Shown piece after piece: positions 1-64,000 of a stretch of 64,000 nucleotides of DNA (positions are counted from its first letter, which is position 1; each line of letters opens with the position of its first letter). A model generated the notes under the pieces. It searched no databases, was not told where the DNA came from, and worked only from the letters and a program-made list of their open reading frames with translations. Where the stretch lies: positions 69,790,788 through 69,854,787 of the forward strand of contig CM120640.1 in NCBI GenBank assembly GCA_051362555.1. Direction: 5' to 3'. The stretch comes from Lingula anatina. Lineage: Eukaryota; Animalia; Brachiopoda. The translations under genes were made by a program, and so were the position numbers.

Positions 1-3000
1 AAGATAGATTTCAGATTACACACATGCACCATCTGAAGCTTTCAACTTTTTTTACCCTTTCAAAATGAGAGAAAATCCATACATTTTAAACTCTGTTTTG
101 ATCATTATGCTATTTTCGTGGCAATTAAGTCATGCAGACCACTTGCAGTCAGGACTGTAATCACAAACTGTATAAGAAAAAGATGTATAAAATAAACAGC
201 TCTAGTGCTATCTCCTAGTGTTTGCCTTCATTGCAATTAAATCACTGGTATAAGACCACTGAAATAAGGGTCATTTTGAATTGTTCTGCTAGGATACCTA
301 GCAGCCATTACTGACTGTTTTGTCCAGCTTCTTGGCTGACTTGATCAATACGATTCACTCATCAAGCTAGCAAAGGCATTCTGTGCATCTGTTCAACAAT
401 AATTTTCTTTTTGGTATTAATCAATAATAACCAACGAAGTTATGTGGACTTGTGCTGTGACATAGCTGAGGCCCATGGGCTTTTGTTGTGAGGCTCACTG
501 TCATATATAGCTAAGGCACAGGGATCGTGTTTTAAGATGGGTGAAGTTTAGATTCTGGCTCGTATTTGTACAGATGGAGGCCACCTGGTGGCAGCTGGTC
601 AAAAGATTGGTTCATACTTTTATCAGTATGACTTTTTTCACCCAGAGAGTGTCATATAGGTACTGACCATGTTAACGTGTCCATAACCAGCCTGGTTTCA
701 GTCTGCAATGTAAGCCACTGGTCCTACACTCGTGGCTTGTAAAATTTTTATTTGAATCAGTGAATCCTGATTTGGACTAGTAGATTTTCGGAAAGCGGTG
801 GTACGCGTGGCCAGTGAGCTGAAAAGTTCATGGCACTGCCACACAGACTGGTGGTGTATTGTCTTATAGGGCTACTTACCACAGGAAGTCAGATGGAAAG
901 ACCCATGTCCAAACTGGTTCATTATTGTATAACAAGGGGAAGTGTACCTGCTAATAATAGGAATTAAGTATGCAAGGTGTCAGCCAGATATGAAAATTGG
1001 CAGCTTCATTTGGAAGATGTTTTTGTATCCGTTGCCATGTTATTCAAAACTTTATTTTTTTGGTCTTACACGAAAGCTGATTGTGCCAAAAGCTTTTTCA
1101 GTGGTGATGTCTTTCATAAGTTGATTTATTAAAAAATCCAATATTTGCAAAAAATATTGAAATATGTTGGTGTTGTTTTTGCAAGTTGCTTATTTAACTG
1201 GGTGACACAACTGCTATATGACTGTTGAAGAGATATATCACGCAATTGTGCATGAATGTGTATGCATTTATGTTGAGCAATTAAATAACACTGAAATATG
1301 CCTGTCTGGAAATGCTCTTGCTTTATCCTTGAAATGCTAAAGTTCTGTAATTTGACTCTAAATGACTAATTACTTCACATTAATCTCTCTTTGTTGTTTT
1401 GAATTGTTTGGCACTCATTAAAACTATTGCAATGTTAATTAGTTCATTTTCCATTGGTCAGGAATTTCAGATAATTGTCTAATTACCCATTCTAACAGGG
1501 AAGTAAGTTGGGATGAAGCTAGCTTTGACTCTTTCACCCTGCTAGCAAAAATATTGTTTTTATTGACATTACTTTTCAACAGCTGTATTGATGCATTGCC
1601 CTGTATTGATTTTATACAGATTCACCTGGATTTTAGTCCGCGTTCAGCAAAGCACAATGTCTTATACCAATAGCTAAACATAGCAGGGAACATTGGAGTG
1701 TGATTAAAGATGGGTGAGGCAAATGACCTCTGTTCATTCATGAGGCTGTTAGTGTGGCTTATTAAAACATACTTGGCACGTACTTGGACTGGATGATCTA
1801 TAAAGTGTGGATTGTTTTCTCCCTGTCTGGATGTCTGTCTGTCTGTCGAGAAGAGGTTGTTGTGACAGCACAAGTTTGTGCCTGTCTGTAGAAGATAGGC
1901 TTGATAAATTACTGGACTACTTTCACTTAGGTAAATGTAACAGATGTACCAGAATTATCCGATTGTTTGTTTTCAGACAATTTTCCTATTTAAATACTAC
2001 ATTTTCTGGGTGGTATTCCTGACTTAGCAGCCCCCAGACGCCTGTCCTAAAGGCCATCAAGCCATTTCTTTCTAGTTTTTTCTCACAACCTAAAATCATG
2101 TCTGCATTTTCAAAAGTAAAAGTGAGAAGTTGGATTTTCCCCTTGGCACAACCTTGGCTAGTAATTTGAATTCTGTCAAGAAGAGATAATACAAGTATAA
2201 CTTTGCTGGCTTCAGTTTGACAGCCATAATTGATGACAGCTTTACCAGTCTCTGTTAGTATAACATTATCAAGTAAGTCCCCTTTATGAATGAGTCACTG
2301 TTATAGAACTTATTATTTGGCTTACCAGTCTTTTAAAATGGCATCCCCACCTACATTGTTTTAATGGAAGTTATTCTGCAGTAGGTCTCAAAATCTTTAA
2401 CTGACTTTTGATAACATGTAGTCATAAATGTTCGTATAACCTTTTAAGTAAAGAGAAGTCCTAAAAAAAACCCTTCCAATTTGTTCACCCACACAGTAGA
2501 ATATCAATGTTTTCCTCTGATGTGCCATACATCATTTCACCAGGCTTATAACCACAAATCTCTTTATTTTGCTCCAGACACCTTCAGTGAATCATTTTAT
2601 GTGCATATTTCTTTTATTATGTAGCAATTGTTGGTTATCATTGTATTGCCATGTTTACCTAGATTGTTTAGATTGAACTGCACACAAAGCCGAATTATTG
2701 ACAAAGCCATTTCAACTCATTTTGAGGCCCACACAAAACAAATATGCCAGATTACAATTTTATAGTGTACCTGGACCCCTGAAAATTACTTGAATATTGT
2801 AAATATGTGATTGTATTCAGGAGCACACTGGAATATTGTTCAGGGCACATATCAGCCAGGACCAGCTATAGAACAGGGTCACCACATTTGGTTGGAGTAT
2901 TCAATGAGTATTTGTTGCTTCATCTATTTACAAGCATATTTTAGGTCTGGTAATTGTAATGAATTATTACCTGGCAGTTGTAACAGTCCAAGCTGCAGTA

Positions 3001-3680
3001 GTTGACCATGTACTCCTTTGAAAAAAGGCTGTACCAAGAAGTCATGGAGAGAACCTCAATGACAGGATTTATTAGACCATACAGATCTTTATTTAAATTA
3101 GACCATTATTACATGATTTTAATACCAGTTCAAATTTCTGTTTATTTATTGGTTTTGTAACTCTCACAGCTACTTCCACAAGTGTGATGTTATTAGGTAA
3201 AATCTCTCCTCTGGGTACTTCTCTCCACAGATACATGACCATGTGCAGTAACGACTGTTGTATATCATATTATCTTTTAATAGGTGTCTGTGTCTTATTT
3301 TATGGTAGATTATCCTTCTGAATAGACACAAGCACAAACATTATAATAAGGCTGGTTTCTGGGAGACCAAATCAACTGTACTCAAGATCAAAGTCGAGTT
3401 ATCTGTAATATCATGTATTTGAAGACCCCCATAAAATTCTTTATAATGCAAATGTGCGTGTGGAAGGTGTGTTATGTTGGAATAACTTTGGTAATGAAAT
3501 TGTTTTCACAGCTTTGATTCATGTACAAGGTCACCAGGATTACTGTAGTCTAGTGTTTGGAACTGTGTATGTGTGTGTGCATGGTTATAAATTCAATCTG
3601 TCTCACACTGTCAAAGTGCTGACCTGCAAGACGTGAGTATGTATGTATGTACGCATTATGTTGTATGTAAATCTTTTTTG

Positions 3681-5647
3681 TTATGTACAGACACAGATGT
3701 GTCTGTACATATTGCCATCACCTGCGTCTGTCGTCGCCGTCGCCGTCGCCGATCATGTCGCCGTCGCCGTCGCCGTGCACTTTCAGCGTTAACACCATAA
3801 GTGGAAGACAGTTTTACTTTTTGGCTTTATATTTACAGAGCTGACTAATATTCATAAAACGCAGGTCAAGTTCGAAAATCAGCATGATCGGGCCATTATT
3901 GTAGAATTTATGCTGTTTTTTCACTTTTTAGCATATATGCAACACTGTTAACACATTTCAAGGAAAACCGATAGGCCTGTTGTCATGAAACTCACAGGAG
4001 TAATCAGTCTTACTAAAACGCAGATCAAGTTCGAAAATCGGCATGATCGGGCCACTATTTTAGTAGTTATGCTGTTTTTTCACTTTTCAGCATATATGCA
4101 ACACTGTTAACACATTTCAAGGAAAACCGATAGACCTGTTGTCATGAAACTCACAGGAGTAATCAATCTTACTAAAACGCAGGTCAAGTTCGAAAATCGG
4201 CATGATCGGGCCACCATTTTACTAGTTATGCTGTTTTTTACACTTTTCAGCATATATGCAACACTGTAAACACAATATAAGAAAAACAGATGGGCCAATT
4301 GTCATGAAAGTCACAGGAGTGGTCAATTTTACTAAAATGCAGGTTGAGTTCGTAAATCAGCATAATCGTGCCATTATTTTAGAAGGTATGCTGTTTTTTC
4401 ACATTTCCTCAGATTCAATTTTCAGGCATGTTAACAGTCTCATTATTAAACTAATAAGATACGTGAAAGTGTTTGTTTGACATTTCCTGCATCTTTACAA
4501 CATTGTTAGTTGATTTTGTAAAAATGATGGTAAACATGTTATCGTGTATTGTGTAATAAAGTTTCAAAAATGGAAATAAACTCATATCATTGCAATTTGT
4601 CAGATTCAATCATTCACTATGTTCAGAATCTCAGAATGGAAGAAATTGGACATTTAACACTGCTCTGTTGATACTTTTCTCATCTCATCAATTTTCTTAG
4701 TTGATCATGTAAAAATGGCAGTAAACTGTTAATTTTGTTTTATGTTAAAAATTGTTAAAAATGGGGAAAAAAACATTTCAGAACAGTGCTGTCTTGTTTA
4801 CATTTTGGCATTTTCAAGTTGTGACTTTGAAGTTCCATGGGCCTGAAGACCTTTGCTAGTCACATTTTCTGAATATCCATGATACTAATATTTTATTATT
4901 AAAAATTGATGGTCATTATGCTGTTAAACATTATGTAACATTGCATCAAAATTTGAAAAAAAAACTATTTTGGGCACTGCTCCCATGATTACCTTTTAAG
5001 AAAAACCATGTCACTTACTGTTCTCAAACTTACAGGAAAGAAACATGGGACTAAAATACAGCTTCAGTAGGCAATGCAATCTGCCAGATAAAAAACAGTT
5101 TTTTTTTTGTGAAAATTTAATTTTTCACATATTGGCATTTTCAAGGTGTGACTTTGAAGTTCCACAGGCTTGAAGACCCAGGCTAGTCACATTTTCTGAA
5201 AATCCATGATACATATATTTTGTTATTAAAAATTGATTGTCATTATGCTGTTAACCATTATGTAATATTGCATCAGAATAGAAGAAAACACAATTTTGGG
5301 TGCTGCTGCCATGATGACCATTATGGGAAAACCATGTTACTTATGATTGCCAAACTTTCAAAAAAGAAATACAGGACTGAAATGCAGCCTGAGTTGGAAA
5401 AGCAGTCTAATTGACTTCTTTTTCTGGAAGTTTTACATTTTCAAAGTGTGAACTTGAACTCCCATGGGCCTGAAGCTTTATGCTTGTTTCACATTTTACT
5501 TACATTGGTATTACCTGTTGAGCATAATTAAAATTTGATGTTGAATTTGCAGTTTAACATAATGTACTTTTGCATCAGAATTGACAGTAGCCTATTTTGT
5601 TATTTCCTGCTTTTTGTCTGTACATTTGACAGCTTTGCTGCCTTGTT
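3681..5647 (+). mobile_element. Non-autonomous Helentron-associated element (HINE/DINE-1-like), family A
   Basis: T-run, 5' hairpin atgtacagaca-caga-tgtgtctgtacat, (gtcgcc)n microsatellite, about 159-bp internal tandem units, 3' subTIR tgtctgtacat + small hairpin + cttgtt; no TSD. Confidence 0.75.
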
Positions 5648-6736
5648 GCTGGAAGTGTTCTTGTGGTTTGTCCATAACCTTATTTTCTTAAATTTATATT
5701 TTTAAGTCACTTTGTTAATGCTCATTTAAGGCAAGTTTATGGTCTTAATTGGTAAAGGTTAGATTGAGTTACATATTAGTCTCCATTTTAGTCATCCATT
5801 GAGTTGTTAGAGACTCATTTTTACAATGGTCAACTGTTGAAATGTTGCAGTGACCATCTACAGTACCACTCTGATGTTAGATCAGTTATATCTGAATTAG
5901 AGCGCATTCTCAACGAATTAAGCCAGGCTTTACAAAGCCAGTGACCTAAAAATGGCGGACGTACATGAAAGAAGACAGTGACTGTCATTAGACCCAGACT
6001 AATTCAGATAAAAATTAATTGATCTTACATGAACTATTAGATGATGGTGGTTTTTAAGTTCCAGTATTTATAATACTTTATGTCACTGTAATGAGGTTAT
6101 TTTGATGACATATTTTAGACCAGTATTGGGTCTAAACACGTATAGGTCTTAACACAGCTTCCAATGTTGGCCACTGTCATGTGTTTTCCCCATATTTCCC
6201 ATGTCCATGTCCCTGACACTTCTCCTTTGGACTGCCCTAGGTCAGACAGGCTTTCACCCAACCCTATAACATACACAGTGAACACAGCAAAGTGACAGCA
6301 GGCAGAGACCCCATGTGTATGTACAGCATAAACTACTGGTCTCTGTCAGCACTTTGTGTGGTATTTACTGGTAGGTACAAAGTGGAGAGGAAGAGCAGTT
6401 TTATCTTCACATTATTATTGTCATCCTTTCATGTCTTGTCATGTCAGGATCATTGTCATGTCATTTTGATCTCTTCATCATACTTTTATGTAGCATGCTC
6501 TAACCCATAGTAGCTGATAGCATTTATTGTGTGGTTGTGATGGGGTCTCTTTCTGATGAAGAGGGGTGGTCCTGAGAAGGACATTTTTCTATGAAATTGC
6601 CATCAGACAGTTAGGTAATCCATTGATCAGTCTTTTAGTGTGAGACAAGTGTGCCTTAATTTACTACAATATTATAGTTTAGGTCAAAACATAGTTATAA
6701 AATTAACTTTTTCTCTTGGTTTTTCAGGCCAGCAGC

Positions 6737-6907
6737 ATGTCTAAGGTGTTCACCAGCTGTATCTGTAAGAACAAGCAGGACGAAGATGTCAGGGTGCTGG
6801 ACTATCGTCACTGTAGCCTCAATGAGGTCCCCAGGGAGATCTTCAACTTTGAACGCACACTGGAGGAGCTGTATGTGGGGGCTAACCAAATCAAGGACTT
6901 GCCTAGG
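6737..6907 (+). CDS. LAP gene coding exon 1 (start, first LRR)
   Basis: Acceptor ttttcag ending 6727, ATG 6737, [11 protein letters not shown]...QIKDLPR, donor gtaagg. Confidence 0.9.
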
Positions 6908-7814
6908 GTAAGGTTGGAGGGAGGAGATGGGGGGGGGGGTGTATAACATGTAGTCTGAGGGTCCTTTTCTACTGTTATGTTATTAACATTATAATGGAAA
7001 TCAAGTAATATTCTAAAGACAGGCTGTCAGAACTGCTTGACGTCACACTGGACAATCAGATTCATACAGAAGATTGTAAGTTAGGGATGTCCAAGGTTAC
7101 AGCCTCATTGTCTGTGAATGTGGTCAAGTCTGATTTTCAGTGTTAATTAATTTTTAACCTTAACTAACTGATGGCCATCATATCATGGCATGATAACAAC
7201 TACATTGAATGTGAGTGCAGAGTAAAAGCCACCAAGTTTTCTGATACTCATGTTGGCTGCTGTGCATTTCAAAATAAATGTTTTCTGTAAGTTAGGGACT
7301 CTGTCAATAAAACCTTACCAAATTCTCCCTTTTTTTAACCTTTAGAATATTCAACTTGTTTACTTTCTCTTATATCTGCCAAGCCTATTCTGAATTAACA
7401 GGGTAAGTGATGTATCACAGCCTAGCCACAGTGGTAGAGGAGGCATTCAAGTGGTTTACCACATGTTGGCTATTTATTTCGTTGCACTCTTTATAGTGAA
7501 TATTTAAAGGTTTGCCACAACTTGTGCTCAATGGAGGGAATCCTTTTCACTAAAAAACCTGAAAGAATTATTAAAGGCACTGAATTATAATGTAAAATTA
7601 GATGTTTAATGTAAATATTTATATATTTCTTTAAAACTTGTTTTGGTTAACATAGGACATATACAGAAATTTATTTTTTAATTTGATGAACAGTTTATTG
7701 TGTGGTCTACCCCAGACTTGTATGAAATTGAAATGCTTGCAATACACCATGGGATTGGTAAGGTATGGTTGACCACAGACTCATTAGTTATGATACTATG
7801 ATAATATGTCATGT

Positions 7815-7858
<44 letters not shown>

Positions 7859-8046
7859 AGGAGAGAGATGTAAGAAGAAGAATTGTAACATTTAATCCTT
7901 CTGTTTCTTATGTTCTCAGGAGTTGTTTTATTGTCATGGGTTAAAGAAACTGAACCTCAGTGACAACGAGATCACATCCATCCCTCCCGCCATAGCCAGC
8001 TTGGTTAACCTGGAGCATCTGGATATCAGCAAAAATGGTACGTGAC

Positions 8047-8082
<36 letters not shown>

Positions 8083-11000
8083 TGTGCCTTTGACGTTTTT
8101 GTGTGTGCATGTGTGTGTGTGCCTCTGTGTGTATATGTGTGTGCCTCTGTGTGTTTACATGTGTGTATGTGTGTGCCTCTATGTGTGTTTGTGTGCATGT
8201 GTGTGCGTACCTGTGTGTGTGTGCCTCTATGTGTGTGTTTGTGTGTGTGCGGCATGCCTGTCTGTGTATCTTTCTGTCTGTCTGTCTGTCTTGGTGTGTG
8301 TGTTTGTATGCACATGCATTTATTCTGTGCATTTAAAGTATAATACTAATTTTATTTGTATTTAATTGTATATATCATGAATGTGAATTAAACGTGTATA
8401 TGTCACTCAGATTCACTATGGCGCTTCCTATGATTTAAACAAATATGAAATATTTGTTGGATAAATTTCCTTGTAAAAGGAAATGGTATTCAAGGCCCTG
8501 CTTACATCAGAGATTTTTTGTAATGTAAGCCACACAAACTATGTATGGATATATTTGTGCTCCATGTCTTTCTCCACAAACTAGAAAAATCACTCGCTGT
8601 TTAATAGAGAAAATCTATCCCTCAAAAGCTATCACATTCCTAGAGGAGGCTGTTGAACTCAGTGGGAAGCAGTAAACTTGATCTGATATTCAGTAGTAAC
8701 ACTCCATGTCAAAGTGATTACAAAAGACCTTATGTCTAAAATGTCAACTGTTGTAAGACAGTGTAATGTTGATGTGATAGGGAGAGTCAGTGGAGCATTT
8801 GTTATGCTTTTACAGCTATGTGAGCTGAATTTACTTAGTATTCTTTACTATTATTGCATAAACACAATTAAGGGGAATAGGGCATCTGAGGACAGTCTTT
8901 AAAACTGTTCATCGGAATGCAATTTTATGGTATTTCATTTTGTTAAACTCTGATTTCATTGGTGCAGGAGCTATCAAAATGGCCATCAAGAGGTAGTTCC
9001 TCCAACCCTTCATCTTTTTGTTTGTTATGCAAAGATTTCAGAAGGGGGGGGACTACAGGCTAAAAACAGAGAGGACTCCTATAAATCTCTTGTATAAGTC
9101 ACCTTGGCCTACTTTTCAAGGCCACAGATTTGTTCCCACACGAACCATTGGCCTCCTTGTTACTGTGGAAAATACAAATAAATATCACATACTTTCTTGA
9201 ATTTGAATGCTATATAAATCTTCTCTCTGTTATAGGTATACTAGATCTCCCAGAAAATATCAAATGTTGTAAATACCTCAGTGTTGTGGAAGCCAGTGTA
9301 AACCCACTGGGAAAGTAAGTACATCTTTTACTTTGATGGAAGCTTGGTTACCTCTTAGAAGGAAATCATAAATATTTCATTCAGGTGATCAAGCTTTATG
9401 CACATTTTACTTATGTGTATGTGGGATTTTTCTTTGTTGAATGAAAATACAAATGAAATTCTTAGAGTAGCTGAGTCAGTTTAAGTGATGAGAATTTTAA
9501 CACATAGTAAAAGTTCTCTGATGCTTTTTTTGTAGATGAATAAATGCTATTTTTTGACAAGTGCAGAATTATATTCCATACATTACATATTTCGCCACCG
9601 ATGCCAGATGAATGCTGAGATTCCTCTGATTTCAGGCTTCCTAAAGGCTTCACACAGCTTTTCAATCTAACCCATTAATTTCCCTCTGATTTCAGGCTTC
9701 CTGATGGCTTCACCCAGCTCCTCAATCTAACCCAGTTATTCCTCAATGACACATTCCTGGATTACTTACCTGGAAACTTTGGAAGGTAATCTCATTTCGG
9801 CACACAATTAAAAGTGAAACAAAGCTGATGATAGTTATGAACAGTAATAATGATAATGTTGATAAAAACAATAAAGTATTGCAAAAATCGCATAGTACCG
9901 AATGATATATATATTGAAGTATTTGAAGAATCCTTAAATCCATAACAAGTTATCATAGTGTGTAAGAAGTGTCAGAAGGTAGTAATTCTGCATATTTTTT
10001 TTGTCTGAGAACATCTGTGAATAATTGAATGTATTACTAGAGAATAGACCTTTAAGGTTTAAAGATCATCATCAGATACTAAAAAAATGTAACATCTTTT
10101 AAGGTCAAACCAAATGTCAATTAAATATATCAGGGTTCTGTTTGTAATATTTGGCAAAGCAATGCAAAATTTATATAATACTTATATAGTTCTTATGTTA
10201 TCTCTGAAACATCACTTTGAAAGAAACATTCTAATTTACTTTTGCAATATAGAAAAACTCTGATTATTGTAAGGTAATGAAAGTGGCAATGACTGTAATG
10301 GGATGCATATATTTTACTGAAAATTTCTGCAGGTTGTCCAAACTGAAGATTTTGGAAGTGCGAGAGAATCATTTGAAAACTCTTCCAAAGTCTATAAGCA
10401 GGCTGACAGAGCTGGAGAGACTAGATATAGGACAGAATGACTTTAGTGAACTGGTCAGTACCACAAATATTTCAGCAGCAAAATGAGACTTATTTTTTTT
10501 TATTTTTTTATTTTTTGTTTGTTTAATAATCTGTATGTGGGACATGATATATGGTAAGAGGGAGGAGTATAAATTGGAATTTAGGAATGTAATTGTTAAG
10601 CAACATCTTAGAGAAGTAAATGCAACTAACAATTTCTAATATCATTTAAATATGTGGCACCATCTATAGGAGCTGATATCACTTCTTTTCCATTGCAGCC
10701 TGAAGTTGTTGGCAGTCTTGTGAACCTCCTGGAACTATGGTGTGATTCTAACCAGATAACACAGTTACCAGCTGTAAGTAATGCCCCCAGCATTGCCCTT
10801 GTATTGTATTGTGTTGTATTGTGTTGTGTTGTGTTGTGTTGTTTTTGATTACTTGCTTACACTGCATCTGGAAGTAACACCCCCAGTCTCTCACAGTATT
10901 GGCAATGTATTGTATTTAGAAACATTGTAACACTGTAGCTGTAATAGCCCAACCTCTCACTGTATTGTCATTGTATTGTATTTGATGGCAAGGTAACAAT

Positions 11001-12719
11001 GTAGCTGAAAGTGGCATCATAACATTACAGTGTACTGTTGTGGGCATTTTTAATACTGGACTCGAGTTTGTGGCAGCACATGGGACAATATATCCTCATA
11101 GAATGAAACTAGTAGTATAGATGTATATCTGCCTCCTGACGTTTTATGTCTAAACACATCTAATTGAGGTTGGTAAAACATTACTTAGACTACTCTGTAG
11201 CTGTCACTTAACCTTTGTTAAGTATTTATGTTAATTTTTATTCCTCCAGGCGCTGGGGACCTGCAAGAACTTAATGTACTTAGATGCAACAAAGAACAGA
11301 ATAGACTGGATTGCACCAGAGATAGAGGGGTGTGTCTCCCTGTCAGACCTGCACCTCACTACCAATTTACTGGGAGAGTTGCCAGAGTCTATAGGTATGG
11401 AATGACAGAGAGGGGGGAACCTGGCTTGGTAGCAGGCTTTGTGTGAGATGAACTCTCTGACTTTAGTTTGTTAATGCTTTGGATTAAGATGTAGATGTAC
11501 AAGATACTTGTTAATGTTACACTGATGGATTATTTATCTTGTTCTTGGCAGTTACCAATGTATGAAATCAATTCGCTTGATTGCTAGATCTTGTCTGTTT
11601 TACTGAAAAAAAGCATGTCCTATAACTCATTCTTTAGGTTTTGTGGTAATAAAAAATATCATGTTTTTCTTATTTTTAGGTCGCCTGAGCAATCTGACTA
11701 CACTGAAAGTAGATGACAATCAGTTGACCTCATTACCATTTTCCATAGGAGGGTAAGCACATACGAGGACACTTATGAATTATTTTTGAGACAGCACTTC
11801 TTGTATGTAAAAAAGGACAGAGAATAGACATAGAGCTTTTTCTGCAGAAAGGCAGATCTGATGGTTCCTAAGTTTCGTCAAGATCTGCAATAAAATCTGT
11901 TCAGATTTTTTTTTTAAACCTAGGCTCATGACTGGAGAATCTTGTACTGCTTGTCAATACACTTATTGCTGTCTTTGTCTTTGTAAAATTTATACAGTCT
12001 TATGAAATATGAATATTAATCAAACTATGTCCCTTTCAGACTGGTATCTTTGTCAGAACTGAATGTGGCCGCCAATGACCTGGAGGAGATCCCCCCCAGT
12101 ATTGGTCTACTGCGCCACCTACGCACACTGATTGCAGATGAGAACTTCCTCATGGAACTGCCACCAGAGGTCAGCAGTTACACATATCATTTGTATATGA
12201 TATAAATAGGCATTGTACAAGTTTAAAGGAGCTTTCCCAGTTTGTGAATCATAATGCACAATCATGGAGCTATGATGTTGCTTTGAGAACATCCTTGAAA
12301 TTTCAAAGTATTGATTTCATAATTGTTTCAATCTTACCATTAAAGCCCAAAATGCTAAAGAAAGGTTCTCCTTTATGTGTAATAACATTATTTCCCGTTC
12401 TTCAGCTTGGAAGCTGCAGTGGTTTAACAGTCCTGTCTCTGAGAAGCAATAAACTGACCTACGTGCCAGATGAGATAGGCAGGATCCCCAGACTGAGGGT
12501 GCTGAACCTGGCGGGCAATGAAATCAGGGCCATACCCTACAGCTTCATGAAACTGAAGGAACTACAGGCCCTGTGGCTGGCTGAGAACCAGGTACTGGGA
12601 TAATAGGGAGGGGTGAAGATTACTTAGCTAACAGTGGATGGCCTTAAGGGTGTGGTGAACTGTGCCTATGTCAGGGTCTAGAAAGTCAGTGCCAATACAC
12701 AGGGAGGAAAAAAATTAAG

Positions 12720-12796
<77 letters not shown>

Positions 12797-15700
12797 TGTG
12801 TGTGTGAGAGAGAGAGAGAATCTGGACAAGTTTAAAGGAGCTTTCCCAGTTTGAGCAATTACAAATATTATTATGTATTATTATTGAAAAACAATTGAAG
12901 GTTGTCTGTTCTCTCCACCTGTCAGGCTCAGCCCCTGATCCGCCTTCAGAGTGATATAGATGTGGACACAGGGAAGAGAATGTTGACATGCTACCTGCTG
13001 CCTCAACAGGCTTCAAACCCTGAAGGTAACTTGCCAGGCAATACAAACAAGAGTAGCAATCATGATGTATGGCAGGGGCAGATTGAGACCGTCTTCTGGG
13101 TCTTCCAGGAGACGGTCAGATTTTAAAGTTTACATTGACGGGTATCTTTTTTTTTCTGTTGGAAGACCATCAAAAATGGAGGATAGATCAACAAAAATTA
13201 TTTGGAATACTGTCAGAAAATATCTCTGGATCCGCTCCTGTATGGCACAGATCTTGTTAAGCAGTTATTTTTACTGAACCCTTTCTCAATCAGCCTGTGT
13301 GTGTGAAAGGATTCTCACTGCCATATTTGTTCTCTGAATCTTTATTGGTAATGTACAGTAACTTAAGGGACAGCAAGCCTAAAAACATACAATCTTATGA
13401 CAGCTTTGAGAGAAGGTATGGAAAGGAAAACTATATTGTTTATTTCATGATTTAACCCATATAATTAACCTATTCACGTAAACTGTGTGACCTCCTTTCA
13501 GATATATACAGTGATGACAACAGTTTCCATCCGTCCATGTGGGAGGAGGAGAACAGGAACAGGCGGGTTATACAGTTCGACTTTGGAGATCAACCGGATC
13601 CTGAGGTGGTGAGTTCAGTTATACCTTATATATATGTATGAACATATATGGGGCCATTCAGAATGAGAAGAGCCAAGTGCTAGCTGGTCCACGGCCTAAT
13701 TATGGTGGACCTACATAAAAGGAAGACCGCTTAATCCTGTAATGGTCTCTCTGCCTCTTTCACGCCTCCCCATACATCATCCCTGTAGGGACACAGTAAT
13801 TAAATCTCCTTTCGTCTGCCATATTTAGGCTGTGGAGCAGCTAGCACTCGGCTCTTCTCATTATGCATGGCCCCTATGTCTATGCTACCTTGTGATACCC
13901 CAGGGGAGTTCCATTGGGTGATATGGTATGCTCCTTTGCATCATGGTCTATGTATTAAATGGCTTTCTATATCAGGTTTGTGATGATTTGTTTTTCATGT
14001 ATTCTGTAGATTGAATTTGGCACTTTTAGTTCTTGTACATTTGCACTGTATTGCGTGTTGTGTATTACATTCATTCAATTCATATTAGTGTGTTTCATTT
14101 TCAATTAACATATCAGATGTAACTTGCAGTTTTGAAAATTTGACTGTCATAGTTCTCATTCTTGATTAATGTTAGTGAGCTTACAATTTTCAGAACCATT
14201 AGGTTTTAAACACTGCTTTTTTTTACCTCACATAATATTTCCTGGATGTTTGGTTTTAGTTTAAACAAGAACCAAGAAAGGTAACTTCAGACATTAGGCA
14301 ACTCAAAACCTGTTTTTTAGCTAAAATAGAAATACTAATAAAGAAAAGTGTTTTAGCATGTTTCTTTGTTTGCCATTGGCAGCTATGACATTTGCATTCA
14401 CATTTGCAATGTGTCGATGTTTGTCTTTTGTTCCTAGAGAGTGCATGTTTGTGTGGCAGCATTGGACACTTATTTATTGATCTTTGGACAATAGTAGAAT
14501 TAACATAATGAGGTCTATAGAGGTATAATCCATCGTAAAAAAAGAAAAAAAAATGTCAAACATACTGGCGTGTTGCAGTTTGAGACCCAAGATGTGAAAA
14601 TATTGATCAAGTTGTTTTATTGAACTGTTCTATGAGTGCATGCTGTAGGCATTTGCATGGTGTTTGACTATTTTATCTAAATGAAGCATATATTATGTCA
14701 TTAGAAGCAGGTCTGTGGATTTAGAGCTTTGTATTAGGTGTGGGACTTGGTCTGTATGACTGTTAATGCACATGCGCATGTATATTCAAGTCAACATATT
14801 CAATTCCCCTTTAATCTGCAATAACCAGATAAACATTCCCCCTTCTCTAACCTGCCATATTCAGATAAACATTTCCCTTTCTCTTATTCGCCATATTTAG
14901 ATAAACATTCCCCTTTCTCTAACTTGCCATATTCAAATAAATGGTCCTTTTTTCCTAACCAATTCCTTTTAAAGCCAATCCCTTTATTATACTATCTTAA
15001 TGATTCCTTGAAATATAGTTAAGATTTTAAAGTGAAGGTGATCATTCTTTGACCCTCTAAAACCATTCTCTTTATGTCTGATTTCTCACAAAAACTTCTC
15101 AACCTATGAATTCTTCCATTTAGAATGATGCCATCCTGTTTAATTGACACAAAAGAAAACTACAATCATTATTACAGACAAATTAATGATAAAATGGTTA
15201 TAAAGATTTCATTTTAAATGGTACAGAGAAAAAGTAAGATGAAAACACAGAAATAAGATAAGAAACAGGGGCACAACCAAGTGAGACTGTAATAACATGA
15301 ATTTAATGATTGATAACGTCTTCAGATCAAGCTGAGCCGAGTTCCAACGCCATATCCAAAGGAAATGAAAGAGAAGCTGAGGCACACGCGGAATATGCAA
15401 ATGAGGCAGTTAATAACCAATGGAGACGTGCGGTGGAATTCTTCATCTGGGAGAGGTCCTGACGCAGTGGATGGAGAGCAGGGAGAGGTAAGAGGGGGAG
15501 GCGGGATTTGTTGAGTAAACAGTGCTTTGTTGAATATAAAACAGAACACAAGATGATGCAGCTTGTTTGTTTATTTTGAAACTCTTCTTGATTTAAGCTT
15601 TATAGATCTAGGAACTGTTTTGAAACATAATTCTTAATTACTCTCTAAAAGACTGATATGAATTAACCATCATTCCCTAAGGATTACTTTTTTTCGTTGG

Positions 15701-18700
15701 TTTAGCATTTCAATTAACAGTTTTTTCCTTTTCTTCCCTCTATTTGTCATTGTATTTTATTCATCGTCTTTTATGACTCTTGGCTTTAATTTTGTCATCA
15801 TACTTTCATGAGAGAGTTTTTATTAACTTATGTATACATTCCTTAACATTAACCCAGCAGGTGTTTGGTTTATGATTGTGTAATATTTGCATTTTTGATA
15901 CTTTGTAATATTGTAATATCCCATTTGATTTTAAGTTGATATAAAAGTTATTTTGCACCCTGTAGCGTATTCCCCACTAATCTTCTGTTTGTTCCAACTT
16001 GAAAAGTAAAATAATCAAATCTAGCATGGCTTTAAAGGTGTGAAATAAAAACTCTTAGATACAGACTGCAATACACTGTATACACAGTTACTAGATATGA
16101 TTCTATTTTTAATTCATTTTTATTTTGATTTAATTTTTATAACTGTTTATAGTGGTTATAGCACACTAAGTAGCTAGCTGTTATGTTTCTAGCCTCCTCC
16201 CCCTGGTCCTGGTGCCCCGCCTACTGACAGTGCTGCTATGGTGACTGTAGGAGATACTAGTGGGCGGGAACCACACAAGACACACCCACAAAGACACTCC
16301 CCTCTGCTTCAGGAGATGCACTATATGTATAAATTTGACAAGGTACATTGATGACTGGTCACTTGTCACATGTCATGTGCTTTTTTATTTCCATTTCCCC
16401 CCACTTAATTTGGATGCATGATATTCAATATGGAGGAGAGTTTTTGGCAAATTCTCTGCCCTTATTTACTGAATTAATATATGAAGTTTTTGAAGTTTCC
16501 TAAAAAGGGAATAGAGACTGTGGTAACATATTCCCTAACAAGAAACTCGTTGTGAACAAAATCTTAAGCACAATATTGCAAGTATATTTTTATTACTTTA
16601 TTTGTTGCAATTATCTTTCTGCTTCTAATTTATCAGCATTCAGTTCAAAGATGTTGTCCATTAAAAAGAGTGACACCATTACTGCCCTTTGTCTTTTAAT
16701 GAGCTTACCAATGTTTACCAGGAAAAACTACTGAAAGACAAGGCCCGTATGCAGCAGAAGCAGAACTCTCCTGACAAGGAGGTAGAAAATGGTGCCAGTG
16801 CCAGCAAGCCTAAGTTGAAGAACAGCGGCCAAAAAGAAGGTTCTCCTGTGAAATCTGAAGTCCAGCAACAGAAAGTGGACAGTAAGAAAGGTAGGGCATT
16901 TTTGATGAAAAAAAGAATTTATAAATATATTTGGCAGAATTATTGGTAATTGATCAGTGTAAATAAATTAATACAAATTTATTAGTTTATTGAAGTGGAA
17001 TGTTTTTTTCCAGGAAAGAGAAAAAATGATGAAGATGATGGCGGATTCCTTGAGGCAGCTTCATCCAGGTCGGAGCGCCGTGTCAGTCCTCAGAGAAGTC
17101 TGGACAACAATGAGGCATTCCTCATCAAAACCCCAGGGTACAATACCCCGGGGCCCAATGGGCTGGAGATCATCTCAGAGTCCGGCTCCAACAGTATTAG
17201 TTACAAATCCCAAGTCCCAGTGAAGTCCGATGCTCCTATCCCAGCTGACAAGTATGCCCGCTACAAGCAGCAAGTGAAGAATGTGATCTTAAACCGGCTG
17301 GAGTTCAGCTCAGATACTGGGTATCTGTACCAGAAACAGAAGACGCGCTATGATGGCAGGAGAGGCACTAGGAGCACCAAGGACTACGACTCTGATACAG
17401 GCTACAGAAGTGACTATGCCCTGTACAGACCCAAGCTCCACCAGCAACAACAACCCAGACCTTTGACAGTGGGCAGCTTTGCCAGTGACTGGGAAATGAG
17501 AGCCAAAATTCAACAGAGTGCCACACAGGAAGGCTACACCAGTGACTCAGAGGGTTTACTACAGAGAGGAAAACTAGATTATGACCACCCCCTGGGTCGA
17601 CCAGGGCAGCTGAAGTACCCTGCCCTAAGCCTACCAGAGAACATGCACAATGCCAACCCAGGGAGCAGTTTTACCATGCAGCAGCAGCAGCAACAGCATC
17701 AACCCTCCCCAGCCTGGAGTTACACCACCACAACCAACATCACCCCCAGCAGTGTGCCGTATGCCAGACGGACCCTGATCCGTAATGATGAGCTGTATGA
17801 CAGCCAGCAGACACCTGGCACAGGTGGGCCGAGGAAGGACACTGACAGTACCCCCACTGTGCTGTCCAGGTCAGCTCATAACCTGTACGGAGACACCGCC
17901 ACCCATCAGACACGTATTGAGGTGAAGCCTAACAAGGATGACTGGAGGACAGAGCTGTTTTCTGTGCTGGAGAGGAAGAGGCAGGAGGCAGCTAGTGGCA
18001 AGAGAGAAGGGCAGCCAGGACCAGGGAAACCACCAGAGCAGGTAGTATATCTGGCTCTTCTTGAATCTGTTGAAGTAATAATATTTTAAAATTTTTTTCA
18101 TGGATGTCAAGTTGTTATGAGAACAACAATATATGAAAATGTCCAAAAATTACTATTGGAAAGTATTTTTATGTGAAGGCACAATGTGTCTGTACATAAA
18201 GTCATTACATGAGTCTGATGTCAACATCAGCATTGCCTTGCACTTTTCACCATTAAATCAATTTTATGGAAAACGTTCTGATTTCATTTTCTTAATGGAG
18301 TGATTTATGAGTCTAAAGTACAGGTCAGGTATAAAAAGAAGTTTTATGGCATTATTTTTGTTGAAGTTATGCAGTTTTTTTGTTGAAGTTTTCATATTTC
18401 TTGTATTGGCATTTAATGTGTATTTATAAAATCTAATGAGCTTGGACCCCAATATTATTTACATTTTCAGAATGTCATTGTTACCTGTCATTATTAAAAA
18501 TTGGCGGTTATTATGCTGTTAATTATTATGTGATATTGCATCAAAATTGCCAAAAGATTTATTAGGCATTAGCATCATTTTCTGCTTTATATGTATGTAC
18601 ATTTGGAAGCTTTGCTATTTTGTATACTACATTATTGAAATATGACAGAAGAGTGCATGATGTTCAGTTTCTTAGCATTTCAAATAATGTCATTTTTCCA

Positions 18701-21700
18701 AGTATTGGAATATTTTCACTTTTCCATCCACTTGGGTCACAACCAGATCTCCATCCTGGTTGATGGTACATCCCCATGGTTTATATAGTCCATCAGCTTG
18801 GGTTGCTATGTACTGGATGAACTTCCCATCTGGGGATACAAGGTGTATGCAGTGGTTATCGCGATCAGTGACCAGTATGTTGTCATAGGCATCAACGCAG
18901 ACACCAGGAGGTGGACTTAACTTATCAGGTCCTGTGTACTGATACAGTGGGTCACCAGATGGGGTTAGGATGTGAAGTTTGTTTGGTGATATATCATTGA
19001 CAACAAGGCACCCATTCCTCACACTAGTGGGCTGGATTTGGTCTTAAAGTGCAATTTAAGTTCACAAGTGATCTTACACGATCTTAAACATTACAGCAGT
19101 AGTCTTAAAATGGACTGAATCTGCTTTTAAGATCAAAAATGATCTAACATCTACTTAAGTGGTCAAGCAGTTTCCTCCCCTCACAATGGGGGATACATCC
19201 CCTCACAATATAGGACACCTCTGCTCAAAATAGGAGAATGTGTAAGGGGAGACAACTTAATTGGCTGTTAGACCAGAAATAGTCTTACTCATGGTTTAAG
19301 ATTATGTAAGACTATTTGTGAACTTAAATTGCACTTTAAGACCAAATCAAGCCCACTAGTGTCATATATGCCACTTGATATGGATTACTGAACAACTGCT
19401 CCCCATCTTTGTCCTTTATCACACCAGTTAAAGTTATTTGCCCTTTTATATCAATACTGATAATGCTCACAGGTTTTTCTTTATAACCCTGTGCCACAGC
19501 AATTTTAGTGCAGCTCTTATTGAGAGCCACACCATATGGGTTGTTGACATCTACAATTTGCTGTACTTCCCACTGTGGTGACAGAATGAACAGTTTGTTA
19601 TTGCCTGAACCAGATAGAACCAACCTTCCATCAGGGAAGTGACAGATCCCTACTGGAAATTTCAGCTGTGTGTCTGAGACACTTGTAATCTCTTGCTTTG
19701 ATGTACCATCTGAACTAAAAACCTTGACCTTGTTATCCCTGTCATGTATAGTAACATATTCCCTGTTTGGACTCACTGAAATGTCCACTGGCCTCTCACA
19801 GCCAGTGTAAAACTCCAGCATACATTCAGCCTTTGGTTTGATCTTGGGCAAAGCTGGTTGTCTAGATATCTGCACATTCCCCAGGCCAGCCCCACTGGAT
19901 ATCTCTTGGTCCACATCTGTGTTGGTGGTGAGTGTGAGTTTTAGTTCCTCTGGAATATCATCCACAGCTGAAGTGGACTGTAGCTCATCTAGTCTCTGTC
20001 CAAGTTGGTGTTGTAACATGAGGACATCTATGGGAGCACCATGCTGAAGTATGTTTTTTAGTACATCTGTTGTGCTTTTGATAGAGGAGCAAGTGGCACT
20101 GCAGTTTTTGCGTGAAATTTGTAAATTATTTCTGTGAGAGCTGGTGGTTTGATGAAGCTCCTGTACTAAGGTTTTCTCTCGTTGATTAACCAGTTGACGT
20201 AGATGATTTGCACGAGCTTTGATCTTCTGCTGAACAAAGCTTTCATTTTCTTGGAGGGTTGCCAATATTTCATCAATCTTAGCTATTGTTTTCTCACCTG
20301 TTTCAAATTTTTTCTCCATGCCACAGAATTTGGTCAGAAGTTTTGGCTTTACCATCTTTGCAGCTTTTTCAAGGGTGATAATTTTGTGACCATCATGGTG
20401 TAGAATTCTGCAGTCACGACAAATGCTGACATTGCAGTCTGAACAAAAGTATCGTATCATCTCACCTTTGTGCTCTGGGCAGATAATCTTTTGCTGCTCT
20501 TGGATTTCTTTTTCATACTCACTGCTGTGAAGTTGTTGAAAAGTCAGCACCTTGTGGTCTTTAGTGAACTTGGTACCACAGTGAAATGGAGAACACTTCT
20601 CACATAGGTAGTCATGGCATGTGATGCATTTTGAAGTAGCCACTGTTTCTGTTTGGGACACCAAAGCACAAGAGCTGCACTTTTTCGTATGTGTTAACTG
20701 AAGTACAGTGTCCTGCAAGCTTTCAATGAAGAAATTGTGAGTGAAGCCCTCAAGGCCATCTTTAGGTACTTCAGTTTCTCTCTGACACACAGGACATGGT
20801 AATTTACTTCCTGGTGTTAAATCAGAAATATAAGTCTTCAGACAACCCTTACAAAATGTATGCCTACATGGTAAATCTGTTGGGTCCTTATACTCCTCAA
20901 GACACAAAGAACAGCTCACAAAGTAGTTGACAATTTCAGTTCTTAAACTTTCTGCTTGTGGACTTTCAGTTACACCCTTGAGGTCTGCAGTAGCCATTTT
21001 CCTTTTTGATTCAGTCTCCAGTTGTTGTCCTGCGCAGATGTCTGTTAGTTCACCTGATTTGACCTAGTTCTTTTCTATAAGTTACCTGTATAGGGATTTG
21101 GGTCAGCATTTTTTCTGACCTTAACTGTGTTCATGTTATTGATTTTACATTAAAACTGCCACTGAACATGATGGGAATTTGTATTTATTATGAAAATATT
21201 TTGTCAAGTTTTTTTGTCCTGTGAATGAAGGAGCTTTAGTATGAAATGCTGGTTAAGCTACAGGTGTTGTTTATATGTTTATGTAGGGAGACAGTCAGAG
21301 GGTGTGTGTGTAGTAAGAGAAGTCAACTATGTTCAGTGATATATTGTGTAAGCACTGGTAAATCTACAGATAGTTTGGAGGTATATGGTGTATTTGTCTT
21401 ATGTAGGGAGACAGTCAGTGTGTGTGTGTGTGTAGTAAGAGAAGTCAACTGTGTTCAGTGATATATTGTATAAGCACTGGTAAATCTACAGATAGTGTGG
21501 AGGTATATGGTGTATGTATACTGTATATGTATATCTCTAAGGTTACTTCTCATATGGGGCAAGATTTTTAGAATTTTATGACAAACATTTCATTTTTCTT
21601 TTTTTTATTTCATTTTTATTTCATTTTTCTTATTTCATTTCTTGTATTTTTACTTCTGAGTATTTCATCATTTCAAAGTCATTTCAATTATCTCCCCTCA

Positions 21701-24700
21701 CACATTCCTCTTTAATTCCTGAAGCCCTAGTTACACACCCTGAATGTCCATGTTACCAGGAGTGCATAATGGATTTTTGATGGTAATTATGCCTTTGAGC
21801 ATTATGTAATATTGCAACAAAATAGTCCCCCCCCCAAAAAAAAAAATATATATTGTTCGATGGCATCATTTTTTTCTGCATTGTGTCTGTACATTTGACA
21901 GCTTTGCTGCTTTGTTTTGTGTTTCCTTTGCACAATTCTCACATAAACCATCATCTGTATTCATTTCTAATCTCCATCTAGGCTCCTCAGGACAGAAGTT
22001 TCAGCACCCACACCAGTGATGACGAGGTGTTTGCCCCTCCCCCCTACAGACCTGCACCCCCTTACTCTCCTAAGTCTGCCAGGAGAGAGCAGACACCTGC
22101 CAGCATGCTGGGGAACAGGTCAGGCAGGGATCTGGTGCCAAGGGACAGCAACTCTAACTCTCCACAGGTGGGATCAGGAGATGGCAGTGGGGTTATCAGC
22201 AACAACAAACGTGGTGGAGGTGGGGTGTATCCTCCAAACTACGGTCCCAGGCCGGACCACAAGCCTAGGATATTCAAACCTGCAGGAGATGGTCAAGAAA
22301 GTGACCAGCGGTCAAGGCAGGTGATCAGGTTGAATGGTCCACCCCCACAGACACTGCCTCACAAGATAGACATGTCCAATCTAAGCAGGACAGGCCTGGT
22401 AGGGGGTGGCCACCAACAGCAGCATAAGATGGACTCTCCTAATCTGAACAGGTCCAGGCCTGATATGAGTGACCCTGTCTCTGCCTCCCTACAGAGGCCT
22501 GGTGCTGGGGCAGCTTATCCACCACATGTACAGCAGAGACTAGGGGGTAATAGGGGGGAACAGAGGCCTCTGGGAAGTACTAGTTCTGATGGCTCAGACA
22601 AAGATAGGACTAGAAGGTTTGTTGATGCTGATGGTGGCATGGCAACAAATAATTTCCAGTCTTCCTCACCAATGAATAGACATAGTACTGAAGTGAGGCC
22701 TGGTGTGGCTTACGGTCCACCACCACCATCATCATCAAGTACTATGCATAATGACTCCTCGGCTAACATGCACAGGGTTAGTGTCTTGAACAGAGCCAGT
22801 CAGAACATGATGGACAGACCATCACCAAATGTACACAACATGAGACTCTCTCCACACCACGACTCCCTCCCACATTCCACGGGACCTCCTTATGAACATG
22901 ATCACCAGAGGGAGCTGGGGTACGACTCTCAGAGCAATCAGAGCTCAGACTTAAGTGCAAAGAACACGTCTCTGGATCATACCAGTGAGAGTGAGCCCCC
23001 TCCCCCGGAGAGTCACCATGAGATTAGGAACTATGAAGATGTGGCCAGGTTTAAGCAACAGCAGCAGCCAGACCCTCTGTCACAAGTGTCCAGTTCTACG
23101 GACAGTGGCTATGGACACGGACATCACATTTATGAGAAGGTTAATGATCTGAGAATGGGAGGTGAGTTGTTACATTTTGGATCTGAAAATTGCTTTTAAG
23201 TACATTGTAACATTGTAACTTACCTTTTATGTATATTAACACAGGTACAGAGAGAGGATCAGAGTGACTTTGAGGTTTACGAAAAAAAAATCTCTCTTTA
23301 ATCATTTAGTCTTAAAAACAACTTAAGGCAGAGCAACAATTAAGTTTGACATTTAAAAGAGAATGTTCCTGTCATCTTCCAGGTTACCCTCCTAGTCACC
23401 TGCCTCCTCCCATGAGAGCCCCACCCTCCCCTCCAGGCCACCCCCAGCCCAGCCCCCTTACTGTCCACCCCCAGCCCAGCCCCCTTACCATCCACTCCCA
23501 TCCACCAGAACACAATCAGCTCCACAGGAACCCTCCAGATATCACCAGCCCTGTGGATGGACCTTATAATGGAATGGACCAAAACTACCCCACAAGGGGA
23601 CAGATTTACCCTGGTGGTCAGTATGACCCTAGGATGACCAATAACCTCAGGGACTTCAAGCCGGCCAGATCTTCCCCAGTAGCTCCTCTAATAAGAAACC
23701 ATCAGCCTCCCTTGCCACCCCAGCAAGGTGCCAGCAGGGGGAATCCGTACCCTGGTCCACCTAAGGAGCCAATCTATGTGTCCAGGAACCAGCTGTTCAG
23801 ACAGCACAATGATGTGGGGCCAGGCAGAGAGAATGGTCTTCCTGACCAGCAGCAGCCACAACAGAACCTGTATCTGGGGCAGAGCAAATATGAAGTGGTG
23901 GGTGCATGGGCTGAGATAGATGGGATCCTACTGTGGTAGAATAAAAAAGATACATGAAACAGATATTTTCATGGTTAATTGTACCACCAGCGTAGGCGCT
24001 GGCGGTACCCATGGTTTTAGTCCCGACCCGTATGTTCCGCCGGCTCCTGCGGCTCCGCGGCAAAGTCACCGTTACCACTTCTCCTCCTAGATGGTAAGGG
24101 CCCCCGTACCCATCTCTTGGATTTAGGTCACCTATAATCTCAACTCGTTCCATGTAAAATTTGGGCTTTGTCGGTATTGGGGTCTAGGTGTGGCACTCAT
24201 TGCAATGCACCCTTGTCTAAAAATGGCAAAATTAAAGGCTAATTATCTACCCTACGGAAGGAGTTATGGGAAAAATTTCTACAGACAGCTTTCCAAAAGT
24301 CATATGTGTAGATTTCAAATATGCCCTTGGATTTGACCTTTGACCTTTATTTCAAGGTCAAACGGGCCAAAATTTTCAAAAAAATGAAATTTTTTACGAA
24401 AAAAATTTTTTTTGCCATGTTATTCAGATACCACACAGACTTAACCAATAATATTATTGGAAAGTGTAACCCTTCGGGTCATCTTTCATCTCCGTGAATT
24501 TGGGGTCAATCGGTGCATTTTCACGGGAGTAGCGGCCATAAAGTACCTAAACTGAAAACTGTCTCTAATTTGGGAACCATTAATGCTAGAGACCCATTCT
24601 TTTTTGCATTTTGTAGAGCATGTAAAGCCCAACACTGGAAGTGGTCTACGTTTTTTTGTATTCCATACGGTTTTCAAGTTACGCTGTATCAAAAAGTACA

Positions 24701-27700
24701 TATTGGTGGTGAAAGCAAAATGTGCAGTACGGTAATGGATAATAAATTTTGAACTCTGGAAAAATAATACATAAGGCTTGGCAAAGCAGACAACTTGTGG
24801 TCAAAAATGACATTATTTCATCAAATTTGAACTTCTGGAACTTCAGAGCACCTCCTATTTTAAGAATTTTGACCAAAATGATGTTTTCTTTATTTTAATT
24901 AATCTTTTCTGTAGGAAATTTATGGCACATTATGGTAACTCCAAAATTATAACATTTAGTCCCTTATATCTCCAAAACTGGCAGAGATAGGTTACTATTG
25001 AAGTTGAATAGGAAGTCACATACTGGCAATCCAAATGTGACCTTGAAATTGACCTTTGACCTACTTTTCACCATGAACTGAACTTTGCAAATTTTGCTTC
25101 TCTTTTATCTCCAAAACTGGCAGAGATATGTCCATAGTTACTATTGAAGTTGAATGGGAAGTCATATACTGGCAATCTAAATGTGACCTTAAAATTGACC
25201 TTTGACCTACTTTTTACCATGAACTGAACTTTGCAAATTTTGCTTCCCTTATATCTCCAAAACTGGCAGAGATAGGTCCATAGTTTCTATTGAACTTGAA
25301 TGGGAAGTCATATACTGGCAATCTATATGTGCCCTTAAAATTGACCTTTGACCTATTTTTCACCATGAACTGAACTTTGCAAATTTTGCTTCCCTTATAT
25401 CTCCAAAACTGGCAGAGATAGGACCATAATTTCTATTGAACTTGAATAGGAAGTCATATACTGGCAATATAAATGTGAACTTAAAATTGACCTTTGACCT
25501 ACTTTTCACCATGAACTGAACTTTGCAAATTTTGCTTCCCTTTTATCTCCAAAACTGGCACAGATTGGTCCATGGTTACTGTTGAACTTGAATAGGAAGT
25601 CATATACTGGCAATCTAAATGTGACCTTAAAATTGACCTTTGACCTACTTTTCACCATGAAATGAACTTTGCAAATATTGCTTCCCTTTTATCTCCAAAA
25701 CTGGCAGAGATAGGTCCATGGTTACTGTTGAACTTGAATAGGAAGTCATATACTGGCAATCTAAATGTGACCTTAAAATTGACCTTTGACCTACTTTTCA
25801 CCATGAACTGAACTGTGCAAATTTTGCTTCCCTTATATCTCCAAAACTGGCAGAGGTAGGTCCATAGTTACTATTGAAGTTGAATGGGAAGTCATATACT
25901 GGCAATCTTACTGTGACCTTGAAATTGACCTTTGACCTACTTTTCACCATGAACTGAATTTTGCAAATTTTGCTTCCCTTTTATCTCTAAAACTGGCAGA
26001 GATAGGTCCATAGTTACTATTGAACTTGAATAGGAAGTCATATACTGGCAATCTAAGTGTGACCTTGAAATTGACCCTTGACCCACTTTTTATCATGAAC
26101 TGAACTCTGCTAATTTCTTTCTCTTTTAACTCCAAACCTGGCAGAGATAGGTCCATAGTTACTATTGAACTTGAATAGGAAGTCATATACTGGCAATCTA
26201 AATGTGACCTTAAAATTGACCTTTGACCTACTTTTCACCATGAACTGAACTTTGCAAATTTTGCTTCCCTTATATCTCCAAAACTGGCAGAGATAGGTCA
26301 ATAGTTACTATTGAACTTGAATAGGAAGTCATATACTGGCAATTTACTGTGACCTTGAAAATGACCTTTCACCTACCTTACAATGAACTTAAATTTGATT
26401 GTACCATTTTTAGTTTCATATATTTTTTGCATATATTGAAAATTCTTGTTGATTGCATGTTTACAGCTTGTCAAGCACAAGACTGGTGGCTGTGTCCCTT
26501 ATTTTGTGTATGTGGGGGTCTATACGAATGCGCTTGCTCCAGCTGGTGGTACAATATTCGGAGGCGGTATCGCCTCTCTGATCCTCTAGTTTTTAAACAC
26601 TATTAATGGATTTGAAGTTATCCTGTGGAGGTGAATTTTTTTTTTCTTAACTGTTATCTTTTGGTTGTAGAGAAATAAACTTTGAACTATATTTTTAAAT
26701 TTTATACCTCTGTATTAGCCATATGTTCTGGTGTGTTACAGCTTCCAGCCACCGTGTTGAAGAATCCAGGTCTAGGGTTCAGTATAGCTGGTGGGAGGGG
26801 ATCCCAGGGCAATCCATACAGACCTGAAGACCAGGTGATACACACAGTCCTCAATTACCTGACTTAACACCATGTATACTCTTAGGCACAATATCCAAAC
26901 AACCAACACCCAATAAATATTTGGGAGAAAATAGAAAAAATTGTCTAATTGTGTGATATTGTATGCTGTTTTACCTATGTTAAGAACTTACATAAACAGT
27001 AACCAAGATTTGCCTAGCTGATGTTGAATGCTGGTTTTGTTCTTTGTTTTCCTTTTTAAATAGGTAAATCTATCTACTACTAGTTTGACGTGCCCTGACA
27101 GCAACCATCATTTTATGTTTTATATTACTTTGATATTGATAATTGACATTGAAAGCCAGTTATTTTCTCTTTTCTTTTTAAACAGGACATGATCTGATCA
27201 CACATATCAGCTAATGCTTCATATGACTTACCTATAAACTTCATTCTGAACTAGCAATATATGAAATATAATTTTCTTTTTCAGGGTGTTTTTGTGACCA
27301 AGGTCCAACCTGAAGGGCCAGCAGCTGCAGAACTACGACCTGGAGACAAAATTTTGGAGGTGGGTTTTAGAACCAGGCACCTGTCGTAGTGTCTTCTAGA
27401 TTAACAATTCAATTCAATTCATTTCTGCACTGGTACATAGATTGTCATTATATTATATTATATTATATTATATTATATTATATTATATTATATTATATTA
27501 ATGAGTAAAATGATAAAGTTTGCTGTGCTGCTGCTGAGTTTTAGTGAAATAAGAGTTGTTTTATTGCATTATGTTTTTAACACGTGTTCTTTGTTTTGAA
27601 GGTCAACGGACAGAACTTTACTCAAGTTGACCACAGTCGTGCAGTGTCCATCTTAAAGAACAGTGGCCAGACTGTGTCCCTGCTGGTGGAGAGAGAAAGA

Positions 27701-27721
27701 GAGTTGGCCTCTAAGGTCTAG
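6737..27721 (+). CDS. ERBIN/LRRC7: LAP-family scaffold protein (LRR + LAPSD + single PDZ), Erbin/Densin-180(LRRC7)/Lap1 orthologue; 21 coding exons, about 1628 aa
   Basis: Hand-spliced GT-AG model with consistent phases, 4887 nt including stop: 6737-6907, 7920-8037, 9236-9314, 9696-9785, 10333-10453, 10699-10773, 11250-11394, 11680-11752, 12040-12169, 12406-12591, 12926-13025, 13502-13608, 15326-15487, 16193-16342, 16722-16890, 17014-18041, 21982-23161, 23383-23897, 26742-26834, 27285-27359, 27602-27721. N-terminus [37 protein letters not shown] is Erbin-like with a CxC motif; [27 protein letters not shown]; PTPYP motif; [46 protein letters not shown]. Confidence 0.9.
7816..8312. repeat. (GA)n upstream and degenerate (TG)n tract downstream of LAP exon 2
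   Basis: Direct reading: GA run about 7822-7853, TG-rich tract about 8046-8312. Confidence 0.9.
7920..8037 (+). CDS. LAP gene exon 2 (LRR)
   Basis: [39 protein letters not shown]; ag/gt boundaries. Confidence 0.9.
9236..9314 (+). CDS. LAP gene exon 3 (LRR)
   Basis: [27 protein letters not shown]; donor gtaagt. Confidence 0.9.
9696..9785 (+). CDS. LAP gene exon 4 (LRR)
   Basis: [30 protein letters not shown]; the acceptor is duplicated 60 bp upstream. Confidence 0.9.
10333..10453 (+). CDS. LAP gene exon 5 (LRR)
   Basis: [40 protein letters not shown]. Confidence 0.9.
10699..10773 (+). CDS. LAP gene exon 6 (LRR)
   Basis: [25 protein letters not shown]; donor gtaagt. Confidence 0.9.
11250..11394 (+). 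CDS. LAP gene exon 7 (LRR)
   Basis: [48 protein letters not shown]. Confidence 0.9.
11680..11752 (+). CDS. LAP gene exon 8 (LRR)
   Basis: [25 protein letters not shown]. Confidence 0.9.
12040..12169 (+). CDS. LAP gene exon 9 (LRR)
   Basis: [43 protein letters not shown]. Confidence 0.9.
12406..12591 (+). CDS. LAP gene exon 10 (LRR / LAPSDa)
   Basis: [25 protein letters not shown]...[13 protein letters not shown]. Confidence 0.9.
12721..12818. repeat. (TG)n(GA)n microsatellite
   Basis: Direct reading. Confidence 0.95.
12926..13025 (+). CDS. LAP gene exon 11 (LAPSDb)
   Basis: [33 protein letters not shown]. Confidence 0.9.
13073..13240. mobile_element. Short dispersed repeat (MITE-like, caggggc..gga/tccgctcctg ends)
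   Basis: Related copies at about 30943-31110 (inverted) and 38197-38360; a related terminus at about 56209. Confidence 0.55.
13502..13608 (+). CDS. LAP gene exon 12
   Basis: [28 protein letters not shown]..; donor gtgagt (alternative gt 3 nt upstream). Confidence 0.85.
13650..13874. mobile_element. MITE, PIF/Harbinger (Tourist)-like
   Basis: About 60-bp imperfect TIRs ggggccat..aatgagaagagcc.agtgctagctg / cagctagcactcggctcttctcatt..atggcccc; 3-bp TSD tat. Confidence 0.7.
14826..14950. repeat. About 36-bp minisatellite, 3+ copies
   Basis: agataaacattccc..ttctctaac.tgccatatt repeated. Confidence 0.75.
15326..15487 (+). CDS. LAP gene exon 13
   Basis: [20 protein letters not shown]..; PTPYP motif as in Erbin/Densin; donor gtaaga. 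Confidence 0.85.
16193..16342 (+). CDS. LAP gene exon 14
   Basis: Open, GC-elevated 150-nt phase 0/0 exon [10 protein letters not shown]...YMYKFDK with ag/gt ends. Confidence 0.7.
16722..16890 (+). CDS. LAP gene exon 15
   Basis: [18 protein letters not shown]...DSKK; phase 0/1 fits its neighbours. Confidence 0.8.
17014..18041 (+). CDS. LAP gene exon 16 (large low-complexity exon)
   Basis: ORF 16995..18089; acceptor tttttccag, donor cag|gtagta. Confidence 0.85.
18169..18623 (+). mobile_element. Old degenerate HINE-A remnant left of TRIM copy 1 (orthologous remnants start at about 30479 and 55220)
   Basis: tttttatgtgaaggcacaatgtgtctgtacata resembles the family A 5' end; tgtatgtacatttggaagctttgctattttgt is a decayed 3' end. 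Confidence 0.65.
18690..20997 (-). pseudogene. TRIM-NHL E3 ligase copy 1 (RING, 2 B-box, coiled coil, NHL), disrupted or truncated by a CACTA-type insertion; nested antisense in LAP intron 16
   Basis: ORFs 19336..20997 and 18690..19022 are collinear with intact copies 2 and 3. Removing 343 bp (element plus one TSD) restores a 654-aa frame (..AYM|RNGCL..). As it stands it encodes 553 aa lacking the last NHL blades. Confidence 0.85.
19022..19361. mobile_element. Non-autonomous CACTA (CMC/EnSpm)-type transposon inserted in TRIM copy 1
   Basis: About 46-bp TIRs CACTAGTGGGCT.GATTTGGTCTTAAAGTGCAATTTAAGTTCACAA; 3-bp TSD tca (19019-19021 / 19362-19364); empty site in copy 2 (ttgctcatatatgcc). Confidence 0.85.
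21279..21515. repeat. About 120-bp tandem duplication upstream of TRIM copy 1
   Basis: atgtagggagacagtcag at 21281 and 21401; single copy in unit 2 (about 43415-43512). Confidence 0.8.
21718..21916 (+). mobile_element. HINE-A 3'-terminal fragment right of TRIM copy 1 (orthologues end at about 44687 and 61840)
   Basis: tgtgtctgtacatttgacagctttgctgctttgtt preceded by family A internal sequence (cattatgtaatattgcaacaaaat). Confidence 0.7.
21982..23161 (+). CDS. LAP gene exon 17 (large low-complexity exon)
   Basis: ORF 22027..23199 extends upstream to the acceptor at 21981; donor gtgagt. Confidence 0.85.
23383..23897 (+). CDS. LAP gene exon 18 (Pro-rich)
   Basis: ORF 23346..23939; acceptor tcttccag; donor gtgggt (alternative gt 3 nt upstream). 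Confidence 0.8.
23979..26591 (+). mobile_element. HINE-type element family B with about 10 x 146-bp tandem array (LAP intron 18)
   Basis: 5' ttgtaccaccagc..gctggcggtac; 3' gctggtggtacaa + hairpin gaggcg-gtat-cgcctc + ctagtt; array about 24960-26390; empty TT site without TSD in unit 2 (gttaatttttaaacac, about 46740). Confidence 0.8.
26742..26834 (+). CDS. LAP gene exon 19 (PDZ, GLGF loop)
   Basis: [31 protein letters not shown]. Confidence 0.9.
27285..27359 (+). CDS. LAP gene exon 20 (PDZ)
   Basis: [25 protein letters not shown]. Confidence 0.9.
27447..27500. repeat. (ATATT)n microsatellite in intron 20 (also 47591-47656)
   Basis: Direct reading. Confidence 0.9.
27602..27721 (+). CDS. LAP gene exon 21 (PDZ end, stop)
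   Basis: [39 protein letters not shown]-stop (tag 27719-27721). Confidence 0.9.
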   Translation, partial: VNGQNFTQVDHSRAVSILKNSGQTVSLLVERERELASKV

Positions 27722-29342
27722 GCTGCTTATAAACTGTTGATATGGAAATATCTTAAACTTGAAAAAACATAGTCAAATAGCAATAAGAAAAATCTGACAG
27801 TTCTTAAATGTGCTATTCAAAACCGTGATGTTTACCCTGAAAAGTGATGCATTCTATTGGATGTCTTATCAAAGGTTAGAATAACTTATCATACTTAAAT
27901 GGTCATTTTAGGAATTTTTATCTGCAACTCATATGATAAGGAATTCGATTATTTCCTTTTTATATTGTGACTGAGAGTTGATATGTATATTATGTATTGA
28001 AGAAGTATTTCTAGTGCTCTGGTTGATCCATAAAATCAGGACATGTGATACTATTCAACCAATGTCAAAGCAATAATGATCTGATTAAGTGGGCAGTAGT
28101 AGCCTTACTTGTTTTATAAGGGTCCAGACAATATACATAACTCTTAATCATATCCAACAGCACAATTATCCTGGGAATTTTAGGTTCTACATATCATTTA
28201 GGATGCAACCTGTTTATACTATGCAGCTTGGTGTTATGAAGGTCAGATTCATCAATTATAGCATTTATCACTGAATATAGTTTTATTGTTTGTGATGAAA
28301 ACAATAGACAGAAATGTCTTTTTGGCCAGAATCTGTGCACTTAGTAAGTGCTTTCAGTTAATAAATTTTATAACATTGTGTAAGGTATAAAGCACTTTCA
28401 TTGTAGAAACTGTATATTGTTTAGTTGTACCTTTATTATTTCTTTTATTTAAAGGTTTTAGTAGAAATGCTACTTGCCAATCTTTAATCCATGACTTTAG
28501 TTCTTTTATTGATACATGACATTTTCTCTTAAAGACTTGTTTATTTTATTTATGAAAATAGATGTACGATTTATAGCATTGTATTTATTGTATCTGCAGT
28601 TTAACTGTACTTAAGTATTATGTATATGTAAACTTTATTTATACATTCTTTTCGGGACATTTTAATGTATTTTTGCTGAGAAATGTCTGTTTTCCATATT
28701 TATAATTTTATTCCAAATTAATGACACAAACTGTCAATTGTCATAACATTTGTTGCTCTTTTACTTTTTAAAGAGGCAGGATTTCCAGAAAGAATTTATT
28801 ATGGTAAATAAGAAATTGTACAACTTACTTTGAACAAAAGGATGTCATTTAAGTGATCTCTTTTGTATATTTTTAAATTAAATACAAACATCTTGTGAAA
28901 ATATAGGTTTCATTTCTATAATTCCATATATACATTTATATGTATGTGCAAAGTGCTATTTATTTATTTGAAGTCTAGATAAGCTGGTATCCCCTTACTG
29001 AATGCACCAAATACTTCTTTAATAGAACATCTGTTATAGATCTGATAGAACCTGACATAAAGAATTGGTTGTGGATTTTATAATAGCTAGCTTATGAAGA
29101 TCTTATCACGGCATGGAGCAATGCCAATATGTATGTTGTAAATGTATTATTATATGATGGTATACGTCTATTCAAAGGTGCATTTTTAAAAGTATCTTAA
29201 TTATCAGTGTGGCGCTTTAAACCAAAATAAGTGCTATGATTAAAATTGTAAATAGCTGTATAGTTCACAAACACTAGGAATAGCATTAACCAGAGTGAAT
29301 TGCAAAGTGTGATTAAATTATGCACCACAGGAAAATTCCCCA

Positions 29343-29348
29343 AATAAA
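29343..29348 (+). promoter_or_regulatory. Candidate polyadenylation signal of the LAP gene (about 1.6 kb 3'UTR)
   Basis: AATAAA followed by a T/GT-rich tract; also present in unit 2 near 53314. Confidence 0.4.
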
Positions 29349-29881
29349 AATATATTTTGATATTGTGTTATTTCATCATTTGTTACAAATGGCCACCATC
29401 AGTCAGCATAAAATGTTTGTAATTTGTTAACAAACCCTGAGATGTTAAAGGTACCCATTATAATATTTCCCCACGAAAGACACGTACTACAAATTTTTCC
29501 TGAGGTTAACCGTATTTTTCATGACTAGTCATCCTTTATCCCCATTTCCTGATTCTCACCATAACTCGTACTGTTACGTAATAACAAATTGGGTGAAATA
29601 TAAATACTTAAAAAAAGACTAAGATATATGTAAATATGGTCACTTTATTGTAATTCTTGTATTGTGGGTCACTGACAAATCCAAAGCTCTAATTAGACTC
29701 AAGAAGTGAAAAGAAGCAAGTAAAAAGTGATTAACATGTTAATGTAGTTTAAAAAAGCATTTTAATATAAGAAACCTAATTTTATGTAATACCTCTCAAG
29801 ATGGGCACATAAAATATTTTATCTCACTTATCAATTTTAAAAGCATACAAACGAAAAACTCAATATAGACAGGTGACACTA

Positions 29882-30369
29882 CTGGAGATCATCTCAGAGT
29901 CTGGCTCCAACAGTTTTAGTTACAAACCCCAAGTCCCAGTGAAGTCCGATGCTCCCGTCCTGGCTGACAAGTACGCCCGCTACAAACAGCAAGTGAAGAA
30001 TGTGATCTTATACCGGCTGGAGTTCAGCTCAGATACTGGGTATCTGTACCAGAAGCAGAAGACGCGCTATGATGGCAGGAGAGGACACTAGGAGCACCAA
30101 GGACTACGACTCTGATACAGGCTACAGGAGTGACTATGCCCTGTACAGACCCAAGTTCCACCAGCAACAACAACCCAGACCTTTGATAGTGGGCAGCTTT
30201 GCCAGTGACTGGGAAATGAGAGCCAAAATTCAACAGAGTGCCACACAGGAAGGCTACACCAGTGACTCAGCGGGTTTACTACAGAGAGGAAAACTAGATT
30301 ATGACCACCCCCTGGGTCGCCCAGGGCAGCTGAAGTACCCCGCCCTAAGCCTACCAGAGAACATGCACA
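29882..30369 (+). pseudogene. LAP exon 16 remnant, unit 2
   Basis: +1 frameshift near 30085 (agaggcact to agaggacact); about 450 bp deleted including the splice donor. Confidence 0.88.
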
Positions 30370-33293
30370 GCAGCATGGATGTCATGCACAGCAGCATGGA
30401 TGTCAAGTTGTTATAAGAATGACAACATACCTAATGTGTAAAAATCAAGACTCCAAAGATTACTATTGGAAAGCATTTTTATGTACAGGCACAGTGTGTC
30501 TGAACATACAGTTATCACCTGTGTCTGTTGTCAGCATCAGCGTCTCCTTGCACTCTTCACCATAAAGGAAATAATGGAAATTGACTTATCTTCAACCTTA
30601 GTGGAGTGATTTATGGCACTAATTTTAAAGTATAGGTCTGGTATGAAAAGAAGTTTTTTTTTTTTTTTTGCATTATTTTTCTTGAAGTTATTGTTCTGAC
30701 CGTTGAATATTGTCCTCAGACAGCTTACCATACAACACAACACGTCTCGTTGAAATGTAATAGTGGTAAACTTTAATAAGAAACAAGGCAGCAAAGCTGT
30801 CAAATGTACAGACAAAAAACAGAAAATAAAGATGCAAAATAGGTCTTTTGTCAATTTTGATGCAATAATAAATAATGCTTATAATAACACAGTCAGTTAA
30901 CACTGATTTTTAATCATGCACAACAGGTAACATGGTCAATAACAGGAGCAGATCCAGAGATATTTTCTGACAGTATTCCAAAGTATCTTTATTGATCCAT
31001 CCTCCACTTTTGATGGTCTTCCAACAGAAAAAAATTGATACCAGTCAATGTAAACTTTAAAATCTGACCGTCATCTGAAAGACCCAGAAGACGGCCTCAA
31101 TCCACCCCTGCAATAAGATTACAGTTTCTGGACCATGAGAGTTCAAATTCACATAATGAAATTTGAAAAATGTTGACAGTGCATAAAATAATATTACATA
31201 TTGTTTAAAAACATAAAAACCTATGCAACTGCTTATGTGGAAATACAGAAAATCTGAAGAGCTTCAGGTGGATGGGAGTTGAAAATGCCAGTGTTTAGAA
31301 AAAAATTAAAAAGAAAACACAACAAAAAAAATTCCAATAAAGCTGCTATTCAAACTTTTAATCTTGCTGTATTAACATGATATGAATAATCCCAATGTGT
31401 TTGAGGATAATAAGACACTGTTATTCATCTATAGCATTAATGTTGGCATTACACAAATTTTTTTCTTCTGTAAACTTATTTGCAATATTAAACAACATTT
31501 ACCTGCATAATTATCAGCAATTCCTAATTATGTGACACAGTTAAGAGAGCTTAACCTATAGGACTTGAATGGGAAATCTCAATGTGTGTTTAATGTAATC
31601 TTATTTAATGGGCACTTGAAAATTAATTAGGCAAGTAATTTTATAGCTCTGAATATAGCTAGTGATTATCCCAAGGGACAATTACCACCATCCATAAACA
31701 GTAGCCCCATATAGCACTCTATATAGAGCTGCATTGCTTCCAAAACAGAAAACAATCACACTGATTTCCAACACAAGCTACACTTCAGTCCTATGAAACT
31801 TTTCTAGTAAGTTAGAATATCATAAGTAAAATGATTTTTCCTTAATGGTCATCCCAGCAGCAATGTCCAAAAAAGGGTTTTTTCATCTTTTATGCAATTT
31901 AACATAATGCATAACAGCACAATGGCCATCAATTTTTAATAATTAAGTAAATGTATCATAGCTATTCAAAAGATGTGACAAGCAATGGTATTCAAGCCAA
32001 TGGAAGTTCAAAGACTAAGTCACACCTTGAAAATGTCCATATGTGAAAATTTTAATTGTAACAAAAAACTATATAATTTCCAAGAAAGTTAACCGATATA
32101 ACAGGTTTTCCAACTGAAGCTATAATTTAGTGCTATGCTACATTTCTGTAAGTTTGAGAAGAGTAAGAGTACTCTTTGAGAAGAGTAAGTGACTTAAATG
32201 GTCACTATGGAGGCATTGTCTAAAATGGGGTTGTCTTCAATTTTGATGCAATATTACATAATGCTTAACAGCATAATGACCATCAAATTTTAATAATAAA
32301 ATAAAAGTATCAAGGATATTCAGAAAATTTGATATGGAAAGGTCGTCAGGGCCATGGAAGTTCAAAGTCACAACTTCAAAATGCCAAAATGTACGCAAGA
32401 AATAACTGTACTGAAATGAATTTCTTTCCACATTCAACACTTTTTTATGTACAGACACAGATGTGTCTGTACATATAGCCGTCACCTGCGTCTGTCGTCG
32501 CCGTTGCCGTTGCCGTGCACTTTTACCGTAAACATGATAAGTGGAAAACGGTTTTACGTTTTGACTTGAAACTTACAGAACTGATGAATATTCAAAATAT
32601 TCAGGTCAAGTTTGAAAATCAGCATGATCGGACCATTTTTAGGGAAGTTATGCTGTTTTTTCACTTTTTTCAGCATATATGCAACACCGTAAACACGATA
32701 AGTGGAAAACGGTTTTACGTTTTGACTTGAAACTTACAGAACTGATGAATATTCATAATATTCAGGTCAAGTTCGAAAATCAGCATGATCGGGCCATTTT
32801 TAGGGAAGTTATGCTGTTTTTTCACTTTTTTCAGCATATATGCAACACCGTAAACACGATAAGTGGAAAACCGTTTTACCTTTTGGTTTGAAACTTACAG
32901 AACTGATGAATTTGTATAAAACGCAGGTCAAGTTCGAAAATCAGCATGATTGGGTCATTTTTAGGGAAGTTATGCTTTTTTTTTCACATTTTCTCTGATT
33001 CAATTCTTAGGCATGTTAATAGTCTCATTATTGAACTAATAAGATATGTAAAAGTGTTTTTTTGACATTTCCTGCATCTTTACAACATTGTTAGTTGATT
33101 ATGTAAAAATGATGGTAAACTTGTTATCGTGTATTGTGTAATGAAGTGTCAAAAATGGAAATAAACCCATTTCAGAAAAGTGCTGTCTTGTTTACATTTT
33201 GGCATTTTCAAGATGTGACTTTGAAGTTCCATGGGCCTGAAGACCTTTGCTAGTCACATTTTCTGAATATCCATGATACTAATATTTTATTAT

Positions 33294-35967
33294 TACAAGG
33301 CAGCAAAGCTGTCAAATGTACAGACAAAAACAGGAAATAACTATGCACAAAATAGGCTACTGTCAATTCTGATGCAAAAATACATTATATTAAACTGCAA
33401 ATTCAACATCAAATTTTAATTATCCTCAACAGGTAATACCGATGTAATTAAAATATGTGACAAGTTTACACTTTGAAAATGTATAACTTCCAGAAAAAGA
33501 AGTTCCTTAGACTGCTTTTCCAACTCAGACTGCATTTTAGTCCTGTATTTCTTTTTTGAAAGTTTGGCAATCATAAGTAATATGGTTTTCCCATAATGGT
33601 CATCATGGCAGCAGCACCCAAAATTGTGTTTTCTTCTATTCTGATGCAATATTACATAATGGTTAACAGCATAATAACTCAATTTTAATAATAAAATATA
33701 CGTATCATGGATTTTCAGAAAATGTGACTAGCATGGGTCTTCAAGCCCGTGGAACTTCAAAGTCACACCTTGAAAATGCCAATATGTGAAAAATTAAATT
33801 TTCACAAAATAACTGTTTAACTGTCAGCAAGAATTACCAAACAGACTGTATTTCATACTGAAGCTGTATTTTAGTCCCATGTTTCTTTCCTGTAAGTTTG
33901 AGAACAGTAAATGACATGGTTTTTCTTAAATGGTCATCATGGGAGCAGTGCCCAAAATAGTTTTTTTTTTCAAATTTTGATGCAATATTACATAATGTTT
34001 AACAGCATAATGACCATCAACTTTAATAATAAAATATTAGTATTATGGATATTCAGAAAATGTGACTAGCAAAGGTCTTCAGGCCCATGGAACTTCAAAG
34101 TCACAACTTGAAAATGCCAAAATGTAAACGAGACAGCACTGTTCTGAAATGTTTTTTTTTTCCATTTTTAACAATTTTTAACATAAAACAAAATTATCAG
34201 TTTTCTGCCGTTTTTATATGATAAACTAAGAAAATTGATGAGATGGGAAAAATATCAACAGAGCAGTGTTAAATGTCCAATCTCTTCCATTCTGAGATTC
34301 TGAACATAGTGAATGATTGAATCTGACAAACTGCAATGATATGAGTTTATTTCCATTTTTGAAACTTTATTACACAATACACGATAACAAGTTTACCATC
34401 ATTTTTACATAATCAACTAATAATGTTGTAAAATTGCAGGAAATGCCAAACAAACACTTTTACCTATCTTATTAGTTCAATAATGAAACTGTTTACATGC
34501 CTAAGAATTAAATCTGAGGAAATGTGAAAAAACTGCATTTCTTTAAAATAATGGCCCGATTATGCTGATTTTTTAACTCAACCTGCGTTTTAGCAGGAAT
34601 GACAACTCCTGTGAGTTTAATGACAATTGGCCTATCTGTTTTTCTTATATTGTGTTTACAGTGTTGCATATATGCTGAAAAGTGAAAAAAAAAGCATAAC
34701 TACTAAAATAGTGGCTCGATCATGCCGATTTTCGAACTTGACCTGCATTTTATGAATATTCATCAGCTCTGTAAATATACAGCCAAAAAGTAAAACTGCC
34801 TTCCACTTATCGTGTTTACAATGAAAGTGCATGGCGCCGGCGACAGCGACAGTGACGGCAACGACGGCGACGACAGATGCAGGTGATGGCAATATGTACA
34901 GACACATCTGTACATATTAACTGTACTGTTTGAGAACAGTAAGTGACATGGTTTTTCTTATATGGTCATCATGGGAGCAGTGCCCAAAATAGGTTTTTTT
35001 CAAATTTTGATGCAATATTACATAATGTTTAACAGCATAATGATCATCAATTTTTAATAATAAAATATTAGTATCATGGACAAATAGTAAACGTGACTAA
35101 CAAAGGTTTTTAGGCCGATGGAACTTCAAAGTCACACCTTCAAAATGCCAAAATGTAAACAAGACTGCACTGTTCTGAAATGGGTTTATTTCCATTTTTA
35201 ACACTTTTTTAACATAAAACAAAATTAATAGGTTACTGCCATTTTTATAAGATCAACTAAGAAAATTGATGAGATGTGAAAAATATCAATAGAACAGTGT
35301 TAAATGTCCAATTTCTTCCATTCTGAGATTCTGAACATAGTGAATGATTGAATCTGACAAACTGCAATGATATGAGTTTATTTCCATTTTTGACACTTTA
35401 TTACACAATACACGATAACAAGTTTACCATCATTTTTACATAATCAACTAACAATGTTGTAAAGATGCAGGAAATGTCAAACAAACACTTTTACGTATCT
35501 TATTACTTAAATAATAAGGCTATTAACATGCCTAAGAATTAAATCTGAGGAAATCTGAGGAAATGTGAAAAACAGCATAACTTCTAAAATAATGCCCCGA
35601 TTATGCTGATTTTTGAACTTGACCTGCGTTTTAGTAAGATTGATTATTCCTGTGAGTGTCATGACAACAGGCCTAACGGTTTTCCTTAAAATGTGTTTAC
35701 AAGGTTGCATATATGCTGAAAAGTGAAAAAACAGCATAACTTCTACAATAATGGCCCGATCATGCTGATTTTCGAACTTGACCTGCGTTTTATGAATATT
35801 CATCAGCTCTGTAAATATAAAGCCAAAAAGTAAAACTGCCTTCCACTTATCGTGTTTACAAGGAAAGTGCACGGCGACGGCATCGGCATCGCCATCGGCA
35901 TCGGCGACGGCGACGACAGACGCAGGTGATGGCAATATGTACAGACACATCTGTGTCTGTACATAAA
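33294..35967 (-). mobile_element. HINE-A, inner copies (head-to-tail pair 33294-34916 and about 34920-35967)
   Basis: One 3' end at 33294 and two 5' ends (about 34893-34915 and 35937-35967); very similar to the reverse complement of 3681-5647. Confidence 0.75.
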
Positions 35968-37641
35968 AAACTGATGGTCATTATGCTGTTAAACATTATG
36001 TAATATTGCATCAAAATTTGAAGAAACCCCTTTTTTGGGCACTGCTCCCATGATGACCATTTAAGGAAAATCATGTCACTTACTGTTCTCAAACTTACAG
36101 GAAAGAAACATGGGACTAAAATACAGCTTCAGTAGGCAATGCAGTCTGTTTGGTAATTTTTTCTGGCAGTTAAACAGTTTTTTGTGAAAATTTAATTTTT
36201 CACATATTGGCATTTTCAAGGTGTGACTTTGAAGTTCTATGATCCTGAAGACCTTTGCTTGTCACATTTTCTGAATGTCCATGTTACTAATATTCTATTA
36301 TTAAAAATTGATGGTCATTATGCTGTTAAACATTATGTAATGTTACATTAAAATTTGAAGAAACCCCTATTTTGGGCACTGCTCCCATGATGAGCACTTA
36401 AGGAAAATCATGTCACTTACTGTTCTCAAACTTACAGGAAAGAAACATGGGACTAAAATACAGCTTCAGTAGGAAATGTAGTCTGTTTGATAAATTTTTC
36501 TGACAGTTAAACAGTTTTTTTGTGAAAATTTCATTTTTCACATATTGGCATTTTCAAGGTGTGACTTAGAACCTCCACGGGCTTGAAGACCCATGCTAGT
36601 CACATTTTCTTAAAATACATGATGTGTATGTATTATTATTCAAAATTGATGGTCATTATGCTGTTAAGCATTATGTTATGTTGCATCAAAATAGAAGAAA
36701 ACACAATTTTTGGTGCTGCTGCCATGATGACCATTATGGGAAAACCGTGTTACTTATGACTGTCAAACTTTCAAAAAAGAAACACAGGACTAAAATGCAG
36801 CCCGAGTTGGAAAAGCAGTCTAATTGGCTTCTTTTTCTGGAAGTTATACATTTTAGTGAAAAATTCATTATTATCGTGTTGGCATATTCATTGTGGGACT
36901 CGGAGCTCCCATGGACATGAAGCCGAATAGTAATCAAATTTTCTAAATGCCCATGCTATTTATAGTCAATAATCAAAAATTGGTGATAATTATTATATAA
37001 TTTATTATGTAATGTTACATCAAAATTGACAAAAATCTTTTTGCACTGCTACTGCAAACATTATGAAAAGAAAACTGTGTTACTTAGTATTATTTTTAAC
37101 TTACAAGTATGATTTTTAGGATTGGCATGCAGTTCAAATTAGAAAGCCAGCTCAATTGGATTATCTTTTATCATTGTATTCATGCAATTTTGTGTGAAAT
37201 TTTCATTTTTCTCATTCTGGCACTTTCAAAGTATAAACTTGAACTCTGATGGGCCTGAAGCCTTATGCTTTTACTTTCGTTGGTGTTACCTGTTGTGCAT
37301 AATTAAAATTTGATGTTGACTGTGCAGTTAAACATAATGTATTATTGCATCAGAATTGGTAGTCTCCTATTTTGTGCATTATTGTTATGTGCTTTTCTTA
37401 AGATGTGACTTATGGGCCTGAAAGATCTTTGAGAGGGTCAGTCTGTAAATTTCCCTTGGGTATCACTTAGCTAAGTTCAGAGTTATAAAGTCATTAATAG
37501 GCCATTAAATGAGATTACATAAAGCACACTTGTTGATATTTCCCTGTAAACTCCCAAAGGTTAAGCTCTCTGCTAGATTAATAATAAGTAAGCAGTGATA
37601 ATTATGCAGGTAAATTTTGTTTAATATTGCAAATAAGTTTT

Positions 37642-37644
<3 letters not shown>

Positions 37645-37696
<52 letters not shown>
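37645..37696. repeat. (TA)n microsatellite
   Basis: Direct reading. Confidence 0.95.
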
Positions 37697-37699
<3 letters not shown>

Positions 37700-37741
37700 A
37701 AAAAGATTAAAAGTTTGAATGGCAGCATCATTGGAATTACA

Positions 37742-37964
37742 TTTACCTTTGCTAAGGAGGTTATGTTTACACCCCTGTTTGTCTGTCATCAACATAACTC
37801 AAAAAGTTACGGACCTATTTTGATGAAATTTTCAGGAACTGTCAGAAGTGGGCAAGGAGGACAATGATTAGTTTTTGGTGGTGGTCCCAATCAATAATCA
37901 ATCAATAATAATCAACAATTGCTGTCTTGGCAGAGGTCTGCGCTCTTGGAGTGCTTTTCTAGTT
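37742..37964 (+). mobile_element. Short HINE-type element family C
   Basis: ttacctttgctaaggaggttatgttt...ttggcagaggtctgcgctc..gagtgc..ctagtt; absent from the homologous inverted segment at about 31320-31345. Confidence 0.65.
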
Positions 37965-40900
37965 TTGTTATGTTTTCCTTTTTAATTTTTTCTCAAACAC
38001 TGGCATTTGTGACTTTTAACTCTCATCTTCCTGAGGCTCTGCACATTTTCTATATTTCCACATAAGCAGTTGTATTGTTTTTCATGTCTTTAAACATTAT
38101 TTAATATTATTTTATGCACTGTCATCATTTTTCAAATATTGAGACTTTCATCATGAGAATTTGAACTCTCATGGTCCTGAAACTGTAATCTTACTGAAGG
38201 GGTGGATTGAGACCATCTTCTGGGTCTTCCGGAAGATGGTCAGGTTATTAAGTTTATATTGACTGGTATCTATTTTTTTTCTGTTGGAAGACCATAAAAA
38301 TGGAGGATCAACATAGATACTTTGGAATACTGTCAGAAAATATCTCTGGGTTCGCTCCTGTTATTGACCATGGTACCTGTTGTGCATGATTAAAATTCAG
38401 TGTTGACTGACAGTGCTATTATAAGCATTATTTATTATTGCATCAAAATTGACAAAATGACCTATTTTGCATCTTTATTTTCTGTTTTTTGTCTGTACAT
38501 TTGACAGCTTTGCTGCCTTGTTTACATATATCAGAATAATCAATTTACTGTCATTTTTAAATGATCAACTAAGAAAGTTGTTGACATAGGAAGAATATCA
38601 ATAGAACAATTTTAAATGTCCAATTTGTTCCATTCTGAGATTCTGAACATGGTGAATGATTGAATCTGACAAACTGTAAAGATATGAGTTTATTTCCATT
38701 TTTGACACTTTATTACACAATGCACAATAACAGGTTTACCATCATTTTTATATAATCAACTAACAATATTGTTAAGATGCAGAAAATGTCAAAAGAACAC
38801 CTTTACATTAGTAATTAGTTCACAAATGAGATTGTTAACATGCCTAAGAATTAAATCCGAGGAAAAAAGACTTCTATACAAAAAAAGGCACAATTTCACC
38901 AAAACTGAACCGATCAAGCTTATTTTCGAACCTCATCTGTATTTTAGTAAATCTGATCACCCCTGTGAATTTCAAGACGATTGGCTGATTGATTTTCCTT
39001 GAAATGTGTTATCAGTGTTGCACATATGCTGAAATAGTGAAAAAACAGCATAACTTCCATAAAAATGGCCTGCGTATTATGAACATTCATCATTTCAGTA
39101 ACTTATAAGCCAAAAAGTAAAACGATTTTTCGCTTATCGTGTTATCGGTGTTGCATTTATGCTGAAAAAAATGAAAAAAATAGCATAACTTCCACAAATA
39201 TGGCCCGATCATGCTGATTTTCGAACTTGACCTGCGTATTAAGAATATTCATTAGTTCTGTAAGTTTCAATCCAAAAGGTAAAACGGTTTTTCACTTATC
39301 GTGTTATCGGTGTTGCATTTATGCTGAAAAAAATGAAAAAATAGCATAACTTCCACAAATATGGCCCGATCATGCTGATTTTCAAATTTGACCTGCGTAT
39401 TATAGATATTCATCAGTTTTGTAAGTTTCAAGCCAAAAATTAAAATGGTTTTCCACTTATCGTGTTATCGGTGCTGCATATATGCTGAAAAATGTGAAAA
39501 GTGACCTACAAGTGACCTGATCATGCTGATTTTCGAACTTGACCTGCGTATTATAAATATTTATCAATTCTGTAAGTTTCAAGCTGAAATGAAAAACAGT
39601 TTTCCACTTATCGTGTTATCGGTAAAAGTGCACGGCGACGACGGCGACGACAGACGCAGGTGATGGCTATATGTACAGACACATCTGTGTCTGTACATAA
39701 AAATAACTAAAAAATAAATGTACAAAGACAACAACAAAGTAAAGTTAACAGAACTACATGTATTTTGTCTAAAACTGAAGGCAAATTACGGTAACACAGT
39801 TGTGATGATATTAAGAATGCTCTATAAAACTTAACGGTAATTACAGTAATAAAAGTAAGCAATTTAAAGAACGTTTTTTTGTACTAAAGCTTAAGTGCAA
39901 TACCATTTCACAATACAACGTATATCTATCTGTTCTAAATTTAAGAGCATTTACAGTACTAGTTAAACAAATGTAAATTCTTACAAGAAGTGGTGTCACC
40001 GGCTAAAACGTGCGAAGCAGTACTGAAAACGTGCTACAGATTCACAATGACCTGAAAACAGGAACCAACAATAAGTTCGCTGACACACTAAACCCTAAAC
40101 GATATCACTTGCATCACGATGCTAATACAGTAAGTTTGCGCTAAGCTAAATAGCCATTCTACGATCGAATATAGCTTTTACAGAGGGTTTATACAATGCA
40201 ATTCACCAGGTAAATCATAGTGACACATTGCGGAAACGAAAACAAACAGGAAATCACCCTAAGTAAATCTGTATCATTACAAGATACTGAACGCTAACAA
40301 AGATCGTCGCGGCAGCAATTTAAGGTATATTTACGAACTAAATCTTATAACTAAATATTAAAACAACCTTAAAACTCACTATAAACTCACTCTAACTTAT
40401 CAACAAAATAAAATGCTTACTTTAACTCCTACGGTTGACGGGAGTTGCGTCTTCCTACTGTAGAACTAGAACGGCGTGTATCTTCTGAGTATGGTGTGAG
40501 TGAATGAAGAACGTTCTAAGTGTAACTAACTAATATCGGGGTTTCTGGCCAATAATATCCAGCCAACACCCCTCACCAGATCGATCACGCCACTTATCCC
40601 CGTAAGATGGGGGTTACTGACCAATGGGGTCCGGCCGACACCCCTCACCAGATTGAACACGCCACTACCCGTCAAACAATAAGCTAACCCCAATACAGTG
40701 AGAGCGCTAGGAGGCTAGCGAAGTGAAAGGGCAACAAATTTACGGAGAGGGGTCTACAAATCTATACATAGTGTATTTAACATTCTCCTGGAAATAATCA
40801 TGAAGCTATTAAATAATATAAAAGAAATTAAAAAGTAGTTTCAACACAGTTATGGAGTTTATTGTTGAAGTTTTCATATTTCACATATTGGCATTTTTAA

Positions 40901-41149
40901 TGTGTAATTTTGAAATCTAATTGGCCCTAAACCCAATATTATTTACATTTTCTGAATGCCATTGTTACCTGTAGCACATTTTTAAAAATTGGTGGTGATT
41001 ATGCTGTTAATTATTTTGTAATATTGCATCAAAATTGACAAAAAATATATAACATGTATTTTTGGAAGCTTTGCTATCTTGTGTGGTACATTATTTGAAA
41101 TATGACAGGAAAGCGCATATTGTTCAGTTTCATAGCATTTTAAAACATG

Positions 41150-43120
41150 TCATTTTTCCAAGTATTGGAATACTTTCACTTTCCCATTATCTTGAGCCAC
41201 AATCAGATCTCCGTCCTGGTTGATGGTACATGCCCATGGTTCATATAGTCCATGATCAGCTTTGGTTGCTATGTACTGGATGAACTTCCCATCTGGGGAT
41301 ACAAGGTGTATGCAGTGGTTATCACAGTCTGTGGCCATTATGTTGTCATATGCATCAACACAGACACCACCTGGTCGACCTAACTTGTTATCAGGTCCTG
41401 TGTACTGATACAGTGGGTCACCAGATGGATTTAGGATGTGAAGTTTCTTTTGTGATATTTCACTGACAATAAGGCAGTCATTGCTCATATATGCCACTTT
41501 ATATGGTATATCGAACAACTGCTTCCCATCTTTGTTCTTTATCACATCAGTTAAAGTTATTTTCCCTTTAATATCAATACTGAACACACTCACAGACTTT
41601 TCTTTATAACCCTGTGCCACAGCAATCTTCGTGCAGCTGTTATTGAGAGCAACACCACATGGGAAGTTGACATCTACAGTTTGCTGCACTTCCCTCTGTG
41701 GTGACAGGATGAACAGTTTGTTATTGTTGGCACCAGATAGAACCATCCTTCCATCAGGGAAGTGACAGATCGCTGCTGGCCATTCCAACTGTGTGTCTGA
41801 GACACTTGTGATCTCTTGCTTTGAAGTCCCATCTGAACTAAAAACCTTGACCTTGTTATTATTGTCATGTGCAGTAACATACTCCATGTTTGGACTCACT
41901 GTAATGCCCACCGGTTTCGAACAGCCAGTGTCAAACTCCAGCATACATTCAGCTTGTGGTTTGATCTTGGGCAAAGCTGGCTGTCTCGATATCTGCACAT
42001 TCCCCAGGCCAGCCCCACTGGATATCTCTTGGTCCACTTCTGTGTTGGTGGTGAGTGTGAGTTTTAGTTCCTCTGGAACAACATCCACAGCTGAACTGGA
42101 CTGTAGCTCATCTAGTCTCTGTCCAAGTTGATGTTGTAACATGAGGACATCTATTAGAGCACCCCGCTGAAGGATGTTCTTTACTACATCTGTTGTAGTG
42201 TTGATAGAGGAGCAAGTGGCACTGCAGTTTTTGCGGGAAATTTGTAAATTATTTCTGTGAGTGCTGGTGGTTTGATGAAGCTCCTGTAGTAAGGTATTCT
42301 CTCGTTGATCTACCAGTTGACGTAGATGAGCTGCACGAGCTTTGATCTTCTGCTGAACAAAGCTTTCATTTTCTTGGAGAGTTGCCAATATTTCATCAAT
42401 TTTAGCTATTGTTTTCTCTCCCTTTTCAATTTTTTTCTCCATGCCACAGTATTTGGTCAGAAGTTGTGGCTTTACCATTTCTGCAGCTTTTTCAAGAGAG
42501 ATAAGTTTGTGGCCATCATGGTGTAGATCTTTGCAGTCACGACAAATGGGGACATTGCAGTCTGAACAAAAGTATCGTATCATCTCACCTTTGTGCTCTG
42601 GGCAGATAATTTTCTGCTGCTCTTTGATCTCTCTTTGGTGCTCACTGCTGTGAAGTTGTTGAAAAGTCAGCACCTTGTGGTCTTTAGTGAACTTGGTACC
42701 ACAGTGAAATGGAGAACACCTCTCACATAGGTAGTCATGGCATGTGATGCATTTTGAAGTAGCCACTGTTTCTGTTTGGGACACCAAAGCACAAGAGCTG
42801 CACTTTTTTTTATGTGTTGACTGAAGTATAGTGTCTTGTAAGCTTTCAATAAAGAAATTGTGAGTAAGGCCCTCAAGTCCATCTTTAGGAACTTCAGTTT
42901 CTTTCTGACACACGGGACATCGTAATTTACTTCCTGGTGTTAAATCAGAAATATAAGTCTTCAGACAACCCTTACAAAATGTATGCCTACATGGTAAATC
43001 TGTTGGGTCCTTATACTCCTCAAGGCACAAAGAACAGCTCACAAAGTAGTTAACTATTTCATTTCTTAAACTTTCTGCTTGCGGACTTTCAGTTACATCT
43101 TTAGAGTTTGCGGTCGCCAT
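41150..43120 (-). CDS. TRIM-NHL E3 ubiquitin ligase copy 2 (TRIM2/3/56-like architecture), 656 aa, single coding exon
   Basis: C3HC4 [21 protein letters not shown]; B-box1 [17 protein letters not shown]; B-box2 CPEH..FCSDC..ICRDC..HHDGH; coiled coil; NHL repeats (PVGITVSP, PAAICHFPDG, PCGVALN, PYKVAY, PGGVCVD, PWACTIN). Confidence 0.92.
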   Translation of the reverse strand: MATANSKDVTESPQAESLRNEIVNYFVSCSLCLEEYKDPTDLPCRHTFCKGCLKTYISDLTPGSKLRCPVCQKETEVPKDGLEGLTHNFFIESLQDTILQSTHKKKCSSCALVSQTETVATSKCITCHDYLCERCSPFHCGTKFTKDHKVLTFQQLHSSEHQREIKEQQKIICPEHKGEMIRYFCSDCNVPICRDCKDLHHDGHKLISLEKAAEMVKPQLLTKYCGMEKKIEKGEKTIAKIDEILATLQENESFVQQKIKARAAHLRQLVDQRENTLLQELHQTTSTHRNNLQISRKNCSATCSSINTTTDVVKNILQRGALIDVLMLQHQLGQRLDELQSSSAVDVVPEELKLTLTTNTEVDQEISSGAGLGNVQISRQPALPKIKPQAECMLEFDTGCSKPVGITVSPNMEYVTAHDNNNKVKVFSSDGTSKQEITSVSDTQLEWPAAICHFPDGRMVLSGANNNKLFILSPQREVQQTVDVNFPCGVALNNSCTKIAVAQGYKEKSVSVFSIDIKGKITLTDVIKNKDGKQLFDIPYKVAYMSNDCLIVSEISQKKLHILNPSGDPLYQYTGPDNKLGRPGGVCVDAYDNIMATDCDNHCIHLVSPDGKFIQYIATKADHGLYEPWACTINQDGDLIVAQDNGKVKVFQYLEK

Positions 43121-44749
43121 TTTCCTTTTTGATTGTTTCCAGGGTGCTCAGTATTTGTTTCAAAGTTGTCATGCGCAGATGTCTCTTAGTTCACCTGATT
43201 TAACCTAGTTCTTTTCTATAAGCCACCTGTATAGGAATTTGGGTCAGCCTTCTGACCTTTACTGTGTTCAAGTTATTGATTTTATATTAAAACTGCTACT
43301 GGGCATAATAGGAATTTGTATTTATTATGAAAATATTTTGTCAAGTTTTTTTTCCTGTGAGTGAAGGAGCTTTAGTATGAGGTTCTGGTTAAACTACAGG
43401 TGTTGTTTATATTCTTATGTTGGAAGCAGTCAGGGGGTGGGTGTGTAGTAAGAGAAGTCAGCTGTGATATATTGTGTAAATCTACAGATAGTGTGGAGGT
43501 ATATGGTGTATGTATATTGATTTTATAAAAAGGATTTCAAAATATTGAAGGAAACAACCAGATTTCAAACACACATACAAACATTTCAAAGAGAATAAGG
43601 AAATAAAGTGGTATTTTATAAACAGTTACTTTCATATAATATTTTCAGTCATATCCTCTTACAATTTATCTGAACATTCTTGAGAAAGAGAGAGAGAGAG
43701 AGATTTGCTCTCTAAGGTTACTTCTCATTTAGGGCAAAATTATATTTTTAAAATCTGTGGTTGTCTATATATGATGCAGATACTATTCAGTATGAGATTT
43801 TGTATAATTTACAAAATTATTTCCTAATATGATAACTCAAGGCATTGTATCAATTCAAGATTCACTGGCTTATGACTGCAGTGTAAAATCATTGTTAAGT
43901 TAAAAACGTGATTACTTACTACTCAGTCTAAGAATAATATACTTTCAGCATCAGGTATTTGGAGCAGCAGAAGTTATTTTGATATCAGAAGTGGTTGCAG
44001 TTAAAGATGCCACTTTAATATTTTAAGTGCAATCACTACACTTTCATTTCAGTATTTAAAGTTTATATTTTTTGGTATGTGTACAAGAATGTGTTTAGTT
44101 TTTTCACCAGTGAAGATGTTTGGCCCTGGAGTAGGTATAGTAAGTTCAGATTGATGGATACAGTGAGAGCTGTAGCTAGAGTACGTAAATGTCTTGCAGT
44201 GAAGACACGTGTGGTGGAGCTTGTTATATGTCTTATGAAGTCTCCACTTGGGCTGCAAATACATCTCACACCATCTCTAGGTGTGCTGTCATGGATGTCT
44301 TTTAGTTTGCCTGAAATGATTGATAAATCTGAAATTTCAGATATCAAATGATCTTACATGGTCTTAATCATTATAGAAATGGTTTTAACATGGACTGAAT
44401 CTGCTTTTAAGATAAAAAATTATCTTACACTGGCTGAGAAAGACTATAGTTGGACTGACTTCTAGTTAAGTGGTCAAGCAATTATATTTCTCCCCTCATA
44501 TATTTCCTGAAGCCCTAGTTACATATAATGAATGCCTATGTTACCAGTGAAGCATTATGAAAATTGCATCAAAATTCACCCCCCCCCCCCCCCAAAAAAA
44601 AAAAAAAAAAAAAAAAAAAAACACTGTTCAATGGCATCATTATTTTCTGCATTGTGTCTGTACATTTGACAGCTTTGCTGCTTTGTTTTGAGTTTCCTTT
44701 GGATAATTCTCACATAAACCATCTGTTTTAATTTCTTATCCCTATTCAG

Positions 44750-46662
44750 GCTCCTCAGGACAGAAGTTTCAGCACTCACACCAGTGATGACGAGGTGTTT
44801 GCCCCTCCCCCTACAGAACTGCACCCCCTTACTCTCCTAAGTCTGCCAGGAGAGAGCAGACACCTGCCAGCATGCTGGGGAACAGGTCAGGCAGGGATCT
44901 GGTGCCAAGGGACACCAACTCCAACTCTCCACAGGTGGGATCAGGAGATGGCAGTGGGGTTATCAGCAACAACAAACGTGGTGGGGGTGGGGTGTATCCT
45001 CCAAAGTACGGTCCCAGGCCGGACCACAAGCCCAGGATATACAAACCTGCAGGAGATGGTCAAGAGAGTGACCACCGGTCAAGGCAGGTGATCAGATTGA
45101 ATGGCCCACCCCCACAGACACTGCCTCACAAGATAGACATGTCCAATCTCAGCAGGACAGGCCTGGTAGGGGGTGGCCACCACCAGCAGCATAAGATGGA
45201 CTCTCTCAATCTGAATTACAGGTCCAGGCCTGAGATGAGTGATCCTTTGTCTGCTTCACCACAGAGGCCTGGTGCTGGGGCAGCTTATCCACCACATGTA
45301 CAGCAGAGACTAGGGGGGAATAGGGGGGAACAGAGGCCTCTGGGAAGTACTAGTTCTGATGGCTCGGACAAAGATAGGACTAGAAGGTTTGCTGATGCTG
45401 ATGGTGGCATGGCAACAAATAATTTCCAGTCTTCCTCACCACTGAATAGACATAGTACTGAAGTGAGGCCTGGCTTGGCTTACGGTCCACCACCACCATC
45501 ATCATCAAATACTATGCATAATGACTCCTCGGCTAACATGCACAGGGTTAGTGTCTTGAACAGAGCCAGTCAGAACATGATGGACAGACCATCACCAAAT
45601 GTACACAACATGAGACTCTCTCCACACCACGACTCCCTCCCACATTCCACGGGACCTCCTTATGAACATGATCACCAGAGGGAGCTGGGGTACGACTCTC
45701 AGAGCAATCAGAGCTCAGACTTAAGTGCAAAGAACACGTCTCTGGATCATACCAGTGAGAGTGAGCCCCCTCCCCCAGAGAGTCACCATGAGATTAGGAA
45801 CTATGAAGATGTGGCCAGGTTTAAGCAACAGCAGCAGCCAGACCCTCTGTCACAAGTGTCCAGTTCTACGGACAGTGGCTATGGACACGGACATCACATT
45901 TATGAGAAGGTTAATGATCTGAGAATGGGAGGTGAGTTGTTACATTTTGGATCTGAAAATTGCTTTTAAGTACATTGTAGCATTGTAACTTACCTTTTAT
46001 GTATATTAACACAGGTACAGAGAGAGGATCAGAGTGTCTTTGAGGTTTACGAAAAAAAAAACTCTCTTTAATCATTTAGTCTTAAAAACAACTTAAGGCA
46101 GAGCAACAATTAAGTTTGACATTTAAAAGAGAATGTTCCTGTCATCTTCCAGGTTACCCTCCTAGTCACCTGCCTCCCCCCATGAGAGCCCCGCCCTCCC
46201 CTCCAGGCCACCCCCAGCCCAGCCCCCTTACTGTCCACCCCCAGCCCAGCCCCCTTACCATCCACTCCCATCCAACAGAACACAATCAGCTCCACAGGAA
46301 CCCTCCAGATATCACCAGCCCTGTGGATGGACCTTATAATGGAATGGACCAAAATTACCCCACAAGGGGATAGATTTACCCTGGTGGTCAGTATGACCCT
46401 AGGATGACCAATAACCTCAGGGACTTCAAGCCGGCCAGATCTTCCCCAGTAGCTCCTCTAATAAGAGACCATCAGCCTCCTTTGCCGCCCCAGCAAGGTG
46501 CCAGCAGGGGGAATCCGTACCCTGGTCCACCTAAGGAGCCAATCTACCTGTATGTGTCCAGGAACCAGCTGTTCAGACAGCACAATGATGTGGGGCCAGG
46601 CAGAGAGAACGGTCTTCCTGCCACAACAGAACCTGTATCTGGGGCAGAGCAAATATGAAGTG
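44750..46662 (+). pseudogene. LAP exons 17 (44750-45931) and 18 (46153-46662), unit 2, disabled
   Basis: 1-bp deletion in the C-run near 44810; CAG to TAG stop at 46371-46373; further indels near 46547 and 46620. Confidence 0.88.
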
Positions 46663-46893
46663 GTGGGTGCATGGACTGAGATAGATGGGATCCTACTGTG
46701 GTAGAATAAAAAAGATACATGAAACAGATTTTCAACGTTAATTTTTAAACACTATTAATGGATTTGATGTTATCCTGTGGAGGTGAATATTTTTTTTCTT
46801 AACTGTTATTTTTTGGTTGTAGAGATATGAACTTTGAACTATATTTTTAAATTTTATACCTCTGTATTATCCACATGTTCTGGTGTGTTTCAG

Positions 46894-49800
46894 CTTCCAG
46901 CCACTGTGTTGAAGAACCCAGGTCTAGGGTTCAGTATAGCTGGTGGGAGGGGATCCCAGGGCAATCCATACAGACCTGAAGACCAGGTGATACACACACA
47001 GTCCTTAATTACCTGACTTAACACCATGTATACTCTTAGGCACAATTTCCAAACAACCAACACCCAATAAATATTTGGAAGAAAATAGAAAAAAATTGTG
47101 TGATATTGTATGCTGTTTTAACTATGTTAAGAACTTACATAAACAGTAACCAAGATTTTCCTAGCTGATGTTGAATGCTGGTTTTGTTCTTTGTTTTCCT
47201 TTTTAAATAGGTAAATCTATCTACTACTAGTTTGACGTGCCCTGACAGCAACCATCATTTTATGTTTTATATTACTTTGATATTGATAATTGAAATTTAA
47301 AGCCAGTTATTTTCTCTTTTCTTTTTAAACAGGACATGATCTGATCACACATATCAGCTAATGCTTCATATGACTTACCTATAAACTTCATTCTGAACTA
47401 GCAATATGTGAAATACAATTTTCTTTTTCAGGGCGTTTTTGTGACCAAGGTCCAACCTGAAGGGCCAGCAGCTGCAGAACTACGACCTGGAGACAAAATT
47501 TTGGAGGTGGGTTTTTAGAACCATGCAGGCACCTGTCGTAGTGTCTTCTAGATTAACAATTCAATTCATTTCTGTACTGGTACATAGATTTATATTATAT
47601 TATATTATATTATATTATATTATATTATATTATATATTATATTATATGTTATATTAATGAGTGAAATGATAAAGTTTGTTGTGCTGCTGATGAGTTTTAG
47701 TGAAATAAGAGTTGTTTTATTGTACCACCAGCGTTGGGCTTTGTCGGTATTGGGGTCTGGGTGTGGCACTCATTGCAATGCACCCTTGTCTAAAAATGGC
47801 AAAATTAAATGCTTATTATCTACCCTACGGAAGGAGTTATGGGAAAAATTTCTATAGACAGCTTTCCAAAAGTCATATGTGTAGATTTCAAATATACCCT
47901 TGGATTTGACCTTTGACCTTTACTTCAAGGTCAAATGGGCCAAAATTTTCAAAAAAATGAAATTTTTTTACGAAAAAATTTTTTTTGGCCCTGTTATTCA
48001 GACACCACACAGACTTAACCAATAATATTATTGGAAAGTGTTACCCTTCAGGTCATCTTTCATCTCCATGAATTTGGGGTCAATCGGTGCATTTTCACGG
48101 GAGTAGCGGCCATAAGATACCGAAACTGAAAACTGTCTCTAATTGGGGAACCGTTAATGCTAGAGACCCATTCTTTTTTGCATTTTGTAGAGCATGTTAA
48201 GCCCAACACTGAAGGTGGTCTCAGTTTTTTGTATTCCATACGGTTTTCGAGTTACGCTGTATCAAAAAGTACATATTGGTGGTAAAGGCAAAATGTGCAG
48301 TACGGTAATGGATAATAAATTTTGAACTCTGGAAAAATAAAACATAAGGCTTGGCAAAGCAGACAACTTGTGTTCAAAAATGACATTATTTCATCAAATT
48401 TGAACTTCTGAAACTTAAGAGCACCTCCTATTTCAAGAATTTTGACCAAAATGACATTTTCTTTATTTTAATTAATTTTTTCTGTACGAAATTTAAGGCA
48501 CATTATGGTAACTCCAAAATTATAACATTAACTCCCTTATATCTCCAAAACTGGCTGAGATAGGTCCATAGTTACTGTTGAAGTTGAATAGGAAGTCATA
48601 TACTGGCAATCTAAATGTGACCTTGAAATTGACCTTTGACCTACTTTTCACCATGAACTGCACTTTGCAAATTTTGCTTCCCTTTTATCTCCAAAACTGG
48701 CAGAGATAGGTCCATAGTTACTATAAAACTTGAATAGAAAGTCATATACTGGCAATCTAAATGTGACCTTGAAATTGACCTTTGACCTACTTTTCACCAT
48801 GAACTGAACTTTGCAAATTTTGCTTCCCTTTTATCTCCAAAACTGGCTGAGATAGGTCCATAGTTACTATAAAACTTGAATAGAAAGTCATATACTGGCA
48901 ATCTAAATGTGACCTTGAAATTGACCTTTGACCTACTTTTCACCATGAACTGAACTTTGCAAATTTTGCTTCCCTTTTATCTCCAAAACTGGCAGAGATA
49001 AGACCATAGTTACTATAAAACTTGAATAGGAAGTCATATACTGGCAATCTTAATGTGATCTTAAAATTAATCTTTGACCTACTTTTCACCATGAATTGAA
49101 CTTTGCAAATTTTGCTTTCCTTTTATCTCCAGAACTGGCAGAGATAGGTCCATAGTTACTATTGAACTTGAATAGGAAGTCATATACTGGCAATCTATAT
49201 GTGACCTTAAAATTGACCTTTGACCTACTTTTCACCATTAACTGAACTTTGGAAATTTTTCTTCCCTTTTATCTCCAAAACTGGCAGAGATAAGTCCATA
49301 GGTACTATTGAACTTGAATAGGAAGTCATATACTGGCAATTTAAATGTAACCTTAAAATTGACCTTTGACCTACTTTACACCATGAACTGAATTTTGCAA
49401 ATTTCGCTCCTTTTATCTCCAAAACTGGCAGAGATAGGTCCGTAGTTACTATTGAACTTGAATAGGAAGTCATATACTGAAAAATCTAAATGTGACCTTA
49501 AAATTGACCTTTGACCTACTTTTCACCATGAACTGAACTTTGCAAATTTTGCTTCCCTTTTATCTCCAAAACTGGCAGAGATAGGTCCATAGTTACTATT
49601 GAACTTGAATAGGAAGTCATATACTGGCAATTATAATGTGATCTTAAAATTAATCTTTGACCTACTTTTCACCATGAATTGAACTTTGCAAATTTTGCTT
49701 TCCTTTTATCTCCAAAACTGGCAGAGATAGGTCCGTAGTTACTATTGAACTTAATAGGAAGTCATATACTGGCAATCTATATGTGACCTTAAAATTGACC

Positions 49801-51656
49801 TTTGACCTACTTTTCACCATGAACTGAACTTTGCAAATTTTTCTTCCCTTTTATCTCCAAAACTGGCACAGATAGGTCCATAGTTACTATTGAACTTGAA
49901 TAGGAAGTCATATACTGGCAATCTAAATGTGATCTTAAAATTGACCTTTGACCTACTTTTCACCATGAACTGAACTTTGCAAATTTTGTTTCCCTTTTAT
50001 CCCCAAAACTGGCTGAGATAGGTCCATAGTTACTATTGAACTTGAATAGAAAGTCATATACTGGCAATCTAAATGTGACCTTGAAATTGACCTTTGACCT
50101 ACTTTTCACCATGAACTGCACTTTGCAAATTTTGCTTCCCTTTTATCTCCAAACCTGGCTGGGATAGGTCTATAGTTACTATTGAACTTGAATAGAAAGT
50201 CATATACTGGCAATCTAAATGTGACCTTGAAATTGACCTTTGACCTACTTTTCACCATGAACTGAACTTTGCAAATTTTGCTTCCCTTTTATCTCCAAAA
50301 CTGGCAGAGATAAGACCATAGTTACTATTGAACTTGAATAGGAAGTCATATACTGGCAATCTTAATGTGATCTTAAAATTAATCTTTGACCTACTTTTCA
50401 CCATGAATTGAACTTTGCAAATTTTGCTTTCCTTTTATCTCCAAAACTGGCAGAGATAGGTCCGTAGTTTCTATTGAACTTGAATAGGAAGTCATATACT
50501 GGCAATCTAAATGTGACCTTAAAATTGACCTTTGACCTACTTTTCACCATGAACTGAACTTTGCAAATTTTGCTTTCCTTTTATCTCCAAAACTAGCAGA
50601 GATAGGTCCATAGTTACTATTGAACTTGAATAGGAAGTCATATACTGGCAATCTAAATGTGATCTTAAAATTGACCTTTGACCTACTTTTCACCATGAAC
50701 TGAACTTTGCAAATTTTGTTTCCCTTTTATCTCCAAAACTGGCTGAGATAGGTCCATAGTTACTATTGAACTTGAATAGAAAGTCATATACTGGCAATCT
50801 AAATGTGACCTTGAAATTGACCTTTGACCTACTTTTCACCATGAACTGAACTTTGCAAATTTTGCTTCCCTTTTATCTCCAAAACTGGCAGAGATAAGAC
50901 CATACTTACTATTGAACTTGAATAGGAAGTCATATACTGGCAATCTTAATGTGATCTTAAAATTAATCTTTGACCTACTTTTCACCATGAATTGAACTGT
51001 GCAAATTTTGCTTTCCTTTTATCTCCAAAACTGGCAGAGATAGGTCCGTAGTTACTATTGAACTTGAATAGGAAGTCATATACTGGCAATCTAAATGTGA
51101 CCTTAAAATTGACCTTTGACCTACTTTTTCACCATGAACTGAACTTTGCAAATTTTGCTTCCCTTTTATCTCCAAAACTGGCAGAGATAGGTCCATAGTT
51201 ACTATTGAACTTGAATAGAAAGTCATATACTGGCAATCTAAATGTGACCTTGAAATTGACCTTTGACCTACTTTTCACCATGAACTGAACTTTGCAAATT
51301 TTGCTTCCCTTTTATCTCCAAAACTGGCAGAGATAGGTCCATAGTTACTATTGAACTTGAATAGGAAGTCCTATACTGGCAATCTAAGTGTGACCTTGAA
51401 ATTGACCTTTGACCTACTTTTTATCATGAACTGAACTCTGCTAATTTCTTTCTCTTTTAACTTCAAACTTGACAGAGATAGGTCCATAGTTACTCTTGTT
51501 GCATTATGTTTTTAACGTGTGTTCTTTGTTTTGAAGGTCAATGGACAGAACTTTACTCAAGTTGACCACAGTCGTGCAGTGTCCATCTTAAAGAACAGTG
51601 GCCAAACGGTGTCCCTGCTGGTGGAGAGAGAAAGAGAGTTGGCCTCTAAGGTGTAG
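46894..51656 (+). other. Duplicate PDZ exons 19 (46894-46986), 20 (47432-47506) and 21 (51537-51656), unit 2; protein-identical to unit 1, functional status unknown
   Basis: Intact frames and splice sites; 7 differences from unit 1, all synonymous. Confidence 0.8.
47720..51499 (+). mobile_element. HINE-type element family B with about 20 x 146-bp tandem array (unit 2 intron 20)
   Basis: Same 5' end with an internal deletion; array about 48532-51494 (atctcc at 48541, 48687, 48833..); lacks the canonical 3' end; empty site in unit 1 (gttttattgcatt, about 27560). Confidence 0.8.
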
Positions 51657-53736
51657 GCTGCTCATCAACTGTTGATATGAAAATATCTTTAACTTGAAAA
51701 AACATAGTCAAATAGCAATAAAAAAAATCTGACAGTTCTTAAATGTGCTTTTCAAAACCGTGATGTTTACCCTGAAAAGTGATTCATTCTATTGGACGTC
51801 TTATTAAAGGTTAGAGTAACTTATCAAACTTTAATGGTCATTTTAGGAATTTTAGTTATCTGCAACTTATATGATTGGGAATTCGATTATTTCCTTTTTA
51901 TATTGTGACTGAGCATTGATATGTATACATTGATATGTATATTGATATGTATTGAAGAAGTATTTCTAGTGCTCTGGTTGATCCATAAAATCAGGACATG
52001 TGATACCATTCAACCAATGTCAAAGCAATAATGAACTGATTAAGTCGGCAGTAGTAGCCTTACTTGTTTTATAAGGGTCCAAACAATATACATAACTCTT
52101 AATCATATCCAGCAGCACAATTATCCTAGGAATTTTAGTTTCTACATATCATTTAGGATGCAACCTGTTTATACTATGCAGCTTGGTGTTATGAAGGTCA
52201 GATTCATCAATTATAGCATTTATCACTGAATATAGTTTTATTGTTTATGATGAAACAATAGACAGAAATGTCTTTTTGGACAGAATCTGTACAGTTAGTA
52301 AGTACTTTCAGTTCATAAATTTTATTGTGTAAGGTATAAAGCACTTTCAACGTACAAACTGTATATTGTTTAGTTGCACCTTTATTATTTCTTTTATTTA
52401 AAAGTTTTAGTAGAAATGCTACTTGCCAATCTTTAATCCATGACCTTAGTTCTTTTATTGATACATGACATTTTCTCTTAAAGACTTACTTTATTTATGA
52501 AAATAGATGTACGATTTATAGCATTGTATTTATTGTATCTGCAGTTTAACTGTACTTAAGTATTATGTATATGTAAACTTTATTTATACATTCTTTTCGG
52601 GACATTTTAATGTATTTTTGCTGAGAAATGTCTGTCACCTACTTTTAGTAAAAATCTGTAGTTGTTTTTCCATATTTATAATTTTAATCCAAGTTAATTA
52701 CAAAAACTGTCAATTGTCATAACATTTGTTGCTCTTTTACTTTTTAAAGAGGCAGGATTTCCAGAAAGAATTTATTTTGGTAAATAAGAAATTGTGCAAC
52801 TTACTTTGAACAAAAGGATGTCATTTAAGTGATCTCTTTTGTAAATTTTTTAATTAAATACAAACATCTTGTGAAAATATAAGTTTCATTTCTATAATTC
52901 CATATATACATTTATATGTATGTGCAAAGTGCTATTTATTTATTTGAAGTCCAGATAAGCTGGTATCCTCTCACTAAATGCACCAAATACTTTTTTAGTA
53001 GAACACATGTTATAGATCTGATAGACCTGACATAAAGAATTGGTTGTGAATTTTATAATAGCTAGCTTATGAAGATCTTACCACGGCATGGAGCGATGCC
53101 AATATGTATATTGTAAATGTATTATTATATGATGGTAACTGTCTATTCAAAGGTGCATTTTTAAAAGTATTTTATCAGTGTGGCGCTTTAAACCAAAATA
53201 AGTGCTATGATTGAAATTGTAAATAGCTGTATAGTTCACAAACACTAGGAATAGCATTAACCAGAGTGAATTGCAAAGTGTGATTAAATTATGCACCACA
53301 GGAAAATTCCCCAAATAAAAATATATTTTGATATTGTGTTATTTCATCATTTGTTATAAATGGCCACCATCAGTCAGCATAAAATGTTTGAAATTTGTTA
53401 ACAAACCCTGAGATGTTAAAGGTACCCAGCATAATATTTCCCCATGAAAAACATACAACAAATTTTGCCTGAGGTAAACCGTATTTTTTATGACTAGTCA
53501 TCCTTTATCCCCATTTCCTGATTCTCGCCATAACTCCTTCTGTTATGTAATAACAAATTGGATGAAATGTGAATACTTAAAAAGAAAGACAAAGATATTT
53601 GTAAATATGGTCACTTTATTGTAATTCTTGTATTGTGGGTCACTGACAAATCCAAAGCTCTAATTAGACTCAAGAAGTGAAAAGTAGCAAGTAAAAAGTG
53701 CTTAACATGTTAATGTAGTTTATTAAAGCATTTTAA

Positions 53737-54081
53737 AGATGCATTCCTTCCAAGTCATTTTTTTGCCACAAAAACCGACCAAATGCCAACAAAGTTTCAA
53801 GTAGTATAACTAAGAGAATTACCAAAAGGCTTTGTTTGATTTTACCCGAAAATGTTAGAACGAATTTTTCTGAAAAGTAGGTCACGAAAGTAGGTTAAAT
53901 TTCCAACCAAAAATTTAAAGAAAGGAGCAGTCTAAAGCCCTTTTTATGGCTGATCGAGTGATCTATTCAGTTTATCCCTTGGCATGTCAAATTTATTTGA
54001 GTCGTATAAGAAACTAGTAGAAGTGGTTTACATGTGTTACTGGGAATCCATGCTGCACCGATGCTCGGTTCGTATGTACCT
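53737..54081. mobile_element. 345-bp indel flanked by TTAA, possible Kolobok/piggyBac-type non-autonomous element
   Basis: Absent in unit 1 (gcattttaatataagaaacc, about 29760); ttaa on both sides; AG..CT ends with only weak TIR similarity. Confidence 0.4.
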
Positions 54082-54201
54082 TTAATATGAGAAACCTAAT
54101 TTTATGTAATCCTTCTCCAGATGGGCACATAAAATATTTTATCTCGCTTATCAATTTTAAAAACATACAAACAAAAAACTCAATATAGACAGGTGACACT
54201 A

Positions 54202-55080
54202 CTGGAGATCATCTCAAAGTCCCGCTCCAACAGTAAAAGTTACAAACCCCAAGTCCCAGCGAAGTCCGATGCTCTCGTCCTGGCTGACAAGTACGCCCAC
54301 TACAAGCAGCAAGTGAAGAATGTGTTCTTAAACCAGCTGGAGTTCAGCTCAGATACTGGGTATCTGTACCAGAAGCATAAGATGTGCTATGATGGCAGGA
54401 GAGGCACTAGGAGCACCAAGGACTACGACTCCGGTACAGGCTACAGAAGTGACTATGCCCTGTACAGACCCAAGCTCCACCAGCAACAACAACCCAGACC
54501 TTTGACGGTAGGCAACTTAGCCAGCGACTGGGAAATGAGAGCCAAAATTCAACAAAGTGACACACAGGAAGGCTATACCAGTGACTCAGAAGGTTTACTA
54601 CAGAGAGGAAAACTGGATTATGACCACCCCCTGGGTCGCCCAGGGCAGCTGAAGTACCCCGCCCTAAGCCTACCAGAGAACATGCACAATGCCAACCCAG
54701 GGAGCAGTTTTACCATGCAGCAGCAGCAGCAGCAGCATCAACCCTCCCCAGCCTGGAGTTACACCACCACAACCAACATCACCCCCAGCAGTGTGCCATA
54801 TGCCAGACGGACTCTGATCCGTAATGATGAGCTGTATGACAGCCAGCAGACACCTGGCACAGGTGGGCCGAGGAAGGACACTGACAGTACCCCCACTGTG
54901 CTGTCCAGGTCAGCTCATAGCCTGTATGGATACACAGCCACCCATCAGACACGCATTGAGGTGAAGCCTAACAAGGATGACTGGAGGACAGAGCTGTTTA
55001 CTGTGCTGGAGAGGAAGAGGCAGGAGGCAGCGAGTGCCAAGAGTGAAGGACAGCCAGGACCAGGGAAACCACCAGAGCAG
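54202..55080 (+). pseudogene. 5'-truncated LAP exon 16 copy, unit 3 (frame still open, donor intact)
   Basis: ORF 54193..55095 matches exon 16 from LEIIS onward; donor cag|gtacta at 55081. Confidence 0.75.
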
Positions 55081-56269
55081 GTACTATATCTGTAGTGATA
55101 ATAAAAATTTCATTTTTTTTCATGGATGTCAAGCTGTTATAAGATTGACAATGTAACTCCTACTTTTTCTGGTAAAATTTTCCATAAAAATATCCAAAAA
55201 TTACTATTGGAAAGTATTTTTATGTGAAGGCACAATGTGTCTGTACATAAAGTCATTACATGAGTCTGTTGTCAACATCAGCACTGCCTTGCACTATTCA
55301 CCATAAAGTCAATTTTATGGAAAATGGTGTGATTTATTTTTCTCAAATGTAGTGGAGTGATTAATGGCTCTAAAGTAGAGGTCAGGTGTAAATATATTTT
55401 TTTTGTATTATTTTTGTTGAAGTTATGCAATTTTTTGTTAAAGTTTCATTTTTCATGTATTAGCATTTGATGTGTATTTATGAAATCTTATGAGCCTAGA
55501 CCCCCAATAATAATGAATGTCATTATTACCTGTTATTATTATAGTCTAGTGAGATTTTTGAAAAAAGGCTCTGCATAAGAGGCAAGGGGCATTTTGGGGT
55601 AGAAGTTGGGAACCAGGCTTATTAGCATAATTTTGGGATGCTGAATCCGATTTACCCGGTTCCCAAGCGAAATTTTGCGTTTTTAACGGTTTAATTTGCA
55701 AAAAAACAAAATGGCCGCCAGATTTCCTATTTTCTGCAATACCTCTGGAACTAGACAGGCAAATATGACAAATGAAGTGTCTTTACCTATATTTTTAGGG
55801 TCGAGGAACATTATTAAGATGTTTCTGTTAGAATTAGATTTACGCAATTTTCCTAAATATGCAAATTAGGATCGCCATTACTGAAAAACCGTTTTACTTC
55901 TGTATCTCTGTAACTAGGCAAGCAAACATGACAAATGAAGTGTCTACACCTATGTTCTCAGGGTCAGGGAATGTGATAAATCAGATTTCTTGTCTGATGG
56001 GTAGCACTGACTTTGTGAATCGTGTCCGAGTAGCACCTTTTATTGTTTCTTCCCTGTATCTGTCAAACACAAGTCAATCTGCTGATAGTTAGAACCTGCC
56101 TTCAGAACTGCTCTTACGTACGTGTCAGCCAAACTACCAAAGGTCACTGCACAGGCTTTCCCCAGTGAAATTGTCAGTGCTTGCCCATCAATTATAAGGC
56201 AAGGTGAGCAGAGGCGGATCCAGGATTATTTGAAGGGGGAGTCCGCGGATGCAAAGCCCCCCCCCCCCC

Positions 56270-56319
<50 letters not shown>

Positions 56320-56631
56320 GCAACGGGTTAGGGGCCTGTTGAAGGGCCACACAAAATTTTGGTATTTAAGAGGGCGAACGGTGCCATTTGGTATGGTTTA
56401 CAACTATGATTCAGCTAGTCAAAATTATAATTTCAAGGGGGGACCATAATTCGAAGGGGAGGGGGGGGTCAGGGCCCGCCTTACGTAATATGTGGCAGTT
56501 TCTCTGAGCAGTCCTCTTTGGCTGGTTACAGAATGCGTATAAAAGGGCAGCAGTTCTGCAGAATAATGCTCTATATTTCGACAACGTCCAGTCAGAAGAG
56601 TTTGATATTTTGCAGACTCTTAGCTGACCAT

Positions 56632-57575
56632 ACGGTATGTGAACTAACGGCAGCAACTTGCCACACTATTGTTGCATTATGCCAGAATGGACAGAAGCAA
56701 ACTGCTATTGCCAGACAGCTGAATGTGTCCCAGGGAGCAGTTTCTAACGTCTTACAGAAACACGCCCAGACTGGTGCATTAACACAGAGACCACGGCCAG
56801 GATGTCCTAAAGTCACCACCAGAAGGGAAGACCGCTTGCTTCTGGGGTTATGTCGCAACAACCGGACAAAGACAACTCTTGCTGTACAAAATGAGTGGCA
56901 AATTAGCATGTTTCTAGGCTACTTTTAGCTGGTTAACTCTATGAACAGAGCAACATGGTGGGCTAGACGCCATTTGCGGTTCCAGGCACAGCACTGGGTT
57001 CATGTAGATTTTTTCAGATGAGGCAGGGTTTGAGTTCCACCACCGCGATGGCTGAATCAGAGTCAGTAGGTTTCCAGACGAGTTACTGCACGAGGATTGT
57101 GTCACACTACAGTGACTTGTGGCCGTGGCAGTATCTGTGTATGGGCCGGTTTCCACTCTGGAGCCAAAACACTGTTGGTGGCAATTGACGGAAACCTCAA
57201 CCAGATAAAATATAGGGACATTTTAGAGAATACTTGCTTGCAATTTGCAAGAAGGTACTTCCAGGACAACTTCGTCCTGCAAGATGACAATGCCCGACCA
57301 CACCATGCCCATGCAATAACTGCTTTTCTGCAAAACCAAGAGGTAAACCAGTTGCCTTGGCCGACGAAATTCCCCTGACATGAATTTTATAGAAAACCTG
57401 TGGGCATAAATCGCTAGCAGAATCAAGAGCTTACCCGTCCACCCTACAAATCGGCACAAGCTTAGGCAAGCTCTGACTAATGCGTGTAACACAATACTGG
57501 ATCATACTCTCAGAAACCTCTCTGCAATAAATGAGGGCTCTGGTTGCAGCTAGAAGAGGCTGCACGCGTTGTTAT
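56632..57575 (+). pseudogene. Tc1-family (DD34E) transposase pseudogene
   Basis: HTH IARQLNVSQGAVSNVL..RPGCPKVTTRREDR; FSDE; VWAGF; QDDNARPH..WP..DMNFIENLW with 34 residues between D and E after correcting a frameshift; stops, frameshifts and an internal deletion. Confidence 0.85.
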
Positions 57576-58195
57576 CAGTTTCCATTTTTCACATTTGTAT
57601 TGATGATTCTTTTGTGTGAGAGAAAATCCTTACCAACTGATATTCTTGATAATATCGAGTTCATAAGAATGTAATACCTCGTTATCAGCTATAAAATTAT
57701 CCATGCGCTGTTTATAACGCTGATTTGAATATTAAATTATTATTTAAATTAAATTTTTGATGATGTATTCACACAGGTTGATTTATTAAAGCCATATCGA
57801 ACACGATAACAAGTGTTTTTTCATCCATTACTAATATATGGGAAAAATTCAAAGAAAATATGTTTGAAAAAAATCCATTTTAAATGTGAAGTCTGTACAT
57901 TGCATCACATGAATTATTTGATTCAGCAAATCCCTCCATTGCATTAATAAGGTAATCTTTTTTAAATCTAGGTAAAAGTGGCAGTTGTGTGATCCAATAT
58001 GTTTACATCCCAATGGCAGCGCAGTATTTAATTGCAAAATTCAATTCAGATTCGAATAATTGCTACAGTGTGACAGTGTAGCCCTCATTGCTGATTTGAT
58101 TATAGTGAAAATGTCTTAATCACTTTCCCTAACGCTGAAAACATGGGTGTGGGCACTTCATATGTCATGTTTGCTTGCCTAGTTAACGTAAAAGC

Positions 58196-58338
58196 GGGGC
58201 CGTAGCGATAGTCCAAAGGTTCAATAGTCCGAAGGTTCATTGGTCCGAATGTTCACTATAGAACCTTCGGACCAATGAACCGATGAAAACGTTACCACTT
58301 TTCGGACCAATGAACCTTCGGACTATCGAGACGCCCCC
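58196..58338. mobile_element. Foldback MITE with 9-bp TSD (Mutator-like)
   Basis: TIRs ggggccgtagcgatagtcc / ggactatcgagacgccccc; internal ggttca.t.gtccgaa units; TSD cgtaaaagc (58187-58195 / 58339-58347). Confidence 0.7.
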
Positions 58339-59102
58339 CGTAAAAGCAGTTCTGAAGGCAGGTTCTAACTATCAGCAGATTGACTTGTGTTTGACAGATA
58401 CAGGAAAGAAACAATAAAAGATGCTACTCGGACACGATTCACAAAGTCAGTGCTACCCATAAGACAAGACATCTGATTTACCACATTCCCTGACCCTGAG
58501 AACATAGGTGTAGACACTTCATTTGTCATGTTTGCTTGCCTAGTTACAGAGATACAGAAGTAAAACGGTTTTTTCAGTAATGGCGATCCTAATTTGCATA
58601 TTTAGGAAAATTGCGTAAATCTAATTCTAACAGAAACATTTTAATAATGTTCCTCGACCCTGAAAATATAGGTAAAGACACTTCATTTATCATGTTCACC
58701 TGTCTAGTCCCAGAGATATTGCAGAAAATAGGAAATCTGGCGGCCATTTTGTTTTTTTGAAAATTAGACAGTTAAAAACGCAAAATTTCGCTTGGGAACC
58801 GGGTAAATCGGATTCAGCATCCCAAAATTATGCTAATAAGCCTGGTTCCCAACTTTTACCCCAAAATGCCCCTACTATTCATCTTTTGTGGAAATCCCAC
58901 TAGACTATTAAAATTTGTTTGTGATCATGCTGTAAATTATTATGTAATATTGCATCAAAAATGCCAAAAAATATATTATGCATTAGCAGACTTTCTGCTT
59001 TGTATATGTACATTTGGAAGCTTTACCATTTTGTATACTACATTATTTGAAAAAATGACAGAAGAGTGCATAATGTTCAGTTTCTAAGCATTTTAAAATA
59101 TG

Positions 59103-61058
59103 TCATTTTTCTAAGTATTGGAATACTTTCACTTTTCCATCCACTTGGGTCACAACCAGATCTTCATCCTGGTTGATGGTACATGCCCATGGTTCATATA
59201 GTCCATCAGCTTTGGATGCTATGTACTGGATGAACTTCCCATCTGGGGATACAAGGTGTATGCAGTGGTTATCATAGTCTGTTGCCAGTATGTTGTCATA
59301 TGCATCAACACAGACACCAAAGGGTCGATTTAACTTGTTATCAGGTCCTGTGTACTGATACCATTGTTCACCAGATGGGGTTAGGATATGAAGTTTGTTT
59401 TGTGATAAATCACAAACAACAAGGCACCCATTGCTTGTATATGCCACTTTATATGGATTATTGAACAACTGTTCCCCATCTTTGTCCTTTATCACATCAG
59501 TTAAAGTTAGTTTGCCATTGATAGCAATACTGAACACACTCACAGACTTTTCTTTATTATGTTGTGCCACAGCAATCTTAGTGCAGATGTTATTGAGAGC
59601 CACACCATATGGGTTGTTGACATCTACAGTTTCCTGTACTTCCCACTGTGGTGATAGGATGAACAGTTTGTTATTACCTGCACCAGATAGAACCATCCTT
59701 CCATCACCGAAGTGACAGATCCCTATTGGACCTTTTAGCTCTGTGTCTGAAACACTTGTTATCTCCTTGCTAAATGTACCTTCTGAACAAAAAACCTTGA
59801 CCTTGTTATCCCAGTCATGTGCAGTAACGTACTCCCTGTTTGGACTCACTGAAATGTCCACTGGTCTCCGACAGCCAGTGTCAAACTCCAGCATACATTC
59901 AGCCTGTGGTTTGATCTTGGGCAAAGCTTGTGATTTAGATATCTGCACATTCCCCAGGCCGGCCCCACTGGATATCTCTTGGTCCACTTCTTTGTTGGTG
60001 GTGAGTGTAAGTTTTAGTTCCTCTGGAATATCATCCACAGCTGAAGTGGATTGTAGATCATCAAGTCTGTGTCCAAGTTGGTGTTGTAACATGAGGACAT
60101 CTATGGGAGCACCATGCTGAAGGATGTTCTTTACTACATCTGTTGTGGTTTTGATAGAGGAGCAAGTGACACTGCAATTTTTGCGGGAAATTTGTAAAAT
60201 ATTTCTGTGAGTACTGGTGGTTTGATGAAGCTCCTGCAGTAAGGTTTTCTCTCGTTGATCTACCAGTTGACGTAGATGAACTGCACGAGCTTTAATCTTC
60301 TGCTGAACAAAGCTTTCATTTTCTTGGAGGGTTGCCAATATTTCATCAATTTTAGCTATTGTTTTCTCTCCCTTTTCAATTTTTTTCTCCATGCCACAGG
60401 ATTTGGTCAGAAGTTGTGGCTTTACCATCTCTGCAGCTTTTTCAAGGGAGATAAGTTTGTGACCATCATGGAGTAGATCTCTGCAGTCACGACAAATGGG
60501 GACACTGCAGTCTGAACAAAAGTATCGTATCATCTCACCTTTGTGCTCTGGGCAGATAATCTGCTGCTGCTCATGGATTTCTTTTTGATACTCACTGCTG
60601 TGAAGTTGTTGAAAAGTTAGTACCCTGTGATTTTTAGTGAGTGTGGTAGCACAGTGGAATGGAGAACATTTGTCACATAGGTAGTCATGACAGGTGATAC
60701 ATTTTGAAGTTGCCACTGTTTCAGTTTGGGACAATAAATCACAAGAGCTGCACTTTTTCTTATGTGTTGACTGAAGTACAGTCTCCTGCAAGCTTTCAAT
60801 GAAGAAATTGTGAGTGAAGCCCTCGAGGCCATCTTTAGGAACTTCAGTCTCTTTCTGACACACAGGACATCGGAATTTACTTCCTGGTGTTAAGTCAGAT
60901 ACATAAGTCGTCAGACAACCTTTACAAAATGTATGCCTACATGGTAAATCTGTTGGATCCTTATACTCCACAAGACATAATGGACAGCTGACAAAATATT
61001 CAATTATTTTGGCTCGTAGGCTTTCTTCTCCATCTCTGTCAATGTGAGCTGTAGCCAT
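59103..61058 (-). CDS. TRIM-NHL E3 ubiquitin ligase copy 3, 651 aa, single coding exon
   Basis: Uninterrupted ORF, same architecture with all Zn ligands retained; distinct N-terminus MATAHIDRDGEE. Confidence 0.92.
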   Translation of the reverse strand: MATAHIDRDGEESLRAKIIEYFVSCPLCLVEYKDPTDLPCRHTFCKGCLTTYVSDLTPGSKFRCPVCQKETEVPKDGLEGFTHNFFIESLQETVLQSTHKKKCSSCDLLSQTETVATSKCITCHDYLCDKCSPFHCATTLTKNHRVLTFQQLHSSEYQKEIHEQQQIICPEHKGEMIRYFCSDCSVPICRDCRDLLHDGHKLISLEKAAEMVKPQLLTKSCGMEKKIEKGEKTIAKIDEILATLQENESFVQQKIKARAVHLRQLVDQREKTLLQELHQTTSTHRNILQISRKNCSVTCSSIKTTTDVVKNILQHGAPIDVLMLQHQLGHRLDDLQSTSAVDDIPEELKLTLTTNKEVDQEISSGAGLGNVQISKSQALPKIKPQAECMLEFDTGCRRPVDISVSPNREYVTAHDWDNKVKVFCSEGTFSKEITSVSDTELKGPIGICHFGDGRMVLSGAGNNKLFILSPQWEVQETVDVNNPYGVALNNICTKIAVAQHNKEKSVSVFSIAINGKLTLTDVIKDKDGEQLFNNPYKVAYTSNGCLVVCDLSQNKLHILTPSGEQWYQYTGPDNKLNRPFGVCVDAYDNILATDYDNHCIHLVSPDGKFIQYIASKADGLYEPWACTINQDEDLVVTQVDGKVKVFQYLEK

Positions 61059-61894
61059 TTACGTGGCATGTAGTGAACTGTTCTATGTGGATCTCTTTTC
61101 AGCAGTAAACCAGTTGGGGAGAATGTGTGTTCAGTAGAGTTATAACTGTTATCTTATCAGTCACCCACTTTTTCCTTGTCTAAAGTCTCAGCAGTTTGTT
61201 TTTGCATTTCACTATGCATTATGTATCAAGAATGTGTTCAGTTTATTTTTCACCAGTGAAGATGTTAGGCTCTGGAGTAGGTAGTCAGTTCAGGTAGATG
61301 AATTCAGTGAGAGCTGTAACTACAGTGTAGATATCTTGCAGTGAAGACACAGGTGCTCTTTGCTCTTTTTCTTGTGGAGTCTCCACTTGGGTTGTAAATG
61401 CGACTCCTGCCATCTCTAGGTGCGCAGGAAGTACGCCTAAAATGATCTGAATCTACAATTTCAGATCACAATTAAATGATCTAATATAGCCTTAATTTTG
61501 TAAAATTATCTTCCCTTGGTTGAGAAAGACAATAATTAGACTGACTTCCAGTTAAGTGCATGGTCAAGCAATTTTCATCCCTCACACATCCCCCCCCATA
61601 TTTCCTGAAGCCTGAAACCCTAGTTGCATATTCTGAATGTCCATGTTACCAGTATTTTTAGTGTGTATGAAATGATCTGTATTACACAATAAAATTTTGG
61701 TGGTTATTATGCTGTTGTGTATTATCTAAAATTGCATCAAAATAGAACAAAACAAAACAAAACAAAACAAAAAACATTGTTCACTAGCATAATTATTTTC
61801 TGCATTGTGTCTGTACATTTGAAGGCTTTGCTGCCTTGTTTTGTGTTTCTCACATAAACCATCATCTGTGTATTCATTTCTAATCCCCATCCAG

Positions 61895-63600
61895 GCCCCT
61901 CAGGACAGAAGTTTCAGCACCCACACCAGTGATGACGAGGTATTTGCCCCTCCCCCCTACAGACCTGCACCCCCTTACTCTCCTAAGTCTGCCAGGAGAG
62001 AGCAGACACCTGCCAGCATGCTGGGGAACAGGTCAGGCAGGGATCTGGTGCCAAGGGACAGCAACTCTAACTCTCCACAGGTGGGATCAGGAGATGGCAG
62101 TGGGGTTATCAGCAACAACAAACGTGGTGGAGGTGGGGTGTATCCTCCAAACTACGGACCACAAGCCTAGGATATTCAAACCTGCAGGAGATGGTCAAGA
62201 GAGTGACCAGCGGTCAAGGCAGGTGATCAGGTTGAATGGTCCACCCCCACAGACACTGCCTCACAAGATAGACATGTCCATCAGGTTGAATGGTCCACCC
62301 CCACAGACACTGCCTCACAAGATAGACATGTCCAATCTAAGCAGGACAGGCCTGGTAGGGGGTGGCCACCAACAGCAGCATAAGATGGACTCTCCTAATC
62401 TGAACAGGTCCAGGCCTGATATGAGTGACCCTGTCTCTGCCTCCCTACAGAGGCCTGGTGCTGGGGCAGCTTATCCACCACATGTACAGCAGAGACTAGG
62501 GGGGAATAGGGGGGAACAGAGGCCTCTGGGAAGTACTAGTTCTGATGGCTCAGACAAAGATGGGACTAGAAGGTTTGTTGATGCTGATGGTGGCATGGCA
62601 ACAAATAATTTCCAGTCTTCCTCACCAATGAATAGACATAGTACTGAAGTGAGGCCTGGTGTGGCTTACGGTCCACCACCACCATCATCATCAAGTACTA
62701 TGCATAATGACTCCTCGGCTAACATGCACAGGGTTAGTGTCTTGAACAGAGCCAGTCAGAACATGATGGACAGACCATCACCAAATGTGCACAGCATGAG
62801 ACTCTCTCCACACCACGACTCCCTCCCACATTCCACGGGACCCTGGAACGGTGTGACTGAAATGCGCAATACACCGCAATACAGCGCAACACAGTGCAAT
62901 ACACTTCAAAAAATCAAATCCAGTTGCAATTACACAAAAGAAATGACCGTTCCCAGCAAAGTAGGGTGATATAAAAACAACCTATATTACTAGGTAAGTA
63001 ATATCGTTGAAATAACTTAACAAATCAGCAAGACTTTTATATTGTCGTGTTGGCAGCCATGTTGGCGAGTGGCTCTTCTTGGATATATTACTGGCCAAGA
63101 AGAGCTTTTCGCCAACATGGCGGCTGACCAAACAGTGAAAAAATTGTCAAGTTGTATCAGCAATATTAATTACTATGTACTATATTTTGCTTTTATATCA
63201 CCCTATTTTATTTGAGATTACCCTTTCCTGTGTTTACTTGCAACTGGACTTGTGTTATCAAGTGTATTGCGCTGTGTTGCGCTGTATTGCAGTGTATTGC
63301 GCATTTCAGTCACACCCCCGGGACCTCCTTATGAACATGATCACCAGAGGGAGCTGGGGTACGACTCTCAGAGCAATCAGAGCTCAGACTTAAGTGCAAA
63401 GAACACGTCTCTGGATCATACCAGTGAGAGTGAGCCCCCTCCCCCAGAGAGTCACCATGAGATTAGGAACTATGAAGATGTGGCTAGGTTTAAGCAACAG
63501 CAGCAGCCAGACCCTCTGTCACAAGTGTCCAGTTCTACGGACAGTGGCTATGGACACGGACATCACATTTATGAGAAGGTTAATGATCTGAGAATGGGAG
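61895..63600 (+). pseudogene. LAP exon 17 copy, unit 3, disabled
   Basis: 11-bp deletion near 62157 (cgg microhomology), 54-bp tandem duplication 62226-62333, MITE insertion 62843-63318. Confidence 0.88.
62843..63318. mobile_element. MITE-like insertion in the unit 3 exon 17 copy
   Basis: TIRs ggtgtgactgaaatgcgcaatacac / gtgtattgcgcatttcagtcacacc with 10-bp subrepeats; cgggacc duplicated on both sides; absent from units 1 and 2. Confidence 0.75.
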
Positions 63601-63679
63601 GTGAGTTGTTACATTTTGGATCTGAAAAATTGCTTTTAAGTACATTGTAGCATTGTAACTTACCTTTTATGTATATTAA

Positions 63680-64000
63680 AGCTACTCTTACAACCGGTCG
63701 TGCGTGCTTCTACGAGCGGTTTGCGTGCAAAAAATTGGCCAAGTAGTAAGATACACGCACGTGGAGCGTACTATTTTTGGTAGACGCAAACACGACGCAA
63801 AGCACGCAGCCCGAAAACTGGCCGGCCAGTTTTTCGCTACGACCTGTCTGCGACAATTAGAATGCCTGGAGCACGCTCGTAGCACGCAAGACAAAAGTAC
63901 TGAGTAAGTGCGCTAGGCGTGCGTGTAACGCAGGAAAAGCATGCAGAAATTACGGGGTTTTTTACCACGAAGACGTACTTACCACGCAAGAGACTCGTAA
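63680..64000. mobile_element. Start of a further insertion (possibly PIF/Harbinger-like), truncated by the window end
   Basis: Homology to intron 17 stops after gtatattaa; CpG-rich sequence beginning agctactcttacaac follows; other end not visible. Confidence 0.45.

Follow-up and report, generated by a model that had tools for sequence, protein, structure and literature searches.

Three head-to-tail units, each carrying the 3' half of an LRR+PDZ gene or part of it, with an antisense TRIM-NHL gene in intron 16, lie in the window, the 64-kb stretch of Lingula anatina DNA analysed here. Two of these 3'-half copies stand downstream of the complete host gene. On balance, we lean towards reading the array as a copy-number-variable tandem module whose duplication is likely old. 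In this module, dead host exons would be overwritten repeatedly from working host alleles, via gene conversion or unequal crossover, and so be refreshed; TRIM-bearing introns would escape overwriting and stay distinct, retaining three different predicted binding faces. If so, the locus offers a small natural example of an essential gene whose dead half-copies seem to be replenished by its living alleles; thus replenished, they would sustain recombination in the array, and the nested cargo would diversify alongside.

Anatomy of the array

Self-BLAST bore out the arrangement proposed in a first-pass annotation of this DNA: three head-to-tail units, each with host exon 16 onward and one antisense RING/B-box/coiled-coil/NHL gene in host intron 16 (Table 1). 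The array contains at least three units, as the window boundary falls within U3. The breakpoint lies within exon 16 and outside the TRIM-bearing intron, as annotated: it falls 150 bp inside coding exon 16 (17014-18041), with the intron ~0.9 kb further downstream. The junction reads identically at 29881/29882 and 54201/54202, and the 121 bp preceding it differ between the two occurrences at 7 sites (5.8%). A complete gene, partial gene copies and one common junction together make up a tandem module of the RCCX type.

Table 1. Features of the array and their positions in the window
Feature	Position	Strand	Remarks
Host gene, LRR+PDZ (LAP)	6737..27721	+	21 coding exons, 1627 aa, intact
Unit 1 (U1)	17163..29881	+	exon 16 breakpoint to ~2.2 kb beyond host stop
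Unit 2 (U2)	29882..54201	+	broken host exons 16-21, TRIM2, large repeat insertions
Unit 3 (U3)	54202..64000	+	host exons 16-17, TRIM3; continues past window end
TRIM1	18690..20997	-	interrupted in window; intact RefSeq allele XP_013412103 (98.9% aa)
TRIM2	41150..43120	-	656 aa, RING-BB1-BB2-CC-NHL, one coding exon
TRIM3	59103..61058	-	651 aa; dispersed-paralog-type N-terminus, different 5' flank
Non-autonomous TIR element, 340 bp	19022..19361		ends CACTA...TAGTG, 3-bp TSD TCA
Degenerate HINE-like element, 3' side of TRIM1	18166..18623	+	worn 5' end; internal 3' end 7/33 mismatches
Outer HINE-like 3' end, 5' side of TRIM1	21727..21916	+	1/33 mismatches
Relic of TRIM3-type 5' flank in U2	44076..44548		66-75% to 61220-61653; absent from U1
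Junction-proximal U3 exon-16 copy, neutral-looking decay	54202..54401	+	pN 0.09 vs 0.008 elsewhere in copy
Element, 3.3 kb, U3 intron 16	55585..58873		535-bp TIRs (96%), decayed HTH/paired-type transposase
TIR insertion, ~470 bp, in U3 exon-17 copy	62843..63315		self-comparison of units

The host gene, of cell-polarity type and presumably erbin/densin-like, is complete once. Its 21 exons form a complete ORF in U1, with GT-AG at 20/20 introns, and the protein is 98.7% identical to XP_013412095 (Lingula anatina LOC106174883). The copies in U2 and U3 are broken by the kinds of lesion that the annotation had listed (frameshifts, a stop, deletions and insertions). In U2, the exon 16 copy carries a +1 frameshift and lacks its 3' part, the exon 17 copy a -1 change, and the exon 18 copy a TAG and a -11 change; intron 16 holds ~10 kb of repeats and intron 20 a 3.8-kb element. 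In U3, the exon 17 copy carries a -11 change, a 54-bp duplication and a TIR insertion.

Tandem adjacency is taken from the assembly, with no junction-bridging contig or read among those listed. This, together with a published Lingula heterozygosity of 1.6% (given in the accessible text of PMC4595640), would accommodate an assembly artefact of falsely joined haplotigs, an outcome that the annotation itself had raised. Such an artefact is very improbable, as it would require one locus in three versions, with the same junction twice and its flanks diverged as above. DNA run X1, which may be the source sample of the assembly, also contains all three types together: U1-type contigs at depth 63-141 and separate U2- and U3-specific contigs at depth 16-46, with 0 differences from U2-specific sequence over 1419 bp. 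One X1 contig, 17777-18044, was considered as pooled U1 and U3 sequence and proved to be the U1 allele, from which U3 differs at 10 sites; for this reason, no copy numbers were derived by adding up X1 depths.

Substitutions in the duplicated host exons

The host copies differ from U1 by 39 synonymous and 25 non-synonymous substitutions in U2 (pN/pS 0.19) and by 30 and 26 in U3 (pN/pS 0.25). Neutrality is rejected in each case (p 6e-11 and 4e-7, respectively), and the half-neutral expectation, a pN/pS of 0.55, also exceeds the observed values (p 2e-5 and 2e-3). Variants of the copies recur in working alleles of other animals. In the duplicated part, 6 of the 16 substitutions between RefSeq host and window host are also present in U2/U3. 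RNA run X14 carries the U2 letter at 8 sites within 45183-45260 (3/3 reads) and a sense letter at the position of U2's stop (19/19 reads); RNA run X20 carries U2 letters at 45442 (16/16 reads) and 45475 (9/9 reads). The base missing at 44806 is restored in 0/5 X20 reads, an observation that is unexplained.

Because the differences are mostly synonymous and common to working alleles, the host copies were probably refreshed by exchange instead of being left to decay. Identity between U1 and U3 is also patchy: exon 17 differs by 0.8%, the 5' part of exon 16 by 6.8%, and the intron-16 flanks by 10-16%. Patchy identity, low pN/pS and shared variants are the pattern left by exchange between modules or alleles, a pattern that fits conversion as well as allele capture and does not separate the two. 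These data support the earlier proposal that host exons act as a recombination scaffold.

The first-pass annotation had also held that host copies simply decayed and passengers stayed intact. A model of neutral decay since duplication accounts for the frameshifts, stop and insertions of the copies and for the open frames of TRIM2 and TRIM3, but it is improbable: the pN/pS values reject neutral decay, the TRIM copies have diverged more than the supposedly decaying exons (dS 0.18-0.26, 2-3 times host pS), and TRIM1 is itself broken by the 340-bp insertion.

Neutral-looking decay is limited to ~200 bp adjoining the unit-3 junction. On this side of U3, pN is 0.064-0.103 against ~0.01 elsewhere (three cut-offs, p<=4e-7), a signal made up of 11-15 substitutions and obtained with cut-offs picked once the list had been seen; the corresponding U2 signal is weak (p 0.01-0.12). 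Six changes next to the junction are common to U2 and U3. The decay beside the U3 junction and these common changes suggest that the junction is old.

The age of the junction bears on an unlikely alternative, in which a single intronic TRIM had long-standing allelic lineages, TRIM1-TRIM3 (T1-T3), owing to balancing selection or cryptic-species introgression, and unequal crossover joined their divergent haplotypes in tandem fairly recently. Capture of such alleles would account for the low pN/pS and allele sharing of the host copies without later conversion. It would also agree with DNA run X3, which differs by ~3% in exon 16 and carries U2/U3 letters at 17408 and 17516; X3 contigs of >=90% were found at neither 18274 nor 18444, and this run may therefore have a different type of intron 16. 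Against recent capture stand the old-looking junction, the T1 allele of RefSeq, and the T1-type contigs in DNA runs X4 and X5.

TRIM genes, paralogs and flanking repeats

TRIM2 and TRIM3 are open and keep all RING, B-box1 and B-box2 ligands, as annotated. The RING, with eight Zn ligands, scores above cut-off for Pfam zf-C3HC4, and its ligand pattern is present in T1-T3. B-box1, B-box2 and a coiled coil follow in order (PF00643 and ligand patterns; helix 209-340 in an AlphaFold model). In the model, the T2 C-terminus forms a six-bladed NHL propeller of 24 strands (pLDDT 85-96), with best fold matches to the NHL domains of the C-VII proteins TRIM2/TRIM3 (E 4.5e-22). The T3 propeller is assigned via its 84% identity to T2. 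In T1, the 340-bp element splits blade 4 of the propeller at the residue equivalent to T2 545; we take this element to be CACTA-type, and it is multi-copy in 4/4 DNA runs examined. No Pfam match to a filamin domain was found before the NHL, where the model has a short linker.

By domain architecture, T1-T3 are assigned to the TRIM-NHL ubiquitin ligase type, with ligase activity predicted. They share the RING, two B-boxes, coiled coil and six-bladed NHL of TRIM-NHL (C-VII) TRIM2/3/32/71 and of TRIM56, as described in the accessible text of PMC9634614, and differ in having no detected filamin domain and one coding exon. They are not orthologous to any single human TRIM.

Omega among the TRIM copies is 0.34-0.42 overall, 0.16-0.30 in the RING/B-boxes and 0.53-0.58 in the NHL. 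The RING/B-box value, which would have helped to refute the annotation's view had it been near 1, is well below 1 and indicates purifying selection, with the reservation that omega <1 records past selection only. Variation across the family is concentrated on the predicted binding face of the propeller. Of the 30 family columns that vary most, the top loops (75 positions, strands from the AlphaFold model) account for 21 and the bottom loops for 0, with 3.6 expected. Local dN/dS in these model-defined loops is ~0.65-0.9, not >1, and the top-versus-bottom contrast is significant in one of three TRIM pairs; a motif-defined loop set, chosen with the alignment in view, gives 1.0-2.0 against gene-wide dS. 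The top opening is the NHL binding site of TRIM-NHL ligases in the accessible text of PMC9634614; unlike those, the Lingula top loops are variable, not conserved, and carry no net positive charge.

Selection may favour a diverse target-recognition repertoire, here of ubiquitin ligases whose ligand face varies and whose role would most likely be in defence, and the loss of TRIM1 would be tolerated because TRIM2, TRIM3 and dispersed paralogs cover for it. The recognition domain of finTRIMs and TRIM5, which belong to expanded antiviral TRIM clusters, is the B30.2/SPRY domain. That of the Lingula proteins is an NHL, and their immune function is putative; the likeness, as far as PMC2657112 (finTRIM) and PMC6677749 (TRIM5) are accessible, lies in lineage-specific amplification and a diversifying C-terminal recognition domain.

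Twelve TRIM paralogs (74-86% identity), among them XP_013390084, XP_013394822 and XP_013396780, sit on 12 other RefSeq scaffolds. Most TRIM amplification has therefore taken place outside the array, contrary to the first-pass annotation. No RefSeq proteins above 86% to T2 or T3 were found, and the best non-Lingula matches of the family reach 20-29% identity, consistent with a Lingula-specific and apparently undescribed brachiopod TRIM-NHL expansion. Full-text literature searches on array and TRIM themes returned no paper on this locus or family, and term look-ups in the main texts of the Lingula genome papers PMC4595640 and PMC13121700, whose supplements may list the family, found no TRIM-gene passage. 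With its variable ligand face, the expansion is a candidate defence repertoire.

One whole-protein FastTree groups T1-T3 as a clade (SH 0.87), although they are mosaic with the paralogs (PHI-type p<0.0005). A first tree placed RefSeq P0009 among the array copies; a second omitted this partial sequence. The strong recombination signal raises the alternative of a young duplication, followed by ectopic conversion between common HINE ends in which dispersed paralogs replaced the TRIM2 and TRIM3 sequences. The T3 N-terminus is indeed closer to dispersed paralogs (82-86%) than to T1/T2 (73%), residues 1-75 of T1/T2 group with P0003/P0050 (support 1.0), and the T3 5' flank is merely 66-75% identical to its U2 relic. 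As an account of the whole genes this is decidedly doubtful: the T1-T3 clade has four private common residues, just 17/54, 19/51 and 30/68 copy-specific residues are found in 8 tested full-length dispersed paralogs, and host-specific intron edges have diverged too. Such replacement probably holds for the TRIM 5' end only.

The TRIM gene sits between a worn internal HINE-like 3' end and a near-perfect outer one, and the outer end recurs at 44655 in U2 (1 mismatch) and 61808 in U3 (2 mismatches). The 5' end is worn, with its motif found at 55220 and a 62% alignment at 18166. Members of the repeat family combine a hairpin and subterminal IR at the 5' end with a 3' subTIR and palindrome; they also contain a microsatellite and central repeats of 159-161 bp, and their flanks are T-rich. 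HINE-type ends, hairpin, central repeats and T-rich sites are features of Helentrons/HINEs in the accessible text of PMC4067079, where end-bypass or composite capture is proposed, not demonstrated. The TRIM gene may first have entered the intron as composite HINE/Helentron cargo. A bolder reading, which we put forward only tentatively, extends this to the family as a transposon-borne set of TRIM-NHL receptors with variable faces. The whole gene would have been brought by a composite HINE/Helentron to at least a dozen loci, and the LAP locus would be a long-polymorphic defence locus of cassette exchange, where conversion-freshened host exons serve as recombination arms and intron-16 cassettes are gained, lost or swapped with the host unharmed.

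Variation among individuals and comparable loci

Units 2-3 appear to be absent from some individuals. In DNA runs X4 and X5, contigs span 17163 without a break or a change in depth, and no trace of units 2-3 was found in these contigs, which drop rare variants, or in RefSeq. No loose contig end at 17163 occurs among the matches listed in any run. One-unit haplotypes could be regenerated through crossover in near-identical exons. Separately, an unexplained ~six-fold increase in X3 depth begins upstream of the breakpoint, near 16600.

No T2-specific RNA support and no TRIM 5' exon were found in 6-25% of each of three RNA runs, which is not evidence of silence. On TRIM2, reads are nearly absent from RNA runs X14 and X17, and those of X20 differ from it at the listed sites. 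The RNA reads are mostly 95-99% alike and therefore probably come from other populations. In a search of runs with the T2 region, no RNA run was listed as a match; the word shares of 0.14-0.43 are uninformative, since T1/T3 alone share 0.16 of T2's 31-mers.

By analogy, the architecture of the array has a textbook precedent in human RCCX (STK19-C4-CYP21-TNX), a multiallelic tandem CNV with mono-, bi- and trimodular haplotypes. In the accessible text of PMC3595039, complete genes likewise lie between partial flanking genes, unequal crossover and gene conversion reshape the module, and the intact cargo is an immune gene, as the Lingula cargo may be. The Lingula array differs in comprising one half-duplicated host gene with its cargo antisense within an intron, in cargo copies ~15% apart in protein, and in that conversion appears to renew a dead scaffold from working alleles. 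An opsin/TEX28 array was considered as a further precedent and set aside, as the accessible text of PMC9646815 shows no partial copies. Presence-absence variation in Mytilus, as described in the accessible text of PMC7653742, similarly involves dispensable, hemizygous genes from expanded families of young age; the dispensable Lingula genes differ in being carried by a defined tandem module that lies within a conserved gene.

Three units and the fate of the host copies

Self-BLAST of the window resolves three direct repeat units (U1-U3; table), confirming the head-to-tail arrangement described in the first-pass annotation. Each unit holds one antisense RING/B-box/coiled-coil/NHL gene (T1-T3) in host intron 16. 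At both unit junctions, codon 676 of host exon 16 is preceded by the same 3'-flank sequence, with 7 differing sites in the 121 bp before the breakpoint. This shared flank fits a junction that formed one time and was then copied.

The host model joins 21 coding exons, all through canonical splice sites, into a 1627-aa protein, 98.7% identical to the Lingula anatina LRR+PDZ protein LOC106174883; spliced transcripts are found in all three RNA runs. The disabling lesions reported for the duplicated host exons are present in the U2 and U3 copies, but the simple neutral decay proposed for them is not borne out. Relative to the working host, U2 differs at 39/557 synonymous and 25/1891 non-synonymous sites (pN/pS 0.19), and U3 at 30/457 and 26/1591 (pN/pS 0.25), rejecting both neutral and half-neutral histories. 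The copies also share variants with working alleles: of the 16 substitutions separating the RefSeq and window hosts in the duplicated part, 6 recur in U2/U3, and at many positions in exon 17 RNA reads of other animals match U2. The U2 stop codon and two private U2 replacements are absent from the reads of these animals. A neutral appearance is limited to the first 140-300 bp past the U3 junction (pN 0.06-0.10 vs 0.01), using cut-offs picked after inspection and with a weak U2 signal.

Divergence is 0.8% between U3 exon 17 and U1 and 1.4-4.7% across U2 introns 17-20 and the 3' flank, whereas intron 16 differs by 10-16% between units and TRIM dS is 0.18-0.26. This is most simply explained by an old duplication in which working alleles would have overwritten the host-derived sequence, sparing the junction-adjacent stretch and intron 16. 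The main rival to overwriting is the capture of divergent alleles into the tandem.

Separately, the 146-bp-repeat elements of U1 and U2 belong to one family. Neither insertion site is occupied in the other unit, so they arose either independently or by a local hop.

Coordinates of features in the array region (window positions)
Feature	Position	Remark
U1	17163-29881
U2	29882-54201
U3	54202 to beyond 64000	clipped by window end
Working host gene (+)	6737-27721	ends within U1
Duplicated exon-4 acceptor and exon start	9636-9677	just 5' of true exon 4; in-frame stop; possible decoy splice site
Intron 16	18042-21981
Segment between HINE-like ends	18166-21916	~95% of intron 16
122-bp tandem duplication upstream of T1	21272-21515	single in U2; surrounding flank multi-copy in DNA runs X3 and X5
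146-bp-repeat element, U1 intron 18	23981-26587	9.9 copies
146-bp-repeat element, U2 intron 20	47723-51495	20.3 copies; truncated
21-bp tandem duplication	30362-30405	at U2 deletion edge
Nested HINE-like elements, both orientations	30700-40800	~10 kb, replacing U2 exon 16/intron 16 boundary
Same HINE-like family	3675-5650
Remnant of the CACTA-type element that interrupts T1, T2 5' flank	44330-44498	worn, 82%
Remnant of the CACTA-type element that interrupts T1, T3 5' flank	61440-61570	more degraded
Unrelated GC-rich sequence	63680-64000	from U3 intron 17 past window end; probably another insertion

Occurrence in sequencing runs

In DNA run X1, contigs match U2-specific sequence with 0 differences over 343, 268 and 808 bp (depth 16-46), one at 17438-17606 shows 11 differences, equal to the U3 allele count (depth 45), and U1-type contigs reach depth 63-141; contig depth does not give copy number, and X1 is possibly the source sample. 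The presence of all three versions in one sample argues against falsely joined haplotigs. Single contigs span the breakpoint at flat depth in X4 and X5 (15300-18380; 15992-18756). In X3 one contig also crosses it (17000-17992). Protein searches found no RefSeq protein >86% identical to T2 or T3, and no junction-bridging record is among the matches listed. Given the breakpoint-crossing contigs and the protein searches, the array is probably a presence-absence variant.

TRIM copies within a dispersed family

T2 and T3 retain open frames and every Zn ligand, as first described. The passengers were said to stay intact, but T1, the copy in the working host, is interrupted here: a 340-bp element sits in it, ending in CACTA motifs and flanked by a duplicated TCA target. 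Since the RefSeq allele XP_013412103 is intact and 98.9% identical, this insertion is young or polymorphic; that accession adjoins the host's, and its scaffold equals the host's in size.

Omega is well below 1 in the RING/B-boxes (0.16-0.30); values for the coiled coil are 0.33-0.40, and those for the NHL domain 0.53-0.58. T2 is modelled as a six-bladed NHL propeller, nearest to TRIM2/3 structures. The b-c and d-a loops are presumed, by convention, to lie on the propeller top. With loops defined from the strands of this model, mean column entropy across 14 proteins is 1.01 for top versus 0.28 for bottom loops (p 6e-6), and the top loops contain 21/30 of the most variable columns. Human NHL domains bind through the top opening (PMC9634614). 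As local top-loop dN/dS is ~0.65-0.9, diversifying selection there is at most suggested.

T1-T3 are 83-86% identical pairwise. Twelve paralogs on 12 other RefSeq scaffolds (some possibly linked, the assembly being fragmented) are 74-86% identical to them, the nearest being about as distant as T1-T3 are from one another; TRIM-region contig depth is roughly 8-40x that of single-copy flank in X1, X4 and X5. The array is a minor part of a dispersed family. TRIM-family reads in RNA run X20 carry non-T2 letters. The family is mosaic (PHI-type statistic 0.275 vs 0.432; 0/2000 permutations; 11 full-length rows): T1 and T2 have the N-terminus type of RefSeq proteins P0003/P0050, and T3 has the commoner type and a different 5' flank. 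A whole-protein tree places T1-T3 together when partial P0008-P0010 and P0012 are excluded.

Two more Lingula TRIM-NHL subfamilies (P0013-P0022, ~40% identity) are probably tandem clusters, because several members lie on scaffolds of common lengths (176327, 214114, 324545); P0011 and P0021 form a third (50-55%).

Proposed route into intron 16 and comparison with RCCX

Nearly all of intron 16 is a segment enclosed by the ends of a repeat family that resembles HINEs in anatomy; the 5' end is worn, the 3' end near-perfect. A degenerate internal 3' end of the HINE-like family lies immediately beyond the TRIM stop. Minus this segment the intron would be ~190 bp; 12/19 other host introns measure 123-476 bp. 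End-bypass or composite capture is proposed for HINEs in PMC4067079, and the layout of a TRIM between HINE-type ends matches that model. By such capture the TRIM may have been carried into intron 16, which would account for the dispersal of its paralogs.

The array architecture has a precedent in human RCCX (PMC3595039), where an intact gene is flanked by partial ones, unequal crossover alters copy number and conversion homogenises; the Lingula module is alike in working, with an intact gene amid partial copies. Different from RCCX are a cargo that is nested and antisense, ~15% diverged and variable on its predicted ligand face; a host scaffold that, on the simplest account, is refreshed; loss of the cargo copy in the working host (T1); and probable transposon carriage.

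Follow-up and report, generated by a model that had tools for sequence, protein, structure and literature searches.

An intron of an LRR-PDZ gene in Lingula anatina holds a TRIM gene edged by the ends of HINE elements, and the question is how the gene came to lie there. We analyzed the locus within a stretch of 64,000 nucleotides (the window). The initial annotation had taken the TRIM gene to be the cargo of a composite HINE and had seen in such elements a general dispersal route for the family; the type and orientation of the ends stand, the general route is not supported, and arrival of this single copy as cargo appears unlikely. We tentatively favor a reading in which the gene came as a DNA-level copy with a HINE 3′ tip already next to its stop codon, and homology-guided repair placed this copy inside a resident HINE, as opposed to delivery in a rolling-circle cassette; the model was built post hoc, with the data already seen.

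Table 1. Features of the intron 16 locus and of its tandem copies (window positions)
Feature	Position	Strand	Remarks
Young complete HINE (reference)	3683..5647	+	5′ subTIR and inverted-repeat hairpin, 3′ subTIR, putative short palindrome
Host exon 16, LRR-PDZ gene	16719..18041	+	tblastn with P0042; RNA reads over exon end
Host intron 16, GT-AG	18042..21981	+	GT at 18042, AG at 21980-81
Left HINE, whole, short (453 bp), decayed	18171..18623	+	aligned to young copies over most of its length
TRIM 3′ flank (likely UTR), 66 bp	18624..18689	-	stop codon to inner HINE end
Unit 1 TRIM, single exon, antisense to host	18690..20997	-	RING, B-box, coiled coil (inferred from position), NHL; interrupted
340-bp element within the unit 1 TRIM frame	19022..19361		CACTA...TAGTG ends, long inverted ends, TCA target duplication
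TRIM 5′ flank	20998..21716	-	
Right HINE piece, 3′ ~200 bp only	~21717..21916	+	near-intact subTIR and stem-loop 21884-21916, then T-run
Host exon 17	21982..23163	+	tblastn
Unit 2, tandem copy of host 3′ half from mid exon 16	29882..53736	+	
Unit 2 TRIM ORF, intact	41150-43120	-	
Unit 3, tandem copy	54202..64000	+	
Unit 3 TRIM ORF, intact	59103-61058	-	

The host gene encodes a protein of 1653 aa (P0042, LOC106174883) with LRR and PDZ Pfam accessions, and its coding blocks span 6728-27718 by tblastn. The P0042 alignment stops at 18044 and picks up again at 21982, which together with the splice sites bears out the intron boundaries first proposed. At 3940 bp, intron 16 is the longest of the 19 host introns measured (188-3940 bp, four of them <250 bp). 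Outside the outer HINE ends only 129 + 65 = 194 bp of intron remain, close to the ~125 bp and 65 bp given initially.

RING, B-box and NHL were found by Pfam in the TRIM genes of units 2 and 3, and a coiled coil is inferred from position. The unit 1 gene is broken in the present sequence by the 340-bp insert, which we presume to be a CACTA element from its ends; a database allele (P0001) is intact, with 654 aa and 98.7% identity over 545 aa. An AATAAA on the TRIM strand, a candidate poly(A) signal present in unit 1 only, lies within the left HINE at 18558-18563, and the 5′ flank holds a 122-bp tandem pair (21272-21515) and a weak remnant of a CACTA-ended element (~21658-21707). In one poly(A) RNA run, of which ~6% was read, we found host exon reads and just two TRIM-type reads, with 10 differences and on the host's strand. 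The gene shares RING, B-box and NHL with TRIM-NHL ubiquitin ligases (TRIM2/3/56/71-like by database names), has no filamin match, and differs from them in belonging to a Lingula-specific intronless expansion whose best non-Lingula matches are 20-29% identical.

The HINE family is defined in the window by young copies. The reference element has subTIRs of 11-15 bp at both ends, a 5′ inverted repeat, a GTCGCC microsatellite array, and central 159-bp and ~330-bp repeats. Its 27-base 3′ motif has seven matches in the window against none in 100 shuffles, and the 13-base subTIR has 20 against 0.16 expected. A T-run precedes all five HINEs inspected, and T follows three of the five. SubTIRs match exactly in young copies and almost exactly in the right piece; those of the left HINE are decayed. 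The 5′ hairpin folds with z of -5.6 in the young HINE and -2.6 at 18171; the 4-bp stem of the 3′ palindrome folds in young and outer ends, with z ~0 against shuffles, and is broken in inner ends.

Three HINE ends meet at the locus, all on the plus strand. The initial annotation read a decayed 5′ end at 18169 and a separate decayed 3′ end; both ends exist, the former at 18171, and they belong to one whole HINE instead of being isolated. A T-run (18166-18170) directly precedes its 5′ hairpin (18171-18197), in which 3 of 26 arm bases differ from a young copy, and its inner 3′ end (~18592-18623) differs at 7 of 33 bases, with a broken stem-loop. The outer 3′ end, described earlier as better preserved, similarly oriented and lacking a 5′ end of its own, is so: 21884-21916 differs at 1 of 33 bases, and the interval from the TRIM start to the right piece yielded no HINE 5′ end (E<1e-3, five young copies as queries). 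Changes common to all three units, counted by eye, number 5/33 in the inner end, 1/26 in the 5′ arms and none in the outer end, and the contrast between inner and outer ends is not significant (Fisher p 0.09-0.21). The right piece starts at the point homologous to ~18440 in the left HINE and adjoins a faint remnant of a different repeat; it and the 3′ part of the left HINE are not mutual closest matches in a comparison of 18 repeat copies from the window. Considering this together with the start point, the two pieces come from different parents. An outer 5′ and an outer 3′ end in one orientation around host DNA constitute the arrangement of composite capture, and both outer junctions carry T-runs.

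The layout recurs, as first noted, in units 2 (30481..44687) and 3 (55222..61840), which are polymorphic tandem copies. In unit 2 (outer end at 44687), later insertions of ~10 kb split the left HINE; in unit 3 (outer end at 61840), a 3.3-kb element whose inverted ends measure 535 bp does so. After duplication, judging from coordinates, the unit 2 intron copy gained three more nested HINEs.

The TRIM family is dispersed, as had been claimed: 13 close proteins lie on 13 scaffolds, and outgroup clades include tandem neighbours. The three window genes and P0009 form a terminal group among the dispersed paralogues (bootstrap 56 with the whole protein, 91 with NHL), so that the intron 16 locus looks like a recipient. 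To compare paralogue flanks, we used two DNA runs (X4 and X5) in which the host unit is single and TRIM copies are numerous. Copies were aligned at 80% likeness; most paralogues are too diverged for this, the flank results cover the closer ones, and older or deleted left-HINE copies would escape. Host exons 16-18 have ~1x depth in X4, as has the exon 16 end in X5. TRIM coding bins sum to ~20-50x in X4 and 17-54x in X5, summed contig depth being a rough copy guide, whereas the left-HINE interior (bins 18230-18289 and 18410-18439) occurs only on the locus's own contig, at 88.9 in X4 and 43.4 in X5, i.e. 1x. In a run used as a sensitivity control only (X10, too diverged and seemingly with several host units), copies ~90% alike aligned over this interior (record 1 with 17 differences in 184); therefore, detection works at that likeness.

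On the 3′ side, five of the six paralogue contigs listed depart from homology at 18635-18678, before the inner HINE end, and one enters it; these contigs are short, and 24 of 1184 pieces were listed. The contig that enters (X4 record 10, non-self, depth 168) spans 18690 to 18598. At 18619 and 18634, a further depth of 135 is present in X4, and one non-self contig (38.9) in X5. Because host exons are ~1x in both runs, the tip-bearing non-self contigs are unlikely to represent units 2 or 3. These contigs and the 1x interior indicate that a few paralogues share the HINE tip next to the stop codon and that none detected shares the 5′ half; the extent of the common part is masked at 18470-18559 by thousands of HINE copies. 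On the right, paralogue flanks were followed in 267-bp bins only, swamped by HINE copies. These results speak against composite HINEs as the general route, and paralogues bracketed with the left-HINE interior did not appear in X4 or X5 at this likeness.

Since sister copies elsewhere lack the left part of the supposed cassette, we prefer pasting to a mobile cassette. A short HINE would have resided in an intron 16 of ~190 bp and suffered a break. Repair from a TRIM locus elsewhere, via the common HINE 3′ part, would have copied the HINE tip, the TRIM gene and its 5′ flank and then rejoined the remainder of the resident HINE. On this view, a single local element would account for both the outer 5′ half and the outer 3′ piece, and the inner end would stem from the donor; tandem duplication of the host 3′ half would later have multiplied the TRIM gene, while the intron kept gathering transposons. 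For this model count the single-copy left-HINE interior against multi-copy TRIM, the HINE-tip junction on non-self contigs, the different parents of the left-3′ and right pieces, the outer T-runs, and the 194 bp that an empty intron would measure, a length within the host range. The greater decay of the inner end than of either outer end counts weakly, and the terminal position of the locus in the tree counts as well. The short contigs gave no direct reading of a donor locus or of an empty intron.

That the TRIM gene arrived by some other duplication, and that two HINEs inserted independently, the right one then losing its 5′ part, is a rather doubtful account, but one that suits the abundance of the repeat. 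HINE covers 15.8% of the window, the summed depth of bin 18500-18529 is ~2,700 (X4) and ~3,300 (X5) times single-copy, the unit 2 intron took up its further HINEs, and HINEs are described as clustering (PMC4067079). A left-side insertion must fall near the intron end because TRIM fills most of the intron, the left piece is not closely related to the right one, and the adjoining repeat remnant is a plausible deletion edge. Chance must, however, supply the same orientation, loss of the 5′ part from the right element alone, and lesser decay of the outer ends, and HINEs with ends elsewhere in the window appear whole and nested. The HINE-tip junction is moreover common to other loci, while the tree places the intron 16 locus terminally. 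On this account, tip-bearing paralogues could instead descend from this locus as later copies, made from DNA or from a retroposed transcript that stopped at the HINE AATAAA. A truncated host copy, which would link P0009 to a host duplicate, was not found among 5168 protein-database candidates (two weak unrelated matches); this counts for little, since such a database leaves out pseudogene copies.

The composite reading has a HINE running past its own defunct 3′ terminator, picking up TRIM and stopping at another HINE 3′ end, the whole then transposing into an intron 16 T-run. We consider it unlikely, although several observations suit it: near-intact outer ends, an inner stem-loop broken in every unit, the inner end as the most decayed of the three (a non-significant contrast), T-runs at both outer junctions, dispersal of the close clade next to outgroups with tandem neighbours, and the inner HINE tip beside the stop in some paralogues not linked to the host. 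Composite capture is documented for bat Helitrons with HelibatN539 (PMC4224331) and proposed for HINEs (PMC4067079). Yet if transposition proceeds by copying, a donor or siblings that have the whole left HINE should exist, and no second copy of the full bracket was seen in X4 or X5 at 80% likeness. Two paralogue contigs ~89-90% alike (X5 records 19 and 20) leave at 18661, continue for 658 and 241 letters, and show no HINE joint among the ten joints listed. No empty-site joint appeared among the 15 of 250 joints shown, and X1 and X4 carry the TRIM insert on full-depth contigs. An autonomous partner was likewise not seen: no RepHel-type ORF occurs among the window's 12 ORFs of >=150 aa (nine domain-scanned), and metagenome contigs gave no match to the HINE 5′ hairpin. 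In a search of metagenome contigs for related loci, none of 131 pattern matches was confirmed. In a variant, TRIM and the outer 3′ end stay constant and the 5′ partner changes; that a composite of a non-autonomous Helentron moved an intact TRIM-NHL gene of 2 kb between loci, and that the terminal clade dispersed as the cargo of HINEs whose 5′ partners changed, is quite improbable. Direct duplication of one HINE as the source of the left-3′ and right pieces is rejected, as they are not mutual closest matches.

Like non-autonomous Helentrons of the DINE-1/HINE type (PMC4067079) and oyster Cg_HINE (PMC7492417), the Lingula family has a 5′ subTIR with inverted repeat, a microsatellite, central tandem repeats, a 3′ subTIR with a putative palindrome, T-rich sites and nesting; it differs in having its own subTIR and a short, weak palindrome. 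Its ends are HLE2-type, a class within which Helentrons are told from other HLE2 elements by the autonomous partner under the scheme outlined in PMC11417382. In Drosophila, DNAREP1/DINE-1 at breakpoints of dispersed duplicates has been read as ectopic recombination or flank mobilisation (PMC2211543), a possible precedent for pasting. There as here, a dispersed gene duplicate is edged by HINE-type remnants; in Lingula it is a whole single-exon gene that lies within a host intron next to three HINE ends and was later amplified in tandem. HelibatN539 and the Helitron-amplified bat retrogenes (PMC4224331) likewise join the 5′ end of one element and the 3′ end of another around host DNA, but with several copies and empty sites, neither of which was found for the HLE2-type ends of Lingula. 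Of the capture modes outlined in PMC4289320, read-through (RTM1) corresponds to the initial annotation's model, and filler-DNA capture, a repair inside the element, is close to pasting, which differs in that a donor HINE tip provides the presumed homology and transposition does not follow.

We found no literature on TRIM genes and HINEs in Lingula, and the main texts of two Lingula genome papers have no match for 'Helitron'. Were the cargo reading true, a DINE-1-like element would have transduced whole genes of a fast-evolving, putative ubiquitin-ligase family in an animal. At present, the locus is one more repeat-edged duplicate, and it illustrates clearly how polymorphic tandem duplication of the host 3′ half has amplified a nested gene. 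Whether HINE/DINE-1 at duplicate edges acts in capture or as a recombination substrate is left undecided in the Drosophila work consulted (PMC2211543); Lingula offers at least a dozen dispersed paralogues in which capture and recombination could be told apart by their flanks.

The host gene is a 97% match to P0042 (LOC106174883, a database protein with LRR and PDZ domains), and in a protein database search the best 22 matches of the TRIM lying antisense in its intron 16 were all Lingula anatina proteins. The host isoforms (XP_013412092-102) and P0001 (XP_013412103), the database allele of the unit-1 TRIM, are on a scaffold of identical length, implying that the nesting is present in the database assembly too. 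Alignments bear out the layout proposed in the initial annotation, with the TRIM lying among HINE-type ends, its stop codon 66 bp from the inner HINE end and 194 bp of intron beyond the outer ends. P0001 is unbroken and the TRIM of the window haplotype is split by a 340-bp insert, which is therefore a polymorphic knock-out.

Features of the TRIM-bearing intron and of the tandem units
Feature	Position (nt)	Strand	Remarks
P0042 coding blocks	6728-27718		
Host intron 16	18042-21981		
Left HINE	18171-18623		one short decayed copy, both ends present
Unit-1 TRIM	20997 to 18690	minus	
340-bp element	19022-19361		CACTA-type ends, TCA target duplication
122-bp tandem pair	21272-21515		TRIM 5' flank
Right HINE piece	~21717-21916		3' part only
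Very high-copy repeat	~23990-24600		precedes 146-bp arrays
146-bp satellite-like array, unit 1	24960-26397		host intron, 9.9 copies
Units 2 and 3	29882-64000		tandem copies of host 3' half
Three HINEs, one inside another (outer, middle, inner)	39698 to 30783; 32447-38522; 35964 to 33295		in unit 2's left HINE
Unclassified 1.1-kb insert	~39700-40847		adjoins nested HINEs
TRIM N-terminus and 5' flank, two types	43090-43520; 61020-61220		
Remnants of the 340-bp element's family	~44330-44500; ~61443-61586		
146-bp satellite-like array, unit 2	48533-51498		host intron, 20.3 copies
3.3-kb element, likely Tc1-like transposon	55585-58873		in unit 3's left HINE; 535-bp inverted ends, 96% alike
Paired-type HTH reading frame	56431-56928		in 3.3-kb element

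Units 2 and 3 are, as initially annotated, tandem copies rather than independent evidence; their copy number varies by DNA run, host exon depth being ~1x in X4 and ~2x in X1. Both carry an intact TRIM, the proteins being 83-87% alike, and among the unit TRIM copies dN/dS is 0.36-0.41 (~0.6 in the NHL part). Silent-site divergence of the TRIMs (dS 0.17-0.25) exceeds that of the host exon copies (0.02-0.16), which suggests conversion or unequal crossing-over. Units 1 and 2 share their type of N-terminus and 5' flank with the database proteins P0003/P0046, and unit 3 has that of most other paralogues; these types disagree with the protein tree, so that paralogues likely recombine. Summed depth at 21326, in the 122-bp repeat, is ~26,700 in X4 and 23,700 in X10 versus 1,150 in X1 and 260 in X2, indicating that its abundance differs strongly among samples.

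The window is rich in HINE-type copies, one young copy matching 15.8% of it, and the parts of this family (5' T-run, subTIR with inverted repeat, GTCGCC microsatellite, central repeats, 3' subTIR, short palindrome) are those given in PMC4067079 for DINE-1/HINE and in PMC7492417 for oyster Cg_HINE. The intron-16 ends behave like HINE ends; a Helentron proper would require an autonomous partner. The annotated HINE-type ends stand, but not the two isolated left ends, which belong to one short copy. In unit 1 the inner 3' end differs from young copies at 7/33 bases, the 5' arms at 3/26 and the outer 3' end at 1/33, with 5, 1 and 0 changes, counted by eye, common to all three units (Fisher p 0.09-0.21, not significant). 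Comparison of HINE repeat copies rejected the left-3' and right pieces as duplicates of each other. HINE-matching reads at 18470-18559 in the poly(A) RNA run X12 (~430 vs 10 by strand, the majority running 5' to 3' along the element) stem from other copies.

The close TRIM clade comprises 13 database proteins, 69-86% identical to unit 2 and with widely spaced accessions, on 13 scaffolds told apart by length only, a number that split alleles may raise; tandem neighbours occur among more distant clades. In a tree of 16 rows, with P0001 standing in for unit 1, the window copies and the database protein P0009 form a terminal group (bootstrap 56 for the whole protein, 91 for NHL).

DNA-run contigs were aligned over 16600-24600 and 17960-18859 at 80% likeness, a cut-off that may miss copies close to 80%, as diverged as most paralogues are; X10 copies ~90% alike, a sensitivity control, do align across the left HINE interior. 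In X4 and X5, a single unbroken contig joins exon 16 of this locus to TRIM sequence, and it alone covers bins 18230-18289 and 18410-18439 of that interior (depth 88.9 and 43.4, respectively). Summed contig depth, only a rough guide to copy number, falls from ~20-50x (X4) and 17-54x (X5) in the TRIM coding bins to 10x and 6x at 18650-18679 and 5x and 2.5-2.7x at 18590-18649. Among the 24 pieces listed of 1184, six non-self contigs reach the TRIM 3' flank in these runs, the direction of minus-strand records being taken from the locus's own contig. Of five, one departs at 18678, two at 18661 and two at 18635, continuing for another 35-658 letters, and none of the 10 joints listed connects them to the HINE. 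The sixth (X4 record 10, depth 168) extends to 18598, within the inner HINE end, and site depths across 18619-18634 indicate one further such contig in X5 and ~135 extra depth in X4. The right flank of paralogues was resolved only coarsely. A few other loci therefore share the HINE tip next to the stop codon, and none of the paralogues detected at 80% shares the left HINE 5' half. The structure looks composite, yet no second copy of its left side was found in X4 and X5 at 80% likeness, leaving unsupported the proposal that cargo of composite HINEs is a general dispersal route of this TRIM family.

Weighing three explanations by judgement rather than computation, we tentatively favour repair. 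A break would arise in a HINE resident in intron 16, and a TRIM locus elsewhere with a HINE tip next to the TRIM would serve as template; copying would take in the tip, the TRIM and its 5' flank, and the copied stretch would rejoin the 3' remainder of the resident HINE. Such pasting would account for the near-intact outer ends, the older inner end, the right piece beginning mid-element and the unique 5' half. Independent HINE insertions on either side, an unlikely coincidence, would be helped by the thousands of HINE copies, the three further nested HINEs gained by unit 2's intron copy and the little space that the TRIM leaves in the intron, but the tip is shared with other loci, the orientation of the pieces matches and the inner end is the most decayed. 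Composite rolling-circle transposition is slightly less likely still. A shared tip with an unshared 5' half reverses the usual outcome for a 5'-starting composite leaving its donor, although the donor may have been lost.

The HINE remnants edging the Lingula TRIM have a parallel in Drosophila dispersed duplicates, where the breakpoint data of PMC2211543 include repeats in 10/17 cases, 7 of these being transposons, each of which is DNAREP1. Composite capture has been demonstrated in bat Helitrons, for which both copies and empty sites exist (PMC4224331), and has been suggested for HINEs (PMC4067079); PMC4289320 summarises the read-through and filler-DNA models of Helitron capture. The TRIM/HINE feature of intron 16 is real, and it is of a kind already known.
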